From a bacterium (GTDB lineage: Bacteria; Zhuqueibacterota; QNDG01; DSAB01), in assembly GCA_016931965.1 (NCBI GenBank), contig JAFGDT010000007.1, positions 1,063 through 65,062 of the forward strand: a stretch of DNA of 64,000 nucleotides. The letters run 5' to 3'. Each line of letters opens with the position of its first letter. The stretch's first letter is position 1. The notes beneath the pieces are model-generated. The model was not told the DNA's origin. It saw only the letters and a list, made by a program, of their open reading frames with translations, and searched no databases. Shown here piece after piece: positions 1 through 64,000 of the stretch. The translations under genes were made by a program, and so were the position numbers.

Positions 1-116
1 TCCTCTAAATAGACTTCCGGCATTTTTTTAAACGGAATTTTTGCTTTAACAAGACTGCTTTTTGCCCTCTTTATCCATTCCCTCGGATCGTCCGGCGGAA
101 AGCGTTCACTGACCAT
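1..116 (-). CDS. HEPN-domain protein, N-terminal part only (runs off the window edge)
   Basis: Manual translation from ATG at 116: MVSERFPPDDPREWIKRAKSSLVKAK...PEVYLE, a typical HEPN N-terminus; overlaps the stop of the adjacent MNT gene; absent from the ORF track. Confidence 0.75.
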   Translation of the reverse strand, partial: MVSERFPPDDPREWIKRAKSSLVKAKIPFKKMPEVYLE

Positions 117-423
117 AAACCACCTTTCCTTCCCTGAGAGCCGGCTCAATGACCAGAGCAAAAGAATCCTTATACCGTTCAATATCCTCAGGAGTCACAA
201 CCACAACATCTACAGCTTGCCCTACGCCATAAAGATTCATATAAATGGCTTGTGCCAAACACCTTCGATGTGCTCCTGATTTGACGACAAGCAAATCCAA
301 ATCGCTGTTGGGTCCCATTTCTTTAATTCCTGCAGAACCAAAGAGGATGATTTTCTCAGGTTGGGCTACTTCAACAATACGTCGAATAATTTCATCTAAT
401 ATTTTCTGCTTGATGCCTGCCAT
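106..423 (-). CDS. Minimal nucleotidyltransferase (MNT) antitoxin
   Basis: 105 aa; LFGS...DLDLLVV motif; coupled to the downstream HEPN gene. Confidence 0.85.
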   Translation of the reverse strand: MAGIKQKILDEIIRRIVEVAQPEKIILFGSAGIKEMGPNSDLDLLVVKSGAHRRCLAQAIYMNLYGVGQAVDVVVVTPEDIERYKDSFALVIEPALREGKVVYGQ

Positions 424-450
424 TGTTTACATTCCACCACGATATTAAAA

Positions 451-512
451 AGTGCCTAAAATAAATCAAAATATAAAATGTAAATATCAAAACCACAATC
501 CAAAATGCAAAA
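451..512. repeat. AGTGCCTAAA motif plus 50-nt 7-periodic A-rich arm
   Basis: aaatcaaaatataaaatgtaaatatcaaaaccacaatccaaaatgcaaaa (463-512) resembles arms at 4455, 10578 and 13130. Confidence 0.85.
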
Positions 513-600
513 TCATCTCTTCTCTCTAAGTCGTCAAAATGCTCGATGCAAAAATATTTCCAATCTCTTCTCATTCTTTTAAAAACCGACCAACTTCATT
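513..600 (-). pseudogene. 3' remnant of a four-helix-bundle gene
   Basis: Reads EVGRFLKE*EEIGNIFASSILT, then after a +1 shift LREKR*, versus EVDWFLKELEEIGNIFASSILTLKGKR* in 13180-13551; its stop abuts the arm as in the intact copy. Confidence 0.85.
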
Positions 601-659
601 TTATGGATTATCCGAAATCCTTCCCCTCACACCCGGCGGCCCCGGAATATGCTTGAAAT

Positions 660-1010
660 TTAAATCCACTTCACATCCTTTATCAAATTCCGACAGATCT
701 TACCCTCATCGCAAAGTTTTTGCCATTCTGCAGATGTATAGACAAGCAAATCGGCCGGTACGGCCAGGATTGTCGTATCCCATTTACTTGCTCGTCTGAT
801 AAAGGGCCGATCAGATTGGTTAACGATGATAATGACATCTATGTCGCTTCCCACACCCCAGTTCCCTTTGGCATATGATCCAAAGTAACCAATACGCAGT
901 ACATTCTTATTGCTTTTCTTGATCCGCCTGGCCCAATTCTCGAGATCCTTTATCACTGTCTGCGCATCAGGCCATTTGATTACGGACGAACTCAATGATC
1001 TCACGGGCAT
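660..1010 (-). CDS. MNT antitoxin
   Basis: Likely start MPVRSLSSSV at 1010 (track start 1115); FGSYAKGNWGVGSDIDVIII motif. Confidence 0.85.
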   Translation of the reverse strand: MPVRSLSSSVIKWPDAQTVIKDLENWARRIKKSNKNVLRIGYFGSYAKGNWGVGSDIDVIIIVNQSDRPFIRRASKWDTTILAVPADLLVYTSAEWQKLCDEGKICRNLIKDVKWI

Positions 1011-1362
1011 AACGTATCGTCTCCTCGCTCTGCAGAGAACCATAGTGTTCGAAAGGAGCTCCTTCCGGATGGCTGTTGGGATAACGCGGGGGTATGTAAT
1101 AGGTGTCCAGAACACGGGCTTTATCGATCATATCCTCTGGAACGTCTACATTGTCGGGGAGCTCGCTAAAAAGTTTAGAGATAACATGACCCCATGCTTC
1201 CTGCCCCAAATAGAGGTGAAGCGCTTTCACAGCCTTTTCAGCGGCTTGCTGCGCTGCAAAACATGCCCACTCATGATACCCCGCTTGCCTGGATTCTTCT
1301 GCTTGCTGCACGTCCCTTTTTGCTTGACTAAACCAGTCAGCAGAACGATTGGACATTGTCAT
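967..1362 (-). CDS. HEPN-domain protein (COG2250-like)
   Basis: WACFAAQQAAEKAVKAL...WGH...YIPPRYPN signature; overlaps the MNT gene. Confidence 0.9.
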   Translation of the reverse strand: MTMSNRSADWFSQAKRDVQQAEESRQAGYHEWACFAAQQAAEKAVKALHLYLGQEAWGHVISKLFSELPDNVDVPEDMIDKARVLDTYYIPPRYPNSHPEGAPFEHYGSLQSEETIRYAREIIEFVRNQMA

Positions 1363-1530
1363 TTACCTTTCTAAAATATTATGGAATGGTTGGAATTGAT
1401 AAGATAAAATTGTTTTTATATCCAACTTTTTTGATGAATCTAAAATTTCTATCCCAACAATTTTACCTGAATCTGTAAAATCTAAATGAACTCCCTCTGC
1501 CACTTCAACAACGCCATCTGGTTTTTCTTC
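1363..1530 (-). pseudogene. 5'-truncated DUF2283-like (antitoxin-associated) gene
   Basis: Manual translation EEKPDGVVEVAEGVHLDFTDSGKIVGIEILDSSKKLDIKTIL...*; no start; its TAA abuts the HEPN ATG. Confidence 0.7.
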
Positions 1531-1585
1531 CCCTGAGCGTTAAAATACCCGATACGAAAATATTTCCAATCTCTTCCAATATTCC
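1522..1585 (-). pseudogene. Second 3' remnant of a four-helix-bundle gene
   Basis: LEEIGNIFVSGILTLRGRK versus LEEIGNIFASSILTLKGKR. Confidence 0.75.
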
Positions 1586-1597
1586 ACGGAATGAAGA

Positions 1598-1695
1598 TTT
1601 TGACATTTGTCATTTTATCCCATTGGGATTTGGGATTTTACTTTTACCTTTTGCTTTTTGCCTTTTTACTTTTGCCTTTTTACTTTCGCTTTTTC
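1598..1695. repeat. T-rich arm plus TTTTGCC/TTTTAC-type tandem units
   Basis: The first ~41 nt recur with 1 mismatch at 3654-3694. Confidence 0.85.
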
Positions 1696-1757
1696 CCCGA
1701 ACCTTTCCACTCGATCCTTCATTCGAGAATCACTATCCGGATTGTTCATCTTCCTGT

Positions 1758-2375
1758 TCAAAACCGGCTCAACGCCACATCTGTCAGAAACGACCGGATT
1801 TCTTCCCCATCAGGGGACTCTGCCGCCATATCCACTTCTTCAGAATAATCGATATCATCGAAATAGGCCAATTGTTCACGGAACAATTTATCATTAAAGA
1901 CAGTCCCAAACAATTGATGAGCCCTTATTTCAATTTCCCCTAAAGAAAAATGATCCCGCAGCAGAAAATAGAGATCCACATAATCTTTCCATTTGCCCCG
2001 GCCTCCTAACGCTTGGGCTTTCATGGCACCGAGATCCAGCAGGACAGGCATGGAAATCACTCCTTCAAAATCAATTGGTGCAGGGATTTGAAATGGATAG
2101 GCGAAAAAAGTCAGTTTCACACCAAGCAACAGGCAATGCATTTGATCAAATGCCTCATAGAGTACATCCTCAATTTGAAAACCGCTTCTTTTTATTGTAT
2201 TTTGAATCTGCATTCTGTGGATCTCATTGTGGGTAAACAAATCAAAATCAATGGACCGCCGGTGTCCGATGTGCAGGGCGACGGCTGTTCCGCCTGCTAA
2301 ATAATATTGATCTGAAAAGTGGTGAAGAAGCGGCAGGAGCGCTTTTTGATTATCTGTCAGTATTTCAGGATGCAT
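1758..2375 (-). CDS. AbiEii-like nucleotidyltransferase (type IV TA toxin)
   Basis: Likely start MHPEIL at 2375; YYLAGGTAVALHIGHRRSIDFDLF and KWKDYVDLYF motifs. Confidence 0.85.
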   Translation of the reverse strand: MHPEILTDNQKALLPLLHHFSDQYYLAGGTAVALHIGHRRSIDFDLFTHNEIHRMQIQNTIKRSGFQIEDVLYEAFDQMHCLLLGVKLTFFAYPFQIPAPIDFEGVISMPVLLDLGAMKAQALGGRGKWKDYVDLYFLLRDHFSLGEIEIRAHQLFGTVFNDKLFREQLAYFDDIDYSEEVDMAAESPDGEEIRSFLTDVALSRF

Positions 2376-2637
2376 GTCTTTCAAAGTACTGCCGAAAGAA
2401 ATGGACGGTTCTTGGATGATAGTTGACACGCCTTCCGCCTATCTGTCGATTAAAAATTTCAGAAATTCTTTTCATGGATGCAATTTCGAACAATTCACGG
2501 ATATCCGAAATGTGTCCGTATTTCAGGATGGTTTCCACAACCGCACTGAGACTCAGGTTCTCTTTTGCCCCTTCACGGATATCCCAGAACAGATGGCTGT
2601 GCTGACGGATGTAGACTTTTAATGCTTCGGAATCCAT
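2365..2637 (-). CDS. DUF6922-like small partner (putative antitoxin) of the AbiEii protein
   Basis: 90 aa; LFWD...VVETILKYG motif; overlaps the AbiEii start. Confidence 0.7.
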   Translation of the reverse strand: MDSEALKVYIRQHSHLFWDIREGAKENLSLSAVVETILKYGHISDIRELFEIASMKRISEIFNRQIGGRRVNYHPRTVHFFRQYFERHAS

Positions 2638-2765
2638 GACAATAAAAATAAGTTCCTAAATTGCCTGAAGTCATAAAAAATCAAAATGTACCACTCTTGT
2701 CCAAAATAGGAAATAATTGAATTGATTATTTTTTTTAGCTTTTATTCATCTTCCAGGTTACAAGG

Positions 2766-2846
2766 GGATTCCGGCTCAAAACACGACCGGAATGACAGAG
2801 GGAGGGATGTCATTCCCGAAATTTTTAATCGGGAATCCAGGGGCGG
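2766..2846. repeat. REP-like double hairpin, GTCATTCC(C)...GGAATCC family
   Basis: Two head-to-head stem-loops; an inverted homolog lies at 16741-16820. Confidence 0.85.
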
Positions 2847-2970
2847 TGCTTTGATAACCTGATATTTAAATATAAAGAAAAACCAGTGTAACCCGCTTGT
2901 TCTCAATATATCCATTTCCTGTTTTGGACAGCAATGAAAATGTATAAATCAAAATGACAATATTAAAAAA

Positions 2971-2988
2971 TGCCTTAAGTGCCTAAAG
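2971..2988. repeat. TGCCTTAAG-TGCCTAAAG 9-mer tandem, left arm of an inverted repeat around the 4HB gene
   Basis: Complementary tract tttaggcactctaggcact at 3443-3461. Confidence 0.75.
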
Positions 2989-3050
2989 TTATACATTCTC
3001 TCATTGTTTTATACATTTTTAGAATTTTAATAAATTTGAATGAATCACAT

Positions 3051-3437
3051 TCAATGATTTGTTTTGCACGTTTTAAATATTTGAGAAAACAAGGCCAGCA
3101 ATTCGCCCGATTCTTCATATAGCTTTTTCATCTGTTCAACAGGTATCAATTCTGATTCCATAATAAGCTCTATCCAGTATTGAGTCTCAGCTGCTTCTTT
3201 TGTACAAATTGAAATTTTATTCTTAAAATCAGCTTGGCTGACAGATCTGTTGGCCTCACGGTAGTTGGCTCCTATCGATGTACCGGCTTTTATTAACCGA
3301 TAACAAATCACCTTTCCAGCGGCATTTGTTTTTAGTTTGAAGGATAAATTGATTATGTTAATCGCAAACCTTTTTGTTCTTTTCTCTAACTCTATAGCAA
3401 ATTCTTTATTGGTCAATTTTTCTTTTTTACAATTCAT
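3051..3437 (-). CDS. Four-helix-bundle protein (23S rRNA IVP / TIGR02436-like)
   Basis: LEKRTKRFAI...GTSIGANYREA...DFKNKISICTKEAAETQYWIEL signature. Confidence 0.9.
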   Translation of the reverse strand: MNCKKEKLTNKEFAIELEKRTKRFAINIINLSFKLKTNAAGKVICYRLIKAGTSIGANYREANRSVSQADFKNKISICTKEAAETQYWIELIMESELIPVEQMKKLYEESGELLALFSQIFKTCKTNH

Positions 3438-3464
3438 CTCATTTTAGGCACTCTAGGCACTTTT

Positions 3465-3567
3465 ACCCTGTGTAATAACATATTTTCTTGATGAATGAGA
3501 TAATAAACATAACTTTTTATAATTAGAAGTCTTATACACATCGTGAGGATTCACTATTACACAGGGT
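3465..3567. mobile_element. Small MITE-like element with 13-bp perfect terminal inverted repeats
   Basis: accctgtgtaata (3465-3477) / tattacacagggt (3555-3567); nested in a TAGGCACT tract; related to 10368-10433. Confidence 0.55.
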
Positions 3568-3653
3568 TAACTTTAGGCACTCTCAGTCTCGGGCGTAATT
3601 TTGGATAGGGACATTCCTCCCGTATTGTCGGTATTGGGGAATTGAATTAAATC

Positions 3654-3694
3654 TTTTGACATTTGTCATTTTACCCCATTGGGATTTGGGATTT
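3654..3694. repeat. 41-nt direct repeat of 1598-1639
   Basis: ttttgacatttgtcattttaYcccattgggatttgggattt. Confidence 0.9.
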
Positions 3695-3719
3695 GTTTCT
3701 GTACTTGCTATTCTTTATT

Positions 3720-4070
3720 TTAATGTTCGGTTTTTACACGATTTTGAACAAACTGCCTGTACACTGCCGCATCCATCAGGTATGCGGCCATCATCACCTG
3801 TTCAATATTCCCATAAGGATGGTTATTGACGATCAAAGATCCGATCGATTCGCGCAGTCTCAACAGCTCACCCCGCTTGGCCCGCCATTTTGGATCTGCA
3901 ATGATGTAATCCAGAAGAATCAACGCCCGGTAGAGATGATTTTTCGCACTTCCAGGATTCCCCTCCTGCAAACATTTTGCTTTGTTCAAATCACTGACCA
4001 TATGGCCGATCTGGTCATCAGCAGAGAATGATGCATAACGGTCCTTCAAATTTTTATACCAGTTTTTCAT
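3720..4070 (-). CDS. Hypothetical helical protein, partner of the DUF5674-like gene
   Basis: Likely start MKNWYKNL at 4070; overlaps the upstream gene by 17 nt. Confidence 0.65.
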   Translation of the reverse strand: MKNWYKNLKDRYASFSADDQIGHMVSDLNKAKCLQEGNPGSAKNHLYRALILLDYIIADPKWRAKRGELLRLRESIGSLIVNNHPYGNIEQVMMAAYLMDAAVYRQFVQNRVKTEH

Positions 4071-4431
4071 CTGCCCCCAGTAAAAGTGACTCAATGATCC
4101 GTCTGACTTTTTCCTTTGCCTTTTCATCCAGTATTTCCATTGACGGATTATCCTGATGAGGACGAATATTGATCAACGCCGTATATTCGATGCGTTTATC
4201 CGGTTCGTGCCACGGGTAAAAGTTGATTCCCCAGAGCGCCTCCGGCCCTGATCCTTCTTGAAGCAGAAGCAGTTCAGCATCTGCATGGAGATCCCCGCCA
4301 ATACCGGCACATTCCTTTTCAATATCGACAACCACTTTAACCATGTCACCAAACCATGTTTCGCAAAGTGACTTTAACCGAGCTTTCGATATTTTCTGGT
4401 TCATTACCAGAATGCTTTCAGAACCCAACAT
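4054..4431 (-). CDS. DUF5674-like protein
   Basis: DMVKVVVDIE...GGDLHADAE...LWGINFYP...IEYTALINIRP motifs. Confidence 0.75.
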   Translation of the reverse strand: MLGSESILVMNQKISKARLKSLCETWFGDMVKVVVDIEKECAGIGGDLHADAELLLLQEGSGPEALWGINFYPWHEPDKRIEYTALINIRPHQDNPSMEILDEKAKEKVRRIIESLLLGADEKLV

Positions 4432-4454
4432 GAAATACCATTATATTATTCATC

Positions 4455-4660
4455 AAATCAAAAATTAAAATGCAAAAATTAAAATGACAATCCAAAATGC
4501 AAAATTATTTCTCAAAAGATACAAAATCAAAATGCCAAATAAAATCCTGCATTTCCGCTCATCCCTCGTCTCCGCTCGGGATGACATTTTTTCTTTTTGT
4601 CTTTTCCTTTTTGCCTTTTTCCTTTAATCTTGATTCTTGTATCTTCTTTAATATCTTATT
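4455..4660. repeat. Cassette spacer: A-arm, REP-B hairpin, T-rich tract
   Basis: A-arm 4455-4505; tcatccc...gggatga hairpin 4559-4584; 4494-4625 repeats directly at 5210-5341. Confidence 0.9.
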
Positions 4661-4663
4661 TTA

Positions 4664-4888
4664 TTATTTCTTCAAGAAATCATCCAATTCAACTCCTGCT
4701 TCTTTCAATATCGCCCTTAAAGTCCCTTCAGGTAAATCTCCAGGATGATTGGGAATTGTTGTATATCGATTGGTAGAAGCATTATACCAGATCTCATGGC
4801 TACCCGCTGCATGCCGATGAAACTCAAAACCAAATCGTTTAAGTTTTTTCACTATTTCCCGATATTTGAACCCCGCCAATCTGCCCAA
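4664..4888 (-). CDS. hicA: HicA family toxin (mRNA interferase)
   Basis: 74 aa; GF...GSHEIWYN...TTIPNHPGDLPEGTLRAILK signature. Confidence 0.9.
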   Translation of the reverse strand: MGRLAGFKYREIVKKLKRFGFEFHRHAAGSHEIWYNASTNRYTTIPNHPGDLPEGTLRAILKEAGVELDDFLKK

Positions 4889-5125
4889 TTAAACACCAAC
4901 TACCAGTGGATATTCAAATGAATCTTCGGTGACAATCAAGTTTGATATATTCTCTTCTTTGGCCTCTATCAATTTTTTTACAACATCACGTGCAATTTCC
5001 AGTGTTTCTTCAATCGTACGTCCCTGGGCTACCAAACCTTGGATATCCTTGGATGTTGCCAGATAATATCCTTCAGGAAGCTTTTGAATATTGATTTTTA
5101 CGATACGTTCCAAATTGGCCTCCAT
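4889..5125 (-). CDS. hicB: HicB family antitoxin (short form)
   Basis: 78 aa; YLAT...GLVAQGRTIEETLEIARD motif. Confidence 0.85.
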   Translation of the reverse strand: MEANLERIVKINIQKLPEGYYLATSKDIQGLVAQGRTIEETLEIARDVVKKLIEAKEENISNLIVTEDSFEYPLVVGV

Positions 5126-5186
5126 GGAAACCGAACAAAATGTACAAAGTTAAATAAAATTAAAAACCAAAATCATAATTGAAAAA

Positions 5187-5430
5187 AGTGCCTAAAGTCA
5201 TACAAAATCAAAATGCAAAATCATTTCTCAACAAATACAAAATCCAAATGTCAAATAAAATCCTGCATTTCCGCTCATCCCTCGTCTCCGCTCGGCATGA
5301 CATTTTTTCTTTTTGTCTTTTGCCTTTTGCCTTTTTCCTTTCTCTTCACTCTTGCTTCTTGCTTCTTTATCCTTGATTCTTTTTCCTTTTTACTTTTTCC
5401 TTTTGCCTTTTTACTTTTACCTTTATCTTG
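5187..5430. repeat. Cassette spacer, second copy of the ~130-nt direct repeat
   Basis: AGTGCCTAAAG at 5187; 5210-5341 differs from 4494-4625 at fewer than ~10 positions; long pyrimidine tract follows. Confidence 0.9.
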
Positions 5431-5446
5431 ATACTTGCCTCTGTAT

Positions 5447-5782
5447 TCACATCTCTCTACCCGAAATCATCTCACAATACCACTGAGGGCAGGTTGATTG
5501 AAGTTTTTCAAATTCCTGTACCGTGTAAGGGAATACATCAATACCGACTGGGAAACCGGCCGGCAGATAATCGGGGATGCGTTCCCGGAAGGGTTTATCG
5601 GAGTCGCGGAGTATCAGACACAAATCGACATCACTCCCCGGCCGGGGAATCCCTTTTATCCAGGAACCAAACCAGATCATCCTTACAATCTCATGACAAT
5701 GATTCCGAAGATAGCCGATATGGTCTTTCACGGCCTGTTCCACCCGCTTCCGATCAATCGATTTGATGATGACAGAATTCAA
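5447..5782 (-). CDS. MNT antitoxin
   Basis: WFGSWIKGIPRPGSDVDLCLIL motif. Confidence 0.85.
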   Translation of the reverse strand: MNSVIIKSIDRKRVEQAVKDHIGYLRNHCHEIVRMIWFGSWIKGIPRPGSDVDLCLILRDSDKPFRERIPDYLPAGFPVGIDVFPYTVQEFEKLQSTCPQWYCEMISGREM

Positions 5783-6143
5783 GAATATCCTCCGCTATGC
5801 GTATGGCATTCTGAGATTCTTCACGAGTATAAAAATCGGTCGGTGCACCCGAATCAAATCCATTGGGATAGCGGCTGGGAATATAATGTTTATCCAGGAT
5901 CCTGGCCCCCCGAATGATGGAATCGGGAACTTCTGTTACCGATTGCAGATTGCCCACAAGAACGGTCAATGTATGCCCCCACGCCTCCATGCTTCTCTTC
6001 TGAAAAACAGCTTTGATCGCTTTTTCCGCTGCTTGTTGAGCCGCAAAACAGCTCCAATCATAATCGCCGTCCTTGAGCGCATGACGGGCATGATTAAGAT
6101 CGGCCTCCGCCTGCCTGTACCAATCTAAATAGCGGTTCGCCAT
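5754..6143 (-). CDS. HEPN-domain protein (COG2250-like)
   Basis: WSCFAAQQAAEKAIKA...WGH...HYIPSRYPN; paralog of 967-1362. Confidence 0.9.
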   Translation of the reverse strand: MANRYLDWYRQAEADLNHARHALKDGDYDWSCFAAQQAAEKAIKAVFQKRSMEAWGHTLTVLVGNLQSVTEVPDSIIRGARILDKHYIPSRYPNGFDSGAPTDFYTREESQNAIRIAEDILEFCHHQID

Positions 6144-6198
6144 AAAACACTCTTCCGAGAATGAAAAATTTTCTTCAAATCGATGCCCTTGTTGTTGA

Positions 6199-6410
6199 AT
6201 TAAAAATTAAAATGGAAAAACACTTCCTTTTGAATTTTGATCCTTCGCCTGCTCCTTCACTCCGTTCAGGACTTCGGCTCAGGACTGATCTGTCATTTTG
6301 CATTTTGATTTTTAATTCTAAAAATATTATTTATTTTGGATTTGGGATTTACCTTTTACCTTTTGCCTTTTTACTTTTTCCTTCTGCCTTTTATTTTTTC
6401 ACTTTTCTAT
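6199..6410. repeat. Cassette spacer: inverted arms 6199-6214 / 6301-6316 enclosing a REP-like fragment, then a T-rich tract
   Basis: attaaaaattaaaatg versus cattttgatttttaat (1 mismatch). Confidence 0.7.
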
Positions 6411-6487
6411 CCCACAGTACAATAACGATAAAACCTGTACATCAAGTACACGGACTGAGATGCTGAACACATTGAAATTATCCCCCC

Positions 6488-6556
6488 GATAATTTCTTCT
6501 ATTGTAATTAAATCATCTCGTGCTGATTTCAACCACTCAGCTGTTATCTGCTTCAT
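6488..6556 (-). pseudogene. Truncated HEPN gene (about 23 codons of recognisable N-terminus)
   Basis: MKQITAEWLKSARDDLITIEEII overlaps the MNT end; HEPN resemblance then ends. Confidence 0.65.
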
Positions 6557-6881
6557 AGATCAATTTCCCATTTTGCATTATTTCTCGCGAAAACATACTA
6601 TTCAGTTGAATGAATTTCTCATGCATCGGCAGAGTATGTACAATAATATCCATCGGGAAATCTTTCCGTACCGAATCCAACAATCTGGAAAACCGCATTT
6701 TGACATCCATTTTTTCTTTAAAGCTACGGGGGAGAAACCGATCATTCGTCACAATATAAAGGTCAATGTCGCTATCAGCATGACACTTATCGGAAGTATA
6801 CGATCCAAATAGAATGACTTTTTGGGGATTCTCCTTTTTAATCTTTTCAATTATTTTTTTCTGAATATGTTCTGATAGCAT
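6537..6881 (-). CDS. MNT antitoxin (partner truncated)
   Basis: ILFGSY...DSDIDLYIV motif. Confidence 0.85.
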   Translation of the reverse strand: MLSEHIQKKIIEKIKKENPQKVILFGSYTSDKCHADSDIDLYIVTNDRFLPRSFKEKMDVKMRFSRLLDSVRKDFPMDIIVHTLPMHEKFIQLNSMFSREIMQNGKLIYEADNS

Positions 6882-6900
6882 AAATAGAACTTTAATAGAT

Positions 6901-7035
6901 AAATCAAAAATTAAAATGCGAAAATATTATCCAACAAATCCAAAAATAATTTTAACATACCATTTTTGACACTTGGATTTTGGGCTTTATTTTTCATTTG
7001 GATTTTGACATTTGACATTTTTGCCTTTTTACTTG
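6901..7035. repeat. Cassette spacer: A-arm then T-arm
   Basis: 6901-6918 is identical to 13130-13147; T-rich heptamer tract at 6961-7035. Confidence 0.8.
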
Positions 7036-7039
7036 AATT

Positions 7040-7355
7040 AAATCCTCGCCTCAAAGCCGAATGCTTCTCTCGCCCGGCGCACATCGAGCATCCGCCTCGG
7101 CGGCATCTTCCACATAGATGTATTCTCGTGTCACCTCACCCGTTCCCCAGACAACAATTTAATCTTTATTTTCACTAACCGCATACACACATTTCTTGAT
7201 CAGCACCTGAATCACGTGTTGGGAACAGGCGTATATTTGGGATAGGCACAAATCGTCCCGATGCAGACAAACTTCTGGATTCCGAACTGTCGCGCCTGTT
7301 CGATGAGCTCAATGCCCATAATCGCATTGTTATAGAAAAATGTACCGCCATTCTC
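7040..7355 (-). pseudogene. fcl: Internally deleted remnant of a second GDP-L-fucose synthase gene
   Basis: Three collinear blocks matching 8267-9208 (FFYNNAIMG...[10 protein letters not shown] / [26 protein letters not shown] / PRRMLDV...FGF); in-frame stop. Confidence 0.9.
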
Positions 7356-7442
7356 GTGGCTGATTCCAATACTCCACTTTCTCTGTAAAATAAACCCCGA
7401 TACTTCATTATTACCCCCCCTGCGTATGCTCCGCTCCTTATA

Positions 7443-7895
7443 TCATTTCCTTCTTTCTCTTTGTTGCATCCTCCTTAAAAATTCGCCGATTTGCTCGCCA
7501 AAGACCTTGCTGACTCGGCCAAATTTACCCACCAATCGATCAAGCCGTTCTCCTTTCAATTCAAACCCATAAATATTCCTGAATACATGTCGAAATGAAA
7601 GATAATCATCAAGTTCAGCAGCCAGCTCCTCTGAAACTACCTGCGGTCGGATGCCTTTTATCTCAATAGTCATACGATATAAGAGTTCTTTGTTCCAGGT
7701 TTCGCTTTGCACAAATCCACCGTTAATATCTGCGGTTATTCTTCTAAAAATCCTCTCGCAGCAATTGTAAAAGTCATGAAGAATTGAACCTTGCGCTCTG
7801 CGATTGTTTACTTTGTCCCTCTTCTTTATCACTTCTTCAAGTTCTTCTCTTAATCTGGCTATGTTCTCCAGCTCTTTATGGACCTCAGCAACCAT
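7443..7895 (-). CDS. HepT-like HEPN ribonuclease toxin
   Basis: LHDFYNCCERIF...FRHVFRNIYGFEL motif. Confidence 0.8.
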   Translation of the reverse strand: MVAEVHKELENIARLREELEEVIKKRDKVNNRRAQGSILHDFYNCCERIFRRITADINGGFVQSETWNKELLYRMTIEIKGIRPQVVSEELAAELDDYLSFRHVFRNIYGFELKGERLDRLVGKFGRVSKVFGEQIGEFLRRMQQRERRK

Positions 7896-7911
7896 TTATT
7901 CCCAGAAAATC

Positions 7912-8262
7912 TCATTCTTTCTCATAGATAATCCACCCCTCCCTTATTATCTTTTCTTTAGATGAACCCTCTAACCCTTCAAAGGGCTTGAGATCAACAG
8001 AAAAGTTGGAATTTTTTAGCAAACAAGCATAAGCTTTGTAGAACATGGCATCTTCTAAACCTTCGATTGCCAAATCAATATCTGACCATGCCGATAATGA
8101 CTTCCCATTGGTAACGGAACCGAAAAGATAGACCCTTTTGAATTCAAACCCTTCGGCATTCAAAAGCTGAACCAGCCACTGAGCTTCGTTTTTTAAATCT
8201 GTTCTTAACATATGGCATACAACTTTTCGTCGTTCTTTGACTTTTTCTAAATAAGTTTTCAT
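7912..8262 (-). CDS. MNT antitoxin
   Basis: Likely start MKTYLEK at 8262, 4 nt after the fcl stop; LFGSV...SDIDLAIEGL. Confidence 0.85.
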   Translation of the reverse strand: MKTYLEKVKERRKVVCHMLRTDLKNEAQWLVQLLNAEGFEFKRVYLFGSVTNGKSLSAWSDIDLAIEGLEDAMFYKAYACLLKNSNFSVDLKPFEGLEGSSKEKIIREGWIIYEKE

Positions 8263-8266
8263 CTGA

Positions 8267-9244
<978 letters not shown>

Positions 9245-10285
9245 CTAAAATCCCCGTTTCTTGACCTTTTCACAGTCCGCCTCCACCATGATCTTCACCA
9301 GCTCGGCAAACTTGACCTGGGGATCCCATCCTAACTTCTGTTTCGCTTTTGAACAATCCCCGACTAAAAAATCGACCTCCGTGGGCCTGAAATATTTCGT
9401 ATCGACAGCCACACGCACCTGACCGCTCTTCTTCTCAATGCCCCTTTCGCCGTTTCCTTTTCCCTCCCACTCCAATTCCATGCCGATTTCTTTGAAAGCC
9501 AGATCGACAAACTCCCTCACCGAATAAGACTCACCCGTGGCAATGACAAAATCTTCCGGTTCGTCAAGCTGCAGCATTTTCCACATCGCATCGACATACT
9601 CGGGCGCATAGCCCCAGTCCCGCCTGGCATCCAAGTTGCCGACAACGAGTTTTTCCTGGATGTTGTGTCGGATTCGGGCCACAGCTCTGGTGATCTTCCG
9701 GCTGATGAATGTCTCTCCTCGCCGTGGCGATTCATGGTTAAAGAGAATCCCGTTGCAGGCAAACAGATTGTAGGCCTCGCGGTAATTCACAATGATCCAG
9801 TAGGCGTACAGTTTGGCGATTCCGTAGGGTGACCGCGGATAAAAGGGTGTCTTTTCCGTCTGCGGAATTTCCCGCGCCTTGCCGTAAAGCTCGCTGGTCG
9901 AAGCCTGATAGAACTTCGTCCGGATCCCCGTCTCCTTGATCGCATCCAAAAACCGCAGTGTGCCGATGGCGTCGACCTCCGCCGTATATTCAGGCACTTC
10001 AAAAGAGACCTTCACATGGCTCTGAGCACCCAGGTTGTATATTTCATCAGGTTTCACTTTTTCCAGCAGCCGGTTGAGATTGCTGGAATCGGTCAGATCA
10101 CCATGATATAAAAACATCCTTTTATCATGAATGTCGGGATCATTGAAAAGGTGATCGATTCGGCCGGTATTGAACGAACTGCTCCTCCGGATAATACCGT
10201 GCACTTCGTAGCCCTTCTCCAGGAGAAGCTCAGTAAGATAAGAGCCGTCCTGGCCTGTGATCCCTGTGATGAGAGCCTTTTTCAA
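9245..10285 (-). CDS. gmd: GDP-mannose 4,6-dehydratase
   Basis: [41 protein letters not shown]; TTG start. Confidence 0.97.
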
Positions 10286-10304
10286 TTGAATATCCTTATT
10301 AAAC

Positions 10305-10470
10305 AGTGCCTAAAGTTATTCAAAATGTAAAAATCAAAACCACAATGAAAAATCCAAAATCCAAATTTACCCTGTTAGATAACTAACTTCTGACATCGAA
10401 TACAAATCCAAATAATTTCTATCTAACAGGGTAGATACCAATACTATCAAATAAAAAAAAGTGCCCAAAG
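10305..10470. repeat. AGTGCCTAAAG plus partial A-arm, MITE-like insert and AGTGCCCAAAG
   Basis: Same motifs as 451-512 and 5187. Confidence 0.8.
10368..10433. mobile_element. MITE-like element with 14-bp perfect terminal inverted repeats
   Basis: taccctgttagata / tatctaacagggta, 38-nt interior. Confidence 0.55.
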
Positions 10471-10577
10471 TAAGACAAAGAAAAAAGATAAAAGATAAAA
10501 CAGATTTTTCATTCATAAATCTGAACTGTATGATACATCTTTTCTGAAATGAATTTTCTTCATGATACTATTAAATT

Positions 10578-10683
10578 AAATCAAAAATCAAAATGTAAAA
10601 ATCAAAATGACAATGTAAAATGCAAATATATTTATTTTTGATTTTTGATATGTCATTTTTCATTTTGATATTTGATTTTTAAT
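10578..10683. repeat. Empty arm pair (hairpin with no cargo gene)
   Basis: Left arm 45/50 identical to 13130-13179; 10578-10595 pairs with 10661-10678 (1 mismatch). Confidence 0.85.
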
Positions 10684-10693
10684 ATACTCTTTA

Positions 10694-11293
10694 TCACGAT
10701 GTCTGAATCAGCATCTCCCCCTCAACCCCATACTCCTTCTGACACCGCATACAGATGGCCGTCTTCTCGACCACTTCCAGTTTCTCTCCGCATTCACAGA
10801 CCCAACCCTGCTGTTTAGCAGGGACGCCGACCATCAGTCCATAGTCGGGCACGTCCTTGGTCACCACAGCTCCTGCGCCGATAAAGGCATGTCTGCCGAT
10901 GGTATGACCGCAGACAATGGTGGCATTGGCGCCAATGGAGGCTCCTTCACGAACGAGTGTTTTTTTGTAAAATTCTTTTCCCCGCTGTGGGTATTTGCAC
11001 CGCGGATCGAGGATGTTGGTAAAGACCATCGAAGGACCGCAGAAGACATAATCTTCAAGCTCGACGCCTTCGTAGACCGAAACATTGTTCTGGATCTTGA
11101 CATGATTGCCGATCCTGACGTTGTTCCCCACATTCACATTCTGCCCCACAGAACAGTTTTTCCCGATCATCGAACCGCTCTGAATATGCGAAAAATGCCA
11201 GATTTTCGTGCCCTCCCCGATCTCCACATTCTCATCCACATAACTGCTCTCGTGCACAAAGTATTTCTTTTTTTCAGCCATTGTATGATCCAC
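10694..11293 (-). CDS. WbpD/WlbB-like sugar N-acetyltransferase (hexapeptide repeat)
   Basis: IGEGTKIWHFSHI, KIQNNVSVYEGV, VFCGPSMVFTN, GASIGANATI. Confidence 0.88.
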   Translation of the reverse strand: MDHTMAEKKKYFVHESSYVDENVEIGEGTKIWHFSHIQSGSMIGKNCSVGQNVNVGNNVRIGNHVKIQNNVSVYEGVELEDYVFCGPSMVFTNILDPRCKYPQRGKEFYKKTLVREGASIGANATIVCGHTIGRHAFIGAGAVVTKDVPDYGLMVGVPAKQQGWVCECGEKLEVVEKTAICMRCQKEYGVEGEMLIQTS

Positions 11294-11314
11294 TTTTACT
11301 GAAATAAACGAACA

Positions 11315-11557
11315 TCATGTTTTGCCGGATTGATGCGAATGCATAGCTGCCCTTAATCTCCCCTGTGTCTGAATCAGTGCCTCCAGATGCTCCTGATGCC
11401 ATTTTTGAATCATATCGGGATGCATGGATTGACCGAATTCGTATAATTCGGCAAATTGCTCTAAATGTTCTTGCACTGAAATCTGTTTATTGTACCTGAT
11501 TTCCCAATCATTGAAACGGCGATATTTCTCCAAAAGAAGTGTGTATCTATTTTTCAT
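11315..11557 (-). CDS. Hypothetical 80-aa protein coupled to the nucleotidyltransferase
   Basis: Overlaps the stop of 11547-12107; no recognisable motif. Confidence 0.55.
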   Translation of the reverse strand: MKNRYTLLLEKYRRFNDWEIRYNKQISVQEHLEQFAELYEFGQSMHPDMIQKWHQEHLEALIQTQGRLRAAMHSHQSGKT

Positions 11558-12107
11558 GTTTCATCTGTTCCAGTTTTTCAATAATCATTGCATTGTTCAG
11601 GAACTCTGAGAGCTCCCTGCAGTGTTTCATCACGTGGTCCCAATCCAAATTGTCCGCATGATTTTCAACAACCGTCCGAATATCGATCCAGTCCTTTTCC
11701 CTTTTGGAAATGGCTTTTTGAATAATAAAATCTTCCGGTGTACATACACTGGCCTCAATGCCAAACAGAGACGTTTTTCGGCTTCGTTTAACCGCTTCTT
11801 TCTCAAACGGCAGTTCGGCAACTACAAGATCAATCCGGCAACCAGCCACTTTTATCGGCAATACATTGGTTTCTTTGATAAACTGTTCAGGCTTCTCAGA
11901 GAGGAATTCTGAAACAGGACCAAGTATCTTTATCAGCTTTGCATAACCTTTCTGACCACCTGGCAGCAGGATCTTGATATCAATATCCACCGTAAATCTT
12001 GGACATCCATAAACTGACAGAGCTATACCCCCAAAAATCATGTATTCAATCTGATTTTTTTCAAAAACGGATATTAATATCCCAAGTGATTTTTTGAAAG
12101 GTTTCAC
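11547..12107 (-). CDS. Nucleotidyltransferase (DUF6036/AbiEii-like fold)
   Basis: MIFGGIALSVYGCPRFTVDIDI and EDFIIQKAISKREKDWIDI motifs; GTG start abuts the upstream stop. Confidence 0.75.
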   Translation of the reverse strand: MKPFKKSLGILISVFEKNQIEYMIFGGIALSVYGCPRFTVDIDIKILLPGGQKGYAKLIKILGPVSEFLSEKPEQFIKETNVLPIKVAGCRIDLVVAELPFEKEAVKRSRKTSLFGIEASVCTPEDFIIQKAISKREKDWIDIRTVVENHADNLDWDHVMKHCRELSEFLNNAMIIEKLEQMKHEK

Positions 12108-13088
12108 TTACCATTGCTCCATCAAAGATGCCGTTGCCCTTTCCAGAATTTCCAGAACCTCCACACCATTCTGACCGTTGGCAATTTCAACCGGTGAACC
12201 GTCCAGATGATTCAGAAAATAGCGCAGTTCCTCTGTGAGCGGCATGGCCGGATCATACGGGATCACTTCCGTCGGCCCCTCCCGCTTAATCGGTTCGCCG
12301 CGGACCCAGTCGATGCCTTTTTCGTAATAGAGAACCTCTTTTTCTTCTGAGGAATCCTCAAACGACAGCATGCCTTTCGATCCGATGATGACCAGCCGGT
12401 GCTCTTTAAAGGGATGCAGCCAGCTGACAAAATTATGGACCACAATATTATTGGGATAGGTTAAAACCGTCATGGTGGAATCATGAATGTGGGGCTGGAT
12501 AAAGGCACCGCCGCGGGAAACGATTTCAACAGGCAGCGCTTCGATTAAATACTGAAAAATAGCGATATCGTGCGGAGCAAAACTCCACAAAATGTTCTCC
12601 TCTTTACGGACGGTACCAAGGTTCAACCGGTTGCTGTAAATATATTGAAGTTTGCCGATTTTATCTGTTTGGATCAATTCCTTGATTTTTCGTATCGCGG
12701 GATGGAAAAGAAGCACATGCCCCACCATCAGATTGACACCTTGTTTCTCGGCCAGATCACGAAGCCTGATGGCATCTTTCAGATTGAGTGTAATTGGTTT
12801 TTCGACGAGAGCATGCTTTTTTGATTTTATGACACTTTCGGCGATCTCGTAATGGGTTTCGGCTGGCGTGGCCACAATGAATCCGTCAAAATCCGCCTCA
12901 ATTGCCTGCTGCAAATCTTCAAAAACCTTGATATGCGCATATTGATTTTGATAGGCCTCAAGCGTTTCCCGATGGTTATCGACAACGCCTCCCAGACAGT
13001 GAAACTGATCAAGCGTCTTGATATGATTCTTCCCCCACCTGCCACCACCGACAACGCAAACATTTCTATCATTTGATTTATGAGTCAA
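12108..13088 (-). CDS. Gfo/Idh/MocA oxidoreductase, WbpB/WlbA-like
   Basis: VVGGGRWGKNH, VEKP, VGHVLLFHPA, WSFAPHD; context with aminotransferase and acetyltransferase. Confidence 0.82.
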   Translation of the reverse strand: MTHKSNDRNVCVVGGGRWGKNHIKTLDQFHCLGGVVDNHRETLEAYQNQYAHIKVFEDLQQAIEADFDGFIVATPAETHYEIAESVIKSKKHALVEKPITLNLKDAIRLRDLAEKQGVNLMVGHVLLFHPAIRKIKELIQTDKIGKLQYIYSNRLNLGTVRKEENILWSFAPHDIAIFQYLIEALPVEIVSRGGAFIQPHIHDSTMTVLTYPNNIVVHNFVSWLHPFKEHRLVIIGSKGMLSFEDSSEEKEVLYYEKGIDWVRGEPIKREGPTEVIPYDPAMPLTEELRYFLNHLDGSPVEIANGQNGVEVLEILERATASLMEQW

Positions 13089-13129
13089 CCTGAAATCCTT
13101 TCGCTTTCTATTTTGGATTTGCCATACTT

Positions 13130-13179
13130 AAATCAAAAATTAAAATGCAAATATCAAAATGACAATGTAAAATGTAAAA
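13130..13179. repeat. A-arm directly after the 4HB stop codon
   Basis: 13130-13151 pairs with 13545-13566 at 21/22 positions. Confidence 0.9.
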
Positions 13180-13551
13180 TTACCTCTTTCCTTTAAGTGT
13201 TAAAATACTGGAAGCGAAAATATTTCCAATCTCTTCTAATTCTTTTAAAAACCAATCTACTTCTTTTTGTTGAACACGCTTACTATCTCTAAGCAAAGAA
13301 ATCCACAGTTTACTCTCATTTGTCGATTTTAAAGATATATTAAAATAGTTCGTGAAATCCTTTTTGCTACTGGCAGCTTGACCTTCTATATAATTTCCCA
13401 ATATACTTGTGCTGCTACGTAATAGCTGATCTCCAAGCCTTTTGGAAACATTGTCTTTAGGTAAATGATCCAAAAATTCTATCAACTTAAGAACAAAACG
13501 ATAAAGACGACCTTTAAACTCCTTTTTAAATTTTGATCTGCCATTTTGCAT
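13180..13551 (-). CDS. Four-helix-bundle protein (23S rRNA IVP / TIGR02436-like)
   Basis: QLLRSSTSILGNYIEG..ASSKKDF...SLKSTNESKLWISLL signature. Confidence 0.92.
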   Translation of the reverse strand: MQNGRSKFKKEFKGRLYRFVLKLIEFLDHLPKDNVSKRLGDQLLRSSTSILGNYIEGQAASSKKDFTNYFNISLKSTNESKLWISLLRDSKRVQQKEVDWFLKELEEIGNIFASSILTLKGKR

Positions 13552-13570
13552 TTTAATATTTGATTTTTAC
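13543..13570. repeat. T-arm containing the 4HB start codon
   Basis: attttgcattttaatatttgatttttac; the ATG (13551-13549) lies inside the repeat. Confidence 0.85.
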
Positions 13571-13591
13571 ATTATTACTCACAAAACAACT

Positions 13592-14728
13592 CTATTGATA
13601 AAATTCCATGATTGCCTCGATGACATAATCTTGCATCTCTCTTGTTAATTCGGGATAAATCGGTAGCGCCAATGTATGGGAAGCGGCATGCTCGCTGTTC
13701 GGAAAATCGCCGGTTTGATATCCCAAATATTGAAAACAGGCCTGCTGATGAAAGGGTACGGGGTAGTAAATTTCATGACCGACCTGTTTCTTTTTGAGAA
13801 AAGCGCCGAGGTCATCCCTTCGGTCCGGAACGGAAATCACATACTGATTGTAGATGTGATACTCCCTCTCGTAGGCAATCACCGGTTTTTGAATGCCTTC
13901 AACATTGAGATGAGCATCATAGTAAGCAGCATTCTCCTGACGCCCCTTATGCCATGTTTCAAGATAGGTGAACTTGACAAGCAGAATAGCCGCCTGTATG
14001 GGATCCAGCCGAAAATTGCCGCCGATGAGTGAATGATAATATTTGGGAGAGGCCCCGTGATTCCTTAACTTGATCAACTTGTAGGCCAGACCTTCATCAT
14101 TGGTAACAACCATACCCCCGTCACCCATCGCACCCAGATTCTTGCTCGGGAAAAAGGAGAAACATCCCATTGCCCCCATGCTGCCTGCTTTCCTGACATC
14201 GGTTGATGAGGGATATCGGGCGCCGATGGCCTGGGCGGCATCCTCGATAACAGGAATGTCGAATTGGCTTGCCATTTCAAGGATTGGATCCATATCCGCA
14301 CATTGCCCGTAGAGATGCACGGGGATCATTGATTTGACTTTCTTCGCCTTTTTGGGATTGTCATAAAACCAATTCTTGAGTGCCTGGGGATCCATGTTGT
14401 ACGTATCCGGCTCGATATCGATGAAAACCGGCACAGCACGGAGACGGGCGATCACACCCGCTGTGGCAAAAAAGGAATAAGGTGTGGTGATGACCAGATC
14501 ATCCGGCTGGATGTCCAATGCCATCAATGAAACGAGCAGAGCATCCGTTCCTGAAGAGACACCGATACCGAAAGCAGCACTGCAGTATTTCGCCAGAGTC
14601 TTCTCCAATTCGACCACTTTGGGTCCCATGATATACCGTGTGGATTCAATCACTTCATCGATTGCTTTTTTCACTTCATCCCGAATCGGCTCCAGTTGCG
14701 CTTTCAGATCAAGTAAAACCACTTCCAT
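13592..14728 (-). CDS. DegT/DnrJ/EryC1/StrS aminotransferase, WbpE-like
   Basis: SSGTDAL, VHLYGQ, EDAAQAIGA, FSFFPSKNLGAMGDGG, GGNFRLD. Confidence 0.9.
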   Translation of the reverse strand: MEVVLLDLKAQLEPIRDEVKKAIDEVIESTRYIMGPKVVELEKTLAKYCSAAFGIGVSSGTDALLVSLMALDIQPDDLVITTPYSFFATAGVIARLRAVPVFIDIEPDTYNMDPQALKNWFYDNPKKAKKVKSMIPVHLYGQCADMDPILEMASQFDIPVIEDAAQAIGARYPSSTDVRKAGSMGAMGCFSFFPSKNLGAMGDGGMVVTNDEGLAYKLIKLRNHGASPKYYHSLIGGNFRLDPIQAAILLVKFTYLETWHKGRQENAAYYDAHLNVEGIQKPVIAYEREYHIYNQYVISVPDRRDDLGAFLKKKQVGHEIYYPVPFHQQACFQYLGYQTGDFPNSEHAASHTLALPIYPELTREMQDYVIEAIMEFYQ

Positions 14729-14863
14729 ATCGTTTTTCTCTTTCAGGTTCTAAATACAGCTCCGCCTCCTCAGTCCCATAATTGGAACCGAGCGAGGCAA
14801 AAATGAATGATATAATCTATCTCGAAAATTCGAACCGGCTCTTATGGATAGCCGGTCAGAACA

Positions 14864-15985
14864 TCAGCATCCAATCACATCAACGATTCTTCGAGCCACC
14901 TGATCGTCCCAGAATTTAGGGATAGTCCCCCGCTTGACACGACCGTTCAACACGTCCCGACTGTATTTGAGAATTTGATCGGGATCGGTTCCCACAAGAA
15001 CATTGGTCCCCTTTGAAATGGTAATGGGACGTTCGGTATTCTCCCGTATCGTCAGACAGGGCACCTGAAAAAAGGTGGTCTCTTCCTGTATGCCGCCCGA
15101 ATCGGTAAGCACCAAACGGGCGTGTTTCTCAAGGGCAATAAAATCAAAATAGCCAAGGGGATCAAGAACCCGTAACCGATGATCGCTGGATATCATTTCG
15201 GACAAATTGAATTCGCGAATGCGTTTTTGTGTTCTGGGATGAGCCGGAAAAATAACCGGAATATCCTTCCCGATTTTTAACAGCACATCCAGAATTTCCT
15301 GAAATGTTTCCCGATGATCCACATTTTTGGGACGATGCAGCGTCACCAGAACATACCCACCCTGAATGAGATTCATTTTCTTCAAAATATCGGAACTTTC
15401 ATACTTCTCTCGATACCGAATCAGGGAATGGATCATCGTATTGCCGACATAGTGAATTTTACCGCTATCAATACCTTCGGCTTGGAGATTCTCTCCCGCA
15501 GCCGGTTCTGTGGTAAATAAATAATCAGAGATTTGATCTGTCAAGATTCGGTTGATCTCTTCAGGCATTGTCCGGTCTCTGCTTCTCAATCCGGCTTCAA
15601 TATGCGCCACGGGAACATGCATTTTCACAGCCACCAGCGCACAGGCCAGTGTCGAATTGACGTCGCCCACAACGACAACAAGATCCGGCCCTGTTTCATT
15701 AACCACCTTTTCAAAAGCAATCATGATTTTGGCTGTCTGAGCCCCATGGCTTGCAGAGCCAACGTTGAGACAAATATCGGGTTCGGGCAGTTCCAGATCT
15801 TCTAAAAAGAATCTGGACATTTCATCATCATAATGCTGGCCAGTATGCACGAACAGGGGTTTGAACCCATCCGGATATTTGATCATCTCACACCAAATGG
15901 GAGCGATCTTCATGAAATTGGGTCGTGCCCCGGCAACAAGAATGATCTTTTTGGGTTTTTTATCAATGCGTTTTTCTTTTTTCAT
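14864..15985 (-). CDS. wecB: Non-hydrolysing UDP-GlcNAc(-type) 2-epimerase
   Basis: GARPNFMK, HTGQHYD, GDVNST, HIEAGLRS, TDSGGIQEE. Confidence 0.92.
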   Translation of the reverse strand: MKKEKRIDKKPKKIILVAGARPNFMKIAPIWCEMIKYPDGFKPLFVHTGQHYDDEMSRFFLEDLELPEPDICLNVGSASHGAQTAKIMIAFEKVVNETGPDLVVVVGDVNSTLACALVAVKMHVPVAHIEAGLRSRDRTMPEEINRILTDQISDYLFTTEPAAGENLQAEGIDSGKIHYVGNTMIHSLIRYREKYESSDILKKMNLIQGGYVLVTLHRPKNVDHRETFQEILDVLLKIGKDIPVIFPAHPRTQKRIREFNLSEMISSDHRLRVLDPLGYFDFIALEKHARLVLTDSGGIQEETTFFQVPCLTIRENTERPITISKGTNVLVGTDPDQILKYSRDVLNGRVKRGTIPKFWDDQVARRIVDVIGC

Positions 15986-15993
15986 ATCTCTGT

Positions 15994-16587
15994 TCAGGTC
16001 AATCGATTCAGCATCAATTTCCGGGATGAGCCAATCACCGATCTCGCTTTGGTTTTTTCGATTACCTTCACATCCAAACCATCCACATTCAACCGCAACG
16101 CCTGATGAATCGACTCAATGGAGACAATGAGTCTCCGTTGATTGTGAATGGCTTCCAATCTCCCTCGGAGACCCGACAATGGTCCGCACACGATTTCCAC
16201 AATATCTCCGCGGGACAGTCCGGTACAGGGTTCAACGTCAGGTGATTCCCGCAGTATGCGCCGGATATTTTCAATCTCCTCGTCACGTACGATGGCCGGT
16301 TTGCTGTTAAACGTGACGTATCGAACACAGCCGTAGGTTTGCAGGGCCTGAAATCGGGTTACCGGATCCACATGGACAAACACATAACATCGGAACAGGG
16401 GTTCTTCAATCCACTTCTTACGGTCGCTCCATTTTCGAAGGACGTTTCGAAGAGGCAGATAGGATTCGATTCCTTTATCTTTTAACTGATCGTTTACTTT
16501 TTTCTCATAACGGGAACGGGTATAAAGCGCATACCAGTGTATCAATCGATTCCCATCAAGTGAATCCGATTTTTTCAAAACGGTCAA
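15994..16587 (-). CDS. UpxY/NusG-family transcription antiterminator
   Basis: WYALYTRSRYEKKV, WSDRKKWIEEPLFRCYVFV, C-terminal KOW (GDIVEIVCGPLSGLRG); heads the operon. Confidence 0.9.
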   Translation of the reverse strand: MTVLKKSDSLDGNRLIHWYALYTRSRYEKKVNDQLKDKGIESYLPLRNVLRKWSDRKKWIEEPLFRCYVFVHVDPVTRFQALQTYGCVRYVTFNSKPAIVRDEEIENIRRILRESPDVEPCTGLSRGDIVEIVCGPLSGLRGRLEAIHNQRRLIVSIESIHQALRLNVDGLDVKVIEKTKARSVIGSSRKLMLNRLT

Positions 16588-16740
16588 CTTCTCTCCTGCC
16601 CTATCACATTGAGGTCCGATCCGATTATCACTTCAATAATCAAAACACAACCTGGCAATCATATTACAAATGAAATCACTATATTTAATCCGTTGTGCAT
16701 AATTAAGGTTAACGTTTAAAAATGATTGGTTTTGTAAACT

Positions 16741-16820
16741 CCGCCCCTGGATTCCTGATTAAATATTTCAGGAATGACACCCTACCCCTGTCATTCCCGT
16801 AGTGTTTTGAGCGGGAATCC
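16741..16820. repeat. REP-like double hairpin, inverted homolog of 2766-2846
   Basis: ggattcctg...caggaatgac and gtcattcccg...cgggaatcc. Confidence 0.85.
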
Positions 16821-16912
16821 ACTTTTACTCTTGTAAATAATCCTTTTTCTGACATTTTTCTGAGTTTTGCACAATGAGTTATATTTATCTTAGAACATCA
16901 AAGACGATTCGC

Positions 16913-17272
16913 CTACCGTACGACGATCCAAATTCCTGAGACAATCAACAAAAATCCAATAATTTGCAGAGGACGAATGGCTTCATTGAGTAAAAAATAA
17001 GAAGCGCAGGTCACGAGTACCAATCCCATACTGACCATAATCGGATAGGCAATACTTAAATTGAGTCTCGTCAACACGATACTGTATGCGCCAAGAGAAA
17101 GAACAAACAACAGGATACCTCCAAGCAGCGCAGGCTGGAAGATGGCTTTCTGTAACAAGTCCAGCACACGTTCTGTTTTTCCGATTTTCAGCATACCGAC
17201 TTTAATCAGAACATTGGCAGAAGCATTAAAAACGATCGCTATAATAAGAATTGCGGCATCACGCATGATCAC
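16913..17272 (-). CDS. SMR/DMT-family small membrane transporter (ArnE/F-like flippase candidate)
   Basis: 119 aa, about 4 hydrophobic segments; LSIAYP motif. Confidence 0.75.
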   Translation of the reverse strand: MIMRDAAILIIAIVFNASANVLIKVGMLKIGKTERVLDLLQKAIFQPALLGGILLFVLSLGAYSIVLTRLNLSIAYPIMVSMGLVLVTCASYFLLNEAIRPLQIIGFLLIVSGIWIVVR

Positions 17273-17369
17273 CCTTTCCCCTGTAAGATGTTCAACTGGA
17301 CATTTCTTTCATTCGTCACACTTTTCCAAGATTCTATATCACTTTTTCCCAGATCATTCATTGAACCGT

Positions 17370-18269
17370 CTATACATGATAGAGAATTAATCCGACAGTC
17401 AATAAATAAAATAATATATTAACAATCATGGGTTTATCTTGAATCAGTATCTGTTCCGGGCTCCCCCCCAGACTCTTTTGATGAACCAGATAGAGATACC
17501 GGAAAATACCATAGAGTACGAATGGCATGGTAAACATCAAATTTTTTGTTCCAAACTTTTCAATCGTATCCGATGCCGTGGTGTAGAGAGCATAAAACAC
17601 AACCGTGGATGCAGTCACAACGGAGATCATTTGATCTAACAAATAGGGACTGTATTCTCCTAAAATTTTGCGATGATCGGTTGCACTATCACCCAAGAGT
17701 ACCAATTCATGCCGTCTTTTGCTCAATACCAGAAACAGTGCCAAAGAAATGGTACAAACCAAAAGCCAAAAGGAAATAGATACATCAATCACCACAGCGC
17801 CCGCAATCGCCCTCAGGACAAAACCGAGAGCGATCACGATCACGTCCAGGATGACAATGTGTTTAAAAACAACGGTGTATCCCAACATCATCAAAACATA
17901 GATGAGAGCGATCAAGCCGAAAGACCGGCTCAATAAAAACGATACAGCCAATCCGAGTGCAAAGAGTGAAACAGAAACGGTAATCGCTAATTGCACGGAG
18001 AGCTTGCCGCTGGCTAAAGGGCGCTTTTTTTTCAAAGGATGTGTTCTGTCCTGCTTTAAATCCACCAGGTCATTGACCAGATATTCCGCTCCGCTGAGAA
18101 TACAGAAAAGCACAAAAGCGGCTATCGATTGAATAAGCAGAGGACCCTGAAAAACACTTTTTGAAAAAATCAATCCTGCAAAGATCAGGAAATTTTTTGT
18201 CCACTGCTTCGGCCTGAGCGATATGAAAAGAGGACCCATTCGATTATTGTATCGTTCTCTTTTTATCAT
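17370..18269 (-). CDS. UbiA-family polyprenyl-phosphate phosphoribosyltransferase
   Basis: RPKQWTKN, NDLVD..DRTHPLKKKRPLASG, KRRHEL, YLLDQM, YGIFRYLYL. Confidence 0.85.
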   Translation of the reverse strand: MIKRERYNNRMGPLFISLRPKQWTKNFLIFAGLIFSKSVFQGPLLIQSIAAFVLFCILSGAEYLVNDLVDLKQDRTHPLKKKRPLASGKLSVQLAITVSVSLFALGLAVSFLLSRSFGLIALIYVLMMLGYTVVFKHIVILDVIVIALGFVLRAIAGAVVIDVSISFWLLVCTISLALFLVLSKRRHELVLLGDSATDHRKILGEYSPYLLDQMISVVTASTVVFYALYTTASDTIEKFGTKNLMFTMPFVLYGIFRYLYLVHQKSLGGSPEQILIQDKPMIVNILFYLLTVGLILYHV

Positions 18270-18301
18270 TGAAATTCAGGATGACGGACGAATCACTCCC
18301 A

Positions 18302-20620
18302 TTATTTTGAAATGAATGACTTGAGACCCTTCTTCTTTTTATGTTTTCCATCACCATAGTAATAATATTGATAATAATAATAGGTGGAGCCATACATATT
18401 GTCGATATTCACCCCATTGACCAGTATGCCAAAAATTTTCGCATTGACATTTTCTAAAAGAACACGGCTCCGCAAAATGGCATCTTTATTCGTCTCGCCT
18501 GATTTGATCACCAAGACCACCCCATCCAGTTTCGTCGCGAGAACAGCCGCATCGGTAACCGCAATAACGGGCGGGCTGTCAAAAAGGAGGATGTCAAATT
18601 GCGCGCTCGCTTTCTCCAGCAGCTTTTCCATAGCATCGGATGCCAGCAGTTCGGAAGGATTGGGAGGCAGCGTTCCCGAACAGAGAAGACTCAAATTATC
18701 GATATGCGTCGGCCTGATACCTTTATTAAGATCAATATTACCGACAAGAACATTGGTCAATCCTTCCGTACGGGGATGGTTAAAAATCGCATGCAGGACG
18801 GGGCGACGAAGATCGGTATCAACAAGAAGGGTCTTGGCTCCCATCTGGGCAAAGGTAATGGCGATATTGGCAACCGAGGTTGATTTTCCCTCACCCGGAT
18901 TTGAGCTGGTTACCAGTACGGTTCTGATCGGCCGATCGATTTTCGTGTACTGGATGTTGGTTCGCAAGGTTCGATAGGCTTCAGAAATGGGAGATTTCGG
19001 GGCAAAATGGGTAATCAAACGGGATTCAATCCGCTGGATTTCTCCGTTCAATTTTTTCGTATGTGTCTCGATTCTCTGAGAGGCAATAAACGGGATCGAA
19101 CCCAAAACCGGGAATCCCAACCTTTCAATATCCTCGATGGTTTTAAGGGATGTATCCAGGTACTCCCTGATAAAGGTGAGCCCGACACCCAATCCCAATC
19201 CGACGAGGATGCCGAGTAAAAGATTCATCTTTTTCTTGGGTGAAACTGGATCATCAGGGGGCAATGCGCGATCCACGATTCGGACCGAGCCAATCTGACC
19301 TGCTTCGGCGATCCGGTTCTCTTCATATTTCTCACTCAGCATCATGAAAATATTTTCGTTAACAGTGGCTTCACGCTGAAGCCGGGCCAATACCAGACTC
19401 TTTTCGGGAAGTCGATCCAAATTGCGATTATACTCCTGAAGAATACCCCACAGAGCATCCGATTTGGATTTCAATGATGTATTCTCCGTTTCGATTTCCA
19501 GAATATTCGTGAGGAGTGTTTCACTAAGCAACAGCGGATTGATGGCCGCCCCACCGCTGGCCACAATATTTTTTTTCTCTTCTATGATCTTGTCCTGAAT
19601 ACCTTTGATTCTCTGTTCCAACTCTGGAAGATTCCCATATTCAGAGCTCAAATCGTAATATCTGATTTGTTGCTCCAAAGAAGCTTGTCTGCTGATTTGT
19701 TCAGCAAGCTGCTTCTCAAGTTCCGCAATAACAGGACTTGAAAGGGTTGTTGCATCATCAACCAAGGCTTTTTGGTTCTCCCCCAACTGGTTTTTAAGAT
19801 AGTCCAATCGCTTTTCATTGGCCTCCAGATCCGTTTTGGCTTCCTGATAAAGGGTTTCAAATTCCGCAGCCTGCTCGATGAGCTGCTGGGTCTCCGCTGT
19901 CAATTCGGCCACATTTTGCGTTTCTTTGTATTCTTTTAAAGCATCTTCAGATGCAGTGAGTTCGGCTTCAACATCCTTCAACTTGTCTTCTAAAAACTGC
20001 CGGACCTCACTGACCTCTTCACGGCTCTCCCGGATATCGAGATCCCGATAGGCTTCCATCCAGGTATTGGCAACAAAACTGGCTTCAAACGGAGTCGGAG
20101 CCTGAAACTTGAGCTCGATGAGATCCGTATCCCGTCTCGGAACCACCTCGATCACACTTCTAAATGCTCTGACATATTCCTCAAACAGCTCCGCTTCGGA
20201 AGGTTTTCTCGTTCCGGAACCATCACGGCTAATAAGTGAAATCAACCATCTTTGAATGGAAAATTTTTCTCCCCCCGGAGAGTATCCCAAGATATAGAGT
20301 GAATCTGCCTGAGATGATTCCTGAAGCTGCAGAATCACATTCTCAGCCAAAGTCCGGCTCTTTAAAATTTCAACATGGTTGTTGATCGATGTCTCCCGCT
20401 GCATGAGGCTCGTTACTTCAAAAATTTGCTGCTGAACCCTCCCTTCTTCCTTCAATAGAATCAAGGCGGAAGCCTCATAAACGGGTTGTGCGGTAAAAGT
20501 AAAATAAGCTGTGGATGCAACAACAATCAGGAATGAAAAGAGAATGATCCATCTTCCTCGATAGAGTACACGCACATAGTCACTTAAAGTGACTTGCTGT
20601 TCTTTCATTTCCTCTTCCAC
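18302..20620 (-). CDS. wzc: Polysaccharide co-polymerase / tyrosine autokinase (Wzc-like)
   Basis: Two TM segments, periplasmic coiled coil, Walker A GEGKST, DTDLRRP, C-terminal Tyr cluster YYYYQYYYY. Confidence 0.9.
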   Translation of the reverse strand: MEEEMKEQQVTLSDYVRVLYRGRWIILFSFLIVVASTAYFTFTAQPVYEASALILLKEEGRVQQQIFEVTSLMQRETSINNHVEILKSRTLAENVILQLQESSQADSLYILGYSPGGEKFSIQRWLISLISRDGSGTRKPSEAELFEEYVRAFRSVIEVVPRRDTDLIELKFQAPTPFEASFVANTWMEAYRDLDIRESREEVSEVRQFLEDKLKDVEAELTASEDALKEYKETQNVAELTAETQQLIEQAAEFETLYQEAKTDLEANEKRLDYLKNQLGENQKALVDDATTLSSPVIAELEKQLAEQISRQASLEQQIRYYDLSSEYGNLPELEQRIKGIQDKIIEEKKNIVASGGAAINPLLLSETLLTNILEIETENTSLKSKSDALWGILQEYNRNLDRLPEKSLVLARLQREATVNENIFMMLSEKYEENRIAEAGQIGSVRIVDRALPPDDPVSPKKKMNLLLGILVGLGLGVGLTFIREYLDTSLKTIEDIERLGFPVLGSIPFIASQRIETHTKKLNGEIQRIESRLITHFAPKSPISEAYRTLRTNIQYTKIDRPIRTVLVTSSNPGEGKSTSVANIAITFAQMGAKTLLVDTDLRRPVLHAIFNHPRTEGLTNVLVGNIDLNKGIRPTHIDNLSLLCSGTLPPNPSELLASDAMEKLLEKASAQFDILLFDSPPVIAVTDAAVLATKLDGVVLVIKSGETNKDAILRSRVLLENVNAKIFGILVNGVNIDNMYGSTYYYYQYYYYGDGKHKKKKGLKSFISK

Positions 20621-20958
20621 AGAACAATCTCCTACTTTAAAATAATTTTTATCAATGTTCTAAATGAGCTTTTTATAGAGAAAAAATCCCCTCCTTATAA
20701 AAAATAAAGATTCACTTTTGAAAGGGATCAATATAAATCTTATTATATTATAGAAATTAACAAGACTTTATTAATAAAACCCCTCGAAAAATCAAACCCA
20801 CAAACAAGGAATATTGTTATTTTTTTGTAAATATTGTTATTAAAATTTAAATGATTTTAAATTTAAATAATATTTTCTTAAATGTCAATGTTTTTTTAAA
20901 TTATACATGCATTATAAATAATACTTTACCTTTTTAATATTTATCTATACCTTTTTGT

Positions 20959-21606
20959 TTATCTCATATCGATTACTTCAGTATCTTCCGGTATGACAAA
21001 TTCAAAGATAGACGCATCCATCGGCAAATCGAACTGAACTGAATTGAGTTCATAAATCGTCCGGTTGTCATTGATGTCGACCTGTTCGACCTTCCGAGGA
21101 ATCCAGGTGTCTTGTTCAATCCAGACAGTAACTTCTGGAAAAAACGCATCTCCGCTCTCTTCTGTCAACATGACCACAGCGCAAGTTTTCCCTGAAATGA
21201 CCTCTTCGCCAACCATTCGGGTGGCATATGATCGTGTATATTGAAATAAAATCTGTCGCGGTAAAAGGGTATTATCTGAATCGCTCAATCGGTCAATCAG
21301 AACCCTCTGCGAAGGTTTGCTGTAGGTCCACAATGTTTGTCCATCGGATACGATGATCTGATCCTCGGTCGTGACGTGAAAACGGTCATCTCCCTGCAGG
21401 ACAAGTTCTCCTTCAATGGATTGTTCCTCTCCGGTCAATTCCCAGATATAGGTTTGTTTAAAAACAACCCGAATGGATTTGGCTGAATCGAGTTTCTTTT
21501 CCACATTCTGAATAATTTTGGCGGGATTGGTCTCTTTTGCAGCCATGAGAACCGGAAACAAACAGATGACGATGAAATAATATATCCACTTTTGATTGAC
21601 CATCAT
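20959..21606 (-). CDS. lolA: Outer-membrane lipoprotein carrier
   Basis: Signal peptide; IIVSDGQTLWTYS motif; directly after ftsK. Confidence 0.8.
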   Translation of the reverse strand: MMVNQKWIYYFIVICLFPVLMAAKETNPAKIIQNVEKKLDSAKSIRVVFKQTYIWELTGEEQSIEGELVLQGDDRFHVTTEDQIIVSDGQTLWTYSKPSQRVLIDRLSDSDNTLLPRQILFQYTRSYATRMVGEEVISGKTCAVVMLTEESGDAFFPEVTVWIEQDTWIPRKVEQVDINDNRTIYELNSVQFDLPMDASIFEFVIPEDTEVIDMR

Positions 21607-23873
21607 GCTTCTCCATTTTTGTAACGATCCTGAGATTCAAGATCATCCAAATGATCCAGAAACCTTTCATCAACCAATACCTCTCTCGCCTTACTGCCAT
21701 CAAACGGACCCAAAATACCCACATCCTCAAGCTCATCAATGAGGCGGCCGGCACGCGCATACCCGATACGAAGCCGACGCTGCAGCAGAGAGGCTGAACC
21801 CTGCTGATGCCGAATAACCAATTTTGCGGCTTCCCTGAAAAGCTCATCTCTTTCTCCCGCAACGCCATCCTTATCCGTCACATGTTTGGGGGCTCCTGCC
21901 GGCAGTCTCCATGCTTCCTCCTTAGGCTGCTGGCTGATAAAATGAACAATTCTTTGAACCTCTTCTGCAGAAATGAATGCCCCATGAATCCTCAGCGGTT
22001 CCGGTTCCCTGGGATGAAGAAAAAGCATATCACCGCGTCCCAACAATTTTTCTGCACCATTTCGGTCGAGAATCGTCCTGGAATCCGTTTTGGCTGTCAC
22101 CTGAAATGCAATACGGGAAGGGAAATTGGCCTTGATCACCCCGGTGATGACATCCACTGAAGGTCTCTGAGTGGCCAAAATAAGGTGCAATCCCACGGCT
22201 CGAGACATCTGAGCCAGCCGTGCAATTGGTTCTTCAACTTCGCGGGCACCGGTGACCATCAAATCGGCCAATTCGTCAACAACAATCACCACATAGGGCA
22301 GTTTCTTCGGTATCTGACCCTCCTCTCCAACAGCTATTTTCCCTTTATCCACTGCACGATTGTAATCTTCAATATTGCGTACACCGACCCGGGCTAAAAT
22401 CCTATACCGCCGCTCCATTTCGACCTCCAGACTCCGAAGAATCGATATGGCGTTGTTCAGTGTCGTGATCACATTCTCATTTAAATCCTCGCGGGTCGTC
22501 AAATGATGATGGTGCAACTTTCGGTAGAGCGTTAATTCCAATTTTTTGGGGTCAATCAGAACCAACTTGACCTCTGAAGGTTTCGCACGATACAGCATAC
22601 TCGTGATGATCGTATTGAGACAGACCGATTTACCCGAACCGGTAGCCCCCGCAACAAGCAAATGGGGCATCTGCGCCAAATCGGTCACATAGGGTTTGCC
22701 CTCGATGGTCTGCCCTAAAGCCAGAGTCAATTTTGAAGGTGACTCCTGAAAAGCCCTCGATTCAAGAATGCTCCTGAGGGAAACCAGGGCGGGTTCTTCA
22801 TTCGGGATTTCAATCCCCACAGCTGCTTTTCCCGGTATGGGAGCGACAACCCGGACTCTTTGAGCCTGCATGACCAGTGCAAGATCATCCTGACAGCCAA
22901 CAAAACGACTGACTTTTACTCCCGGAGCAGGTTTGACTTCGAATCGCGTAATCACTGGCCCTGGCTGGATGCCAACGACCTCCCCTTGCACATCAAATTC
23001 ACGCAGTTTCTCCTCAAGGAAATAGGCCTTTTTTTCCAGCGCTTCCCGATCATACTGTTTCCCTTCAGAAAGTGATGAGACAAGCATGTCGATGGGTGGA
23101 AATCGGTAGGAATCCTCTCTATGCACGGATTTGTCTGCAGGTTCCGCTTTTTCTTGAACCGGATTTTTTTCTACAGGGATCGAAATCGGCTGACGGGCAG
23201 TTACTTTTTCCTTGATTGTTGGTTGAATATGAATAGGTCTTTTATCTTCCATTTCATTCTGCCGATCGAAACCCATTCGCTTTTTCCTTTTGATAAGATG
23301 CGTAAAAAAAGATCCTGCTCCTTCTTTGAGACCCAATATCGATTCGCGCATACTCCAGGACGTGGCGGAAATGAGAAAGATAACCAGAAACGTCAACAGC
23401 ACAATGATACTGCCGACTGCTCCTAAGTAGTGATTCAACTGTTCGGCTATGAAACGTCCAAAATGGCCGTGAATAAAATAGATTTTTTCGCTGCTTTCAG
23501 CCGATATGACGCCGGGAAGAGCCAGCGAGGTTGACAGAAATATCCCCAAAGCTAAAAAATAGAGTGAGAACCGAAAGAAAAATTTGAACTCACGCTGAAG
23601 AAAGATCGTCCAGCCAAGGAGAAAGAGAATCAATGGGAAAACGATACACGAATGTCCGATTGTGTAGTCATTCAGGTAATAGCTGATCCATGCACCGGCC
23701 AATCCAAGCCAATTCCTGACAAATGGACTGGTATGACTGTGATTGGGGTAATCTGTTGGATAGACAAACCGTGAAACAATCCCCAGCAGTACCAAAATGG
23801 AAAGGGCAATGATAAGAAGACCCAGAAGTTCTTGTCCTCTGGGAGGATTGTTATTTTTATGATTTGCAGCCAT
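21603..23873 (-). CDS. ftsK: DNA translocase FtsK
   Basis: N-terminal TMs, HLLVAGATGSGKS, ATQRPSVDV, gamma domain LQRRLRIGYARAGRLID. Confidence 0.96.
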   Translation of the reverse strand: MAANHKNNNPPRGQELLGLLIIALSILVLLGIVSRFVYPTDYPNHSHTSPFVRNWLGLAGAWISYYLNDYTIGHSCIVFPLILFLLGWTIFLQREFKFFFRFSLYFLALGIFLSTSLALPGVISAESSEKIYFIHGHFGRFIAEQLNHYLGAVGSIIVLLTFLVIFLISATSWSMRESILGLKEGAGSFFTHLIKRKKRMGFDRQNEMEDKRPIHIQPTIKEKVTARQPISIPVEKNPVQEKAEPADKSVHREDSYRFPPIDMLVSSLSEGKQYDREALEKKAYFLEEKLREFDVQGEVVGIQPGPVITRFEVKPAPGVKVSRFVGCQDDLALVMQAQRVRVVAPIPGKAAVGIEIPNEEPALVSLRSILESRAFQESPSKLTLALGQTIEGKPYVTDLAQMPHLLVAGATGSGKSVCLNTIITSMLYRAKPSEVKLVLIDPKKLELTLYRKLHHHHLTTREDLNENVITTLNNAISILRSLEVEMERRYRILARVGVRNIEDYNRAVDKGKIAVGEEGQIPKKLPYVVIVVDELADLMVTGAREVEEPIARLAQMSRAVGLHLILATQRPSVDVITGVIKANFPSRIAFQVTAKTDSRTILDRNGAEKLLGRGDMLFLHPREPEPLRIHGAFISAEEVQRIVHFISQQPKEEAWRLPAGAPKHVTDKDGVAGERDELFREAAKLVIRHQQGSASLLQRRLRIGYARAGRLIDELEDVGILGPFDGSKAREVLVDERFLDHLDDLESQDRYKNGEA

Positions 23874-23952
23874 AATTCAATATCGATTCCATTTAAACCC
23901 TTCTTCAATCCTGAACAGAGCCGATGCTCTCAACGCGAGCAATGTCCTTTAT

Positions 23953-24030
23953 CTCATCCCGAGCAGATCTTTCTGTCATCCCAATCGGAGCCCTTTCCGT
24001 CATCCCGAGCGGAGTCGAGGGATGACTTTT
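23953..24030. repeat. REP-B hairpin cluster (gtcatcccgagcggagtcgagggatgac plus two degenerate half-copies)
   Basis: 8-bp stem at 23999-24026; same family as 4559-4586 and 5275-5302. Confidence 0.8.
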
Positions 24031-24126
24031 TATATCCTATCACAAATAAAACTAAGTATCATCAATTATATTAATAATCTAACCAAAAAACAACTGTTTG
24101 TCAACTCGATTATGGAACTTCACCGA

Positions 24127-25197
24127 TTACTGGATCACCCGGAGAATATCCTGATAGATAATAAAGGCCATCAAAGCCAGAATCAAAACCATGCCGACTT
24201 GTTGAATAATCAGCTTGGTTTTTAAGGGTATCTGCCTTCGGATGAGACCCTCAACGGTCAAAAACAAAAGATGACCCCCATCCAAAACCGGGATGGGGAG
24301 TAAATTCAAAATACCCAGATTGATGCTGAGAATAGCCATAAAACCGACCAATACGCCAAATCCGAGACGGGCACTCTCCCCGGCCATTTTTGATATCAGG
24401 ATGGGTCCCGCCAATGATTCCACCGATTCTTCCCTGATAATCAATCTGTAAATCGACACCAGGACCAATTTGGACAAATCATATACAGATTCTGCTCCAA
24501 TCGCAACAGCAGGGATCAATCCCACATGTTTCATTTCAAACTGAGGATATAATCCAACTTGTCCGATCTCGCGAGTCTCTCCAGATTCTTCAATTTCAGT
24601 TTTCATGGGTGTGATTTGGATTGTAAACATAGAATCGTGACGGTTGATTTGAAAGTGTAAAGGACGTTCGGCAGATTGTCGAATGATCTCCGTCATTTCT
24701 TCCCACAGCGTTATCTCGACACCATCAATGGATAGAATGCGATCTCCCGCTTCAATACCGGCTGCCTGGGCCGGTGTGTCCTCAACGACTTCCCCAACGA
24801 CGGATCCTTCTACCTGTTCTGCAATACCGTAAATCAGTGCACCGGCAATGAAAATAACAAATCCTAAAAATAGATTCATCACCGGACCTGAAAAAACGAC
24901 AAGCACCCTCTGTAACCAGGGTTTTGAGCGGTACTCCCAGGGTTTCGGCTCTGCGGACAATTGTTTTTTATCGAGACTCTCATCAACCATACCGGCAATC
25001 TTGACATATCCTCCCAGGGGTACGACACCGATACAGTAATCGGTTTCTCCAATCCTTTTCCCGATCAACCTTGGCGGAAAGCCCAGAGAGAATCGATCCA
25101 CACGAATGTGAAATAATTTGGCAGCTAAAAAATGGCCCGCTTCATGAACAAAAATCAGGACACCGAGCACAAAAATGGTCGAAAAAACAGTAATCAT
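24127..25197 (-). CDS. rseP: RIP metalloprotease RseP
   Basis: HEAGH, PDZ domain, NLLPIPVLDGGH. Confidence 0.95.
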   Translation of the reverse strand: MITVFSTIFVLGVLIFVHEAGHFLAAKLFHIRVDRFSLGFPPRLIGKRIGETDYCIGVVPLGGYVKIAGMVDESLDKKQLSAEPKPWEYRSKPWLQRVLVVFSGPVMNLFLGFVIFIAGALIYGIAEQVEGSVVGEVVEDTPAQAAGIEAGDRILSIDGVEITLWEEMTEIIRQSAERPLHFQINRHDSMFTIQITPMKTEIEESGETREIGQVGLYPQFEMKHVGLIPAVAIGAESVYDLSKLVLVSIYRLIIREESVESLAGPILISKMAGESARLGFGVLVGFMAILSINLGILNLLPIPVLDGGHLLFLTVEGLIRRQIPLKTKLIIQQVGMVLILALMAFIIYQDILRVIQ

Positions 25198-25207
25198 AGA
25201 GACTCCG

Positions 25208-26371
25208 TTAAAGATTAGGCATCATTTTCTTTAAAATGACCTTGCGTGTCCACCGGTCTGCATTCAGAATTTCTTGAAACTCAGGGTGAACAATCACCTC
25301 ATGGTATTGCAAGACCCTGTCAATTATTTCCGTGATTTGATTAAATTGAATGCGTCCTGACAGGAAGAGATCGACAGCGACTTCATCGGCTGCGTTCAAA
25401 ACGGCCGGCGCCGTCCCTCCGACCTTCAGAGCATCATAAGCCAGTCGCAAAGCCGGATATTTTTCAGGATCGGGCGGTAAAAATGTCAATTGATTCATCC
25501 GTGTGAAATCCATCCACCCATAATCGCCAGCCCAGCGCTCTGGGTAAGTCAATGCATAGGAAATGGGTGTCCGCATATCCGGCAGACCCAACTGGGCTTT
25601 GATCGATCCGTCCATAAATTCGACCATGGAATGGATAATCGATTGCGGATGGATGACCACCTCGATTTTCGACGCATCCATCTCAAAAAGCCACCTGGCT
25701 TCAATGATTTCCAATCCCTTATTCATCAACGTCGCTGAATCAATCGTCACTTTCTTGCCCATTGACCAATTGGGGTGATTCAAAGCTTCTTCAACGGTCA
25801 CATGGTCCATTTCAGATTGGTCTCGATTGTAAAAAGGTCCCCCCGATGCCGTGAGAATCAATCTTCTGACGCTTTTCCGATCTTCACCCCGGAGACACTG
25901 AAAAAGGGCACTGTGTTCGCTGTCGATGGGCAGTATCCGTACGTTTCTCTTATTCGCTTCCTGCACAACCATTTTACCTGCCATGACCAACACTTCTTTG
26001 TTGGCCAACGCAACCGTTTTCTCGGCCTGAATGGCTTTGAGCGTGGCTTCCAATCCGACACTGCCCACCAGCGCATTTACAACCAAATGCGCCTCATCGC
26101 AGCCGGCAACATCGATTAACGACTCTTTACCGACAAGAAATTCAATGTGGAGTTCCTCAAACCGGCGTGCCCATTCTTTATAATCCACCTTGCCTGTTAT
26201 CACCACACGCCTCGGATGAAATTGCTTCGCCTGTTCAAAGGCCAGCGATACATTTTGATGCGCCGTCAAAGTCACCATATCAAAGCGATCCGCATATCGA
26301 CTGATCACGTCGAGTGTTTGTCGACCGATCGATCCTGTAGATCCCCATATCGATATATTTTTTGAACGCAT
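25208..26371 (-). CDS. dxr: 1-deoxy-D-xylulose-5-phosphate reductoisomerase
   Basis: GSTGSIG, LANKE, PIDSEHSA, TASGGPF, HPNWSMG, NKGLE. Confidence 0.97.
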   Translation of the reverse strand: MRSKNISIWGSTGSIGRQTLDVISRYADRFDMVTLTAHQNVSLAFEQAKQFHPRRVVITGKVDYKEWARRFEELHIEFLVGKESLIDVAGCDEAHLVVNALVGSVGLEATLKAIQAEKTVALANKEVLVMAGKMVVQEANKRNVRILPIDSEHSALFQCLRGEDRKSVRRLILTASGGPFYNRDQSEMDHVTVEEALNHPNWSMGKKVTIDSATLMNKGLEIIEARWLFEMDASKIEVVIHPQSIIHSMVEFMDGSIKAQLGLPDMRTPISYALTYPERWAGDYGWMDFTRMNQLTFLPPDPEKYPALRLAYDALKVGGTAPAVLNAADEVAVDLFLSGRIQFNQITEIIDRVLQYHEVIVHPEFQEILNADRWTRKVILKKMMPNL

Positions 26372-26492
26372 GACTAAACCTGAAAATATGAAAAGGCTGA
26401 ACCCTGCGTCTCCTGGTCAGCCCTTTTTGAAAAAATGTGTATCGTCACACTTCACATCAAAAGTCCAAACAACCACACCCGCAGCGGCTTGA

Positions 26493-27263
26493 TTAAATGA
26501 TTCCTCTCTGACTTTTCCGAACAAATTCACAGACCGCTTCTACTTCAGGTATCATTTCCACTTCCGATTCTATTTTTTCCAGTGCCTGTTTTCTATTCAG
26601 ATTTGACCTAAAAATATATCGGTAGCATCTTCGCAACATCGTAATCGTCTGATTTGAATATCCCCTTCTTTTCAGTCCAACGCTGTTTAATCCTTTATAT
26701 TGCAACGGTTCCCCCGCAGCTAAAATGAAAGGAGGAACATCCTGAACAGCCCGAAAATTGCCACCGATAAAAACATGCTTTCCAATGGTGCAAAACTGAT
26801 GAATAGGAACCAAACCGCCGATAATCACCCAATCCTCCACAGTCACATGACCGGCCAGTTGAACACCATTTGATAAAATAACATGATCACCAACGAGACA
26901 ATCGTGGGCGACATGCGTATAGGCCATCAACAGACAATGTGAACCGACTTTTGTTTTTCCCCTGTCTTTGGTGCCTCGATTCAGATCACAATATTCCCGT
27001 ATCACCGTATGATCCCCTATTTCCAGAACGGATACTTCGCCGGCAAACTTGAGATCCTGCGGAACGGTTGAAACCACGGCACCGTGATGGATATGACAGT
27101 GTTTTCCGATACGTGCTCCGTCTGCGATCAATACGTGGGAATCAATTCGTGTTGAATCCCCGATTTGCACATCCCCCTCAATAATGGAGTAGGGACCCAC
27201 AACCACATCTTCAGCCAATTCCGCATGTTCATCAACAAGCGCCATTGGGTGAATATTGGGCAA
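26493..27263 (-). CDS. lpxA: UDP-GlcNAc O-acyltransferase
   Basis: Hexapeptide repeats, PQDLKF, HVAHDC, VHQF-like motif. Confidence 0.95.
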   Translation of the reverse strand: MPNIHPMALVDEHAELAEDVVVGPYSIIEGDVQIGDSTRIDSHVLIADGARIGKHCHIHHGAVVSTVPQDLKFAGEVSVLEIGDHTVIREYCDLNRGTKDRGKTKVGSHCLLMAYTHVAHDCLVGDHVILSNGVQLAGHVTVEDWVIIGGLVPIHQFCTIGKHVFIGGNFRAVQDVPPFILAAGEPLQYKGLNSVGLKRRGYSNQTITMLRRCYRYIFRSNLNRKQALEKIESEVEMIPEVEAVCEFVRKSQRGII

Positions 27264-27289
27264 ATTTCCTCCTTGAAATGACGTTCCAT

Positions 27290-28687
27290 CTACCGGTCGA
27301 CAATAGCCGCCATGAATGTGGCTTCACAAACCAACTCTTCAGAAACAAATGCCCTGCCGATCATTTTACACGATGTCGGCCGAAAACGGACAAGTTCGAC
27401 TTCGATCTGCAGTTGATCGCCGGGATAGACAGGTTTTCTGAAACGCACATCATTGATAGCCATAAAATAGGCCAATTTCGCTTCCGGATTTTCAAAAGAA
27501 TCGAGAAGAAGAACGGCTCCGGTCTGCGCCATTGACTCAACGATTAAGACACCCGGCATAATCGGATGGCCAGGGAAATGACCCCTGAAAAATGGCTCAT
27601 TATAGGTTACATTCTTCACACCCAACACCTTTTCTTTGGGTATCAAATCAATAATTTTATCGACCATAAGGAAAGGATAGCGATGGGGCAGTATTTTTTC
27701 AATGGCCTGTATGTCTAAAAAAACACCTTTGGGTGTTGGTCTGGCCTGGTACTTACTGGTAAGCTTTTTCTTTTTATAAACTTTACGTATTTTTTTGACC
27801 AATTCGACGTGTGCCGCATGGCCGGACCGTGCAGCCATCACATGAGCCTTGAGAGGAACACCCAAAAGGGCCAGATCACCGATGAGATCCAACGTCTTGT
27901 GCCTGACCGGTTCATTGTAGAATCGAAGTTTTCTGCCTCCTAAAATACCGTTTGTTCCCAGTATGATATCCTCTCTGAAGCCAAATCGCTTGGCCAGATT
28001 TTTCAATTCTGCTTCACTCAATTGCCGATCCACAATCACAATGCCATTATCCAGACTGCCGCCCTGGATAAGACCCTGTTCGTGCAGTTCTTCAACTTCA
28101 TGAAGGAAGCAGAATGTGCGGGCAGGAGAGAATTCTTTAACAAACTCATCGGATAAAGAATACATCGACGTATACTGCGTACCCAGGGCCGGATTTTTAT
28201 AATCAACCATGAATGTGATGCGGAGTTCATCAGAAGGGAACACGACCATGTCAATTCCCTTTTCCACATCAGAGTAGGTAATTGTTTCTTTGATTTCGAG
28301 GTAGTCTTTCGGTGAATCCTGTTCAACAAAACCCGTTTTTTGCAGGACATCGACAAAAGGCTTCGCACTGCCATCAATAACGGGAGGTTCATTGGAATCG
28401 ACCTCCACAACAATGTTATCGATCTCCAGACCGTACACAGCGGCCAAAACATGTTCAACCTGTCGGATGTGAATATTGTCGATGCCAAGTGTTGTATCTC
28501 GAAAGTTGTCCACAACATGCTCAATATCCGCAGGAATCTCAGGGCATTGATCCACATCGGTGCGAACGAAACGGATGCCTGTATTCGGTTCGGCCGGTTT
28601 AAAGGTAATGGTGGTTTTGTTCCCGGTATGTAACCCAACACCCGAAAGAGAAACCGGTTTCTTAATCGTCCTTTGATTGATTAACAT
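27290..28687 (-). CDS. lpxC-fabZ: Bifunctional LpxC deacetylase / FabZ dehydratase
   Basis: QRTI..GVGLHTG, VEHVLAA, HKTLDLIGD; then LPHRYPFL, GHFPG.PIMPGVLIVE. Confidence 0.95.
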   Translation of the reverse strand: MLINQRTIKKPVSLSGVGLHTGNKTTITFKPAEPNTGIRFVRTDVDQCPEIPADIEHVVDNFRDTTLGIDNIHIRQVEHVLAAVYGLEIDNIVVEVDSNEPPVIDGSAKPFVDVLQKTGFVEQDSPKDYLEIKETITYSDVEKGIDMVVFPSDELRITFMVDYKNPALGTQYTSMYSLSDEFVKEFSPARTFCFLHEVEELHEQGLIQGGSLDNGIVIVDRQLSEAELKNLAKRFGFREDIILGTNGILGGRKLRFYNEPVRHKTLDLIGDLALLGVPLKAHVMAARSGHAAHVELVKKIRKVYKKKKLTSKYQARPTPKGVFLDIQAIEKILPHRYPFLMVDKIIDLIPKEKVLGVKNVTYNEPFFRGHFPGHPIMPGVLIVESMAQTGAVLLLDSFENPEAKLAYFMAINDVRFRKPVYPGDQLQIEVELVRFRPTSCKMIGRAFVSEELVCEATFMAAIVDR

Positions 28688-29724
28688 ACTCCCCTCAATT
28701 TATCTTCCAACTCCTCAATTTTCTTCCTCATTCTATTCACTTCTTTTATGAGCTGAGGCAATTTCTTCAGAGCAGCCTGAATGCGAAACTCTTCTCGATG
28801 CGGCTTGGCAGGATATCCAAAAATAAATTCTCCCGGCGGCACGGATTTATGGACACCCGATTGAGCACCGATCGAAACACCATCTCCCACTTCCAGGTGA
28901 CCGGCAAATCCCACCTGTCCGCCAATACGGTTGGACCTGCCGAGATGTGTGCTTCCGGAAAGTCCCGTTTGTGCGGCAATCACAGTATTTTCACCAATGG
29001 TGCAGTTGTGTGCCACCTGGATCAAATTGTCCAGTTTCGCTCCGTTTTTGATTCTGGTTTCACCCAATGTGGCACGATCAACGGTTACATTGGCACCAAT
29101 TTCCACATCGTCTTCGATGACGACAGTGCCGACCTGTGGGATTTTGAAATACCTGCCCCCTTCAGGAGCAAAACCAAAACCGTCACTGCCGATAACAGTC
29201 CCATTGTGAAGGACCACACGGTTCCCCAGCACAACCCTTTCCCGCAGGCAAACATTGGCATGAAGTGTACATCCCTCTCCAATCTTCACATCGTCTCCAA
29301 TGACAACCCCCGGCATACAAATCGATTCATCACCGATTGTACACCTTTTCCCAATAACGACATAAGGTCCGATGGCCAGATTCTTTCCCAACTGCGTTTT
29401 TTCACCGATAACAGCCGTCGGATGGATTCCCTTTTCAATAAGGGGTACAGGGGGAAAAAATAAATGAATGGCTCGAAGAAAAGCATAGTACGGATTCTTG
29501 GTGCGAATAATGGATTTATCAAAACCCTCTGTTACTTCTTCAGAAACAATGACAGCTGAGGCTTTTGTTTGATTGAGAAATTTGCTGTATTTCGGATTGG
29601 CCAAAAAAGTAAGCTCTCCTTCTTTGGCCTCTTCAATTTTACCCACACCGGTGATGATGAGCTCGGGATCGCCTACAATCACCCCCTCCAATTCCGATGC
29701 AATTTCAGCCAACCTGAAAACCAT
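28681..29724 (-). CDS. lpxD: UDP-3-O-acyl-glucosamine N-acyltransferase
   Basis: FLANPKY, NPYYAF, GSDGFGF, KLDNLIQVAHN. Confidence 0.96.
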   Translation of the reverse strand: MVFRLAEIASELEGVIVGDPELIITGVGKIEEAKEGELTFLANPKYSKFLNQTKASAVIVSEEVTEGFDKSIIRTKNPYYAFLRAIHLFFPPVPLIEKGIHPTAVIGEKTQLGKNLAIGPYVVIGKRCTIGDESICMPGVVIGDDVKIGEGCTLHANVCLRERVVLGNRVVLHNGTVIGSDGFGFAPEGGRYFKIPQVGTVVIEDDVEIGANVTVDRATLGETRIKNGAKLDNLIQVAHNCTIGENTVIAAQTGLSGSTHLGRSNRIGGQVGFAGHLEVGDGVSIGAQSGVHKSVPPGEFIFGYPAKPHREEFRIQAALKKLPQLIKEVNRMRKKIEELEDKLRGVC

Positions 29725-29735
29725 ACCGTGAATCC

Positions 29736-30308
29736 CTATTCATAATACATTTCCTCTTCGGATGCCCCTCTTTCCAATTCTTCCAATACCCAATCCGTAA
29801 TGTCATATTGTGTTTTGGCAAAGAGAATGTTCCCCTCAGCGGAATCCAATACAAAATCATATCCTTCTTCATCAGCAACTGTCCGTATGGCCTCATTGAT
29901 GCGGTCATAAATCGGTTTTAAGAGTGTATCACGGTATGTGAAATACTGTCCCCTTTCTCCCCATTTATCCGTTTGATATTGCTGAATGGCCAAAACCTTT
30001 GATTCGATCTCCTGAGTGATTTCTGTTTTTTTGGCTTCACTTAACAGGAGACTTTTCTGATCAAGTTCTTCCTGAAGTGCATTGAGCTCATTATTCATCT
30101 GTTGAAGTTCCTTGTCCCATTCGTCGTTTCTTGCATCAAGCTGTCTTCGTGCATCAATAGCCGATGTATAGGAGGTCAGAATTCTTTCTGAATCCACGTA
30201 TCCGATTTTAGCCTGAGCGTGCAGCTTCCCCGATCCCCAAAACCCAAAAATTAAGACGGGAACCATCCCACAAATCATGTATTTCTTTCGAAACATCGTA
30301 CTCCTCAA
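29736..30308 (-). CDS. skp: OmpH/Skp chaperone, copy 1
   Basis: Signal peptide, KIGYVDSERIL, coiled coil, GYDFVLD...DITDWVL. Confidence 0.9.
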   Translation of the reverse strand: MRSTMFRKKYMICGMVPVLIFGFWGSGKLHAQAKIGYVDSERILTSYTSAIDARRQLDARNDEWDKELQQMNNELNALQEELDQKSLLLSEAKKTEITQEIESKVLAIQQYQTDKWGERGQYFTYRDTLLKPIYDRINEAIRTVADEEGYDFVLDSAEGNILFAKTQYDITDWVLEELERGASEEEMYYE

Positions 30309-30469
30309 CTTGTCATTGATGAGAATGAAACAACTGTTTCAAGGGATAACAGGAAAAGAACCTTTCTCCATTATTCATTCACCATGGTTCAAGCGGGATA
30401 ATGTGGTTGACGATTCAAAGGCCGAATGAAAAATGGAAACAGAATCCCAAAAATAATCAGCAGACGACT

Positions 30470-30976
30470 TTACAGTTCTTCTAACAATTCATCTGTTAAA
30501 TCATACGATTCTTTCGCATCCAACAGATACATGGTATCAAAAATAAAATCATAGCCTCCGCTGTCACGAATTTTCCGAATGGCTGCATTGATCTTATCGT
30601 ATATGGGCTGCATCAACTCCGTTTGACGATCAACCAATTCCTGATCCTTGTCCTGTTGATACTGCTGCATCTCAACATACATATTGTTGAGTTCCTGCTG
30701 GCGCTCCTGTCTCTTCTCCTCGCTGAGCAGAAGACTCTGCTGGTTCAGTGCCTCATAACTCTCGTTAAATTCATTCTCCATTCTCTGGAGTTCCTCGATA
30801 GCCGCTTGCCTCTCTGCTTCCAATTTTTCTTGAGCGGCAATGGACTCCTCATCCATGGCAAGAATTCTTTGGATATCAATATATCCAAATTTGAGTTGAG
30901 CTGAAACCTGAACGGCTGCAATCATACACAACCCAATTACAATAATAGACAGTACCCAACTATTTTTCTTATACAC
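30470..30976 (-). CDS. skp: OmpH/Skp chaperone, copy 2
   Basis: KFGYIDIQRIL...GYDFIFD...DLTDELL. Confidence 0.9.
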   Translation of the reverse strand: MYKKNSWVLSIIVIGLCMIAAVQVSAQLKFGYIDIQRILAMDEESIAAQEKLEAERQAAIEELQRMENEFNESYEALNQQSLLLSEEKRQERQQELNNMYVEMQQYQQDKDQELVDRQTELMQPIYDKINAAIRKIRDSGGYDFIFDTMYLLDAKESYDLTDELLEEL

Positions 30977-31057
30977 TACAACCTCCTTTTGTTTAACAAA
31001 CAGCGATAAACAACAACCGATTCATTCATATCTCAATCTTTAATTCTTATGAATGGC

Positions 31058-33376
31058 TTAAAAACTTCTCCCAAAAACGAATTGTGGTTTCCATGCACCA
31101 TACTTACGTCCGTATTCATCGATCTGATCAAAACCGTATGCATAATCAATACCGAGCAGCCCGACCATGGGCATATAGAGCCGCGCACCAATGCCCACAG
31201 ATCGACGCAAATCAAACGGATCTGTGCTGTCCAAATCATCCCACGTATTTCCGGCCTCTGCAAAGACCAATCCGAACATCGTGGGATTGGCAAGAATGGG
31301 AAACCGGAATTCAGCCGTTGTCTGGAGCATCGTTTTTCCGCCCCATCCAGAATAACCACCACCCGCCAACGGATCATCATATCCGCGCAAGGGAATGGAT
31401 CGTGAAAGTCCGCTCCCTCCCATAAAAAAATGATCCAGATAAGGAATGCCTTTTCCACTGCCGATGGATTCCATAAAACCGAATTGAACACGGGTTAACA
31501 GAATGATTTTTGAAATAACCGTCGGATGAAAAAATTCTGCACTGAAAACATGTTTATGGTAACCGACATTTCCACCTAAGAATTTGGCATTTAATTCTGT
31601 TGACAGACTCACTTGAGAACCCCTAGTCGGGAATTCAGGATGATCAAGGCTGTTTCTGGAAATGATCTGGGTAATACCACTGGAAATAAGAGGCCAATCC
31701 TCATTGACGATGTTGTTGGGATTATAGGTCAGATAATAAGAAGAAAAATCGCTGAGTTCGGTCCGGTCCAGACGGTAAATCCAATCGCCTCTGAAATAGT
31801 CATCCGGCCACTTGAAGCGTCTCCCGAAATGGAGAGAAAATCCCTGGCTTCTCTGTCGGTATCCGATATAGTAGGGATCCCGTTTCGTATCGTAAACGCT
31901 TCCGCCGATGAGGGTTTGCGTGTTGAGAAAATAAGGTTCCGTAAAACTCAGGCTGAAAGATCGATAATACCGTCCAAAATTCCAGCTCAAACTGAGCTGC
32001 TGGCCGTTGCCAAAAAGATTCATCATATTAAAGCCCACATTTCCCACAAAACGATCGATTTCACTCCAGCCTGCGGAGAGCGTGGCAGTATCTGTGGATT
32101 TTTCTTCAACTTCAAATGAAAGATCCAGATGTTCTTCATCAATGGGTGTGACGTCCGGAATCACATTGCTGAAATAATTCAAGACCATGAGATCGCGATG
32201 ACTTCTGACAAGCAGCTCCCGGCTAAAAACATCCCCGGGACGGATCTGCAGCTCCCTTCTGATGACACGATCTTTGGTTCGGGTGTTGCCGGTTATATTA
32301 ATTCGCCTGATTTTAACCGGATTGCCTTCATCAATGAGAAATTGCACATCTAATGTATCTCCGGCCCGGAACACCTCCCTGGGCGCAATTTGTGCATAGA
32401 TATGACCGATATCATAATAGGCGCCGCCTATATTCTCACTGATGGCCGTGGTCAGCTTTTCCTGACTGAAAACATCGCCTTTTTCAAAATCCAATAGGGA
32501 CTCCAATTCATTCACTGCAAAAAGCGTGTTCCCTTCCCAGGTAATATCGCCCACATAATAGCAGGTACCTTCATTTACCCAGATATCGATAAACATATCC
32601 TTCTTTGTGTCATCATAGTAGAGCGAATCTTTGACAATAACAGCATCCCGGTAGCCATGATTCCAGTAATAGGTCAGCACATTATCCTTGTCATTTTCAT
32701 ACTCTTCTTTATCAAAATCCGCACCCCGCCACCAACGATCTTCTTTTGTTTTCTTCATCTGTTTTCGAAGTGTATTATCATCAAACGCTTCATTACGAAC
32801 GAATTGAATCCGTTTGATCTGAACTTTCTGGCCTTCGTTGATCAATATCTGAAGAACGGCACGACCCTCTGTTTCTGACTGATAGGTCTCCATGTCAATC
32901 GTGGTCAATGTGTATCCGTCTTCCGCATATTTATTGATCAATTTCTTTTTGGCATTGGCAATCTGATTTGGACTTAATACCTGACCGCGAAAGAGGTTTA
33001 TCTCTTTTTCAATTTCATCATTTTTAAATTTCTTATTTCCTTCTATGACAATTCTTTCTAATTTGGGATATTCCTCGATCTGAAGGGTCATAAACAGCCC
33101 GTCACGCGTTCTTTGATCCACCAAAATTCGAATATCAGAAAAAACACCCCAGGACCAGAGCTGTTTAATCGCTCGCTGGATATCTTCATACGTGACCAGC
33201 TCCCCTTCAGTAAGACCCGAACCCGATTTGATCATACTTTCATCGGTTGTCTTTGAGCCGGAAACCGAGAGTTGCAACAAAAGACCGAGAGAAGATTCCT
33301 GCCCCCAGCTGATATTGGTGATCCCGAAAAAAGAGACAATAAAAAAAATCTTTTTAATATTATTGGAAAATCCCAT
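31058..33376 (-). CDS. bamA: Outer-membrane protein assembly factor BamA
   Basis: POTRA repeats, GNTRTKDRVIRRE, LRGY loop, C-terminal Phe. Confidence 0.95.
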   Translation of the reverse strand: MGFSNNIKKIFFIVSFFGITNISWGQESSLGLLLQLSVSGSKTTDESMIKSGSGLTEGELVTYEDIQRAIKQLWSWGVFSDIRILVDQRTRDGLFMTLQIEEYPKLERIVIEGNKKFKNDEIEKEINLFRGQVLSPNQIANAKKKLINKYAEDGYTLTTIDMETYQSETEGRAVLQILINEGQKVQIKRIQFVRNEAFDDNTLRKQMKKTKEDRWWRGADFDKEEYENDKDNVLTYYWNHGYRDAVIVKDSLYYDDTKKDMFIDIWVNEGTCYYVGDITWEGNTLFAVNELESLLDFEKGDVFSQEKLTTAISENIGGAYYDIGHIYAQIAPREVFRAGDTLDVQFLIDEGNPVKIRRINITGNTRTKDRVIRRELQIRPGDVFSRELLVRSHRDLMVLNYFSNVIPDVTPIDEEHLDLSFEVEEKSTDTATLSAGWSEIDRFVGNVGFNMMNLFGNGQQLSLSWNFGRYYRSFSLSFTEPYFLNTQTLIGGSVYDTKRDPYYIGYRQRSQGFSLHFGRRFKWPDDYFRGDWIYRLDRTELSDFSSYYLTYNPNNIVNEDWPLISSGITQIISRNSLDHPEFPTRGSQVSLSTELNAKFLGGNVGYHKHVFSAEFFHPTVISKIILLTRVQFGFMESIGSGKGIPYLDHFFMGGSGLSRSIPLRGYDDPLAGGGYSGWGGKTMLQTTAEFRFPILANPTMFGLVFAEAGNTWDDLDSTDPFDLRRSVGIGARLYMPMVGLLGIDYAYGFDQIDEYGRKYGAWKPQFVFGRSF

Positions 33377-33448
33377 ATCAAATCTTCCTCCAAATGTAAT
33401 ATATAATACAAAAAATTTTAATCTTTGTAAAGGAGAAAATAGGCAGCT

Positions 33449-36400
33449 TTACAAAGAGAATATGTGTCTCAGCCATATCCGCTTATCTTCTCGTCTATCA
33501 GAAAGAAGCTGGCTGTCATACGTATATTCCATCTGCAGATAGAGATCCGGTCTGATCGTATATTCCAACGAAAGGGCGTGCCGGAAACCCAATCCATGAG
33601 TGAGATACTGTAAATACATTTCGTTTTGAACCTGTCCGGAATAGGTCAAAAAAAGGCCGGGTGCTATATTCTTACCGAGTATTAATTTGGCACTGCGGAG
33701 AAGGAGTCGTGGATCAAAACTGACATTATCCATGGTTTGAAGTTGAACGATATTTCGGCTAAACATCGAAAAAAGCCGTACAACATCCAATCCCAAATGG
33801 CGTCGAATTTCTCTTTCCAGAGGTCTAAAAATGGGACGAAAAACCAGATTTTCAACGCGCATGCCTAAAGCATCATAGGCGCGATCCTTAAAATCTTGAG
33901 CAGAATATCCCAATGCCGCTAGAAGATCCGCCTCGCTTCGTCCCAAATTGGGATTGTCTGTTGAAAATCGAAATTGCACACGATCCCACGGTCCCATCTC
34001 CCTTTCCAGACCTGTTACCTCATCCGTTGAAGTCACAGTGAGCCAGATTGTGGAAGACATACCCAAAGAGTCGACAACCGTCGTGTATAAACGTCCCGAG
34101 ACAATCGGATTATCAGCTCCCCTCGGATAATCAAAAGTAATCCTTTCCGGCTGAAAAAAATGATCCAGGACTTCAACAGATCCATCTGTGGATACAAGAT
34201 TACCCCACACCTGGAAATCATCATCCTGAATAATTCCCTCTAAATAGAGTTCTCCATAATTGTCCTGTAATTTGAGGTCGGCATAGACATTTCCTACAGC
34301 ACTTTCGATATCCCGTTCAAAATGAACATCTTCCCTGGGAAGAATAGAAATGTCCCAATTGACACGTTCCAAGAAATTGACAATCTGATTTTCACTGCTG
34401 TCACCTTCTACTGTTAAAAAAGGATAGGTCAGTCGATTATCCGTTAGAATAAGGGATCCTCTAAAAAGGGGAGATTCATTGGGACCGACAAAAATGAAAG
34501 CCTGTTCCGGTTCCCGTTGCCCGAATACAATCCATCCTTCTTCACCTTCTTCCATAAGACCTGGAAGGTGAACACGAACACCCTTTCCTTCAGTGGTCAA
34601 TTGGAGCACGCCAAATTGCACACCCATTTTATCCCAGATCAACGGTTCTAAAGAATTTGAACCTGTTTCAACCAACCGATTATTCATCACAAATGGCTGA
34701 CCCTCCACCTCTCCCGATAATTTTTCAATAGCCACGAAACGATCTTCCTGTTGAAGGTTTGCCTGAATCTGAAGTTTCTCGACTTTCTTCACAAATGAAG
34801 AAAATTCAATACGTCCTTGATCCAGGGATAGATTGCCGCTGCCTAAAACCCAATCATCAAGCCCTCCCGCCAATCGGATAAAAGCCTCTCCCGATCCTTC
34901 CGCTTTGCGAAACAACCCGCTCAATTCAGGCAAGATGCCCAATATGTTGCCGTAAGCTTGAATCGAAATATCCATATCATTATTCTTTTGATAAGGAAAA
35001 TCTCCCCAGAAAAGGAGATGAAAGCCGTCATCTCTTTCCAACAATCCATCTTCAACAGTCAGTGTATGATCTAAAATTCCATTTGTGCTTAACAGCGTAT
35101 CCACAACCTGGACCTTTAAATTCTGAAACGAAACAGAACCCAAAAATCCATCCTTCACGGTTGCGATTCCACTGACAATAGGCGCCTCAACAGGCCCTTC
35201 AACCTGAATATGGGCGGTGGTTTGGCCTGAGATAAAAGAACGACCCGTCAGACCTTGAATCAAATCATCGATACGGATATCTTCCCCGACAAATCCACCG
35301 AACAAGCTGTCGTTACCGGCATCCTCAACCTTTCCCGAAAGCAATGAAACACCGTCTTTTTTAAGGGATAGATCGCACAATCTTAAATAACGGTCTTCCA
35401 TTCTTAATTGCAAATGGCCTTCAAAAACACCCATGTCATGAAATTGCCCTTCTCTAAGGTCCAAATCCAAATCGATTGTCGGCTCTGACCAGCTTCCATT
35501 CACATTCATATTCCCCAAAAGTTGCCCTGCATAAGAACGCATTCGAGGGAATAGGTCATAAAGTTGACTAAAATCAAAACGGTCGAACTCAACAAAAGCC
35601 TCGACCTGCTCTTCAGAATGAAGTGGATATTTCCCTTTAATAAAGATCAAATCCCCAATATGGCATTGATCAATAGAAACGACATGATTGATCCATGCTC
35701 CTTCCGCCGATAATGACAAAGCACGACCAGAAAATCCATAATAATTGGCCTCCAGGTTCACTTTTCCATCTTGCGACAATTCTCCAGAAGGAGTGAGGCG
35801 AAGATCAAACAGTCTTGGAAAATCTTCTCTCCGCCTATCCACACCTGTACTTGAAATATCCCAATTCCCGTTTGCCCAGGAAAAAGAGGATGTTATCTCG
35901 ATATGATCCACAATGTGTTGTCTATTTTCATTCAATAAGAACCGGGCAAGTGTTGCCAAACCATCAGCCTCAATCTCTATTTTTGTACTGTCATGAAATG
36001 GGGATTGAATCGATCCGTTCAATTGAAAATCCTGATTCGAATCCACTTGCATTGAAAGTTCCCTATCCGCATATCGCAACCGGGGTAAAAACCGAAGCGT
36101 ATCGATACCTTCTGAATGAACGGACACACTGCCCTGTGCCTCTCCCGACAGTTCCCTAAGCTCGCCGGTCAGTTGAATTTCGAGCTGACCCTCACAATAA
36201 CTGATTTTGTTTTGAACCCAGGAAGGCAAAGAGGGCAATAAATTTCCTCTGATGTCCAGTTTCAACGAACTCAATTGATGGATATCTGAAAAATCAATAT
36301 GCCCATTCAGATTAACAGATATTCCCTCGTCTTGGCCTGCACTGCCATCGACATACAGGATGCTATCTTGAATGGTAATGTAGGTTGTGAAACGGTTAAA

Positions 36401-37528
36401 ATCAAAACCATATGCACATAATCCCGTGGATGTCACATTTCCTTTGATGGTAGAATTGTTTAACGGACCAAATAGATGAAAATCACACAGTGCTTCTCCT
36501 TCGATCGGCCATCGAATGCCTGGATCGGTCATCCTGAAAAAATTGTAAATATCAAATCGAGAACAGCGAACGGACAAATCCAATTGGGGTTCAAACATAT
36601 TGAACAATGTCCCCGAAATATCGAGTGGAGATCCATTAAAATCCTGAACAGTCCCTTCTAGGATGATATCGTTCTCTTCAAGCATTCCACTCATATGAAC
36701 ATCATGAAAAACAAGATTTGCATACTTAAAAGAAAAAGAGCTTTCACTGATCTCAAAAAATCCCGAAGAGGGTCTATTGGCGTTGATGTTGACTTCTCCT
36801 CTCATTTTACCAGCCTCGATAGAGACATATCCTGGAAAAATAAACGGCAGTTCCTCTGGGGACTCTGACTCTTCAAGTTGAATATGCATGTTGATGGGTC
36901 TTCCCGAAAAAAGATTGAGTTCCCCTTCGATTGTCAAATTATTCTGTTGTGATTCAAAGACTTTCCCGGAAAGACGAATTTCAGCGGAATCCGCAGGCAC
37001 GGATCTAAGCCAACCATTCAGCGAATGTGCCAACCGGGTTCTTTCACCCAAGGAATCTTCGACAATCACTTCCGCTTCAGCTACCGTAATCCGTTTGACA
37101 GTTTCCATCTCTTCAACCCATTGACTAAAATGGATCCATTCCTCACCGTTCAATTCACCATTGATTTTGGGAATGATATTTCGAATGATAAGGGTTGGGT
37201 GAATAAACACAACATCATGGGCCACTTTGGTTGGTGAAAATCGGTATCTGAAAAGATTCCAAAAGCGATAGCCCACACGAACATCGTCAATCATCAATGT
37301 AAACGATCGATCTTTCGGAGTCAGCCTGACGCCTTTCAGATGGATACTGCTTAGGTCGATTTCCAAATATTCCACATTGGATTCCTGAGCCAGAAAAGGG
37401 CGGACTTTATCCAAAAGGATTTGTTTGATTTTATCATTGGCCTCAGTAGCTCTCCATCCGACATAACCACCCAACACAAGAACCGTTCCCATAAAGGCCA
37501 AGACAATGATCCATTTTCTTTTTCTCAT
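33449..37528 (-). CDS. TamB/AsmA-like large periplasmic protein
   Basis: 1359 aa; single N-terminal TM, beta-rich repeats; directly upstream of bamA. Confidence 0.65.
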   Translation of the reverse strand: MRKRKWIIVLAFMGTVLVLGGYVGWRATEANDKIKQILLDKVRPFLAQESNVEYLEIDLSSIHLKGVRLTPKDRSFTLMIDDVRVGYRFWNLFRYRFSPTKVAHDVVFIHPTLIIRNIIPKINGELNGEEWIHFSQWVEEMETVKRITVAEAEVIVEDSLGERTRLAHSLNGWLRSVPADSAEIRLSGKVFESQQNNLTIEGELNLFSGRPINMHIQLEESESPEELPFIFPGYVSIEAGKMRGEVNINANRPSSGFFEISESSFSFKYANLVFHDVHMSGMLEENDIILEGTVQDFNGSPLDISGTLFNMFEPQLDLSVRCSRFDIYNFFRMTDPGIRWPIEGEALCDFHLFGPLNNSTIKGNVTSTGLCAYGFDFNRFTTYITIQDSILYVDGSAGQDEGISVNLNGHIDFSDIHQLSSLKLDIRGNLLPSLPSWVQNKISYCEGQLEIQLTGELRELSGEAQGSVSVHSEGIDTLRFLPRLRYADRELSMQVDSNQDFQLNGSIQSPFHDSTKIEIEADGLATLARFLLNENRQHIVDHIEITSSFSWANGNWDISSTGVDRRREDFPRLFDLRLTPSGELSQDGKVNLEANYYGFSGRALSLSAEGAWINHVVSIDQCHIGDLIFIKGKYPLHSEEQVEAFVEFDRFDFSQLYDLFPRMRSYAGQLLGNMNVNGSWSEPTIDLDLDLREGQFHDMGVFEGHLQLRMEDRYLRLCDLSLKKDGVSLLSGKVEDAGNDSLFGGFVGEDIRIDDLIQGLTGRSFISGQTTAHIQVEGPVEAPIVSGIATVKDGFLGSVSFQNLKVQVVDTLLSTNGILDHTLTVEDGLLERDDGFHLLFWGDFPYQKNNDMDISIQAYGNILGILPELSGLFRKAEGSGEAFIRLAGGLDDWVLGSGNLSLDQGRIEFSSFVKKVEKLQIQANLQQEDRFVAIEKLSGEVEGQPFVMNNRLVETGSNSLEPLIWDKMGVQFGVLQLTTEGKGVRVHLPGLMEEGEEGWIVFGQREPEQAFIFVGPNESPLFRGSLILTDNRLTYPFLTVEGDSSENQIVNFLERVNWDISILPREDVHFERDIESAVGNVYADLKLQDNYGELYLEGIIQDDDFQVWGNLVSTDGSVEVLDHFFQPERITFDYPRGADNPIVSGRLYTTVVDSLGMSSTIWLTVTSTDEVTGLEREMGPWDRVQFRFSTDNPNLGRSEADLLAALGYSAQDFKDRAYDALGMRVENLVFRPIFRPLEREIRRHLGLDVVRLFSMFSRNIVQLQTMDNVSFDPRLLLRSAKLILGKNIAPGLFLTYSGQVQNEMYLQYLTHGLGFRHALSLEYTIRPDLYLQMEYTYDSQLLSDRREDKRIWLRHIFSL

Positions 37529-37544
37529 AAACAGACTCTGTAAA

Positions 37545-37573
37545 GAAAAATGAGGGGATCACAATACCCCTCA
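37545..37573 (-). terminator. Probable intrinsic terminator after uppS
   Basis: Minus strand tgagggg-N9-cccctca followed by tttttcttt. Confidence 0.55.
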
Positions 37574-37653
37574 CAAAAAACCTAAGACGCGTTATATAGA
37601 CGCTTTGAAAGCGAAATTGTTCCTGCTCTATTTTATATAAGTTTAATTATTTA

Positions 37654-38424
37654 TCATTTTTTATGATCCGTAATCTGCTCACTGACTTTACCAAATCGCC
37701 GTTCCCGAGCCTGATAATTTTCAATGGCTTTGTAAAGATCCTGTTTACGAAAATCCGGCCACAGCACATGCGTAATATAGATCTCCGTATAGGCCAATTG
37801 CCATAAGAGAAAATTGGAGATCCTCAATTCTCCACTGGTACGGATGAGAAGATCGGGATCGGGAAGATCGGCAGTGTAGAGATTCTGACGGAAGAGTTTA
37901 TCGTCGATAGCTTCACACTTTAATGTACCCTCTTTGACCTGAGTAACGATTTTCTGCACAGCAGAGAGGATCTCCTCTCTACCCCCATAGCTGAGGGCAA
38001 GATTTAAAATCAATCCCGTATTCTGCTGAGTGGCTTGAATGCCCTCCTCTATTCCAAAATGGGCGTATTGGGGCAGGGTATTAATCTCTCCGATGGTCAT
38101 GAGTTTGACATTATTACGGATCAGATCATCCATTTCCTTTTGCAACGTACGTATCAGTAATTTCATCAGAGCCGACACTTCTTCTTTCGGTCTGCGCCAA
38201 TTCTCTGTTGAAAAAGTATAAAGCGTTAGAACCCGAACATCCAATTCAGCACAGGCTTCAACAACGTCTCTCACAGCTTTGATACCTTCCCGATGTCCGG
38301 CAATTCTGGGAAGCCCTCTCTGTTTCGCCCACCGTCCGTTCCCATCCATTATAATGGCTATATGTTGAGGGATTTGACCTTGTCTTTGGAGACGATCCCG
38401 TATTTTTTTATCTTCAGAACCCAA
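37654..38424 (-). CDS. uppS: Undecaprenyl diphosphate synthase
   Basis: HIAIIMDGNGRWA, FSTENWRRP, DLLIRTSGELRISNFLLWQ; TTG start chosen from the AGGAG RBS. Confidence 0.95.
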   Translation of the reverse strand: MGSEDKKIRDRLQRQGQIPQHIAIIMDGNGRWAKQRGLPRIAGHREGIKAVRDVVEACAELDVRVLTLYTFSTENWRRPKEEVSALMKLLIRTLQKEMDDLIRNNVKLMTIGEINTLPQYAHFGIEEGIQATQQNTGLILNLALSYGGREEILSAVQKIVTQVKEGTLKCEAIDDKLFRQNLYTADLPDPDLLIRTSGELRISNFLLWQLAYTEIYITHVLWPDFRKQDLYKAIENYQARERRFGKVSEQITDHKK

Positions 38425-38557
38425 AAAATATACTCCTAACATTCTGAATAGATAAAAAGTTAAAATCAAATATAGAAAAAGTCAAGCACTTATTTCTTGT
38501 TGACATTCGCTTTAAAAGTCATTATTTTGAGTTTTTGAAAAACAACAAATAGATAAA

Positions 38558-39580
38558 GTGCCGGAGCACGATTTTATGTCTAAAAAATCCGTTCTGGAGC
38601 CGGACCTTCAAGCCATTGAAGAACTGAAAATTGGCTATCGGTCTATTATCGGCCAAATTGAAAAAGTCATCGTCGGCCAACATCGAATAATCGATGAATT
38701 GCTCATTTCTCTTTTTTCCAGAGGTCATTGTCTTCTTATCGGTGTACCCGGTTTGGCAAAAACCCTTCTCATTTCTACACTTTCGGAGATTCTGGATCTC
38801 AAATTCAGCCGCATTCAGTTCACACCCGATTTGATGCCATCAGATATCACCGGAACAGAAATTTTGGAAGAAGACCGAACAACTGGAAAAAAAGAGTTCC
38901 GTTTTATCAAAGGTCCGGTATTCGCTCATATTATTCTGGCTGACGAAATTAACCGCACACCACCAAAAACACAGGCAGCCCTGCTGCAGGCGATGCAGGA
39001 ACATGAAGTCAGTGCATCGGGCAATACCTATAAACTGGATGAACCTTTTTTTGTTTTAGCCACGCAGAATCCGATAGAGCAAGAAGGGACCTATCCCCTA
39101 CCGGAGGCTCAACTGGACCGCTTCATGTTCAATGTGTGGATAGACTACCCTTCCAAAGAAGAGGAAATTCAGATCGTTCAATCTACAACCGGCAGTTACT
39201 ATCCTCAGCTGCAACCAGTCATGGATGCAAAGCAAATTATGGGTTTACAGGATTTGGTCCGTCGTGTGCCTGTTGCCGATTTGGTGGTTCATTATGCCGT
39301 GGAGCTTGTAAGAAAAACACGCCCAAACGATCCCCTCTCCCCTTCATTTGTCAAAGATTGGATCAGTTGGGGAGCCGGACCGCGTGCTTCTCAGTATCTC
39401 ATCTTAGGTGCAAAGAGCAGATCGATTCTCGACGGAAGAACGACTCCCGACATCAACGACATCCGATCTGTGGCCAGATCGGTGTTGCGACACCGAATTG
39501 TGACCAATTTCAATGCAGAAGCCGACGGTGTCAGTACGATTGACATCATCGAGCGCTTGATCAACCAAGAAAAATCCTGA
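38558..39580 (+). CDS. MoxR-family AAA+ ATPase
   Basis: GVPGLAKT, RIQFTPDLMPSDITG, DEINRTPPKTQAALL, ATQNPIEQEGTYPLPEAQLDRF. Confidence 0.93.
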   Translation: MPEHDFMSKKSVLEPDLQAIEELKIGYRSIIGQIEKVIVGQHRIIDELLISLFSRGHCLLIGVPGLAKTLLISTLSEILDLKFSRIQFTPDLMPSDITGTEILEEDRTTGKKEFRFIKGPVFAHIILADEINRTPPKTQAALLQAMQEHEVSASGNTYKLDEPFFVLATQNPIEQEGTYPLPEAQLDRFMFNVWIDYPSKEEEIQIVQSTTGSYYPQLQPVMDAKQIMGLQDLVRRVPVADLVVHYAVELVRKTRPNDPLSPSFVKDWISWGAGPRASQYLILGAKSRSILDGRTTPDINDIRSVARSVLRHRIVTNFNAEADGVSTIDIIERLINQEKS

Positions 39581-39582
39581 AC

Positions 39583-40971
39583 ATGACACGCGGCATGGAA
39601 ACAATGGAACCATCAATGCAAAAAATCCTCTTTTACAGCACCAACCGAAAAGCGCCTGAAGTGGATTTAATCAATGCCCTTTTTACAGGCCAGGCACCTG
39701 ACCGGGGGCTCTACATGCCAAAAACCATCCCGATGTTGAGCCAAGAAGAGATAGCCGCTCTGGCTGATAAAACATATGCGCAGGTCGCTGCGGTGGTCTT
39801 GGGAAAATACACCCTGAACAGTCTTTCACCGGACACATTGCTGAAACTGTGTGAAGAGGCTTATGACTACCCGGTACCACTGGAGCATGTTCAGGCTAAA
39901 ACCTATTTGATGCGGCTGGACCAGGGCCCGACGGCTTCATTTAAAGACTTTGCGGCCCGGATGATGGCCCGTTTATTCGGTACATTCTTAAAAAAAGAGA
40001 AACGTCAGCTTGTTATCTTGACCGCCACAAGTGGTGATACAGGGAGTGCCATCGCCAATGCATTCTATGCTATTCCTAATATAAAAGTGATGGTTCTCTT
40101 TCCACCCAGCGAAGTGAGCAACCGGCAGAGAAAACAGATGACGACGTTGGGTAAAAATGTGACCATTGTTGGCATTGACGGGAAATTTGATGATTGTCAA
40201 GCACTAGTTAAAAAAGCATTTACAGACAACACACTGAAAGAGATTTGGTTGACCTCCGCCAATTCAATTAATATGGGTCGATTGCTCCCGCAGACGGTCT
40301 ATTATTTTTATGCCTATTCACAGCTTGGCAAAGACAATGAACCGGTTTATTTTTCTATCCCATCTGGAAATTTCGGCAATATGATGGGTGCTTTGCTGGC
40401 CAAGCGTATGGGACTTCCCATTGAGCGATTGATCATCGTCACCAACGCAAACAACGAAGTGCCGGTCTACTTTAAGACCCGATCCTATCAAAAAATCGTG
40501 CCCTCCCGTGTATGCATATCCAATGCCATGAATGTGGGGCATCCGAGCAATTTTGCCAGGGTGATTGATCTCTACGGCGGATGGATGGATGAAACAGGAA
40601 CAATTCATCAGCAACCCGATATCGAACATATGCGTCGGGACATGTGGACAATCAGCATTGACGACAAAGAGACCCGTGAAACCATTCGATCGGCGTGGGG
40701 AAAATATAGGTTGATGTTGGAACCGCATGGAGCGACCGGCTGGGCCGGCCTTCAACATTTTATCCGGGAAACCAAAACAGACGGTCTTATGGTATCTGTG
40801 GAAACTGCCCACCCCGCCAAATTTCCCGAAGAGATCGAACAGCTGCTTTCAATCACTCCCCCTGTGCCGAAAAGTATGATCCGCCTTGAAGAGATGAAAG
40901 AATCATACCTCCAATTACCGATTGATTATCAACGTTTTCATCATCTTTTGTTGGAGAAATACAGACGGTGA
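39583..40971 (+). CDS. thrC: Threonine synthase
   Basis: FYSTN, GQAPDRGLYMP, GPTASFKDF, ATSGDTG, PSGNFGN, ETAHPAKF; true start may be a later Met. Confidence 0.93.
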   Translation: MTRGMETMEPSMQKILFYSTNRKAPEVDLINALFTGQAPDRGLYMPKTIPMLSQEEIAALADKTYAQVAAVVLGKYTLNSLSPDTLLKLCEEAYDYPVPLEHVQAKTYLMRLDQGPTASFKDFAARMMARLFGTFLKKEKRQLVILTATSGDTGSAIANAFYAIPNIKVMVLFPPSEVSNRQRKQMTTLGKNVTIVGIDGKFDDCQALVKKAFTDNTLKEIWLTSANSINMGRLLPQTVYYFYAYSQLGKDNEPVYFSIPSGNFGNMMGALLAKRMGLPIERLIIVTNANNEVPVYFKTRSYQKIVPSRVCISNAMNVGHPSNFARVIDLYGGWMDETGTIHQQPDIEHMRRDMWTISIDDKETRETIRSAWGKYRLMLEPHGATGWAGLQHFIRETKTDGLMVSVETAHPAKFPEEIEQLLSITPPVPKSMIRLEEMKESYLQLPIDYQRFHHLLLEKYRR

Positions 40972-42176
40972 AGCATATCATTGTACTCGGTGACGGAATG
41001 TCGGATTATCCGATTCCTGAACTGAACCATAAAACACCGCTCATGGTCGCCAATAAGCCTGCGATGGATTACATCGCCCAACGAGGTCGGACAGGTTCTT
41101 TGCAAACGATTCCTCCGGATATGCCGACAGGTTCCGCTGTGGCCAACTTAACCGTGTTGGGGTATGATCCTCACCAGACATTTCAGGGACGCGGCGTTCT
41201 CGAAGCGGCAAGCCTCGGCATAGAACTATCCCCAAGAGACATGGCGATGAGGGTCAATTTAATTTCAGTTGAAGACAACCGCATTCTTAGCCATTCGGCT
41301 GATCATATTACGAATGAAGAAGCCAGTCAATTAATCCAGTTTCTTCAAATGCATTTTAAAACAATGAAGATTCGGCTTTACCCGGGATTGAGTTACCGTC
41401 ATGTTCTCATCATGCCAGGCGGTGATGCTTCTCTGAAATGCGCCCCTCCCCATGATCATTTGAATCAACTTGTGGAAGCATTGCTTATCGAACCCCTCAC
41501 ACCCAAAGCCCGGGAAACTGCCGATCGTTTGAATCGATTGATCCACGAATCCCATCGTATTCTCCAATCCCATCCGCTGAATATCAAACGGAAAAAAGCG
41601 GGCAAATTACCCGCCAACATGCTCTGGCCCTGGTCCCCCGGTAGAAAACCCGAGATGGAGACATTCCAGAAACGATTCGGGATCAAGGGAGCAGCAATCT
41701 CAGCGGTCGATCTCATCAAAGGTTTGGCTATTTATGCGGGAATGGACATTATTCCTGTGGAAGGGGCCACAGGATTGTACGATACAAATTACGAAAACAA
41801 AGCCGACGCCGCTCTGGATGCACTCAACGACCACGATCTCGTTTTTGTTCATGTCGAGGCACCCGATGAGGCGGGACACGCAAAAAATGTTGAATTGAAA
41901 ATCAAATGCATCGAAGATCTGGATCGACGGTTACTCCGACGGATATTGGATGGATTGACAAATCAGATGAAAGAAACTGTATTGGCGGTCTTGCCGGATC
42001 ACCCCACTCCGATTGTGCATGGAGCTCACACTCGCGAACCGGTACCTGTGGCGATTATGGACCCCCGCATCGATCCAGACCCGGTAGATTGTTTCAACGA
42101 AGAGAGCGTCAAATCAGGAAGTCTGGGATTGATGAAAGGATCTCAATTTATCGAGAAGGTGTTAGGGGAAAAATAG
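40968..42176 (+). CDS. Cofactor-independent phosphoglycerate mutase family protein (ApgM; proposed homoserine kinase subfamily)
   Basis: LGDGMSD, GSAVAN, HVEAPDEAGH, LPDHPTP, HTREPVP; overlaps the thrC stop. Confidence 0.85.
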   Translation: MKHIIVLGDGMSDYPIPELNHKTPLMVANKPAMDYIAQRGRTGSLQTIPPDMPTGSAVANLTVLGYDPHQTFQGRGVLEAASLGIELSPRDMAMRVNLISVEDNRILSHSADHITNEEASQLIQFLQMHFKTMKIRLYPGLSYRHVLIMPGGDASLKCAPPHDHLNQLVEALLIEPLTPKARETADRLNRLIHESHRILQSHPLNIKRKKAGKLPANMLWPWSPGRKPEMETFQKRFGIKGAAISAVDLIKGLAIYAGMDIIPVEGATGLYDTNYENKADAALDALNDHDLVFVHVEAPDEAGHAKNVELKIKCIEDLDRRLLRRILDGLTNQMKETVLAVLPDHPTPIVHGAHTREPVPVAIMDPRIDPDPVDCFNEESVKSGSLGLMKGSQFIEKVLGEK

Positions 42177-42215
42177 ACAAAAAACAGATGATAAAAACAG
42201 ACGGAGGATCATTTT

Positions 42216-43508
42216 ATGAGTCCAATCAATGTACAAGCAGGAGAACTGAACCAGAAGATAGAACAAACTAACGGGTCCATTTACAATTTGCTCTCCGAAA
42301 AAGGAAGAGCAATCTATTTCCCGAAAGCCGGTATTATCAAACAAACAGCCGAAGCCAAAGGAAAGAGATACAATGCAACCATCGGTATGGCCATTGAGGA
42401 TGACGGCACACCGATGCGGCTGCCCTCAATTGCTCAGTATATCTCTCTCGATCCCAAAGAGGTTTTCCCCTATGCACCCAGTTATGGGCTGCCTGAACTG
42501 AGAAAAACATGGCAGAAATGTATTTACGAAAAAAACCCGACGTTAAAGGGCAAAATCAGTCTGCCTGTTGTGACGAATGCATTGACCCATGGATTGAGCA
42601 TAGCCGGTTATATGTTTGTGAATCCCGGGGAGAAGATCATCGTCACGGATAAATTTTGGGGAAATTACCGTCTTATTTTCGAAAACGGATACGGAGGCAT
42701 TCTCAGCCCGTTTAATACATTTGATGGAGAGGGTTTCAATGTCGACAGTTTGAGAAAAAAGCTTTCAGAAGAACCCGGCAAACAGATACTTCTCCTCAAT
42801 TTTCCCAACAATCCAGCTGGATACACACCCACAACGACGGAAATTGAAAAGATCGTTGAAATCCTTCTCGAGAGTGCCAATCAGGGAAACCGCATCGTTG
42901 TCATGATCGACGACGCCTATTTCGGTCTCATTTACAAGCCAGGGATATATGAAGAATCGATTTTCGCAAAACTGGCTGATCTCCATAAAAACATACTCGC
43001 TGTAAAGCTTGATGGTGCCACTAAAGAAGATTTTGTTTGGGGTTTACGGGTTGGATTTATCACCTACGCTTCAAAGAAAATCAGCGAGGAGACATGCCTT
43101 GCTCTGGAAGAGAAAACAGGAGGAGCTGTCAGAGGCAACATTTCCAATGCATCGCACCTGTCCCAGAGTTTGGTATTGAAAGCGATCACGTCGCCGACCT
43201 ACAAAGCCGAAAAAGAGGAAAAATATGATCTGTTGAAATCACGTTTTGAAAAAGTACAGCAGCTGTTAAAAAACAATCAAGACCGGTACGAGGCATATTT
43301 CAAACCATTGCCCTATAACTCGGGCTATTTTATGTGTATTGAACTTCAGAAGGATCTTGATGGCGAAACCATCCGGCGTAAATTATTAGACCAGTATAGT
43401 ACAGGCGTGATTGCCATCGGGAAGCTCTTGAGAATAGCTTATTCATCGCTCGCCGGTAACGATATTCCTGATCTATTTGAAAACATTTACAAAGCCTGCA
43501 CCAAATAG
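42216..43508 (+). CDS. Class I/II PLP-dependent aminotransferase
   Basis: NATIG, NFPNNPAGY, DDAYFG, KLDGATKE..WGLRVGF. Confidence 0.88.
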   Translation: MSPINVQAGELNQKIEQTNGSIYNLLSEKGRAIYFPKAGIIKQTAEAKGKRYNATIGMAIEDDGTPMRLPSIAQYISLDPKEVFPYAPSYGLPELRKTWQKCIYEKNPTLKGKISLPVVTNALTHGLSIAGYMFVNPGEKIIVTDKFWGNYRLIFENGYGGILSPFNTFDGEGFNVDSLRKKLSEEPGKQILLLNFPNNPAGYTPTTTEIEKIVEILLESANQGNRIVVMIDDAYFGLIYKPGIYEESIFAKLADLHKNILAVKLDGATKEDFVWGLRVGFITYASKKISEETCLALEEKTGGAVRGNISNASHLSQSLVLKAITSPTYKAEKEEKYDLLKSRFEKVQQLLKNNQDRYEAYFKPLPYNSGYFMCIELQKDLDGETIRRKLLDQYSTGVIAIGKLLRIAYSSLAGNDIPDLFENIYKACTK

Positions 43509-44034
43509 ACCTTTATAAGCAGAGTACTTTTGGGGAATAATACGAGAATTGACTGTACAACTTTCCTTTTCCTGGAATTTCATCTTCAGGGATTGAGTGA
43601 AGAGAACAATCACTACTGATTGTGGGTGGAAAGACTCTATATGATTCATCCTCTTCACTCTATGGGAAAAACGCAATAGACTTTCACGAAACATGAGTAA
43701 ATGGGCGTTAAAAGAACTATCCCATTGGTGTGTTCTAAAAGTAGGGAAAATTAAAGAATTGGAGAATGGGTAAATATATTCATCTTGCTCATTATTTCTT
43801 GCATTTAATATGATTGATCACCTTTGTTTCAACGGGAAAAAGCATACATGTCTTCCTGTTCCAAACTTTTTATAAACTGTAAGAATCGTTTGGAATGGTT
43901 CCATTATTCCTTCTCCACTACTATTCACCATCCCATTTTCGGAATAAAGCGCGTTTGCTTCAAACAAAGACAACCTTTTATTAACCGATCAAACCATTAA
44001 AAGGATTCAAAACCGTTTATCAAAAAACCCTGTT

Positions 44035-45078
44035 TTATGATGTATAAAACTTAAAAAGTGTAAATTGTGTGTACTTATCCCCCTCATTCAGAATAGTTGA
44101 TGGGAATTTCGATTGATTCGGTGAATCTGGAAAATGCTGCATTTCGAGACAAAATCCGCCATGGGGCTGATATCTTGTACTGTCTTTTCCCACAACTGAA
44201 CCGTCCAGATAATTGCCCGTATAGAATTGAACACCTGGCTCTGTTGTATGTATCTCCATTGCGCGACCACTCGTTGGTTCCCAGACACGTGCAGCCAGAT
44301 CGAGCTTTTCATCTCCTTTGGCAAGTACCAGATTGTGATCATATCCCTTGTCCATTTTATCAATCCTTTCTCCTATTTTTCTGGGTTTTGTAAAATCGAG
44401 CGGTGTATTTTTCACAGAACGGATGTCACCTACAGGAATCATATTTTTATCAACCGGTGTATACGTATCCGCCATCACAAATAATTCATGATTAAGAACG
44501 GATCCAGCACTTTGAGAAGCCAGATTGAAATAGGTGTGATTCGTCAGATTGACCGGAGTCGGTTTGTTGGTTGTGGCTTCGTAAATCATTTGTAATGCAT
44601 TGTCATTCGTTAGTGAATAAGTGATCATACATGAAAGATCCCCTGGATAACCCTCTTCCCCATCATGACTGAGATAATGAAGTTTAACACCAACTACATC
44701 TTCTGTTTCAAAAGATTCCGCATTCCAGACGACCCTGTCGAATCCTCTGAATCCACCATGGAGATGATTCGGACCATCGTTGACCGTTAAATGATATTCG
44801 ACCCCGTTGATCTTGAACTGGCCTTTTTTGATCCGGTTCGCATACCGTCCGATAATCCCTCCGAAATGAGGACTATTCCCTTTGAGATATCCTTCAAGTT
44901 GGTCAAAGCCAAGGACGATATCTTCAACATTTCCTTCCCGATCTGGAACCTCAATTGAGGCCACAATGCTGCCATAGGTGATGATCCCGACCTTCATGCC
45001 AAGATCATTGGTCAGTTTATAAAGATCAATTTGAACATCTGTTTCTGTCTTTCCAAAAGATGATTTATGAATATTCAT
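44035..45078 (-). CDS. galM: Aldose 1-epimerase
   Basis: GRYANRI, NHLHGG, NLTNHTYFNL, GFCLEMQHFPDSPN; start MNIHK. Confidence 0.93.
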   Translation of the reverse strand: MNIHKSSFGKTETDVQIDLYKLTNDLGMKVGIITYGSIVASIEVPDREGNVEDIVLGFDQLEGYLKGNSPHFGGIIGRYANRIKKGQFKINGVEYHLTVNDGPNHLHGGFRGFDRVVWNAESFETEDVVGVKLHYLSHDGEEGYPGDLSCMITYSLTNDNALQMIYEATTNKPTPVNLTNHTYFNLASQSAGSVLNHELFVMADTYTPVDKNMIPVGDIRSVKNTPLDFTKPRKIGERIDKMDKGYDHNLVLAKGDEKLDLAARVWEPTSGRAMEIHTTEPGVQFYTGNYLDGSVVGKDSTRYQPHGGFCLEMQHFPDSPNQSKFPSTILNEGDKYTQFTLFKFYTS

Positions 45079-45192
45079 TGTATTCCTCCTTCCTTTGATT
45101 TTTCCCAGTTCTTGATTCAAAAAGCTGATAATTATAAATACTACAATATGAAAAGTGCAATTATAAAAACGATAACCTCTTCATAAAATGAT

Positions 45193-47205
45193 TCATACTG
45201 GCAACGAGTTGGATACTTCTTTGACAACTTGCAACAACTTATTTGAATCATAGGGTTTTTCTAAATAGGAAAATTTCTTATGTTTGATATCAGGCCATCT
45301 CGATTTACAATCGGCATAACCACTATTCAACAAAACTCTGAGATCCGGTTTCCTAATCAGCAACTCGTTGATTAATTCAATCCCATTCCTCCCCGGCAAA
45401 ACAACATCACAAATGATGATCTGAAAATCCGCATTCATTTTCTGAAAAATATTGATTGCCTCTTCTGCATTTGAAGCTGTATGTACAACATAACCGCCTT
45501 GTTTCAAACAATTGGCTGTAAAATTGCGTAATTTCTTTTCATCTTCGACGAGCAACACTTTTTCCCCATCTCCGGAAAATTCCTGATTCCCAAACAAAAC
45601 TGGATTTTCATTCTCATCTTCCAATTTGTTTAATAAAGCTGGCAAATAAATTTGAAAAGTTGAACCATAATCCACCTCACTTTGCACTTGAATCCAGCCG
45701 TTATGTTGTCTGACGATGCGACGAACGATGGAAAGCCCCAGTCCTGTACCTTTTCCGGCTTTTTTGGTACTGAAAAATGGATTAAAAATGCGTTTGATCG
45801 TATTTTTATCCATACCTGTACCGTTATCTGAAATGATAATGCGAACATACCGACCTGGATGAGATTCGGGAGTTTCTTCAGGTTGAGTCTTATGAACAAT
45901 CGTATTTTCAGTCTTTATGATCAATTCCCCCCCCTCTGGCATGGCATCTCTCGCGTTGATGGCCAGATTCATAATGACCTGTTCTATTCTTCCTCGATCG
46001 GCATGTAAACTCCATAAATCGGATGCAAGTTGGCTACTGATTCTGATATCTTCACCAATTAAAGGCTGAAGCATTTTCATTAAATTCAAAATGGTTTCAT
46101 TCAGATCAATAACAGCATATTTTTGAGTTTGTTTACAATTGAAAAGAAACAATTGTCTTATCAGTTCGGCTGCCCTTTTCCCGGCAACCTGAATATCAAT
46201 GAGATCTTGATAAATGTGATCTGTCTTATTAATCTGCTCCAATGCCATATCTGTAAATACCAAAATGGCTGTTACCAAATTATTAAAATCATGCGCAATT
46301 CCACTCACTAGAACACCGATCATTTCAAACTTTTGAATATAGAGAAGTTGTTTTTCTATACTCTCTTTTTCCTCTTTCAATTCTTTTTGCGATTCATGAA
46401 CCCTCATTGCCCAAATTCCGTAAGCAAGATTGTCTGCCAATCTCTCTAACAAATCAATTTCCCCCTCTATAAAACAATATTCCTTTTCCGAGTATATATT
46501 CAATACACCTATAACTTCATCATCATATTTCAAAGGAAAACTCACAACAGATAAGAATCCTCTTTCGATTGCTTCAGATTTCCATAATTGATGACTTGAT
46601 ATTGACCGAATTCTTTGAAGTAGACAAGGTTGACATGTCAGAATGGCTTTATGGATTGGATTATCATTTGCATTGTTCTCTCGAAGTTCAGATACAACTG
46701 TTTCAAGATATTCTCCATTACATCCTGCTTTCGATATTGGGCGAATATTTTTCGAACCGTTTTTATCAATAAAACCCACCCAAACAAAAGCATACTGTCC
46801 AATATGAACAAGCAGATTGCATATATCGCGAGTCAAAGAGGACTCATCTTTGGCTTTGACAAGAACCCTGTTGCTTTCAATGAAGACCATTCGTGCTCGA
46901 TTGATTCTAACCTGTGTTTCACGTGAATTTTCTTTATCTATTATGGTATTCTCTGGTTCTTTTCGAGACTGATTTATTGATTTCACATAAATACCGAAAA
47001 ACAGGAAGATACAAATACCCAGTAGACGAATCCAGAAAGACAAGGCATCAGGGAATAAGAACCTTTCAAATAGAGACTCTTTCTCCAATAATATGATATC
47101 CTTGATGGATTCAACAAACCAGTATAATACACTGAAACTGATACCCACCAAAACCAAATGAATCATTTTCTTACTGACTATTTTCCCCTCTATCATATCA
47201 TCCAT
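45193..47205 (-). CDS. Hybrid sensor kinase: 2 TM, GAF, HisKA, HATPase, receiver
   Basis: GIAHDFNN, NLAINARDAM, DNGTG, FFSTK..GKGTGLGL, C-terminal LLVEDE. Confidence 0.92.
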   Translation of the reverse strand: MDDMIEGKIVSKKMIHLVLVGISFSVLYWFVESIKDIILLEKESLFERFLFPDALSFWIRLLGICIFLFFGIYVKSINQSRKEPENTIIDKENSRETQVRINRARMVFIESNRVLVKAKDESSLTRDICNLLVHIGQYAFVWVGFIDKNGSKNIRPISKAGCNGEYLETVVSELRENNANDNPIHKAILTCQPCLLQRIRSISSHQLWKSEAIERGFLSVVSFPLKYDDEVIGVLNIYSEKEYCFIEGEIDLLERLADNLAYGIWAMRVHESQKELKEEKESIEKQLLYIQKFEMIGVLVSGIAHDFNNLVTAILVFTDMALEQINKTDHIYQDLIDIQVAGKRAAELIRQLFLFNCKQTQKYAVIDLNETILNLMKMLQPLIGEDIRISSQLASDLWSLHADRGRIEQVIMNLAINARDAMPEGGELIIKTENTIVHKTQPEETPESHPGRYVRIIISDNGTGMDKNTIKRIFNPFFSTKKAGKGTGLGLSIVRRIVRQHNGWIQVQSEVDYGSTFQIYLPALLNKLEDENENPVLFGNQEFSGDGEKVLLVEDEKKLRNFTANCLKQGGYVVHTASNAEEAINIFQKMNADFQIIICDVVLPGRNGIELINELLIRKPDLRVLLNSGYADCKSRWPDIKHKKFSYLEKPYDSNKLLQVVKEVSNSLPV

Positions 47206-47385
47206 TTTTAAATTTATCTTTACTTTACAAATCTCAACTCACCTCACAATTCTTATGGTTAGAGATGAACGTGCTCCTTTTCATATTTCAGTATTTTTAA
47301 AAAACAGAAAAAACCAAACAAGAAAAATATAATATGCAAATTATTGCCTCTATTTAATTTTATTCTCGCCTATTAACCATTTGAT

Positions 47386-47400
47386 ACAATAGCCATGCCA
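47386..47400 (-). promoter_or_regulatory. Possible sigma54 -24/-12 site
   Basis: TGGCATGGCTATTGT versus consensus TGGCAC-N5-TTGC; ~180 nt upstream of the hybrid kinase. Confidence 0.35.
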
Positions 47401-47624
47401 ATATTTGGTAAATATTAATTAAAAATATTTAATTATGTATAAATTAGAAAATGTTGTAAAAGTTTGGAAAAGTTACTTTAAAAGAAGGTTATGAAAGAAA
47501 TGAAATAAATTGATCTTAAGGAAATTATATCATTATGGAATCGGAAAATATTACCCATATCCACATCCGTCAAAAAATACCCTTTTATTGTTAAGTATTT
47601 TATAAACATTCACAATAAAAATAT

Positions 47625-48251
47625 CTAATTTGATAATTCAACATTAAAAAACATTTTTTCCAATACATTTTTAGAAAACCGCCATTGGCCTCCAATTTTT
47701 AAAGCGGGTATTTTACCTTTATGCACTAGATTATAAACCGTTTTTTCGGTTACATGAAAAAATCGAGCCGTTTCTTTAATACTAAAAATTTGATAATCAG
47801 AATGACGCACGCTCACTTCATTATCTTGATGTTTGCTGGTATAAAAATGAATACAATTTTTTACTTTTGATAAAAGAATATCCAAATTTAAAGGTTTGCA
47901 CATGTAATCATAAGCACCAATGTTCAATCCCTTTAAAATATCCTGTTCATCAATAAATTGACCCGACATAAAAATACAAGGAATGTCATAAAATTCCAAT
48001 TTACTTTTTTGGCATGTGATAAAAAAATCATATCCCTTCATGTCTGGTAAACTTATATCCACAAGCATCAGATTCGGTTTAAACGATTGGGTCGTTTTAT
48101 TCCCTCCATAAATTCCCAGAACTTCAAGGGCTTCACTGCTATTTGAACAAGTTTTAATTAAATAATGCTTTCTTGAAAGATATATTTTCACCAATTTTCT
48201 AATATACTCATCATCATCAACAAGCAGTATCCTTCCTGCTTCATGAACCAT
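47625..48251 (-). CDS. Response regulator: receiver plus excisionase-type (HTH_17) DNA-binding domain
   Basis: ILLVDDD...DISLPD...KP; C-terminus SIKETARFFHVTEKTVYNLVHKGKIPALKIGGQWRF. Confidence 0.85.
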   Translation of the reverse strand: MVHEAGRILLVDDDEYIRKLVKIYLSRKHYLIKTCSNSSEALEVLGIYGGNKTTQSFKPNLMLVDISLPDMKGYDFFITCQKSKLEFYDIPCIFMSGQFIDEQDILKGLNIGAYDYMCKPLNLDILLSKVKNCIHFYTSKHQDNEVSVRHSDYQIFSIKETARFFHVTEKTVYNLVHKGKIPALKIGGQWRFSKNVLEKMFFNVELSN

Positions 48252-48551
48252 GACAATTTCTCCTTAAGTTACCAAGGAAATTGAACAAATTACACAAAAA
48301 AAGATTGTCTTTCATATTCATATTCTCAGATTGTATCCTACCAATGTCAGGAGTATTTACAGCATGGGGTATTCTATTTTATTTATCGACCAGTAATAGA
48401 CCTTCTAAATAATTCGAATCTCCCTGAAAAATGATTTTTATACAACCGGCTATTTACAATGAATACCACACCCTCACTTATAGCCATTTCTTAACAACCA
48501 TTCCTAATCTGCTTTAATCACACTACTTCCTTATATTCATGTAACAAAACA

Positions 48552-48914
48552 CTATGACAAAAAGTTAACCTTTCTTTCCAATGCCTTTACCAGTTTCTGC
48601 AACTTTACGGGTTTTTTAAAAATGATATAGTGTTCTGATTTGATAGAATAGTAATAAGCTGAAAGTATAATAATTCTTAAGGATGGATATATCGTTGACA
48701 CATAATCGGCTATCCAGAATCCATTCAATCCGGGCATCCGAGCATCGACAACAATGCTTTCGACTTTGTCATTTTGTTTTTGGTTCACCTGTAAAAATTC
48801 CAGGGCTTCCACTCCGCTACCGGCTTCATAGGTTTGATATCCCATGGTTTCAAGACCAATTGATAGGGAACGACGAAAATGGGTGTCATCATCCACCAGC
48901 AACACACTTTTCAT
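48552..48914 (-). CDS. Single-domain response regulator
   Basis: VLLVDDD, DARMPG, KP. Confidence 0.88.
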   Translation of the reverse strand: MKSVLLVDDDTHFRRSLSIGLETMGYQTYEAGSGVEALEFLQVNQKQNDKVESIVVDARMPGLNGFWIADYVSTIYPSLRIIILSAYYYSIKSEHYIIFKKPVKLQKLVKALERKVNFLS

Positions 48915-48973
48915 TTAAATCCCTCCATATCAAATCTATTTTATCTTTATATGTGAAAGAGATGGACACATCT

Positions 48974-49342
48974 CTAAACCCAATGATTTTGAAGTGATTG
49001 ATTCATGACGGATAACATCTGTTGCATATTGAATGGTTTTTTCAAAAACGGACACCCATTCGCCTCTCCTTGAAGTTCAAACGCGGATATAAGAATAACT
49101 GGCAGTGATGGATAATTTTGTTGTATTTTGCTGAATAGTTGTGTCCCATTTAGGCCATCCATTTTCATATCGCTGATCACCAAATCCGGCATACCCTTTT
49201 GTAACTGAAAATGTTTATCCAGATACATTAACGCTTCATCGCCACTCTGAACCTCTGTAACATGAAAACCTTCGAACTCCAATTGAATCAGCAATGATCT
49301 GCGAAAATTATGGTCATCATCAACAAGAAGGACGTGTAACAT
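48974..49342 (-). CDS. Single-domain response regulator
   Basis: VLLVDDD, DMKMDG, KKPF. Confidence 0.88.
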   Translation of the reverse strand: MLHVLLVDDDHNFRRSLLIQLEFEGFHVTEVQSGDEALMYLDKHFQLQKGMPDLVISDMKMDGLNGTQLFSKIQQNYPSLPVILISAFELQGEANGCPFLKKPFNMQQMLSVMNQSLQNHWV

Positions 49343-49384
49343 ACTGTTAATCTCAAATATTGATTATAATTAATAAAATTGATG

Positions 49385-49399
49385 TCAATTTTCATGCCA
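49385..49399 (-). promoter_or_regulatory. Possible sigma54 -24/-12 site
   Basis: TGGCATGAAAATTGA, 43 nt upstream of 48974-49342. Confidence 0.3.
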
Positions 49400-49556
49400 A
49401 GAATATCAAATAATTATTATTCTCATGAATGAATATATGACCAAAAATAATTAATTAAATATAATTGAATATAAAATTAGGAAGGTAAAATAAGCATTAA
49501 CCAAGATTGAGGTGTTCAATATCTGACACATTAAATTTCATTTTATACATTCATAA

Positions 49557-50903
49557 TTACGCAATACCATAGCTTTTCAATCTTGATATTAAGGTAGTTC
49601 GTGATAATTTCAGTATTTCCGATGCCCTTTTCTTATTCCCACCTGTTTTATGGTAAACAGATAATATATATTTCTTTTCTACTTCTGCCAGCGGTAGATC
49701 GCCCTCACCGATCATTTCATTTCCATTTTCTTGCATATTGAAAAATTTTAGAGGCAGATCATCCATATTGATTTCATTGGTTTTTGTAACAATCAAGGCA
49801 TGTTCGATTGTGTTTTCCAATTCTCTCACATTTCCAGGCCATGAATAGTCTTGAAAAAGACGATATACGGTAGGATGAAGATGATAAATCGGTTTTCCCA
49901 TTCGCTTGGAATAGTTATCCAAAAAGCGCTGAGTCAAATCGGAGATATCTTCTCTGCGTTCTCGTAATGGAGGAATATAAATTTCTGCAACAGACAAACG
50001 ATAGAAAAGATCTTCTCGAAACTTCCCATTGCGAATATCTTTCCGTAAGTCCCTGTTGGTTGATGCAATAATACGAACATCCGATTTTCGTTCTTCCACC
50101 TCTCCTATACGCCGAAAAAGTCCATTGTCGAGGAATCGAAGCAACCGCACCTGAAAAGCGGGCGGTGCTTCTCCAATCTCGTCCAACAACAATGTTCCTC
50201 CATCAGCTTCTTCAATCAGACCCCGTTTTGTAATTGTGGCCCCAGTAAATGCCCCTTTACAATGTCCAAAAAGTTCACTATCTAAAAGTGTATCAGGGAA
50301 TGCACCGCAGTTAATAGGCACAAAAGGTCCATCTTTTCTGTTGCCGAGATGATGAATAGCTATGGCAACCAGCTCTTTTCCAACCCCACTTTCACCTTGT
50401 ACCAAAACAGGAACAACCCGATCTGCGTAGAGTGTGACTTTATGCATTACATCCCGCATGGAATCACTCACCGTAACAATATCATCATAAAGATAGTGAT
50501 CAGCAATAACAGCTTTGAGATGCTTAATCGTTTGCTTCAGATCCATTTGGTTAAAAACATTTTTCAGAATCACCTGTAAATGATCCATTGAAAACGGTTT
50601 GACAATAAAATTAAATGCGCCTAATTGCATCGCTTTCACCGCTTTGGAAATTGTCCCATGTGCACTCATGAGAATGACTTCTGTAACAGGACTCAGCTCT
50701 TTTACTTTCCGTAAAAGTTCAATCCCCCCCATCCCTTCCATAACCAAATCAGTTAACATAACGTCATAAACATCACGAGTAACAAAATCGAGTGCTTCCT
50801 TACCACTGGAGGCTTCACTTGTTCGGTATCCCCATTCTTCAAGAGCAATACTCAAACTGCGACGCATGTTTTTTTCGTCATCAACAACCAGAATATTAGG
50901 CAT
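49557..50903 (-). CDS. Sigma54-dependent NtrC-family response regulator
   Basis: Receiver; [24 protein letters not shown]; Fis-type HTH. Confidence 0.95.
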
Positions 50904-53712
50904 AATCTCCCCCCATCACCGGAATATCGATAATCACATTCGTACCTTGTTTTTCGGTACTTTTTACTCGGATTCTTCCTCCATGGGTTTCAACAATCTG
51001 CTTGACAATATGCATTCCCAATCCCATACCTTTGGCTTTTGTTGAAAAATAGGGTTCAAAGATTCTCGATAAATTATCTTTTGAAATGCCAACACCATCG
51101 TCTTTCACCTGAAAACGAATCTGTTTCTTCGATTCTCTGCTCCTGCTTTGAAGCCAGATTTCAACAACACCGGTTTTTTCTATTGCTTGCAAAGCATTCT
51201 TTACCAGATTCAAAACAACCTGTTCCATTGCATCTCGATCGATATAGGCCAACGGAAGGTTATTGGAAAAATGAGTGACAATTTGTCGTCCTGATACAAG
51301 TTCAACATCCTGTTTGAGAAAAAGGATGACTTTCGTGACGATTTCTCTCAAATCACTTTTTTCAATAACCAATTCCTTCGGTCTCGAAAATTCTCGAAGC
51401 TGATCAATCGTTCTATTCAAACGCTCCGTTTCCCAACCCACAATATCCATTAATTCTTTCATACGCCCTTCAAGATGCACACGATTTTGTAAAACCTGTA
51501 CCGAATTTGTAATGGCAGCTAATGGATTTCCGATTTCATGAACCACATTACTTGCCAAAGCACCCAATCCGGCCAATTTTTCAGATTGTATCAATTTATC
51601 CTGTGTAATTTCCAGTTCGGTCAAAGCATGATTGGTCTTCTCGTATAAACGCGCATTCGTCACAGCCAAACCAATGTGTCCGCCGACACTGGAAAAAAAA
51701 TCAAAATCAATTTCGGCGGGCATGAGTTTGTGCGGACCAAATAAATTCAATGATCCCACGACACGTTTCCCCGTCTTTATCGGGACAACAAGGCAATATA
51801 TTTTCCCGGTGGTATGATTATCAACATGATCCGTTATCTTGTTCTTATAGAACAAATCATCTAAAAGCCATCGTCTTGTTTTTCCCCGCATTAAGCTCGT
51901 TCGATAATAGGACTTCTCAATATGCAGGTTTTCAAGTAAATTGATCACTTTCTCAGAAACACCTTCATCCAATTTCAATTCAACGTCAGAACGATTTTCG
52001 TTAAAAAGAAAGAGTATCCCACCTGAAAATTCTTGCATCCTGATGACCTCTTTCAATGCGGTTTCAGCAATTTGTTTCAACTCCAAAGTACCGCTTACTG
52101 AATGAGCTAAAATATTGAGAGACCGTAGTTGTTCATTTCGTTTCTGCAAATCAATTTCCATTTTCTTTCGGTGCGTAACATCTGTAAATGTTGTAAAAAC
52201 CGAACTTGGTTGATGAAGCTGACCATAAAAAACAGGAGTGGCACTTAAAAGAAGCCATTTCCTTTCTTTATTGGGAGTTAGAATTCCCAATACAACATCC
52301 GATACAGATTTGCCTGTACGAAAGGCCTGGAGAACGGGATGCTCTTCCGGAGAGAGTCTCAAACCATTTTCCTTGATCGTATGCCAACACAGATCTGTTG
52401 GTAACCGTCCAATCATTTCATACATTCGCATGCCCATAATCTGTTCAGCGGCAGGATTACACGAAATGATTTTATTATTGACTCCAAAATAGATGACTCC
52501 CTGATTCATCGTCTCAAAAAGACCTCGGTAACGCTTTTCGGACATCTGAAGAGCTTCTTCAGCCTGTTTACGGTTTGTAATGTCCCTCGTCGTGGCAATA
52601 AACTGCTTTGGTTTCCCATGGGCATCTCTAATCAAAGCCGAACTTAATTCGCCGATAAAAGAGGTGTTATCTTCTCGAATCAAATTGTATTCAATATTTC
52701 TGACGATTTCACCATCTAATGTTCTTAAAAGATTTCTTTTTGCTTTTTTATGTTCTTCCTTATCAATAAGTTCAAAAGCACTTCTACCCAGCAGATCACT
52801 ACTATTTTTTAAACCGTGCAGGTCAAGTGTTCTCTGTGAAACATAAGTGATTTTACCATTAAGATCCGTTACCGTCACAGCTTCAGGAGTCGTTTCAACA
52901 AGTCGTCTGTACATCTCTTCCGATTCCTGAAGAGCTTCCTCAGCTTGTTTACGCTTGGTAATATCTCTAAATACCAGAACAGTACCAATGACATCGCCTC
53001 TCTGATCTTTAATGGGTGCAGCATTGTCATCAATGGGCATCTTCTTTCCATTTTTTGTAATTAAAATCGTCTGATCTGATAATTTAAAAATTTTACCAGT
53101 TCGTATGACCATCTCGACAGGATTCGGAACTGGCTTACCTTTATTCTCAAGAACAATGGAAAAAACATCTTTTAGAGAACGGCCAACTGCTTCTTCTTGT
53201 TTCCATCCGGTTAGCTTCTCTGCTACGGAATTCATAAACATAACCTGCCCACTTCTATTGGTGGCAATGAGTCCATCTCCGATGCTCATGAGTGTGGTCG
53301 AAAACCAAACTTCACTTTCTTTCAGCTTTTTTTCCATATGATGCTTATAAAGAGCCATTTCTATGGTGCTGAGCAGTTCCCGATCATTAAAAGGTTTAAT
53401 AATATAGCCAAAGGGTTCTGTAATTTTGGCTTTCTCTAAAATCTCTTGATCGGCATAGGCCGTGAGGTAGACAATGGGTATGTCAAAATCAGACCGTATT
53501 TTCTCTGCAGTTTGAATACCGTTCATTTTCCCCTGAATGACGATATCCATTAAAATCAAATTGGGTGGCTCTTTTTGGACATGCTTTACAGCCATCGCTC
53601 CAGTTGATACAGTTCCTGTAACAGAATACCCGATATTCTTCAAACTGCTTTTAATGTCTTCGGCAACAATGCGTTCATCCTCGACGACCAAGACTTTGAC
53701 CTTATTATGCAT
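50896..53712 (-). CDS. Sensor kinase: receiver, three PAS, GAF, HisKA, HATPase
   Basis: N-terminal VLVVEDE; PAS repeats; HEIGNPL; NLVKNA; DDGVG; GMGLG. Confidence 0.92.
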   Translation of the reverse strand: MHNKVKVLVVEDERIVAEDIKSSLKNIGYSVTGTVSTGAMAVKHVQKEPPNLILMDIVIQGKMNGIQTAEKIRSDFDIPIVYLTAYADQEILEKAKITEPFGYIIKPFNDRELLSTIEMALYKHHMEKKLKESEVWFSTTLMSIGDGLIATNRSGQVMFMNSVAEKLTGWKQEEAVGRSLKDVFSIVLENKGKPVPNPVEMVIRTGKIFKLSDQTILITKNGKKMPIDDNAAPIKDQRGDVIGTVLVFRDITKRKQAEEALQESEEMYRRLVETTPEAVTVTDLNGKITYVSQRTLDLHGLKNSSDLLGRSAFELIDKEEHKKAKRNLLRTLDGEIVRNIEYNLIREDNTSFIGELSSALIRDAHGKPKQFIATTRDITNRKQAEEALQMSEKRYRGLFETMNQGVIYFGVNNKIISCNPAAEQIMGMRMYEMIGRLPTDLCWHTIKENGLRLSPEEHPVLQAFRTGKSVSDVVLGILTPNKERKWLLLSATPVFYGQLHQPSSVFTTFTDVTHRKKMEIDLQKRNEQLRSLNILAHSVSGTLELKQIAETALKEVIRMQEFSGGILFLFNENRSDVELKLDEGVSEKVINLLENLHIEKSYYRTSLMRGKTRRWLLDDLFYKNKITDHVDNHTTGKIYCLVVPIKTGKRVVGSLNLFGPHKLMPAEIDFDFFSSVGGHIGLAVTNARLYEKTNHALTELEITQDKLIQSEKLAGLGALASNVVHEIGNPLAAITNSVQVLQNRVHLEGRMKELMDIVGWETERLNRTIDQLREFSRPKELVIEKSDLREIVTKVILFLKQDVELVSGRQIVTHFSNNLPLAYIDRDAMEQVVLNLVKNALQAIEKTGVVEIWLQSRSRESKKQIRFQVKDDGVGISKDNLSRIFEPYFSTKAKGMGLGMHIVKQIVETHGGRIRVKSTEKQGTNVIIDIPVMGGDYA

Positions 53713-54040
53713 ATTTTTTATCCAGCATTTTTCTGTTTCAATATGAATATTTCTCTATTTTATCGATGCAGATTGAATGTACTAACATGGAACAAATGAT
53801 GTTGAAATATATGCAAAGAAGCATGTCAAATCAAGAAAAATATCTTAAATCTAATGATCATTCCGAAAAAGGATTAATTAAGGTGATCTTGAAATATTAA
53901 ATTTCATCGAAATTAAACGCTTTTATTGAAACGCTGGAATTTCACTTGAAGAATTCAAACCCACGCACGATAATGAAAATCTGAAGATACGATGAACCAT
54001 TTGATTATTGAACAAAATTTGTTAAATTCCCCTGACTCTA

Positions 54041-54856
54041 TTGATGATCCATTATCCTATGAAAAAACAGATGTCCAAATACAACTATCTTGCCCTCGAT
54101 TTTGACGGCGTTATCGCCGATAGCATACAGGAATGTCTTGTAGTGGGATGCAACGCCTTTATAGAATACACAGGAAAGGGAAATAAAATCACGAACCTTT
54201 CCTCGCTTGATCTCAAGGATATGTCTGAGTTCCGTCGCTTGAGATATTTTATTCGCTCCGGAGAGGATTATGTCTATATCCAGCTGGCACTATTTGAGGG
54301 CGCGAACATCCAAACGCAACAAGATTTTGACAGGTTCGTCAGCAAAAAGGCGCATCTGAAGCAGACTTTCTTCGATCTCATTTATCAAGAAAGGGAACGG
54401 CTACTCAACCAATTCACCGATATATGGATTCAACTGAATCCCTTGTACGATGGCATGAGGGAATTCATCAGCCAGTTTACTCATAGAGAACATTTTGCTA
54501 TTATTTCCACCAAAAAACAAATTTTTATCCATCGAATACTGGAAGGTCATGGAATTAATTTCCCGATGCAACGCATTCTTCAAGCCGTGGAGAACCGACC
54601 CAAATCGCAGATCATTCTGGATTTGCTGAAGCAAAGTGGACTGGAACCCGCCCATTTTATTTTTGTGGATGATCATGCGGATACGCTGATCAAAATGAAA
54701 CACACTGCCGTAACCCTTTGTCTTGCAGGTTGGGGTTACAACAATGACGCACAAAAAACCAGAGTCAGAAAAGCATGCCTTCCTGTTCTTACCTTGGATC
54801 AATTTTATCAAACCATGAAGACATGCAGCCATAATGAAAAATCGAACCAAACCTGA
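54041..54856 (+). CDS. HAD-superfamily hydrolase
   Basis: LDFDGVIADS motif I; FVDD motif IV; start may be MSKY at 54071. Confidence 0.8.
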   Translation: MMIHYPMKKQMSKYNYLALDFDGVIADSIQECLVVGCNAFIEYTGKGNKITNLSSLDLKDMSEFRRLRYFIRSGEDYVYIQLALFEGANIQTQQDFDRFVSKKAHLKQTFFDLIYQERERLLNQFTDIWIQLNPLYDGMREFISQFTHREHFAIISTKKQIFIHRILEGHGINFPMQRILQAVENRPKSQIILDLLKQSGLEPAHFIFVDDHADTLIKMKHTAVTLCLAGWGYNNDAQKTRVRKACLPVLTLDQFYQTMKTCSHNEKSNQT

Positions 54857-55936
54857 TCACCGCTTGACCCGCGCATTGCCCTCCCAGATTCTCCAGATTT
54901 GCTCTTCACCATCCGGTTGGGCATAATCGGTCAGAAGGGTGGTCACAAGAGCCCCGGTAGCCCAGCCAAATTGAATCCACTTTTCCGGTTTCCAGCCTTT
55001 TAAAATGCCATAGAGCAACCCACCCACAAAACCGTCTCCACCACCGATGCGGTCGATCACCACAATCTCTCTCGGTTCTACGATATGGAAATGATCTCCT
55101 TCCGAAAGGACCGCACCCCAGAGATGGCGGTTTGTATGAACGACCTGACGCAGGGTTGTGGCAAAAACGGAAGCATTGGGGAATGTCATTTTGACTCGGC
55201 CGATCATTTCCTTGAATCCTTCGATTTTGTCTGCCAGATCTCGACCGCCTGTTTCGGGACCTTTGATTCCCAAACAAAGCTGAAAATCCTCTTCATTTCC
55301 AACAAGAATGTCGGATAGACTGGCGATTTCTGTAAAAATCTCACGGAGTTCTTTTTCCCTGTTTTTCCAGAAGGAGGCACGGTAATTCAGGTCAAAGGAA
55401 ATAAAGGTCCCAACCTTCTTTGCCGATCGAGCCAGTTCGAGACAAAAATGGCCGGTTTCGGCGGACAAGGCACCGATCAAGCCCGACATATGCATGATCT
55501 GAACGCCTTCCTGTCCGAAAATCCGGTCCAAGTCAAAATCACGAACATATAAATGCCGGCCAACCTCACCAGCCCGGTCGTTGTATACCTGGGGACCGCG
55601 GGATCCGTATCCACTGTCAGCCACATTGATCTGATGGCGCACGCCCCAGGGACCGTCGGATTTGATCTCCGGACCTTCAAAGTCCATATGCCTGCTTGCC
55701 AGATTGTCCTTAATCATCCGGGAGAGGGGACTACCTTGAACAAAAGCAGTCAGCACTTTAACCGGAAAGCCGAGATAGGAAACCACACTGGCCACATTGG
55801 ACTCGGCGCTGGTTACAGTCATCTTGAATGTATGGCTGCAATAAACAGGTTGGCCATCGGTAGGGATAATGCGTAATCCCATACTTGTAGGTACAAGCAT
55901 GGCGTATGCCCGATTCTTTGGAAGTTGGATATGCAT
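54857..55936 (-). CDS. PfkB-family sugar kinase (KdgK-like)
   Basis: FDLNYRASFW, GNEEDF, DRIGGGDGFVGG. Confidence 0.85.
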   Translation of the reverse strand: MHIQLPKNRAYAMLVPTSMGLRIIPTDGQPVYCSHTFKMTVTSAESNVASVVSYLGFPVKVLTAFVQGSPLSRMIKDNLASRHMDFEGPEIKSDGPWGVRHQINVADSGYGSRGPQVYNDRAGEVGRHLYVRDFDLDRIFGQEGVQIMHMSGLIGALSAETGHFCLELARSAKKVGTFISFDLNYRASFWKNREKELREIFTEIASLSDILVGNEEDFQLCLGIKGPETGGRDLADKIEGFKEMIGRVKMTFPNASVFATTLRQVVHTNRHLWGAVLSEGDHFHIVEPREIVVIDRIGGGDGFVGGLLYGILKGWKPEKWIQFGWATGALVTTLLTDYAQPDGEEQIWRIWEGNARVKR

Positions 55937-56153
55937 CCTTATACTCCTATGATAAAATAGATCTTTTTTTAATCAATATATTTTCGAATAGAATGAATAG
56001 GGACGATGAAAACGGTATATTCAACCGACAAGATCCAAAACCAAAGGGGAATGAAATCCCATTCGTGCTACAATCAGTTCACATGCCTTGATCCAATCCC
56101 TGGATACGCCTCGCTCTTCTCCATGCTTCTTGCAGGATCGATTGTGTATTGCC

Positions 56154-57571
56154 TCATTTTTCCGTCCATTTGGTGTGAAAGAACACACCTCTTGGTTTGT
56201 CGATTCGTTCGTAAGTATGGGCTCCGAAATAATCCCGCTGGGCTTGAAGGAGATTAGCCGGCAACCGATCGCTGCGGTAACTGTCATAATAGGCCAATGC
56301 ACTCGAAAAAGCCGGAACTGGAACACCCGACTTGATAGCCTGAGCGACCACCTCTCTCCAAGCCTCTTGATATTTTTCAATAACGCTTTTAAAATAAGGA
56401 TATAACAGTAAATTGGACAGATCGGGAACGCTGTTGAAAACATCGGCAATCTGACTCAAAAACCGAGCGCGAATGATACATCCTCCCCGCCATAATGAAG
56501 CAATCTTCCCGTATCGCAGATCCCATCCATACTCTTTGGAAGCTTCTCCCAATATCTGGAATCCCTGGGCATACGAACAGATCTTCGACACATAAAGGGC
56601 TTGACGTATCTTTTCGATGAAGATTTCTTTATCACCCCAAAATGATGATGTTAAACCTTTCAGCTGTTTTGCTGCCTTGATCCGTTCCTCTTTTCTTGCA
56701 CTCATTGTTCGGGCAAAGACCGCCTCAGCGATAGTCGCTGCGGGAACACCCAAATCCAGGGCAACCTGACTGGTCCATTTGCCGTGCCTTTCTGGCCAGC
56801 GGTATCCAAAATAACATCGATCAGAGGTTTCCCGGTTTCTTCATCGATTTTGGACATAATATCTGCCGTGATCTCAATGAGATAGCTGTTAAGCTCACCC
56901 CTGTTCCAGTTGGAAAAAATCGAATGCATCTCTGAAGGGGATAATCCAAAAGCCTGTTGCAAGAGATCATACACCTCACAAATCATCTGCATATCGCCAT
57001 ATTCGATACCATTGTGCACCATTTTTACGAAATGACCGGCGCCGCCATTCCCGATCCAATCACAACAGGGCGTATCATCATCCACCTTGGCAGCGATGGT
57101 TTGAAAAATAGATTTTATCAAAGGCCAGGCTTCGGGATTTCCTCCCGGCATGATGGAGGGTCCCCACAGGGCTCCTTCCTCACCACCACTGATACCCGTT
57201 CCGATATAGAGAATGCCGGTGCCTTCCAGATTTTTTATCCGTCTCTCGGTGTCCTTGTAGTAAGTATTACCGCCGTCAATAAGCAGATCACCAGAAACAA
57301 GATGGGGCATCAGGCTGCTGATGACTCTATCCACCGGATCCCCGGCAGGTACCATGATGAGAATTCTTTTGGGAGATGCCAAATCACTGAGAAAACCGAT
57401 GAGATCATGACGAATAAAAATCTCTTTATTTTCAATCCTTTTTTGGAAGGACTCTCTCTTTTTCTCATCCAGATCAAAACCAGCAACGGTATATCCATTT
57501 CGTTCCATATTTAAACAGATACTCTGTCCCATAACGCCAAGACCAATGATGCCTAGAAATTGCTTTGTCAT
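56154..57571 (-). pseudogene. gnd: NADP-dependent 6-phosphogluconate dehydrogenase with a single-base frameshift (real or assembly error)
   Basis: [37 protein letters not shown]; adding one G at 56782-56783 restores GQKGTGKWT and a 472-aa ORF. Confidence 0.9.
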
Positions 57572-57810
57572 TTTTAACTCCCAAACAAAATAAGCGAACT
57601 GCTGTTCAAAAATAGCGATCTCGATTAAAAAACAGTGTGACAACAAATCATATGAATAAAAAATCTTGCCGGGAATAAACACATGGATACGGAGAATATC
57701 CTTTAAAAATTGAATTGTCTTTCTCTGAACAACCGATTCCCGTGTTATTTCCCCCTCCAAAATTCTCCATCTCTCATTGAAAACACGGCTCAAATCGCTG
57801 TTTTTCACAT

Positions 57811-57846
57811 AAACAAGGGCTTAAAAATAATTCTAAGCCCTTGTTT
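57811..57846. terminator. 13-bp perfect hairpin downstream of the tRNA
   Basis: aaacaagggctta-N10-taagcccttgttt. Confidence 0.6.
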
Positions 57847-57852
57847 TAACTG

Positions 57853-57925
<73 letters not shown>

Positions 57926-58018
57926 ATGAATAACTGAATCAATTTTAATATAACTAATTTTGAAAAAATGTCAAGACCTTTTTATCCCCATGTCTATTCG
58001 ATCCCCAAATCCACAATC

Positions 58019-61000
58019 TTATGCAGCATTTTCTTCATCATCTTCAAATTTCACCGACACAATTCTGGACACGCCTTCTTCCTCCATAGTGACCCCGTAT
58101 AAGGCCTGGGCTACTTTCATCGTCACCTTGTTGTGTGTCACAATAATAAATTGTGTTTTCTGAGCATATTCCTGAAGGACGCGTGTAAATCGATTCACAT
58201 TGGCGTCATCCAAAGGGGCATCGATTTCATCCAAAATACAGAATGGACTGGGTTTAACCAGATAGAGTGCAAAAAGAAGGGAAATGGCTGTCAAAGCCCT
58301 TTCTCCTCCAGAAAGCAGATCCAGATCCCTGAAATGTTTTCCTGCAGGACGCGCAATGATTTCAATTTGCGCTTCCAGAGGATCTTCTCCCTCGATCAAC
58401 CGGAGATCAGCTTCCCCTCCCTGAAAAAATCGGCCAAACGTTTCCTTGAAATTTTCACGAACCTGAGCAAAGACATCAACAAATCTCTGACGGGCCGTGC
58501 GATTGATTTTGAGTATCGTTTCGTTTAATGTCTCTTCCGCTTGCAACAAATCGGTACGCTGTCGGTTCAGAAAATCCAGCCTTTCCTTCGATTCTTCGAA
58601 TTCCTGAAGCGCCAACATATTAACAGGACCCAATGCCTTTATTTTTTGTTTAAGATTGTCGATTTCCCGTTCCGATTCATTCATATCAATTTTATCTTCT
58701 AATGTAATCTTTTTTAATTTGATTCCATAACTTTCCCACAAACGATCCTTGATGGATTCCTCCTGATGTTCCAGATCGGAGATCTCCATTGCAAGCTGAT
58801 GAACATCTTCCGACGCCCTGTCCCGATCCCTTCGGACCCGGCTCACTTCTCTTTCATGCATTTGGATATCTTCACTCAGCTTCCGATAAATTTCCTCCTG
58901 TTCCCGCAACTGGGATTCAACTTTCCCTTTCATTGCAAAATGCTCTGTTAATATTTTTTCGTTTTGTACCGTCTCCTTCTCATACCGCTCAATTTGCTCT
59001 TTCGAGGAATCAATTTCATTTTTTCTTTCCGTGATCGTCGTTTGCAGATCTTCAATCAATCCTTGAGACCTCTCAATATTATAATCAAGAGTGCCAGCCT
59101 CTCCTTTGAGCCTGACGACTGACAGATTAAGTCGATGAACCTCTTCCTCCTTCAGTTTCTCTTCATTTTCCAGCCGATCCACTTCAGCCTGAATCTGACC
59201 GGAAATCGCTTCAATTTGCTCCCGTTTTTCTAAAAGGGTTTCAATTTGAGGATGGATATTCTCAAGAATATCCTTTGCTTTCTCAATTTCAATCAACAAT
59301 TTTTTTCTTTCATCCACATTTTTGTGAATGCTTTCTCCCGCTTTTTCCCATTCAAAATTGATTTTAGCCTGTTCTTTTTCCGTTTTATTGATTGTTTCCT
59401 CGATATCCGTTAATCGCGTCTGCAATCCCACTTTTTCTTCGGATAATGTTTGAAAACGGTTCTCGTAATGAGTAAGTTGTTTTTCTGAAACAGCCTTGCT
59501 TTCTTGTAACTGTTTCACATTTTCTTCCAATTCATGCATCCTCTGCAAACGGCCCACCCTTTGATGGTCATCTCCTGAATCGCTTCCAGCTTGAAAAACG
59601 CCCCATTTTGTGACCAGCTCACCCTGCAGTGTCGCTAACCGAACCTGACCGTCAGAGATATGGTCGATGGCTTTTTGTGCGGTATTGAGATCTTGAACAA
59701 TGAGAAGGTCTCCCAAAAGATAGGTCATTATAGAACGGAATCGATCATCGCATTGAACCAAATCATCTCCCCATCCGATAAAATCAAATTTTTCGGGAAG
59801 TGGAAATCGTTTTTGTGTATTCGCTATCCTTTTCATTCGGTCTACACTTACCAGCGTAACCTTTCCCCCTCCCCTGTCTCTCAAGAGTTGAATCGCATGA
59901 AAAGCCTGCGCTCTCTTTTCAAATAAAAGATAATTTGCGGCATCTCCCAAACCGATTTCAAGTGCATTTCGATATTTCGGGGCAGTCTCAAACAGATCCA
60001 CCAAAACACCCAGCAAACCTTCGGGTTTGAGCTTAAGCAACTTCTTGGCTCCATCTGTCGTATCTTCATGATTCTCAATAACCTTCTTCAAAAACAACAA
60101 CCGGCCATGCTGAAGCTCTAACAAACTCTGGTCTCTGTATACTGCCTCTTTTGCAGATGCAATCGAGTTCTGAACTTTCTCTATATGGGTTTCAATTTCT
60201 TCTTTTTTCTTGATAATAGCCTGCCGCTCGGACCGATGTCTTTGTAATGTGTGATCCAACCTTTTTTGAATTTCCTGAGTCTTTTTCTGAACCTCCCTGT
60301 AAATCGCGTCCTCATCATCCAGTCGTTCCAGTCTTCCCTGGTTGTTGTCTATTTTTGCCCGAATCACAATTTCTTCGTTGCTCAATTGATTGTTTTTCTC
60401 GAGACAATTTATGATTTCTTTCTTTCGATTATTCAGTTCCAACCGTTTCAGATTGAGACCCTGTTGAAAGACTTCCAATTCTTTTGACTTATTATTAAAA
60501 AGCCTTCCCGAACTGGTTATTTTGACCTGTAAAGCTTCTCGATTCTGAATTGCAACATCAAGGTGAATCTTCTGTTCATCCAAACGTTTTGTCAATGTTT
60601 CAATTTCCTGGTAATGACGAACAATCAATTCTTTCAATGACGCGACGCGCTCCTTTCCGACTCGAATATCGCTTTCGCAACGGTGCAACTGTTCTATCAC
60701 TGCATTCAGCTCTTCTCGAACCTGTGTCAGTGCTTTTTCACTTTCAACCAAGTTCAAACGAAACGATTCCAAATCGGCCTCTTCTTTGGTTATTTCAGTT
60801 GTACGACCTTCTTTTTGGCTCTGATACATTTTGAGTTTCTCGCGCAAAGGCTTGATTTCTTCTTGAAGCCGGGTATAGAGTTGACATCCCCTTTTCAATT
60901 CCAGCGATTTGATCTTTTCCTGAAGGTCTAGATACCGCTTTGCCCGCTGTACTTGCCTCTTTAAAGAAGAGACATTTCGCCCCACTTCCTGAACAATATC

Positions 61001-61576
61001 ATTGACTCGAAGAAGATCGTGATGGGTGGCATCCAGTTTCCTTGCTGCTGCCTTTAACCGATGCTTATACTTCGTCACACCTGCAGCTTCTTCTAATAGC
61101 CTCCTTCTATCCTCGGCCTTCTCACTGAGAATATCTTCAACCATTTTAAGCTCGATAACCGAATAGGCATCCGCGCCAATTCCCGTATCCATAAATAGAT
61201 CTTGAATATCTTTCAGACGAACGGTGTTTTTATTTAAAATATATTCGCTCTCCCCGGATCGATAGAGGCGTCGCGTAACCACCACTTCTGTATAATCAAT
61301 GGGAAGAAGATGTTTGGAATTATCAAAATGCACAGAGACCTCTGCCATACCCAATGGCCGGGAACTTTGTGCCCCTCCAAAAATGACATTCTCCATCCGG
61401 TCGGCCCGTAGAACCGATGTTTTCTGTTCCCCAAGACCCCAGCGAATCGAATCGACAATATTCGTTTTGCCACAGCCATTTGGACCGACGATGGCGGTTA
61501 TCCTGCCGTCAAAATGCAAATCTACTTTTTTTGCGAATGATTTAAATCCATGCAAGCTTATCTTTGACAGAACCAT
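58019..61576 (-). CDS. smc: Chromosome segregation protein SMC
   Basis: GFKSF, GPNGCGKTN, coiled coils, hinge, LSGGE, DEIDAPLD, VTH; start MVLSK. Confidence 0.96.
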   Translation of the reverse strand: MVLSKISLHGFKSFAKKVDLHFDGRITAIVGPNGCGKTNIVDSIRWGLGEQKTSVLRADRMENVIFGGAQSSRPLGMAEVSVHFDNSKHLLPIDYTEVVVTRRLYRSGESEYILNKNTVRLKDIQDLFMDTGIGADAYSVIELKMVEDILSEKAEDRRRLLEEAAGVTKYKHRLKAAARKLDATHHDLLRVNDIVQEVGRNVSSLKRQVQRAKRYLDLQEKIKSLELKRGCQLYTRLQEEIKPLREKLKMYQSQKEGRTTEITKEEADLESFRLNLVESEKALTQVREELNAVIEQLHRCESDIRVGKERVASLKELIVRHYQEIETLTKRLDEQKIHLDVAIQNREALQVKITSSGRLFNNKSKELEVFQQGLNLKRLELNNRKKEIINCLEKNNQLSNEEIVIRAKIDNNQGRLERLDDEDAIYREVQKKTQEIQKRLDHTLQRHRSERQAIIKKKEEIETHIEKVQNSIASAKEAVYRDQSLLELQHGRLLFLKKVIENHEDTTDGAKKLLKLKPEGLLGVLVDLFETAPKYRNALEIGLGDAANYLLFEKRAQAFHAIQLLRDRGGGKVTLVSVDRMKRIANTQKRFPLPEKFDFIGWGDDLVQCDDRFRSIMTYLLGDLLIVQDLNTAQKAIDHISDGQVRLATLQGELVTKWGVFQAGSDSGDDHQRVGRLQRMHELEENVKQLQESKAVSEKQLTHYENRFQTLSEEKVGLQTRLTDIEETINKTEKEQAKINFEWEKAGESIHKNVDERKKLLIEIEKAKDILENIHPQIETLLEKREQIEAISGQIQAEVDRLENEEKLKEEEVHRLNLSVVRLKGEAGTLDYNIERSQGLIEDLQTTITERKNEIDSSKEQIERYEKETVQNEKILTEHFAMKGKVESQLREQEEIYRKLSEDIQMHEREVSRVRRDRDRASEDVHQLAMEISDLEHQEESIKDRLWESYGIKLKKITLEDKIDMNESEREIDNLKQKIKALGPVNMLALQEFEESKERLDFLNRQRTDLLQAEETLNETILKINRTARQRFVDVFAQVRENFKETFGRFFQGGEADLRLIEGEDPLEAQIEIIARPAGKHFRDLDLLSGGERALTAISLLFALYLVKPSPFCILDEIDAPLDDANVNRFTRVLQEYAQKTQFIIVTHNKVTMKVAQALYGVTMEEEGVSRIVSVKFEDDEENAA

Positions 61577-61905
61577 ATTCAATCCATCATTTGGACACGG
61601 ACCATGGGTTTTGATCACATTTTCTGGTATGTATGAAGGAAACCCCTCCTTTGGTGCTGTTAAGAGGGGGATAAATCTGTCCGATCCTTCCTCATCGAAC
61701 AGATGTCAATATAGCTATTTATCAAAATCATGTCAAGCAAAAACTCTACAGTGAAGACATCATATCGATAGAAATGATTTTTATCCTTTACTTTCTGAAT
61801 TATTTTACTTATTTTCGTTAATAATAATAAAGAAGGATGCCATTTCAGACACATCTATATGATATATGGACACTTCTTACACATTCTTGTAATAATAGAC
61901 TAAAA

Positions 61906-64000
61906 ATGAAAAACCAACCAGCCCTGAAAACCAGTCTGATTCTGATCGCCGGAATGTATTTGGGTCACAGCTTTCCCATATCGGTTTGGATCATACTCAT
62001 TCTCTGCACAGCATTGACTTTGATTACAACGATCCTCCTTATTTTTAGACGAGAGGGCCTATTCCTTGAATGCTTACTCACCCTCAGTCTTGTCTCTTTG
62101 GGTTGCATGAGATATCTTCAAGTTATACAAACGGATCCTCAAAACCACATTCGTTTTCTCTATCAATCTGATCAGCCATTGACGATCCAAGGATTCCTCA
62201 AAACAGATCCTGAAGAAAAATCAAACTCGATTGAATGGATCCTCAACAGTGAAAAACTGATGTTGTCAGATACGACCATTTCAATAACAGGACCTGTACT
62301 GGTCACCATGGATACTGAAATTCCCCCTATATTGCAGTATGGTGACGTCGTACAGATAACGGGAGAATGCCAGCTCCCAAACGACCAGCGAAATCCCGGT
62401 GGATTTGATTACAGAGAGTATCTGACAAGAAAAAAGATTTACAGAATCATGCGGATCGATAGAGCGGATCAGGTTCAACACATGGGGATAAAAAAAGGCA
62501 ATTTCTTTCTCCGTGAGATCATTTACCCGATGCGCCGTTTCACAATCGAAATGGTGGATCGGACGACCGAAGAACCAAACCGTTCTCTACTCAAGGCTTT
62601 GCTGGTTGGAGAACGGGGAACGATTTCTCCCGAAGTCAGGGAGAGTTTCGAAAAAGCCGGTGTGATCCATGTGCTGGCAGTCAGTGGACTCCACGTTGGT
62701 TTCGTTCTTTTTATCTTAATGACCATTTTAAGATTGCTGAGACTGGCCTATCCTATCCGTGTTCTTCTGACAATATTAGGCCTCCTATTATACGCCCTGA
62801 TCACCGAAATGAGAACACCGGTTACGCGTGCAACGATTATGGCCATCACCTACCTGATTGGCACACGGATAGAAAGACGGATAGATCCCTTTAATATAAT
62901 CGGCATAGGAGGATTAGTCGTTCTGCTTTTCAATCCACAGGAGCTTTTCGACATCGGCTTTCAGCTTTCCTTTACCGCTGTGATATCCATCGTCTACTTC
63001 TATAAAAAATTGAGTACATTCCCATGGATATTAAAAATAAACCACCATTTGAGCAATAAGCTGATTGGCTCATACGGCCTGACCTTGTTCCTGGTTTCCC
63101 TTTCCGCGCAAATGGGAACGATTCCATTGACTGCCTATTATTTTAACCGGATCCCCCTCCTTTCTCTCATCGTCAATTTGTTTGCCATTCCCCTTGTCGG
63201 ACTGATTGTCGCTCTGGGATTGACGACCGTGATCACTGGATTAATCAGTTTGTGGGTAGCGACAATTTATGGGACCCTGAACGAAGCCGTCATGTCGATT
63301 TATACCGCTATCATCGCCTGGATTGGCAATCTTCCCTTTTCACACATTTATGTACCTACACCGAACCTGTTTCACTTGCTCGTCTATTTCTCTTGCGTGC
63401 TTCTGCTCATTTACAACCAGAACAAGGTACGAAGAAAACAGTTCGCCTTCATCTTCATGATCAGCCTGAATCTCCTCGCCTGGAAGAACATTGTCTGGAA
63501 CCAGGATTCCAAAATAACCTGGATACAGTTTGACGTCGGCCAGGGGGACGCGGCTCTGCTTCATCTTCCACGGGGCAAGCACATGCTGATCGATGGCGGG
63601 GATAAAACAGCCTTGTATGATCACGGCGAAAGCGTGATTGCTCCATATTTGAGAAGGAAAGGTATTCGCTCATTGGATACGGTAATTCTGACCCACCCGC
63701 ACAATGACCACATCGGCGGACTGATTTATATTCTGAATCATTTTAACGTCAAGCAGGTCATTACGGCCGGGACGCCATTCGAATCTCAATTGGTTCAGGA
63801 ATTTCAAAATACAATTGAACGAAAAAGAATCCCCATGCGAACAGTTCTTGCCCCGGACAGTTTGATTGCCTTCCCCGGTGTTAAGATCTATTTTCTCTCG
63901 CCTACTGAGATCACGGCCATTCATAATGATTCTCGCGATATCAACAATCAGTCTCTCGTCATGAAGGTGCTTTTTGGAAAAACGAGGTTCCTTTTCATGG
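61906..64000 (+). CDS. comEC: ComEC/Rec2 DNA-uptake protein (runs off the window edge)
   Basis: Manual translation: RNPGGFDYREYL, HVLAVSGLHVG, DVGQGDA, LTHPHNDHIGG; absent from the ORF track because no stop is in the window. Confidence 0.92.
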   Translation, partial: MKNQPALKTSLILIAGMYLGHSFPISVWIILILCTALTLITTILLIFRREGLFLECLLTLSLVSLGCMRYLQVIQTDPQNHIRFLYQSDQPLTIQGFLKTDPEEKSNSIEWILNSEKLMLSDTTISITGPVLVTMDTEIPPILQYGDVVQITGECQLPNDQRNPGGFDYREYLTRKKIYRIMRIDRADQVQHMGIKKGNFFLREIIYPMRRFTIEMVDRTTEEPNRSLLKALLVGERGTISPEVRESFEKAGVIHVLAVSGLHVGFVLFILMTILRLLRLAYPIRVLLTILGLLLYALITEMRTPVTRATIMAITYLIGTRIERRIDPFNIIGIGGLVVLLFNPQELFDIGFQLSFTAVISIVYFYKKLSTFPWILKINHHLSNKLIGSYGLTLFLVSLSAQMGTIPLTAYYFNRIPLLSLIVNLFAIPLVGLIVALGLTTVITGLISLWVATIYGTLNEAVMSIYTAIIAWIGNLPFSHIYVPTPNLFHLLVYFSCVLLLIYNQNKVRRKQFAFIFMISLNLLAWKNIVWNQDSKITWIQFDVGQGDAALLHLPRGKHMLIDGGDKTALYDHGESVIAPYLRRKGIRSLDTVILTHPHNDHIGGLIYILNHFNVKQVITAGTPFESQLVQEFQNTIERKRIPMRTVLAPDSLIAFPGVKIYFLSPTEITAIHNDSRDINNQSLVMKVLFGKTRFLFM

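Follow-up and report, generated by a model that had tools for sequence, protein, structure and literature searches.

How a polysaccharide operon came to hold a run of TA-type gene pairs separated by 7-nt-periodic inverted repeats, and whether these repeats are sites at which the pairs are gained and lost, are the questions raised by this locus. The window (the whole stretch of DNA analysed) is 64 kb long, and all genes at positions 1-16587 lie on its minus strand. Major features are summarized in Table 1. Pfam and NCBIfam confirm the gene content as an UpxY-led sugar operon with TA-type pairs and two 4HB genes, so the original prediction of two-gene modules and 4HB genes co-oriented with the sugar genes is borne out. 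Its proposal that arm-bounded junctions delimit the modules describes many spacers. However, the DUF6036 pair directly adjoins Gfo/Idh (12108/12107) and the acetyltransferase without arms, and the MNT gene at 7912-8298 overlaps the fcl end and has no arm boundary. Paired arms enclose nothing but a 4HB gene or what is left of one; the TA modules sit between hairpins, not inside them.

Table 1. Features of positions 1-16587 of the window (all on the minus strand)
Feature	Position	Remarks
TA-type two-gene module array, between hairpins	1..8298	five MNT/HEPN, AbiEii/DUF6922, HicBA, DUF5674 with 135-aa ORF
MNT	106-423	partner HEPN continues past window end
Spacer with 4HB C-terminal remnant	424..659	type-1 3' arm 463-515; GTGCCTAAAA at 452-461
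MNT; HEPN	660-959; 967-1362
DUF2283 fragment	1363-1503	within module array
Spacer with internally deleted 4HB gene remnant	1504..1757	purine/type-3 heptamer array 1621-1694
AbiEii; DUF6922	1758-2429; 2365-2637
Type-1 3' arm fragment	2937-2961	beside type-2 element
Type-2 4HB element	2966..3464	ORF inside inverted (AAAGTGCCT)n arms, 3443-3464 and 2966-2987
Type-2 4HB ORF	3051-3437	128 aa, PF05635/TIGR02436
Spacer with type-3 remnants	3438..3719	AAATCCC/GGGATTT arms and ATGACAAATGTCA at 3655-3700; palindrome 3462-3570; GTGCCTAAAG motifs
DUF5674	4054-4431	paired with 135-aa ORF
HicA / DUF5674 spacer	4432..4663	purine heptamer array 4587-4650; GC hairpin 4553-4590; type-1 3' arm 4455-4545
HicA; HicB	4664-4888; 4889-5125
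MNT / HicB spacer	5126..5446	purine heptamer array 5300-5440; GC hairpin 5262-5300
MNT; HEPN	5447-5782; 5754-6143
Spacer with internally deleted 4HB element	6144..6406	element at 6192-6323
HEPN (truncated); MNT	6407-6556; 6537-6881
Hairpin spacer	6882..7049	fcl pseudogene / MNT 6537-6881 gap; 5' arm 6964-7040, 3' arm 6901-6955
fcl pseudo-copy, fragmentary	7080..7340	three pieces, 83-95% identical to 8366-8965
HepT-like; MNT	7443-7895; 7912-8298
Host sugar operon	8267..16587	order UpxY, epimerase, DegT, Gfo/Idh, acetyltransferase, gmd, fcl
fcl	8267-9208
gmd	9245-10285
Composite spacer upstream of gmd	10286..10576	type-1 3' arm 10320-10365; palindrome 10365-10436
Type-1 hairpin without ORF	10577..10686	right after acetyltransferase stop; 5' arm retains AAAATGAAAAATGACA
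Hexapeptide acetyltransferase	10694-11293
DUF6036 nucleotidyltransferase with 80-aa ORF	11315..12107	nucleotidyltransferase 11547-12107; pair inserted between Gfo/Idh and acetyltransferase
Gfo/Idh	12108-13088
Type-1 4HB element, complete	13128..13580	between DegT and Gfo/Idh
Type-1 3' arm	13128-13179
Type-1 4HB ORF	13180-13551	123 aa, PF05635/TIGR02436, pI 9.95
Type-1 5' arm	13524-13580	heptamer repeats; holds ATG 13551, first codons MQNGRSKFKK
DegT aminotransferase	13592-14728
UDP-GlcNAc 2-epimerase	14864-15985
UpxY-family antiterminator	15994-16587	149.9 bits vs cut-off 100

The complete unit is about 455 bp long with sharply bounded ends. Its loop codes for a PF05635/TIGR02436 4HB protein; its 5' arm is a short tandem heptamer array within which the 4HB gene starts and runs for its first ~10 codons, and the 3' arm repeats this array as an inverted complement. 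The predicted inversion of A-rich and T-rich arms is confirmed in the complete type-1 element (13130-13172/13524-13566; 43 nt, 77% complementary) and in the hairpin without an ORF (10577-10630/10633-10686; 54 nt, 70%, with a 2-nt loop). Arms of the type-2 element (22 nt, 86%) are 455 nt apart and have a repeat period of 9. At least three arm types can be told apart, namely AAAATCA/AAAATGC heptamers, the AAAGTGCCT nonamer and AAATCCC/purine AAAAGGN arrays. With up to 3 mismatches the A-rich consensus proposed earlier matches four times (463, 4455, 10578, 13130) against none in 100 shuffles, and the copy at 10320 is partial, as are those at 2948, 5204, 6199 and 6901. A tandem-repeat search made all its period-7 calls in the window at 463-13180, every 7-nt-periodic tract lies inside 463-13570, and arm-to-arm distances form two clusters, 13-120 nt and 365-400 nt. 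Repeat sequences differ among 4HB subfamilies and the architecture is shared. In ten 4HB elements scored, the best 24-nt inverted flank match was 18-24/24 (shuffle means 14-18) and exceeded every shuffle in eight; nine had a best period of 7 in at least one arm.

Decay of 4HB ORFs leaves hairpins and solo arms behind. Spacer 424..659 holds a 4HB remnant at 532-597, EVGRFLKE*EEIGNIFASSILT (tblastn E=5e-6), and spacer 1504..1757 the 4HB C-terminus LEEIGNIFVSGILTLRGRK at 1523-1579 (tblastn E=8e-5). The deleted element at 6192-6323, ahead of which AAAAGGN purine heptamers form an array at 6330-6400, retains both arms, the 5' one with ATGCAAAATGACAGATCAG, and between them a GC-rich insert and ..AAATTCAAAAGG; the inverted repeat in this spacer is 28 nt long (86%). 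In spacer 5126..5446 the type-1 3' arm at 5200-5250 is U-rich and GTGCCTAAAG lies at 5188-5197, and spacer 10286..10576 has type-2 arm motifs GTGCCTAAAG/GTGCCCAAAG at 10306-10315 and 10461-10470 and an (AAAGATA)n tract at 10477-10505. Counterparts occur in related operons: the hairpin at 10577..10686 has an ortholog in operon L131 (4962-5059), and the hairpin spacer 6882..7049 is 88.5% identical to a hairpin 3' of the acetyltransferase in operon L220. Type-3 arms lie on both sides of a 4HB pseudogene in L220, and the array of a third relative, L217, also ends with an fcl remnant.

Computational folding, extended also to the hairpins 10577..10686 and 6882..7049, gives mixed statistics across the spacers and the full element. 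The predicted MFE structure of 13128..13580 pairs both arms around the ORF (z=-0.79); spacer 4432..4663 is predicted to fold at -48.7 kcal/mol in the sense direction (z=-3.66; antisense z=-2.9), and spacer 5126..5446 is no more structured than shuffles (z=0.07). Within the type-1 family, cognate arms have no pairing advantage over non-cognate arms (-27.2 vs -27.2 kcal/mol, p=0.55), so the argument for selection on pairing comes from the comparison between subfamilies only.

The unit extends far beyond this operon. Arm-bearing loci number at least 120 in many phyla, with carriers in Patescibacteria, Planctomycetota, Nitrospirota and other groups. The element at 13128..13580 is 68-69% identical over 445 nt to those of Patescibacteria L072 and L067, and 82% identical to the L131 copy, which lies at a different position. 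Of 2556 relatives of the 4HB protein, the best 120 are 77-89% identical. Units are nearly always sense-oriented between co-directional genes and reach from the stop codon of one to the start of the next; co-orientation with the element holds for the upstream gene in 67 of 69 loci and for the downstream gene in 65 of 68. In 80 metagenome loci the neighbours are mostly housekeeping genes (leuC/leuD, tsaD, mnh, purE etc.), not TA or glycan genes, and the 844 kb around the at least 120 loci listed contain TA homologues at one locus only. Arms are scattered independently of TA cassettes, which by the original prediction's own terms counts in part against it, and they accompany 4HB genes. They are not cassette-specific sites but the termini of the 4HB element itself.

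Among 58 distinct copies, column identity reaches 0.62-0.82 for the 5' arm and 0.69 for the 3' arm but 0.27 for the flanks, falling sharply at about -30 and +55, and codon-position identities of the ORF are 0.81/0.89/0.44. Judged by these values, the 4HB ORF is under purifying selection and the arms are more constrained than synonymous sites. The element resides at the leuC-leuD junction of many divergent genomes, and such long-term residence would fit a mobile gene no better than one that is domesticated and vertically inherited. Neither a target-site duplication nor a precisely bounded empty site was found for the element.

Cassette content is not invariant across orthologous loci. The window, L131, L217 and L220 operons keep the same sugar gene order, and their module content is very different; module order, too, varies in the three relatives. 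L131 has the DUF6036 pair, L217 lacks it and L220 keeps only 58 nt of it, and the four relatives show four states of the DegT-Gfo/Idh junction. In place of 6 kb of window modules, L220 has stacked arms (three 3' arms, no cargo). L217 and L131 hold their blocks in permuted order, two of the breakpoints lying inside a 3' arm and two at hairpin apices, and L217 has a chimeric arm composed of two. Because module content differs and hairpins contain some of the breakpoints, dispersed recombination substrates are what the arms probably are. The position of breakpoints in arms is weak evidence, since most of the non-coding space open to viable breakpoints is occupied by arms. Gain and loss of cassettes through arms, as first proposed, is upheld in part, several gains and losses being imprecise and arm-free, which disfavours a dedicated site-specific cassette system.

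The explanation we favour, with somewhat better than even confidence, is that the spacers consist of whole, halved and ORF-less copies of an IVS-like 4HB hairpin element whose arms recombine in the ordinary way and reshuffle the modules. A less probable account makes the hairpins signals at the RNA level alone, for processing, stability, insulation or translational coupling, with the 4HB protein as co-factor, denies them any role in DNA rearrangement, and attributes array variation to horizontal transfer and illegitimate recombination. It accommodates the strong sense-orientation bias, the contact with stop and start codons, arm conservation, long-term residence at the same junctions, the IVS/RNase III precedent and the imprecise arm-free indels. 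It does not sit well with four L217/L131 breakpoints in hairpins and a chimeric arm, with element-sized presence/absence polymorphism and replacement at one junction, or with sharp element ends in unrelated contexts, which imply insertion events.

It is rather improbable that the hairpins are attC analogues served by a site-specific recombinase from another part of the genome, which would excise and insert TA and sugar modules whole. Integron arrays and CALIN (attC clusters without integrase) likewise consist of small, co-oriented modules that lack promoters and are often TA pairs, separated by imperfect hairpin repeats and variable in content among relatives, and the modules here are co-oriented and apparently promoterless. 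The variable order, the chimeric L217 arm, the two apical breakpoints and the three stacked cargo-less arms of L220 would also suit such a system, as would a DDE_Tnp_1_6 gene downstream in L131. However, as the original prediction had it, attC cores and a recombinase are lacking: positions 1-13600 contain 0 RYYYAAC...GTTRRRY pairs against about 3 expected, and Pfam of all large ORFs in the 64 kb found no integrase (IntI), transposase or RT. Unlike attC sites, the hairpins own an ORF family of which the arms are the termini, and the same arms are found, singly, stably and with no cassettes, in the housekeeping operons of many phyla; moreover, some window modules have no hairpin and some losses are imprecise, as in the L220 gene remnant. 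An artefact of low complexity, slippage or assembly in an AT-rich metagenome bin, suggested by the sequence composition and by Logan unitigs that break at spacers, is effectively refuted by recurrence in more than 200 independently assembled loci (NCBI, JGI, ENA), by arm conservation in register with the ORF, which is itself under purifying selection, and by the empty shuffles.

Several known systems resemble the favoured 4HB hairpin element in part. Neisseria Correia/NEMIS, enterobacterial REP/BIME and ERIC are short, co-transcribed inverted-repeat hairpins of high copy number in operon intergenic regions; Correia elements are targeted by RNase III, and such MITE-like repeats mediate rearrangements, as proposed for the present arms. 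In contrast to these, the full-length parent here encodes a 4HB protein, not a transposase, the arms are tandem heptamer arrays, and arm sequence is conserved in a family that extends across very distant phyla. Avd of diversity-generating retroelements is small and basic and shares a fold superfamily with the 4HB protein (weak NCBIfam match to DivGenRetAVD, 28 bits, below the cut-off of 80), but the window has no reverse transcriptase. Cyanobacterial STRR and Beggiatoaceae TAACTGA repeats also have a 7-nt period, are intergenic, often just upstream of start codons, and reach high copy; their sequences are unrelated to the present arms, they are direct repeats with one inverted case among 170 sets, and a 4HB gene goes unmentioned (PMC4679880).

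The closest likeness is to the 23S rRNA IVS of Leptospira, Coxiella burnetii, Xanthomonas and Brucella, which encodes S23p of the same protein family (PF05635 is the "23S rRNA-intervening sequence protein") in the loop of a long stem formed by terminal inverted repeats. The Coxiella IVS has heptameric repeats just before the S23p start, their number differing among strains, and is cut by RNase III; the IVS is co-transcribed within its host transcript and has been considered selfish or horizontally mobile (PMC4990558). The IVS sits in 23S rRNA helix 45, whereas the present element lies between protein-coding operon genes, with no rRNA near it by Rfam. Its ORF is intact, that of the Coxiella IVS is decaying, and ORF-less hairpin derivatives are abundant, unlike for the IVS.

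By analogy with the 23S rRNA IVS, an RNA-processing role of the arms is plausible. Read-through of the host operon would transcribe the unit, the arms would pair in RNA, and the stem, probably an RNase III substrate, would draw the flanking cistrons together, so that insertion would cost little. The 4HB protein, which is basic (pI ~10) and distantly related to DGR Avd, may bind to the repeat arms of its own element. The UpxY-antiterminated glycan operon of this lineage would have gathered TA modules in its distal, dispensable part, which would supply many harmless stop-start junctions at which hairpin elements accumulated. The dispersed 7-nt-periodic repeats would then be substrates for ordinary, not site-specific, recombination, which together with imprecise deletions and horizontal transfer would reshuffle, delete and add modules. 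A description of such a hairpin-bounded 4HB unit outside rRNA seems absent; it resides in operons of many phyla and, as part of the explanation we hold to be the probable one, would in effect be an "extra-ribosomal" version of the ORF-bearing 23S rRNA IVS.

Positions 1-13570 of the window had been read as an array of TA cassettes, delimited by repeat arms, inside a polysaccharide operon, and domain searches of the window ORFs confirm the gene list of that original prediction (table below). Every real gene in 1-16587 lies on the minus strand. The MNT/HEPN, HicAB and AbiE pairs are small genes side by side with matching toxin and antitoxin domains and are predicted TA modules of types II/IV. The region from 17 to 64 kb is devoted to housekeeping functions (Wzz, FtsK, RseP, Dxr, LpxACD, BamA, TamB, UppS, SMC and others). 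No integrase, recombinase, transposase or reverse transcriptase was found in the window by Pfam search of all ORFs of at least 180 aa. Promoter and terminator scans were not enriched over shuffles, and an Rfam search (E <= 1) of 1-17500 gave no rRNA and a single chance match, to mir-1991, on a palindrome. Relatives of the UpxY protein at ~60% identity carry the names KSB1, Calditrichota and Latescibacteria, and an exact-protein look-up of gmd gave no match. The 6-phosphogluconate dehydrogenase gene is split in two overlapping ORFs, either by a frameshift or by an assembly error.

Features of the window and their coordinates
Feature	Position	Strand	Remark
UpxY-family NusG-like antiterminator	16587-15994	minus	NCBIfam 149.9 bits (cut-off 100)
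UDP-GlcNAc 2-epimerase, then DegT aminotransferase		minus	follow UpxY
4HB gene, type-1 arms	13551-13180	minus	after DegT, before Gfo/Idh oxidoreductase
Matched arm pair around this gene	13128-13580
DUF6036 nucleotidyltransferase + 80-aa ORF, hexapeptide acetyltransferase, gmd, fcl		minus	in this order after Gfo/Idh
Two-gene module run, part 1: MNT + HepT-like, MNT + truncated HEPN, HEPN + MNT, HicB + HicA		minus	run extends from fcl to window edge
Module run, part 2: DUF5674 + 135 aa, second 4HB gene, DUF6922 + AbiEii, DUF2283 fragment, HEPN + MNT, MNT + HEPN		minus
Second 4HB gene	3051-3437	minus	different subfamily
ORF-less element version	10577-10686		hairpin
Spacer with 4HB start codon and N-terminal codons	6144-6406
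Spacers with 4HB C-terminus	424-659; 1504-1757		...EEIGNIF...; tblastn E = 5e-6 and 8e-5
Fragmentary fcl pseudo-copy	7080-7340		after MNT/HepT module; 3 pieces, 83-95% identity to 8366-8965
~112-nt repeat	2759-2870; 16715-16827		82% identity, inverted relative orientation
GC-rich hairpin repeat	4553-4590; 5262-5300		apices of two spacer hairpins
GC-rich hairpin repeat, outside array	23975-24030		in tandem
AT-rich palindrome with TTTACCCTGTGTAATA	3462-3570
AT-rich palindrome with TTTACCCTGTTAGATA	10365-10436		source of the chance mir-1991 match
6-phosphogluconate dehydrogenase	56702-57808; 56154-56753		both ORFs match PF00393

The repeat itself is real: the arm consensus has four matches in the window and none in shuffles, all period-7 tandem-repeat calls of the 64-kb window fall between 463 and 13180, and the arms form long inverted repeats with imperfect pairing. 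In sense orientation, the arm sequence AAATCAAAWATYAAAATGCAAAATGRCA...AAATTYAAAAAGGA comprises the leader of a four-helix-bundle (4HB) gene together with its start codon and first ~10 codons (MQNG/DxxKFKKEF), and the arm on the far side of the gene is the inverted complement of this leader and N-terminal arm. The arms are thus tied to 4HB genes, as had been expected. A matched arm pair encloses only the 4HB gene or its remains; the TA modules sit between the hairpins, outside the arm pairs. The unit decays to hairpins, some of which retain one end of the gene. The second 4HB gene is flanked by its own inverted pair of AAAGTGCCT nonamers, and the GTGCCTAAAG motifs scattered in the window are remnants of such type-2 arms. 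In L220, the orthologous glycan operon of the closest relative, a frameshifted 4HB gene stands between arms of a third type, AAATCCC/GGGATTT, which passes into purine AAAAGGN arrays.

The two window 4HB proteins match PF05635 at 69.6 and 59 bits and TIGR02436 at 83 and 75 bits, with a match to PDB 2rld at E = 3e-11, and are basic (pI 9.95 and 9.28). In the minimum-free-energy fold of 13100-13600 the arms are predicted to pair around the 4HB ORF. The gap between sense and antisense folding (e.g. -48.7 vs -29.5 kcal/mol) was dropped as a sign of RNA-level selection, because shuffles give an equal gap and the asymmetry is therefore compositional. None of the RNA runs searched includes the locus. 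Metagenome depth reaches 126-1286x in spacer bins, against a few tens elsewhere. Read joints at spacers were considered as deletion alleles and rejected; they are other copies of the hairpin.

Further repeats occur in the window. The ~112-nt repeat holds a GGAATGACA...TGTCATTCC hairpin and has one copy in the array and the other just upstream of the UpxY gene; it too is high-copy in the source metagenome, as seen from the raised depth in the 2753-3096 bin. The GC-rich hairpin repeat, GTCATCCCGAGCGGAG(A/T)CGAGGGATGA, is a small repeat family of its own. The two AT-rich palindromes have a common stem core, TTTACCCTGT.

At least 120 loci in species-representative genomes match a 22-mer of the arm exactly. 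Among the matches listed, record titles assign 58 to Patescibacteria/CPR, 18 to Planctomycetota, 8 to Nitrospirota and 3 to Dehalococcoidia, and the remainder include Omnitrophota, WOR-3, KSB1 and others. Among the same matches, 108 of 127 arm hits are intergenic, and the 88 hits that have a called gene on each side include 69 whose neighbours are co-directional. Distances between arms cluster at 13-120 nt, where the hairpin is empty, and at 365-400 nt, where it encloses a single 123-aa ORF. The whole window element is 68-69% identical at the nucleotide level to Patescibacteria loci over 445 nt. Its protein has 2556 relatives at E <= 1e-10; the best 120 of these are all 77-89% identical and ~123 aa long, the nearest bearing the names Sedimentisphaerales/Phycisphaerae. 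Viral contigs held no 4HB relative and just three arm matches.

In a further sample of 80 metagenome loci the unit stands in sense orientation within operons, the 4HB gene being co-oriented with the upstream gene in 67 of 69 cases and with the downstream gene in 65 of 68. The element usually starts within 20-60 nt of the stop codon of the gene before it, and the gene after it usually begins within ~20-130 nt of the 4HB stop. Column identity, computed over 58 distinct copies, is 0.27 in flanking sequence, 0.62 over the last 30 nt before the ATG, 0.82 over the last 10 nt and 0.69 over the first 30 nt past the stop; at about -30 and +55 it drops to the background level. First and second codon positions reach 0.81 and 0.89 against 0.44 at third positions, indicating that the 4HB protein is under purifying selection. 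The element is a discrete unit, and its non-coding ends are selected. At 9725-10563 of L131, another of the orthologous operons, arms are nested, with type-2 nonamer arrays outside, type-1 arms within and a 4HB gene innermost; the truncated start of a second 4HB gene is found upstream, an arrangement suggestive of one element having entered the loop of another. At five loci (L011, L070, L092, L101, L111) the ATG of a solo arm appears to start an unrelated gene downstream, for example a tRNA adenosine deaminase-like ORF, with MQKSK... or MQND... as the N-terminus; this could just as well be an artefact of ORF calling.

The proposed association of the arms with TA cassettes and glycan loci did not hold, for elsewhere the arms are scattered independently of cassettes, which is one half of what had been named in advance as refuting the original prediction. 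In 844 kb around the 120 arm loci listed, homologues of the window TA genes occur at one locus and 4HB genes at nine. On a Terrybacteria contig, six arms stand within 8 kb between VirB4/TrbL-like genes, together with one 4HB gene and zero TA genes. The 123 distinct immediate neighbours at the metagenome loci are led by the LeuC/LeuD aconitase family (10 and 13) and TsaD (11), followed by Mnh/Mbh antiporter subunits (7-9) and PurE (6); the 25 families listed include no TA family and one epimerase. The element lies between prs and pth in a Pirellulales-labelled MAG, and the Sedimentisphaerales copy lies between leuC and leuD at all 10 places listed, nearly all from different samples. The leuC|leuD junction holds a 4HB element in many divergent metagenome genomes (loci L121-L130, L158, L161, L169, L173, L184, L192, L193, L205, L209 and L213), reflecting either very long residence or repeated insertion. 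Two more junctions are recurrent, one of them following a gene that ends in ...LLEDE-stop.

The same architecture is found across the 4HB family. A local HMM search of the collected DNA yielded eight 4HB sequence clusters, from which ten elements were scored, including two each from the large type-1 cluster and one small cluster. Flanks match in inverted orientation at 18-24 of 24 nt in all ten elements, above every shuffle in eight (shuffle means 14-18), and the best period is 7 in at least one arm for nine. The repeats are wholly unlike between subfamilies (AAAATCA, CAGTAAG/CTTACTG, TAGCTAA, CGAAATC, CTAAATC and others). That subfamilies differ in sequence and keep inverted symmetry and period argues that pairing and periodicity matter. 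Duplex energies of cognate and non-cognate arms gave no covariation signal among type-1 elements, where cognate arms pair no better because the arm sequence itself is conserved, and RNAalifold found no consensus structure on joined arms.

Three orthologous operons allow the array to be compared, with core-gene nucleotide identities to the window of 82-86% (L220), 75-80% (L217) and 73-75% (L131). All share the operon start UpxY-epimerase-DegT...Gfo...acetyltransferase. The DegT|Gfo junction holds an intact type-1 4HB element in the window, the frameshifted 4HB gene, which is from a different subfamily and is flanked by arms of its own, in L220, a solo 5' arm in L131, and in L217 a DUF6922+AbiEii pair that has no arm and overlaps the DegT end. 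The DUF6036 pair, which likewise lacks arms, follows Gfo and precedes the acetyltransferase in the window and in L131; a remnant of 58 nt is left of it in L220, and L217 has none. Past the acetyltransferase there are about nine modules in the window, about seven in L131, at least five in L217 and one in L220; the order of shared modules differs, and the downstream sugar genes vary (gmd/fcl, rml genes, others). The fcl pseudo-copy in the window, together with an fcl remnant at the end of the L217 array, suggests module insertion into or beside an ancestral fcl.

Between L217 and L131 (core identity 87%) blocks are permuted. Two breakpoints fall inside a 3' arm, one L217 arm being a chimera of two, and two fall at the apex joining a purine 5' arm and a 3' arm. 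In L220 a hairpin and three stacked 3' arms occupy the site that in the window carries ~6 kb of modules. Units build up between dispensable modules, and the arrays are variable. As to the predicted gain and loss of cassettes at arms, modules are indeed gained, lost and shuffled, and the joints often coincide with hairpins, but several events are imprecise and arm-free, and arms take up most of the non-coding space open to viable breakpoints. Repeat-mediated and illegitimate recombination would account for these changes better than a dedicated system acting at specific sites, and the TA-module array is a variable region of the ordinary kind in a glycan locus.

Among known systems, the unit resembles the intervening sequences (IVSs) of 23S rRNA in that the window elements encode a PF05635/TIGR02436 (S23p) protein and their 4HB ORFs are enclosed by terminal inverted repeats able to form a stem. 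In the 23S rRNA IVS of Coxiella burnetii, the same protein family lies in the loop of an RNase III-cleaved stem, with tandem heptamers (GACAGAT), in strain-dependent number, just before the start codon (PMC4990558). Whereas 23S IVSs sit in rRNA helix 25/45, the flanks here are protein-coding (DegT/Gfo; elsewhere leuC/leuD, prs/pth). A search of the open literature found no description of 4HB-arm units outside rRNA, where this widespread IVS-like family of 4HB-encoding hairpins is apparently undescribed. The elements share with MITEs their short length, terminal inverted repeats, high copy number and lack of a transposase, but the full-length partner encodes the 4HB protein only, and by eye no target-site duplication is evident at the element ends, whose AT-richness leaves this uncertain. 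The window also resembles an integron or CALIN in its co-oriented modules, on the minus strand and without promoter enrichment, whose content varies in L131, L217 and L220. An integron proper, however, has an IntI tyrosine recombinase with Pc/attI beside the array, whereas the window is integrase-free, as predicted; its spacers also lack attC cores, a core-motif search for RYYYAAC...GTTRRRY pairs 50-150 nt apart on either strand of 1-13600 finding none against ~3 expected from shuffles. TIGR-Tas arrays consist of alternating 8-12-nt edge and loop repeats with 9-nt spacers beside a Nop-domain Tas gene (PMC12045711); here the period is 7, and there are no interspersed variable spacers and no Nop-domain protein was found. 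One arm-bearing locus, L044 (MHIL01000006.1, Buchananbacteria rifcsphigho2_02_scaffold_15087), is an example locus in that paper, probably by coincidence. A diversity-generating retroelement, which combines a reverse transcriptase with Avd and a TR/VR repeat pair (no reverse transcriptase in the window; Avd model 28 bits against a cut-off of 80), and STRR/TAACTGA repeats as the identity of the arms were rejected.

We propose that the unit lacks a dedicated promoter, promoter-like sites not being enriched, and would be transcribed by read-through, its arms pairing in the RNA as the fold predicts. By analogy with the IVS, the stem would be cut by RNase III. Folding would set the upstream stop beside the downstream start and so limit polar effects, and a 4HB start codon sequestered in the stem would restrict translation. 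The basic 4HB protein may bind its own repeats, and the UpxY antiterminator may help RNA polymerase past a dozen hairpins. It is a long shot that TIGR02436 4HB genes and their inverted heptamer arms form an unrecognised, cross-phylum class of self-propagating elements, with 23S IVSs as the rRNA-resident minority, in which an oligomeric basic 4HB protein recognises cognate repeats and promotes insertion or recombination at operon junctions, the hairpins serving, with no need for an integrase, as attC-like points at which TA and glycan modules are exchanged. Cognate recognition, if true, would account for the difference in repeat sequence from one subfamily to the next.

The function of the S23p/four-helix-bundle family and the origin of 23S IVSs have been standing questions since the 1990s. 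Ordinary operons in Patescibacteria, Planctomycetota, Nitrospirota and further groups harbour the stem-ORF-stem unit with heptamer arms, which, with its selected arms and subfamily-specific repeats, turns what was a curiosity in the rRNA of a few pathogens into a widespread, testable system. For annotation, the element accounts for one class of AT-rich hairpin that is present in high copy number and interrupts metagenome assemblies, and for glycan loci it offers a tangible origin for the shuffling of TA and sugar modules through repeats.

What the first reader, a model, noticed from the sequence alone, without database searches (positions are those of the whole stretch)
463..1695. Two 4HB tail fossils bracket a HEPN-MNT pair and a DUF2283-like fragment
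Seen: 513-600 keeps only the last ~29 codons of a 4HB gene (one nonsense codon, one +1 shift) with its arm attached. 1522-1585 is a second tail. It merges through gaaga into a 5'-truncated DUF2283-like frame whose stop abuts the HEPN ATG. All lie between one A-arm and one T-arm. Inference: 4HB elements were repeatedly invaded or replaced by TA cargo, with the 3' tail and arm retained.
Basis: partly seen in the sequence, partly recalled or inferred. Interest (0 to 1): 0.62.

Follow-up and report, generated by a model that had tools for sequence, protein, structure and literature searches.

The report
Four-helix-bundle gene stubs beside a toxin-antitoxin pair
Two short dead remnants of a small four-helix-bundle gene really do flank an intact HEPN-MNT toxin-antitoxin pair, but they are recombination scars in a patchwork of gene fragments, not clear evidence that such genes are specifically invaded by toxin-antitoxin cargo.

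Summary
All genes are on the minus strand.

- **Tail 1 (513-607):** the last ~30 codons of a PF05635 four-helix-bundle (4HB) gene, with a TGA at 571-573 and one extra base near 532. It carries the family's canonical 3' arm (460-512).
- **Tail 2 (1523-1580):** the last 19 codons only, with no arm.
- Both tails are closest to the intact paralog at 13180-13551 (82-83% nt).

New points:

- The DUF2283 piece is internal (codons ~19-63 of 73).
- A 57-nt fragment of a GME-like epimerase lies between MNT and tail 1.
- The ~0.9-kb block DUF2283-HEPN-MNT-epimerase fragment recurs at 92% nt in six metagenome contigs. There it sits in an epimerase-anchored TA array with no 4HB.
- The two "arms" belong to different repeat families.

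Tests of the wider claim:

- Isolated tails occur only here among 167 genomes of the phylum. Relatives have a head-only and an internally deleted copy, so there is no general 3' bias.
- Neighbours of this 4HB subfamily in 80 loci from other phyla are mostly housekeeping genes; no TA family ranks among the commonest.

Best reading: microhomology-mediated deletion or illegitimate joints in an array where 4HB cassettes alternate with TA cassettes. Moderate interest.

The parts
460..512 (-).
   Evidence: It aligns with the arm after the intact gene at 13125-13182. It matches cross-phylum tail/arm profile positions 64-116. About 10 copies occur in the genome, several without any 4HB.
513..607 (-). 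4HB tail 1: the last ~30 codons of a PF05635 gene. It is a pseudogene piece with TGA at 571-573 and an extra base at ~532.
607..663 (-). Fragment (KHIPGPPGVRGRISDN) of the 3' part of a GME-like NAD-dependent epimerase. It starts 5 nt after the MNT stop.
   Evidence: It is 86% nt identical to the epimerase gene of G011:C277. It is orthologous to copy c2 in L178 and lies within the 92% block. No intact copy of this epimerase is in the genome assembly.
660..1010 (-). MNT nucleotidyltransferase (116 aa), apparently intact, with the motif GS-x10-DID
   Evidence: PF01909 and PF18765. The called product is P0121, in a cluster with 88% relatives.
967..1356 (-). HEPN protein (129 aa from the ATG at 1356; 131 aa from 1362), apparently intact, with R-x4-H in RYPNSH
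   Evidence: PF05168 at 110.8 bits. It is 95% aa identical to the HEPN of L178-L182.
1363..1393 (-). Conserved leader of the HEPN cassette (CCATAATATTTTAGAAAGGTAA). It supplies the last codons and the stop of the DUF2283-like frame.
   Evidence: The same sequence lies before HEPN in L178, where a small inverted-repeat insert splits it.
1394..1527 (-). Internal piece of a DUF2283 (putative antitoxin) gene, codons ~19-63 of 73
   Evidence: PF10049 at 30.6 bits, profile positions 17-47 of 49. It is 84% nt and 75-79% aa identical to the full DUF2283 of L177-L182.
1523..1580 (-). 4HB tail 2: the last 19 codons, with no stop and no 3' arm. It joins the DUF2283 piece in GAAGA (1526-1530).
1598..1695 (-). 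A-rich spacer of 7-nt repeats (GYAAAAG) ending in a 41-nt repeat (1598-1638 matches 3654-3694 at 98%). It is not a canonical 4HB 5' arm.
   Evidence: The 4HB head/5'-arm profile gives no hit here. The spacer family is widespread in relatives.
13125..13610 (-). Reference copy: the intact 4HB gene (13180-13551) with its inverted arms, inside the sugar operon. It is the closest relative of both tails.
   Evidence: PF05635 at 69 bits.

Best explanation
Window 460-1695 is a scarred stretch of a co-oriented cassette array. It holds one intact HEPN-MNT pair surrounded by five gene pieces and a spacer. In coding order these are the heptad spacer, 4HB tail 2, an internal DUF2283 piece, the HEPN leader, HEPN, MNT, an epimerase 3' fragment, 4HB tail 1 and the canonical 4HB 3' arm.

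The inferred ancestral state is an array in which small hairpin-armed 4HB cassettes alternated with TA cassettes. That state is still visible at 3051-3437 in this window and in relative G003:C439. The block DUF2283 / HEPN-MNT / epimerase-fossil is older than its present context. It occurs at 92% nt identity in related organisms whose array has no 4HB.

In this lineage, short-microhomology illegitimate events, most simply deletions, fused the block on both sides to neighbouring 4HB copies:
- One event ran from the epimerase fossil into codon ~95 of a downstream 4HB, leaving tail 1 plus arm.
- One ran from the last codons of an upstream 4HB, across its arm and a DUF4258 toxin gene, into codon ~19 of DUF2283.
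- One removed the 5' ~100 codons of that upstream 4HB, leaving tail 2.

The tails have no function of their own and decay neutrally.

Why 3' ends survive is inference. A deletion that reaches the start of the next cassette would destroy its promoter or first gene, often the antitoxin, and be selected against. A deletion that eats a toxin's 3' end and the 5' part of a dispensable 4HB is tolerated.

Shown: the homologies, the junction positions, the existence of the block without 4HB, and the lack of a general 3' bias or TA linkage. Inferred: the order and direction of events and the selective filter.
For: - **Fragments are real and paralogous to the intact copy.**
- **Block found elsewhere without 4HB.** Window 1375->607 is 91.8% identical over 769 nt to L178. 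That identity includes the boundary where the epimerase copy starts right after the MNT stop. None of L177-L182 has a 4HB gene, tail or arm.
- **Junctions.** The tail 2 / DUF2283 junction lies in GGAAGA microhomology. The break points fall at non-equivalent codons, ~104 versus ~95.
- **A plain deletion scar 1 kb away.** HEPN#2 is cut at profile position 88 of 117 and fused to a 4HB that starts at profile position 31 of 106.
- **Interleaved 4HB and cassette arrays exist intact.** Examples are window 3051-3437 between two pairs and G003:C439, which runs epimerase-4HB-ORF-4HB-pair-4HB.
- **Fossils of unrelated genes occupy the same kind of position.** There are three epimerase 3' copies in L178. 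In this window the order is fcl, then MNT/HepT, then an fcl fossil.
- **Other decay states of 4HB.** Relatives have head-only and internally deleted copies and frameshifted pseudogenes.
Against: - No genome with the undeleted ancestral arrangement of this exact site was found. All flanking proteins (the AbiEii partner, MNT#2 and both intact 4HB) are singletons at 90% identity among 15 billion proteins. The direction of events, deletion versus insertion, is therefore not shown.
- Three to four independent deletions within 1.2 kb is not parsimonious.
- All three 4HB fragments of this contig keep the 3' end. Pure random deletion does not predict that. The selective filter proposed is untested and n = 3.
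- The tails are slightly closer to each other (34/39 nt) than to the intact copy, which also fits a duplication.
Confidence: 0.55

Rival explanations
1. One resident 4HB cassette was invaded. A ~0.9-kb DNA fragment, cut at random inside DUF2283 and inside the epimerase fossil, came from an array like that of L178. It was inserted by illegitimate or homology-facilitated recombination into the 3' part of the 4HB gene and duplicated ~20 codons of it. Tail 2 would be the end of the upstream copy and tail 1 plus arm the displaced original end. The upstream copy later lost its 5' part.
For: - The block carries truncated genes at both ends and exists elsewhere without 4HB.
- The two tails overlap in gene coordinates and are 87% alike.
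- The topology 'gene, then TA cassette, then fossil of the same gene' recurs for the epimerase in L178 (three times) and for fcl at 7095-9208.
- The epimerase that gave the 57-nt fragment is absent from this genome assembly, as expected for imported DNA.
- The block has 88-95% relatives, while its flanking genes have none at 90%.
Against: - The sequence 5' of tail 2 is not a 4HB head or canonical 5' arm. An extra deletion is still required.
- The tails differ at 5 of 39 positions.
- No intermediate or empty site was found.
- The assembly is 94% complete, so absence of the epimerase is not proof.
Confidence: 0.27
2. The arms are recombination sites of a dedicated, integron-like cassette exchange system, run by a host recombinase or by the 4HB protein itself. 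This system swaps cargo between arms, and the 4HB tails are footprints of imprecise exchange.
For: - Arm copies stand at several cassette junctions and also as gene-less hairpins.
- The 4HB gene travels with its arms across many phyla at 70-82% aa identity.
- All cassettes are co-oriented.
Against: - The junctions lie inside ORFs at different codons, with microhomology, and not at the arms.
- The two flanking repeats belong to different families.
- In the close relatives the same TA cassettes are delimited by epimerase fossils, with no arms at all.
- No TA family is among the commonest neighbours of the 4HB subfamily in other genomes.
- No known RNA or att-like family matches the arms.
- No recombinase was seen in the array.
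Confidence: 0.08
3. The 'tails' are chance similarity in AT-rich, low-complexity spacer DNA and are not gene remnants.
For: The region is AT-rich and repetitive. Tail 2 is only ~55 nt long.
Against: - The genome-wide E-values are significant with three methods.
- A profile built from other phyla gives 1.8e-16 for tail 1 and 2.8e-6 for tail 2.
- The translated frames read EEIGNIFASSILT and EEIGNIFVSGILTL, against EEIGNIFASSILTL in the intact gene.
Confidence: 0.02

Closest known systems
Intervening sequences (IVS) of 23S rRNA that carry an S23p / PF05635 ORF (Coxiella burnetii, Leptospira; PMC4990558)
   Same: - The same protein family.
- The ORF is boxed by terminal inverted repeats that can form a long stem.
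- The distribution is sporadic and suggests horizontal transfer.
- The ORF decays while the repeats persist (S23p is 'undergoing reductive evolution' in Coxiella). Here tails, a head-only copy and gene-less arm pairs show the same.
   Different: - Here the cassettes lie between protein-coding genes of an operon or TA array, not in rRNA helix 25 or 45.
- RNase III processing is untested.
- The fragments in this finding are fused to other genes, not merely degenerate in place.
HEPN-MNT (HepT/MntA-type) and DUF4258-DUF2283 toxin-antitoxin pairs
   Same: - HEPN with R-x4-H and MNT with GS...DxD, in overlapping genes.
- The DUF2283 piece matches the antitoxin-like partner of DUF4258 in the relatives.
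   Different: - Only the HEPN-MNT pair is intact.
- The DUF2283 gene is an internal stub and its DUF4258 partner is gone.
- No activity has been tested.
Integron cassette arrays and integrase-less attC clusters (CALIN)
   Same: A dense, co-oriented array of small, mostly promoterless cassettes that is rich in TA modules and separated by imperfect inverted repeats.
   Different: - Junctions fall inside genes, not at a conserved core.
- The spacers belong to several unrelated repeat families, or are gene fossils in the relatives.
- No integrase gene was seen among the array genes annotated here.
- The arms match no curated RNA or att model.
Gene remnants in variable polysaccharide (O-antigen or capsule) loci, and homology-facilitated illegitimate recombination (own knowledge: de Vries and Wackernagel 2002)
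   Same: - Truncated copies of sugar genes (epimerase, fcl) and of accessory genes lie at the joints of imported segments.
- The joints show short microhomology.
   Different: - Here the imported units are single TA pairs with boundaries within ~10 nt of their start and stop codons.
- A hairpin-armed 4HB cassette is one of the scarred partners.

Membership tests
PF05635 23S_rRNA_IVP / four-helix-bundle protein (the two tails) | Significant sequence similarity to family members | tested here: met
   - tblastn with the intact paralog gives E 2.9e-4 and 0.005 genome-wide.
- A 35-aa C-terminal query gives E 6.6e-6 and 8.2e-4.
- The cross-phylum DNA profile gives 1.8e-16 and 2.8e-6.
PF05635 23S_rRNA_IVP / four-helix-bundle protein (the two tails) | Complete open reading frame covering the four helices (~106 profile positions) | tested here: not met
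   Only ~30 and 19 terminal codons remain. Tail 1 has a TGA and a 1-nt insertion. These are pseudogene fragments, not members that encode a protein.
Hairpin-armed 4HB cassette (as at 13125-13610) | Gene enclosed by a 5' arm and a 3' arm that are mutually complementary | tested here: not met
   Tail 1 keeps the canonical 3' arm. Tail 2 has no 3' arm. The head/5'-arm profile does not hit the stretch 5' of tail 2, which belongs to another repeat family. Loose A/U complementarity exists (z -2.9).
rRNA intervening sequence (IVS) | Insertion in helix 25 or 45 of 23S rRNA and excision by RNase III | tested here: not met
   The location is between protein-coding genes. There is no rRNA or other Rfam match in window 1-14000. 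RNase III cleavage cannot be tested with these tools.
PF10049 DUF2283 | Match above the curated cut-off over the whole domain | tested here: inconclusive
   The score of 30.6 bits exceeds the cut-off of 23, but only profile positions 17-47 of 49 match. The piece corresponds to codons ~19-63 of the 73-codon gene of relatives. It is a truncated member.
HEPN-MNT toxin-antitoxin pair | HEPN domain with R-x4-6-H, adjacent overlapping MNT with GS...DxD | tested here: met
   PF05168 at 110.8 bits and PF01909 at 44-45 bits. RYPNSH and GSYAKGNWGVGSDID are read directly from the translations. The genes overlap at 967-1010. Toxicity and neutralisation are not testable here.
Integron / CALIN cassette array | Cassette boundaries at attC sites with conserved cores, and an IntI integrase | tested here: not met
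   Boundaries fall inside ORFs at non-equivalent codons, or at gene fossils. The spacers belong to different families. No formal attC model or IntI search was run, so this row rests on the junction positions only.

The most novel reading that the evidence does not exclude
TA pairs in these sediment bacteria may move as bare two-gene cassettes by a so far undescribed, integrase-free route. The route would drop them into the 3' part of a resident gene and rebuild that gene, leaving the displaced 3' end behind the cassette. The 4HB tails, the three epimerase 3' copies in the relatives and the fcl fossil would all be footprints of this one process. The widely shared, highly conserved 4HB cassettes would serve as portable landing pads.
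Probability: 0.15. Interest if true: 0.75.

Novelty: new member of a known kind. Interest (0 to 1): 0.38.

Why it matters
How chromosomal toxin-antitoxin pairs spread without their own mobility genes is an open question. This locus and its relatives give a rare readable record.

- The same HEPN-MNT pair is seen in two different contexts, with boundaries within ~10 nt of its start and stop codons.
- Every joint is marked by a datable gene fossil: 4HB, epimerase, DUF2283 or fcl.

The locus also adds decay states (tail-only, head-only, internally deleted, gene-less arms) to the little-studied PF05635 hairpin cassettes. These cassettes are shared at 70-82% protein identity across many phyla and resemble rRNA intervening sequences.

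By itself, though, the finding is a set of pseudogene scars. Its value is as evidence for how the array turns over.

Tried and rejected
1. **Syntenic ancestral site.** I searched 60 relatives with the DNA of 430-1760. I also looked up exact-protein clusters of all flanking genes. No genome shares the flanks, so no empty or undeleted site could be shown.
2. **G011:C290 as an ortholog of the tail-2 site.** It has an AbiEii-like gene followed by an internally deleted 4HB. The AbiEii is only 48% identical over 29 aa, so the loci are not syntenic.
3. **General 3' bias.** I ran C-terminal and N-terminal 35-aa queries over 167 genomes. I also ran profile scans of 101 further loci totalling 355 kb. 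There are too few fragments, and they include head-only forms.
4. **General 4HB-TA linkage.** I made Pfam censuses of 149 neighbours of 4HB genes and of 80 HEPN-MNT loci. No linkage was found outside this family's arrays.
5. **Promoter or terminator role for the arms.** The sigma-70 and terminator scans show no excess over shuffles. The scan may not fit this organism's promoters.
6. **Known RNA families in the arms.** None was found.
7. **Population variants in public runs.** Logan contigs of four sediment runs confirm the window in one run. They led to the relatives' array but show no alternative joint at the tails.
8. **Naming the organism.** The closest homologs of a long protein are labelled only 'bacterium'. 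The taxon stays undetermined.
9. **The 5' flank of tail 2 as a vestigial 4HB start (ATGACAAATGTCAAAATC).** The resemblance by eye is not supported by the head profile.
Full report
**Setting.** Every gene from window position 1 to about 37,500 lies on the minus strand, so I describe the region in coding order, from high to low coordinates. The window is C105:1063-65062 of a 3.5-Mb, 140-contig genome from a sediment metagenome. The organism could not be named; the nearest homologs of a long protein are labelled only 'bacterium'.

**Anatomy of 430-1760.**
- After an AbiEii gene that ends at 1758 (PF08843) comes an A-rich spacer of 7-nt repeats (1695->1598). Its last 41 nt recur at 3654-3694 at 98%.
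- Next is 4HB tail 2 (1580->1523).
- It is followed by a DUF2283 piece (1527->1394) and a short conserved leader (1393->1363).
- HEPN follows (1356->967; PF05168, 110.8 bits), then MNT (1010->660; PF01909).
- Next is a 57-nt epimerase fragment (663->607).
- Last come 4HB tail 1 (607->513) and a T-rich arm (512->460).
- The next cassette, MNT#2-HEPN#2, starts at 423.

**Are the tails real?** Yes.
- The genome has an intact PF05635 gene at 13180-13551 whose product ends ...KEVDWFLKELEEIGNIFASSILTLKGKR.
- Tail 1 reads NEVGRFLKE*EEIGNIFASSILTT and tail 2 reads ILEEIGNIFVSGILTLRG.
- Tail 1 plus its arm aligns to the end of the intact gene plus its arm at 120/146 nt, with one gap. The TTA>TGA change is at 571-573 and the extra base is near 532.
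- Tail 2 aligns at 44/53 nt.
- Genome-wide significance is as follows:

| Method | Tail 1 | Tail 2 |
|---|---|---|
| tblastn with the intact paralog | E 2.9e-4 | E 0.005 |
| Single-sequence nhmmer | 5.3e-16 | 4e-4 |
| DNA profile from 65 loci of other genomes | 1.8e-16 | 2.8e-6 |

- That profile shows tail 1 as ORF end plus arm (positions 6-116). It shows tail 2 as exactly the last 19 codons, without stop or arm (positions 4-60).
- Both tails are closer to this genome's intact copy (82-83%) and to each other (34/39) than to any of about 90 copies from other genomes (<=80%). They are therefore old paralogs within this lineage.

**The DUF2283 piece.**
- Pfam confirms it at 30.6 bits against a cut-off of 23, but only profile positions 17-47 of 49 match.
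- The full gene of close relatives reads MKVFYDNEVDALYIRLGNEKPDGVVEIAEG...SYQLDLQKQILAAS. Homology here starts at EKPDGVV (codon 19) and ends after LSYQ.
- The 5' joint to tail 2 lies in GGAAGA (1526-1530), which is shared by the 4HB end (AGGAAAGAGG) and DUF2283 (GCAATGAAAAG).
- The last ~10 codons and the TAA at 1363-1365 belong to a leader (CCATAATATTTWAGAAAGGTAAATRACAATG). The relatives also have this leader before HEPN.
- In the relatives HEPN starts at the ATG that corresponds to 1356.

- The 57 nt after the MNT stop translate to KHIPGPPGVRGRISDN. They match, at 86%, the gene of a GME-like NAD-dependent epimerase that lies just upstream of the orthologous HEPN-MNT pair in relative G011.
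- No intact copy of this epimerase exists in this assembly.

**The block elsewhere.**
- The MNT protein belongs to a 90% cluster with members on six metagenome contigs, L177-L182.
- Window 1375->607 is 91.8% identical over 769 nt to L178. The identity includes the point where the epimerase copy begins right after the MNT stop.
- The array of L178 runs: intact epimerase, spacer and leader, HEPN-MNT, epimerase 3' copy, DUF4258-DUF2283, epimerase 3' copy, a second DUF4258-like/DUF2283 pair, epimerase 3' copy, and a small ORF plus PIN.
- None of the six contigs has a 4HB gene, tail or arm.
- So the block DUF2283 / HEPN-MNT / epimerase fossil predates its union with 4HB sequence. Here the epimerase copy is cut after GGATAAT, where tail 1 begins.

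**The arms.**
- The 3' arm after tail 1 is the canonical arm of this 4HB subfamily. The intact gene is enclosed by it and by its reverse complement upstream. The same is true in other phyla.
- About ten arm copies exist in this genome. Some form gene-less hairpins, for example window ~10,570-10,690 and C75:3808-3940.
- The head/5'-arm profile does not recognise the stretch 5' of tail 2. That stretch belongs to the heptad-spacer family, which is also found at 5304-5446 and 6333-6406 and is abundant in relatives.
- 'One A-arm and one T-arm' is therefore true as base composition. The two can pair loosely (-31 kcal/mol, z -2.9), but they are not the two arms of one element.

**Testing the generalisation.**
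- *3' bias.* Among 167 genomes of the phylum, a C-terminal 35-aa query finds isolated tails only in this window. An N-terminal query finds one isolated head, G011:C480, where 31 codons sit between both arms. G011:C290 has an internal deletion with both arms. One locus from another phylum has a 22-codon head fragment right after an intact gene. In this contig a third fragment also keeps the 3' end: C105:635-868 holds 4HB profile positions 31-104, fused to HEPN#2 cut at profile position 88 of 117. That makes three of three locally, but there is no general bias.
- *Linkage to TA.* The subfamily is 70-82% identical in protein across Planctomycetota, Ignavibacteria, Patescibacteria, Chloroflexota-labelled and other genomes. 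Its neighbours there are co-oriented (74 of 77 upstream, 63 of 72 downstream). The commonest neighbour families are housekeeping ones: epimerases (9), LeuC/LeuD (6), TsaD (6), tRNA synthetases and others. No TA family ranks among the 25 commonest in either list.
- *From the TA side.* Of 80 loci with this HEPN-MNT pair, 3 have any 4HB within 3 kb and none has a tail.
- *Within this bacterial family.* Arrays do interleave 4HB genes with small cassettes downstream of an epimerase (G003:C439). Six of the seven 4HB copies or fragments in this genome lie on this contig.

**Other fossils.**
- Self-comparison shows an fcl-like epimerase (8267-9208), followed by an MNT/HepT pair (7912-8298 and 7443-7895), followed by pieces of a second fcl copy (7095-7340).
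- Together with the three epimerase copies in L178, this gives a recurrent order: gene, then TA cassette, then fossil of the same gene.
- 4HB is thus one of several genes that leave remnants between cassettes.

**Interpretation.**
- The joints lie inside ORFs at non-equivalent codons and show microhomology. A plain deletion scar lies 1 kb away. Intact interleaved arrays exist.
- I therefore favour erosion, by illegitimate deletion, of an array in which 4HB cassettes alternated with TA cassettes (confidence 0.55).
- The main rival is a single 4HB cassette split by an imported 0.9-kb fragment, with duplication of its 3' end (0.27). It explains the overlap of the two tails and the recurrent gene-cassette-fossil order. 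It still needs an extra deletion, and tail 2 lacks a 4HB head on its 5' side.
- A dedicated arm-specific exchange system is unlikely (0.08). Chance similarity is excluded.
- The survival of 3' ends may reflect selection against deletions that reach the start of the next cassette. This is inference only.

**Known relatives of the phenomenon.**
- PF05635 ORFs boxed by inverted repeats are known from 23S rRNA intervening sequences. In those, the stem is cut by RNase III and the ORF is decaying in Coxiella (PMC4990558).
- Full-text searches found no description of such cassettes in protein-coding operons, or of their fragments next to TA pairs.
- Gene remnants at recombination joints of polysaccharide loci, and homology-facilitated illegitimate recombination, are established concepts. 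I cite these from my own knowledge.

**Verdict.**
- The feature itself is a set of pseudogene scars and is ordinary in kind.
- It is useful as a readable record of how an integrase-free TA array turns over.

Noticed in passing
window 2690-2935: A ~246-nt repeat with at least 17 copies at 84-96% identity across the genome. It contains small GC-rich hairpins of the type GTCATTCCCGAAA...GGGAATCC and looks like a MITE or structured repeat.
   Followed up: partly
L178:2253-2345 and 3214-3307; L002 (G011:C277) ~1000-1090: A ~93-nt insert bounded by the inverted repeat GTGGGATAAT...TTATCCCACC. It sits at the same codon of the GME-like epimerase in two 3' fossil copies of L178 and in the G011 epimerase gene. 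G011's gene has a second insert of this kind (GGGGGTGAGAA...TTCTCACCCCC). The gene copies were therefore duplicated after the insertion.
   Followed up: partly
L178:1345-1475: A ~130-nt element bounded by the perfect inverted repeat CTTCTGAAAAATGATT / AATCATTTTTCAGAAG splits the conserved HEPN leader in the relatives. It is absent from this window.
   Followed up: no
L001:635-1244 (contig C105, upstream of the window start): HEPN#2 (Pfam profile positions 2-88 of 117) is cut short and fused to a 4HB gene that lacks its first ~38 codons but keeps its 3' end and arm. A further 4HB gene, 87% identical to the one at 3051-3437, runs off the contig start at C105:1-138.
   Followed up: partly
window 7095-9208: An intact fcl-like epimerase is followed by an MNT/HepT pair and then by two collinear pieces of a second fcl copy (83-87% nt). 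This is the same order, gene then TA cassette then fossil, as in the relatives' epimerase array.
   Followed up: partly
L017-L096: The 4HB subfamily of 13180-13551 is 70-82% identical in protein across genomes labelled Planctomycetota, Ignavibacteria, Patescibacteria, Dehalococcoidia, Gammaproteobacteria, WOR-3 and others. It is almost always co-oriented with housekeeping neighbours, for example between LeuC and LeuD, and its 3' arm is conserved at the DNA level.
   Followed up: partly
L012 (G011:C480) 600-760; L011 (G011:C290) 990-1310; L051:4385-4450: Other decay states of the 4HB cassette. The first is both arms around only the first 31 codons. The second is both arms around a gene with codons ~18-62 deleted. 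The third is a 22-codon head fragment 16 nt after an intact copy.
   Followed up: partly
window 1636-1695, 5304-5446, 6333-6406: A-rich spacers built of 7-nt units (GYAAAAG on the coding strand). They match dozens of places in related genomes at 80-90% identity. Their function is unknown and they match no Rfam family.
   Followed up: no
L014 (G003:C439) 197-3561: A relative of the same family has a frameshifted epimerase 3' part followed by three 4HB genes. These are interleaved with one unknown ORF and one unknown gene pair within 3.5 kb.
   Followed up: partly
window 622-596 and L178:1311-1340: The joint '...TCGGAYAAT | CCATAA...' links the end of an epimerase fragment to the start of the HEPN leader. 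It appears after MNT in this window and before HEPN in the relatives. This would fit a former tandem or circular form of the HEPN-MNT unit, but the match is only 10-15 nt and is ambiguous with the 4HB alignment.
   Followed up: partly

Follow-up and report, generated by a model that had tools for sequence, protein, structure and literature searches.

What kind of unit is a four-helix-bundle (4HB) gene that sits between two complementary arms in the spacer of a bacterial operon, and what are the same arms doing elsewhere with no gene between them? The question was raised by a sequence-only reading of the window (the whole 64,000-nt stretch of DNA analysed here), which had proposed an intervening-sequence (IVS)-like unit whose cargo can be looped out or lost. 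We confirmed that the arm-gene-arm arrangement at 13128-13575 and its gene-less copy are real. On balance, the filled copy is probably a selfish cassette of the IVS type, short (~446 nt) and without a promoter of its own, that lives in operons.

Filled and gene-less copies in the window

The filled copy consists of a 5' arm, a gene for a 123-aa 4HB protein and a 3' arm, all on the minus strand (Table 1). Read again directly, 13130-13151 (AAATCAAAAATTAAAATGCAAA) matches the reverse complement of 13545-13566 (AAATCAAATATTAAAATGCAAA) at 21 of 22 positions, as first reported, and an inverted-repeat search stretches this arm pair to 43 nt at 77%. The arms do enclose the gene, with the ATG (13549-13551) inside the right arm; the stop codon (13180-13182), described before as abutting the left arm, lies 8 nt from the extended arm and is the point at which the profile-defined 3' arm begins. 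The 5' arm, built of A-rich imperfect heptads, spans 24 non-coding nucleotides and the opening ~10 codons with the ATG (MQNGRSKFKK); the 3' arm runs from the stop codon through about seven heptads that are T-rich and, apart from a 7-nt bulge, complementary to the 5' arm. The MFE structure and the centroid structure both contain the long-range stem, the fold of the whole 501 nt being unremarkable (z = -0.8). The 18-mer, with at most 3 mismatches allowed, was counted 21 times where 0.74 were expected, and the 22-mer 3 times where 0 were, so that the repeats are not due to chance. The cassette fills the DegT|GFO spacer of a sugar-modification operon in the orientation of the operon, and no Shine-Dalgarno sequence was found upstream of its gene.

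Table 1. Positions of the cassette, its host genes and related pieces in the window
Feature	Position	Strand	Details
Filled copy, 5' arm	13519..13575	-	arm5 profile match 13573-13519, E 4.7e-10
4HB gene, 123 aa, PF05635 / TIGR02436	13180..13551	-	
Filled copy, 3' arm	13128..13182	-	arm3 profile match 13182-13128, E 2.7e-9
Upstream host gene, DegT-family sugar aminotransferase	13592..14728	-	stop 40 nt ahead of cassette ATG
Downstream host gene, GFO/IDH/MocA oxidoreductase	12108..13088	-	start 91 nt past cassette stop
Empty copy, 5' arm	10634..10685	-	arm5 match E 3.1e-6; ATG and ~10 codons retained
Empty copy, 3' arm	10576..10626	-	arm3 match E 1.1e-8
Hexapeptide acyltransferase gene	10694..11293	-	empty copy directly downstream
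Decayed copy	466..602	-	3' arm (466-515), arm3 E 1e-4
4HB 3'-end gene fragment	1523..1580	-	19 codons, 74% aa identity; tblastn and blastn
Solo 3' arm	4453..4507	-	91% identical to 13130-13182; E 4.5e-8
Arm pair around ~70-nt G+C-rich non-coding loop in place of gene	6190..6335	-	
Degenerate 3' arm	10320..10361	-	arm3 match E 1.3e-4
Second, divergent 4HB gene	3051..3437	-	128 aa, 27% identical to first

The protein belongs to PF05635 (69.6 bits, E 3e-19; cut-off 33.8) and TIGR02436 (83.1 bits; cut-off 24). Its AF2 model (pLDDT 93.9) has four helices and is predicted to form the up-down bundle of the solved members 2RLD (Foldseek E 3e-6, TM 0.79-0.90; phmmer E 3e-11) and 2GSC (TM 0.68-0.85). 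The next Foldseek matches are the Avd structures 4DWL/8UB7 (TM 0.73-0.84), consistent with the kinship to the rRNA-IVS protein family and the Avd fold that had been named at the outset. The protein is basic (pI 9.95) and under strong purifying selection, with an identity of 0.82 at codon positions 1+2. The family is large (4167 clusters at 50% identity), and a collection of 50,697 phage records held no 4HB homologue. Two crystal structures have existed since 2006-2007, and we know of no role assigned to the family. A relationship to HEPN was considered and dropped, the HEPN superfamily paper never naming the family.

The empty copy resembles the filled one closely along both arms. The likeness of the left arms stands with a corrected count, 47 of 51 positions (92%; 10576-10626 vs 13128-13178) rather than 45 of 50; between 10635-10681 and 13523-13569 the identity is 87%. 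Its arms pair at 17 of 18 positions (10578-10595 with 10661-10678), in agreement with the earlier count, and the fold of the minus-strand RNA, which had been suggested as a check, gave -29.6 kcal/mol (z = -4.0), or -22.6 (z = -3.4) for a tighter cut. Both stems carry their mismatch at arm position 9, as had been noticed; in a 47-sequence alignment 12 sequences have AU at this position (columns 18/106), 10 have UA and 25 leave it unpaired, which makes it a weak spot family-wide. Codons 1-10 are joined to the 3' arm via ~7 nt, indicating that the empty copy is the filled unit minus its loop.

Further pieces are scattered over the window. The decayed copy (83% identical to the filled copy over 141 nt) retains the last ~29 codons of a 4HB gene (516-602), broken by a stop in frame, and the pair at 6190-6335, with a 5' arm at 6286-6317 that carries ATGCAAAATGACAGATCAG (arm5 match E 8.5e-5), folds at -32.4 kcal/mol (z = -3.6). 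Around the divergent 4HB gene the inverted repeat is of another kind (GTGCCTAAAGT type), with a 3'-arm-like piece at 2933-2967. Gene-less arm pairs occur in three phyla, with cases in the window and in one genome each from Pirellulales and Patescibacteria, and gene-less arms lie at the same site in related genomes, all of which bears out the proposed loss of cargo. The content of the DegT|GFO junction differs among relatives, and one and the same junction can be occupied by different 4HB subfamilies in related genomes. The best reading of 10576-10685 and the other arm-only pieces is that they are derivatives that lack the loop (ORF) and retain the stem. The 7-nt repeat build of the arms, these additional copies and remnants and the wide spread of the cassette were not part of the sequence-only reading.

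Spread and arm conservation in close homologues

The 4HB protein has 2573 close homologues, and 80 genome loci with 51-82% amino acid identity to it (subfamily A) came from Planctomycetota, Patescibacteria, Ignavibacteria, Bacteroidota, Gammaproteobacteria, Dehalococcoidia, WOR-3 and other groups. At least one arm was found in 60 of the 64 full-length loci and both arms in 48, and the cassette is a widespread conserved unit, not a local oddity. Its operon setting recurs as well: 60/66 upstream and 60/63 downstream neighbours are co-stranded with the gene, at median gaps of 27 and 66 nt, and the arms reach right up to the stop codon of the gene before them and to the ribosome-binding site of the gene after them. 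The leuC|leuD spacer is occupied in many Phycisphaerae, and at one locus (L029) the order is L25, filled copy, pth, empty copy, rpsF.

Conservation of the arms is specific to position and register. Identity at four-fold synonymous sites (0.31) and in the outside flanks (0.28) is random, while arm identity is 0.65-0.68. Shifting the arms lowers it to 0.36-0.53, a secondary peak appearing at a shift of 7. This peak, together with the arrays in other subfamilies, places tandem heptamers of the Coxiella type next to the ORF start. In fixed register 80.7% of cells are paired, compared with 41-59% when slid, and the arm duplex has an energy of -28.2 kcal/mol vs -16.4 for shuffled arms. Arm G+C stays at 4-32% even where the GC3 of the ORF is 0.74. 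In one clade a new ATG lies downstream of the entire 5' arm, which is still conserved, so that conservation does not derive from coding. The arms are under selection, conserved despite saturated synonymous sites.

Paralogues within one MAG encode proteins 82-94% identical (third-position identity 0.57-0.77) and have unrelated flanks. Homology between paralogues begins at about -24 relative to the ATG and stops at the arms, indicating that the cassette moves as a unit. No target-site duplication was visible at the paralogue borders, where the ends are A+T-rich, with no pristine unoccupied site at hand for comparison. Insertion into pre-existing host hairpin loops was considered and rejected, the host flanks outside the arms not being complementary (-5.9 vs -5.8).

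Strand symmetry, the heptad core and competing readings

Is the complementarity that of an RNA stem or of a DNA repeat? In subfamily A, G-U and A-C counts were 88/55, compared with 92/61 expected from shuffles, giving no bias toward sense RNA, and in subfamily C the sense and antisense duplexes are equally stable. The sense advantage in subfamily A (-28.2 vs -24.6) is compositional, given that the strand tests were null. Without G-U bias and with sense equal to antisense, the arms show plain Watson-Crick complementarity, which could be kept at the DNA level. Locus-specific covariation in subfamily A is weak, with swapped partners pairing as well as cognate ones (-28.2); the observed share of paired cells was reached in only 10 of 500 shuffles.

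Distant subfamilies from Nostoc, Planktothrix and 70 metagenome loci (subfamily C) use different 7-nt units. Whole-arm covariation was found in 5/5 plasmid genes, and the metagenome loci have arrays of period 7 only. Of 26 loci, 15 have an upstream unit that is the exact reverse complement of their downstream unit, a number that rises to 21 if one mismatch is allowed, compared with 8% and 27% in a swapped-locus control. Cognate arrays pair at -50.2, swapped partners at -42.1 (p = 4e-6), and complementary arrays on both sides flank 24/70 4HB genes vs 4/58 neighbouring ORFs. Other subfamilies include complementary heptads that are G+C-rich, and a core, nGAWTnn, is present in 22 of 26 distinct heptamers vs 3.9 +/- 1.7 in shuffles. 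In subfamily C the ATG lies inside the loop behind a Shine-Dalgarno sequence, indicating that a start codon hidden in the stem is not general.

These results bring forward a serious if unlikely alternative, a DNA-level mobile element in which the arms are terminal inverted repeats with several nGAWTnn sites, the hairpin has no role, gene-less copies are MITE-like and the binding protein is either the pentameric 4HB itself or a transposase acting in trans. Terminal inverted repeats and multiple dispersed copies are indeed present, with empty copies, solo arms, and paralogues in unrelated contexts whose homology ends at the arms. The strand symmetry of the complementarity points the same way, as does the conserved core within variable heptads, which argues for protein recognition rather than pairing alone, and the two ends vary together, as they should if a single protein recognises them. 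Against this, the paralogue borders, with their A+T-rich ends, show no visible target-site duplication, the window holds no transposase, integrase or reverse transcriptase, and the protein is a 123-aa helical bundle without a known catalytic motif. The orientation is nearly always that of the host operon, which could reflect the sampling of intact ORFs only, and for the homologous rRNA elements processing at the RNA level has been demonstrated (PMC4990558).

It is improbable that the arms belong to an autoregulatory or insulating module that is not itself mobile, with heptads serving as RNA or DNA operators through which the 4HB protein tunes its own translation and the coupling of its neighbours, and with passive spread alongside host DNA. 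Such a module would suit a basic protein (pI 8.9-9.95) with a structural relative, Avd, found within a ribonucleoprotein (8UB7), an ATG within the stem in subfamily A, and arms abutting a stop codon upstream and a ribosome-binding site downstream. It fits poorly with copies of one genome in unrelated loci, with different subfamilies at the same junction in related genomes and with gene-less arms that persist without a regulator.

Integron-like gene cassettes, with arms as attC-type recombination sites folded in single-stranded DNA, are a very improbable reading. Integron cassettes are likewise promoter-less, co-oriented and small with imperfect-palindrome borders, window positions 1-8.3 kb hold small co-oriented genes of toxin-antitoxin type with imperfect palindromes between them, and related genomes differ in cassette content. 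However, the window has no integron integrase or tyrosine recombinase, inspection of the arms revealed no attC core sites (GTTRRRY/RYYYAAC), and insertions are single, in housekeeping operons (leuCD, pth-rpsF) and in rRNA, unlike integron cassettes. Chance resemblance of low-complexity A+T-rich spacers is refuted: in many loci A+T makes up 84-96% of the arms, and an identity of ~47% follows from composition alone, but identity and pairing are register-specific and enriched over shuffles, the arms are conserved in G+C-rich hosts, and other subfamilies have complementary G+C-rich heptads.

Relation to known elements and a possible life cycle

The selfish operon cassette that we favour has its closest counterpart in ORF-bearing rRNA intervening sequences, described in 1993; tandem heptamer repeats were reportedly described in cyanobacteria in 1990. 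The rRNA IVSs of Coxiella burnetii, Leptospira, Brucella and CPR bacteria share the S23p / 23S_rRNA_IVP protein family with the cassette. The Coxiella IVS is 428-444 nt long (the cassette ~446 nt) and has a 28-bp stem that contains one mismatch and one bulge and is cleaved by RNase III, tandem heptamers ahead of the ATG and a poor Shine-Dalgarno sequence (PMC4990558). Both kinds of element have a long terminal stem around the ORF, formed by complementary termini, with one mismatch and one bulge, heptamers by the start codon, a poor or absent Shine-Dalgarno sequence, low G+C relative to the host, a sporadic distribution and ORF-deleted variants (PMC4990558; PMC11270868). They differ in that the cassette sits in protein-coding operon spacers rather than an rRNA helix, its heptamer unit is not the Coxiella GACAGAT, and strong purifying selection acts on its ORF; the Coxiella ORF, by contrast, is regarded as decaying, and the authors of that work think that no protein is produced in vivo (PMC4990558). 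The IVS-like unit proposed from the sequence is thus supported in part: its design agrees with that of Coxiella, while the strand tests favour no sense RNA over DNA complementarity.

Other classes match less well. Avd of diversity-generating retroelements has the same fold, is small and basic and is distantly related in sequence (NF033474, E 1.9e-6), but the score against this Avd model, 28.1 bits, lies below its cut-off of 80, and no reverse transcriptase (RVT domain) is present among window ORFs of at least 200 aa. No transposase, integrase or other mobility enzyme was found in the window, and Rfam 15 at gathering score returned no family for the arms, one tRNA being its sole match in the window. 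Gene-less arm pairs resemble Correia/CREE (Neisseria), ERIC and REP/BIME elements, co-transcribed imperfect palindromes of 100-150 nt in operon spacers; Correia elements are RNase III substrates. To our knowledge none of these has a protein-coding parent or heptad substructure, whereas the cassette has a coding, full form.

The arms also resemble the abundant intergenic heptamer repeats of Xanthomonas (GGGAATC), cyanobacteria (GGGGA(C/T)T / STRR) and Beggiatoaceae (TAACTGA), all tandem 7-nt units in transcribed spacers that often form convergent pairs; the nGAWTnn core is contained in GGGAATC and absent from TAACTGA, which has no GAWT. The Xanthomonas repeats, reported in 2015, include 70-75 such pairs (PMC4692102), and at XCC0516, which encodes the 4HB protein of PDB 2GSC and lies beside accB, a GGGAATC array overlaps the gene start (PMC4692102 and its supplement). 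In the heptamer-repeat papers the repeats figure as G-quadruplex or regulatory motifs (PMC4692102 for Xanthomonas), and the 4HB family is not named once. A link between 4HB cassette, rRNA IVS and heptamer repeats is not drawn in the literature we examined.

Since the cassette lies in a spacer and has neither a promoter nor a Shine-Dalgarno sequence, we infer that it is transcribed as part of operon RNA. There the arms could pair as an A-U-rich stem of ~42 bp with the conserved 7-nt bulge, looping out the ORF. By analogy with rRNA IVSs, for which excision by RNase III has been shown, the same enzyme may cut this stem, and cleavage would free a nearly leaderless 4HB message and part the flanking cistrons. 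The paralogues show that the cassette is copied arm to arm into new spacers, and the nGAWTnn heptads are most likely bound by the 4HB protein, which alone accompanies the arrays throughout. We offer as a tentative extension, more doubtful than the cassette itself, that 4HB and nGAWTnn arms make up a self-contained and very widespread class of mobile cassette, in which the (probably pentameric) 4HB would be the specificity factor recognising the arrays, arm-only and solo arrays would be the source of the abundant, long-puzzling heptamer repeats of bacterial genomes (cyanobacterial STRR, Xanthomonas GGGAATC), and the rRNA IVS would be the same element in rRNA.

If true, the function of the 4HB family, the origin of ORF-bearing rRNA IVSs and the meaning of heptamer repeats would be joined in one testable system, for which Xanthomonas campestris XCC0516, Nostoc punctiforme pNPUN02 and Planktothrix offer cultivable models. 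In annotation, the arms could serve as a signature of cassette borders and of pseudogenised copies. The cassette would then exemplify a selfish gene residing inside tightly coupled operons (leuCD, accBC, pth-rpsF) while leaving them unbroken.

Filled, empty and fragmentary cassettes in the window

The 123-codon four-helix-bundle (4HB) gene of the filled cassette lies between a DegT-family aminotransferase gene and a GFO/IDH/MocA oxidoreductase gene, and its product matches PF05635 (E 3e-19) and TIGR02436 (83 bits). The AlphaFold model is a four-helix bundle (pLDDT 93.9). Its nearest structures, 2RLD and 2GSC, are the only two family members that have been solved, and the diversity-generating retroelement protein Avd comes next; the protein is basic (pI 9.95). 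The sequence-only reading, which had proposed an intervening-sequence (IVS) family protein with an Avd-like fold, agrees with these matches. The arm pairing that it described, 13130-13151 with 13545-13566, was confirmed at 21/22 and extends to 43 nt, and the arms enclose the gene: the right arm contains the ATG, and the left arm abuts the stop codon. We could also confirm a gene-less version: 10576-10626 shares 92% and 10635-10681 shares 87% identity with the corresponding arm of the filled cassette, and on RNA folding these arms alone make a hairpin (z = -4.0 and -3.4). In the empty copy the ATG and ten codons are retained, and ~7 nt connect them with the 3' arm; the copy thus corresponds to the filled unit minus its loop.

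A profile search of the window found five 3' arms and three 5' arms, every one on the gene strand. Heptad-like arrays are confined to the first 14 kb; the remainder is an ordinary Gram-negative chromosome (BamA, TamB, LpxA/C/D, SMC, FtsK). Window ORFs of at least 200 aa encode no integrase, transposase or reverse transcriptase.

Coordinates of cassettes, arms and neighbouring repeats in the window and in homologous loci (L-numbers)
Sequence	Position	Strand	Feature
Window	1-8300	minus	toxin-antitoxin-type gene array
Window	443-455, 2975-2990, 3440-3460, 3565-3580, 5185-5200, 10308-10320, 10461-10472		GTGCCTAAAGT/ACTTTAGGCAC repeats
Window	466-602		3' arm and final 29 codons of dead 4HB gene
Window	1523-1580		4HB gene fragment
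Window	1595-1700, 3655-3700, 4590-4640, 5300-5420, 6330-6400, 6975-7030		T-rich heptad-like runs
Window	3051-3437		second 4HB gene, divergent
Window	3468-3565; 10365-10436		ACCCTGT...ACAGGGT palindromes
Window	4453-4507		solo 3' arm
Window	4548-4592, 5262-5306		~45-nt repeated unit
Window	6190-6335		arm pair enclosing 70-nt non-coding loop
Window	10320-10361		degenerate arm
Window	10576-10685	minus	empty copy
Window	11315-12107		nucleotidyltransferase and partner
Window	12108-13088	minus	GFO/IDH/MocA oxidoreductase gene
Window	13128-13575	minus	filled cassette
Window	13180-13551	minus	4HB ORF
Window	13592-14728	minus	DegT-family aminotransferase gene
Window	45000-50000		low-G+C region
L001	3880-3960 / 4490-4535		GTGCCTAAAGT/ACTTTAGGCAC repeats
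L029	5008-5124		gene-less arm pair
L048	4379-4492		truncated second gene start
L069	1981-2095		gene-less arm pair
L074	1752-4351		two cassettes at leuC and leuD
L096	9680-9765		GTGCCTAAAGT/ACTTTAGGCAC repeats

The toxin-antitoxin-type array lies where a polysaccharide gene cluster ends and consists of small co-oriented genes: four or five nucleotidyltransferase/HEPN (MNT-HEPN, HepT-like) pairs, AbiEii paired with DUF6922, and DUF5674, which also has a partner. These alternate with 4HB remnants and heptad-like spacers, and the cassette content varies among three relatives (L094-L096). The T-rich runs (TTTTGCC, TTTTACC and TTTGGGA on the plus strand, A-rich in gene direction) look like arms of other 4HB subfamilies, and the GGGATTT-type run matches the arms of a frameshifted 4HB gene in L094. 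Another family of repeats, GTGCCTAAAGT with ACTTTAGGCAC as the complement, is specific to this lineage and looks like nested palindromes; 4HB cassettes often have an inverted pair of these repeats on the outside. The ~45-nt unit, cctgcatttccgctcatccctcgtctccgctcgg[g/c]atgacatttttt, has a G+C-rich hairpin and lies within A+T-rich spacers. One ACCCTGT palindrome pairs 10365-10381 with 10420-10436 (17 nt at 94%), and a similar pair lies upstream of the second 4HB gene, on either side of 70 nt of A+T-rich sequence. A DUF6036/AbiEii-like nucleotidyltransferase (186 aa) with an overlapping 80-aa partner is inserted between oxidoreductase and acyltransferase genes; its presence in L095 and absence from L094 suggest that the operon holds a further mobile cassette of two genes. 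The low-G+C region (0.28-0.37 versus ~0.43 elsewhere) holds response-regulator and histidine-kinase genes.

Distribution of the cassette and its sites in relatives

We identified 2573 close relatives of the 4HB protein and 80 genome loci (51-82% identity) from many phyla, among them Planctomycetota (Sedimentisphaerales, Pirellulales, Kuenenia), Patescibacteria, Ignavibacteria, Bacteroidota, Gammaproteobacteria, Dehalococcoidia and WOR-3. Nearly all share one layout, in which the 5' arm spans about -24 to +30 and the 3' arm runs ~50 nt from the stop codon as roughly seven heptads (TTTTGCA TTTTGAT ATGTCAT TTTGATA TTTGCAT TTTGATA TTTGATT). At least one arm was detected in 60/64 full-length loci and both arms in 48/64, using profiles built from most of the same 64 loci. 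In a Candidatus Kuenenia MAG (L048) the truncated second start, a 5' arm with ~25 codons and then a 3' arm, lies directly 3' of the stop codon, suggesting that part of the cassette was duplicated in tandem.

The gene order of the window is common to L094-L096, with variable content between the DegT and GFO genes: L095 has a solo 5' arm, L096 a toxin-antitoxin pair with no arms, and L094 a 4HB gene of a different kind, which is frameshifted, has AAATCCC/GGGATTT arms and precedes a residual window-type 3' arm. At the site 3' of the hexapeptide transferase gene, where the window has the empty copy, arms are empty or degenerate in L095 and L094, and L096 has only another palindrome. Pirellulales (L029) and Patescibacteria (L069) also have arm pairs that lack the gene, with breakpoints in the same places. 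On an Anaerohalosphaeraceae chromosome (L074, OY775912.1) leuC is followed by a 4HB gene that has GAAATTC/GAATTTC heptads and belongs to another subfamily, then by leuD and a truncated copy of the window's subfamily (A). This places two cassettes within one housekeeping operon, with a different subfamily at the junction where other Sedimentisphaerales hold subfamily A.

Pairing and conservation of the arms

Consensus arms pair in two helices, an outer one of 18 bp and an inner one of 24 bp, between which the 3' side has a 7-nt bulge, with 80.7% of cells paired in register versus 41-59% when slid by 1-3 columns. The mismatch said to be common to both stems of the window was recovered as column pair 18/106, unpaired in 25/47 aligned sequences. 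Between loci, identity is at random level at four-fold synonymous sites (0.31) and just outside the arms (0.28), 0.82 at codon positions 1+2 and 0.65-0.68 in the arms. When one arm is shifted, identity falls to 0.36-0.53 and peaks a second time at shift 7, and arm G+C stays at 4-32% even where ORF third positions reach 74%. Judged from these alignments, the arms are under selection. Coding does not explain the conservation of the 5' arm, since in one clade the gene begins at a new start codon, downstream of this entire arm.

Inverted tandem heptamers also bracket five of five distant plasmid homologues. Nostoc has (AATTCGC)x4 upstream and (TTGCGAA)x4 downstream, and Dolichospermum (TAATTCG)x4 and (TTACGAA)x4, both perfect arrays of equal copy number on either side; Planktothrix has CCCCAAT and CGTAAAT units with complements downstream, Gloeocapsa TTTTAGA and TCTAAAA, and Bernardetia a short pair. 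These cassettes (L097-L101) sit between genes of defence-like clusters on cyanobacterial plasmids (DUF1156 methylase, helicase, Swt1-type HEPN). For another subfamily, sampled as 70 metagenome loci, every array that passed a strict threshold had period 7 (22 upstream, 15 downstream), with none at periods 5, 6, 8 or 9. Where arrays occur on both sides (26 of 70), the upstream unit matches the reverse complement of the downstream one exactly in 15/26 and to within one mismatch in 21/26, against 8% and 27% in swapped-locus controls. Cognate arms pair at -50.2 versus -42.1 kcal/mol for swapped arms (p = 4e-6), and complementary two-sided arrays flank 24/70 4HB genes versus 4/58 neighbouring genes. 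By this comparison, the metagenome arms covary at the whole-arm level. GAAT or GATT (nGAWTnn) is present in 22/26 distinct heptamers (3.9 +/- 1.7 expected from composition-preserving shuffles, 0/2000 of which reach 22), indicating that the heptad units are not free to vary.

Copying within operons and the nature of the cassette

A same-strand neighbour was found upstream in 60/66 loci and downstream in 60/63, some of the opposite-strand exceptions being ORF-picking artefacts. Median gaps are 27 nt upstream and 66 nt downstream, which means that the spacer between the preceding stop codon and the next ribosome-binding site is filled by the arms. Many Phycisphaerae hold a cassette at the leuC|leuD junction, and one Pirellulales genome has the order L25-like gene, filled cassette, pth, empty cassette, rpsF. 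Paralogues within a MAG are 82-94% identical in protein and 0.57-0.77 at third positions (background 0.42), and they have unrelated flanks, with homology stopping at the arms. No target-site duplication was visible at their A+T-rich borders. By these comparisons, the cassette is copied as a unit.

Similar parts have been described separately. In Coxiella the IVS (428-444 nt) has at its borders a stem of 28 bp, interrupted by a single mismatch and a single bulge. Two or three GACAGAT heptamers precede its S23p start codon, its Shine-Dalgarno is poor, RNase III cuts it within the stem, and in one strain 176 bp of its ORF are missing (PMC4990558). The same ORF family occurs inside 16S and 23S insertions of CPR bacteria (PMC11270868). 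Xanthomonas has ~186 GGGAATC arrays, 70-75 as convergent pairs, and a single array overlaps the start of the 4HB gene XCC0516 (PMC4692102), a gene that adjoins accB (supplement, PMC4692102). The link between operon 4HB genes and complementary heptad arms is absent from these three papers and was not found by a literature text search that left most subscription journals outside it, so an earlier description is possible.

An IVS-type cassette is the reading we favour, as probable though far from secure. A DNA-level TIR/MITE-like element comes second and seems rather unlikely. Tests for an RNA stem by G-U bias and by sense-versus-antisense stability were both neutral, so arm complementarity may be kept at the DNA level, through terminal repeats bound by one protein or through conversion between arms. 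A regulatory module that does not move is improbable beside the evidence for copying. An integron-like cassette is very doubtful, with no integrase among window ORFs of at least 200 aa, and chance is hardly credible. For the IVS-type cassette, we infer rather than observe a mechanism of mobility and a role for the protein, and its arms may just as well stay complementary as a substrate for RNase III with strictly Watson-Crick pairing.
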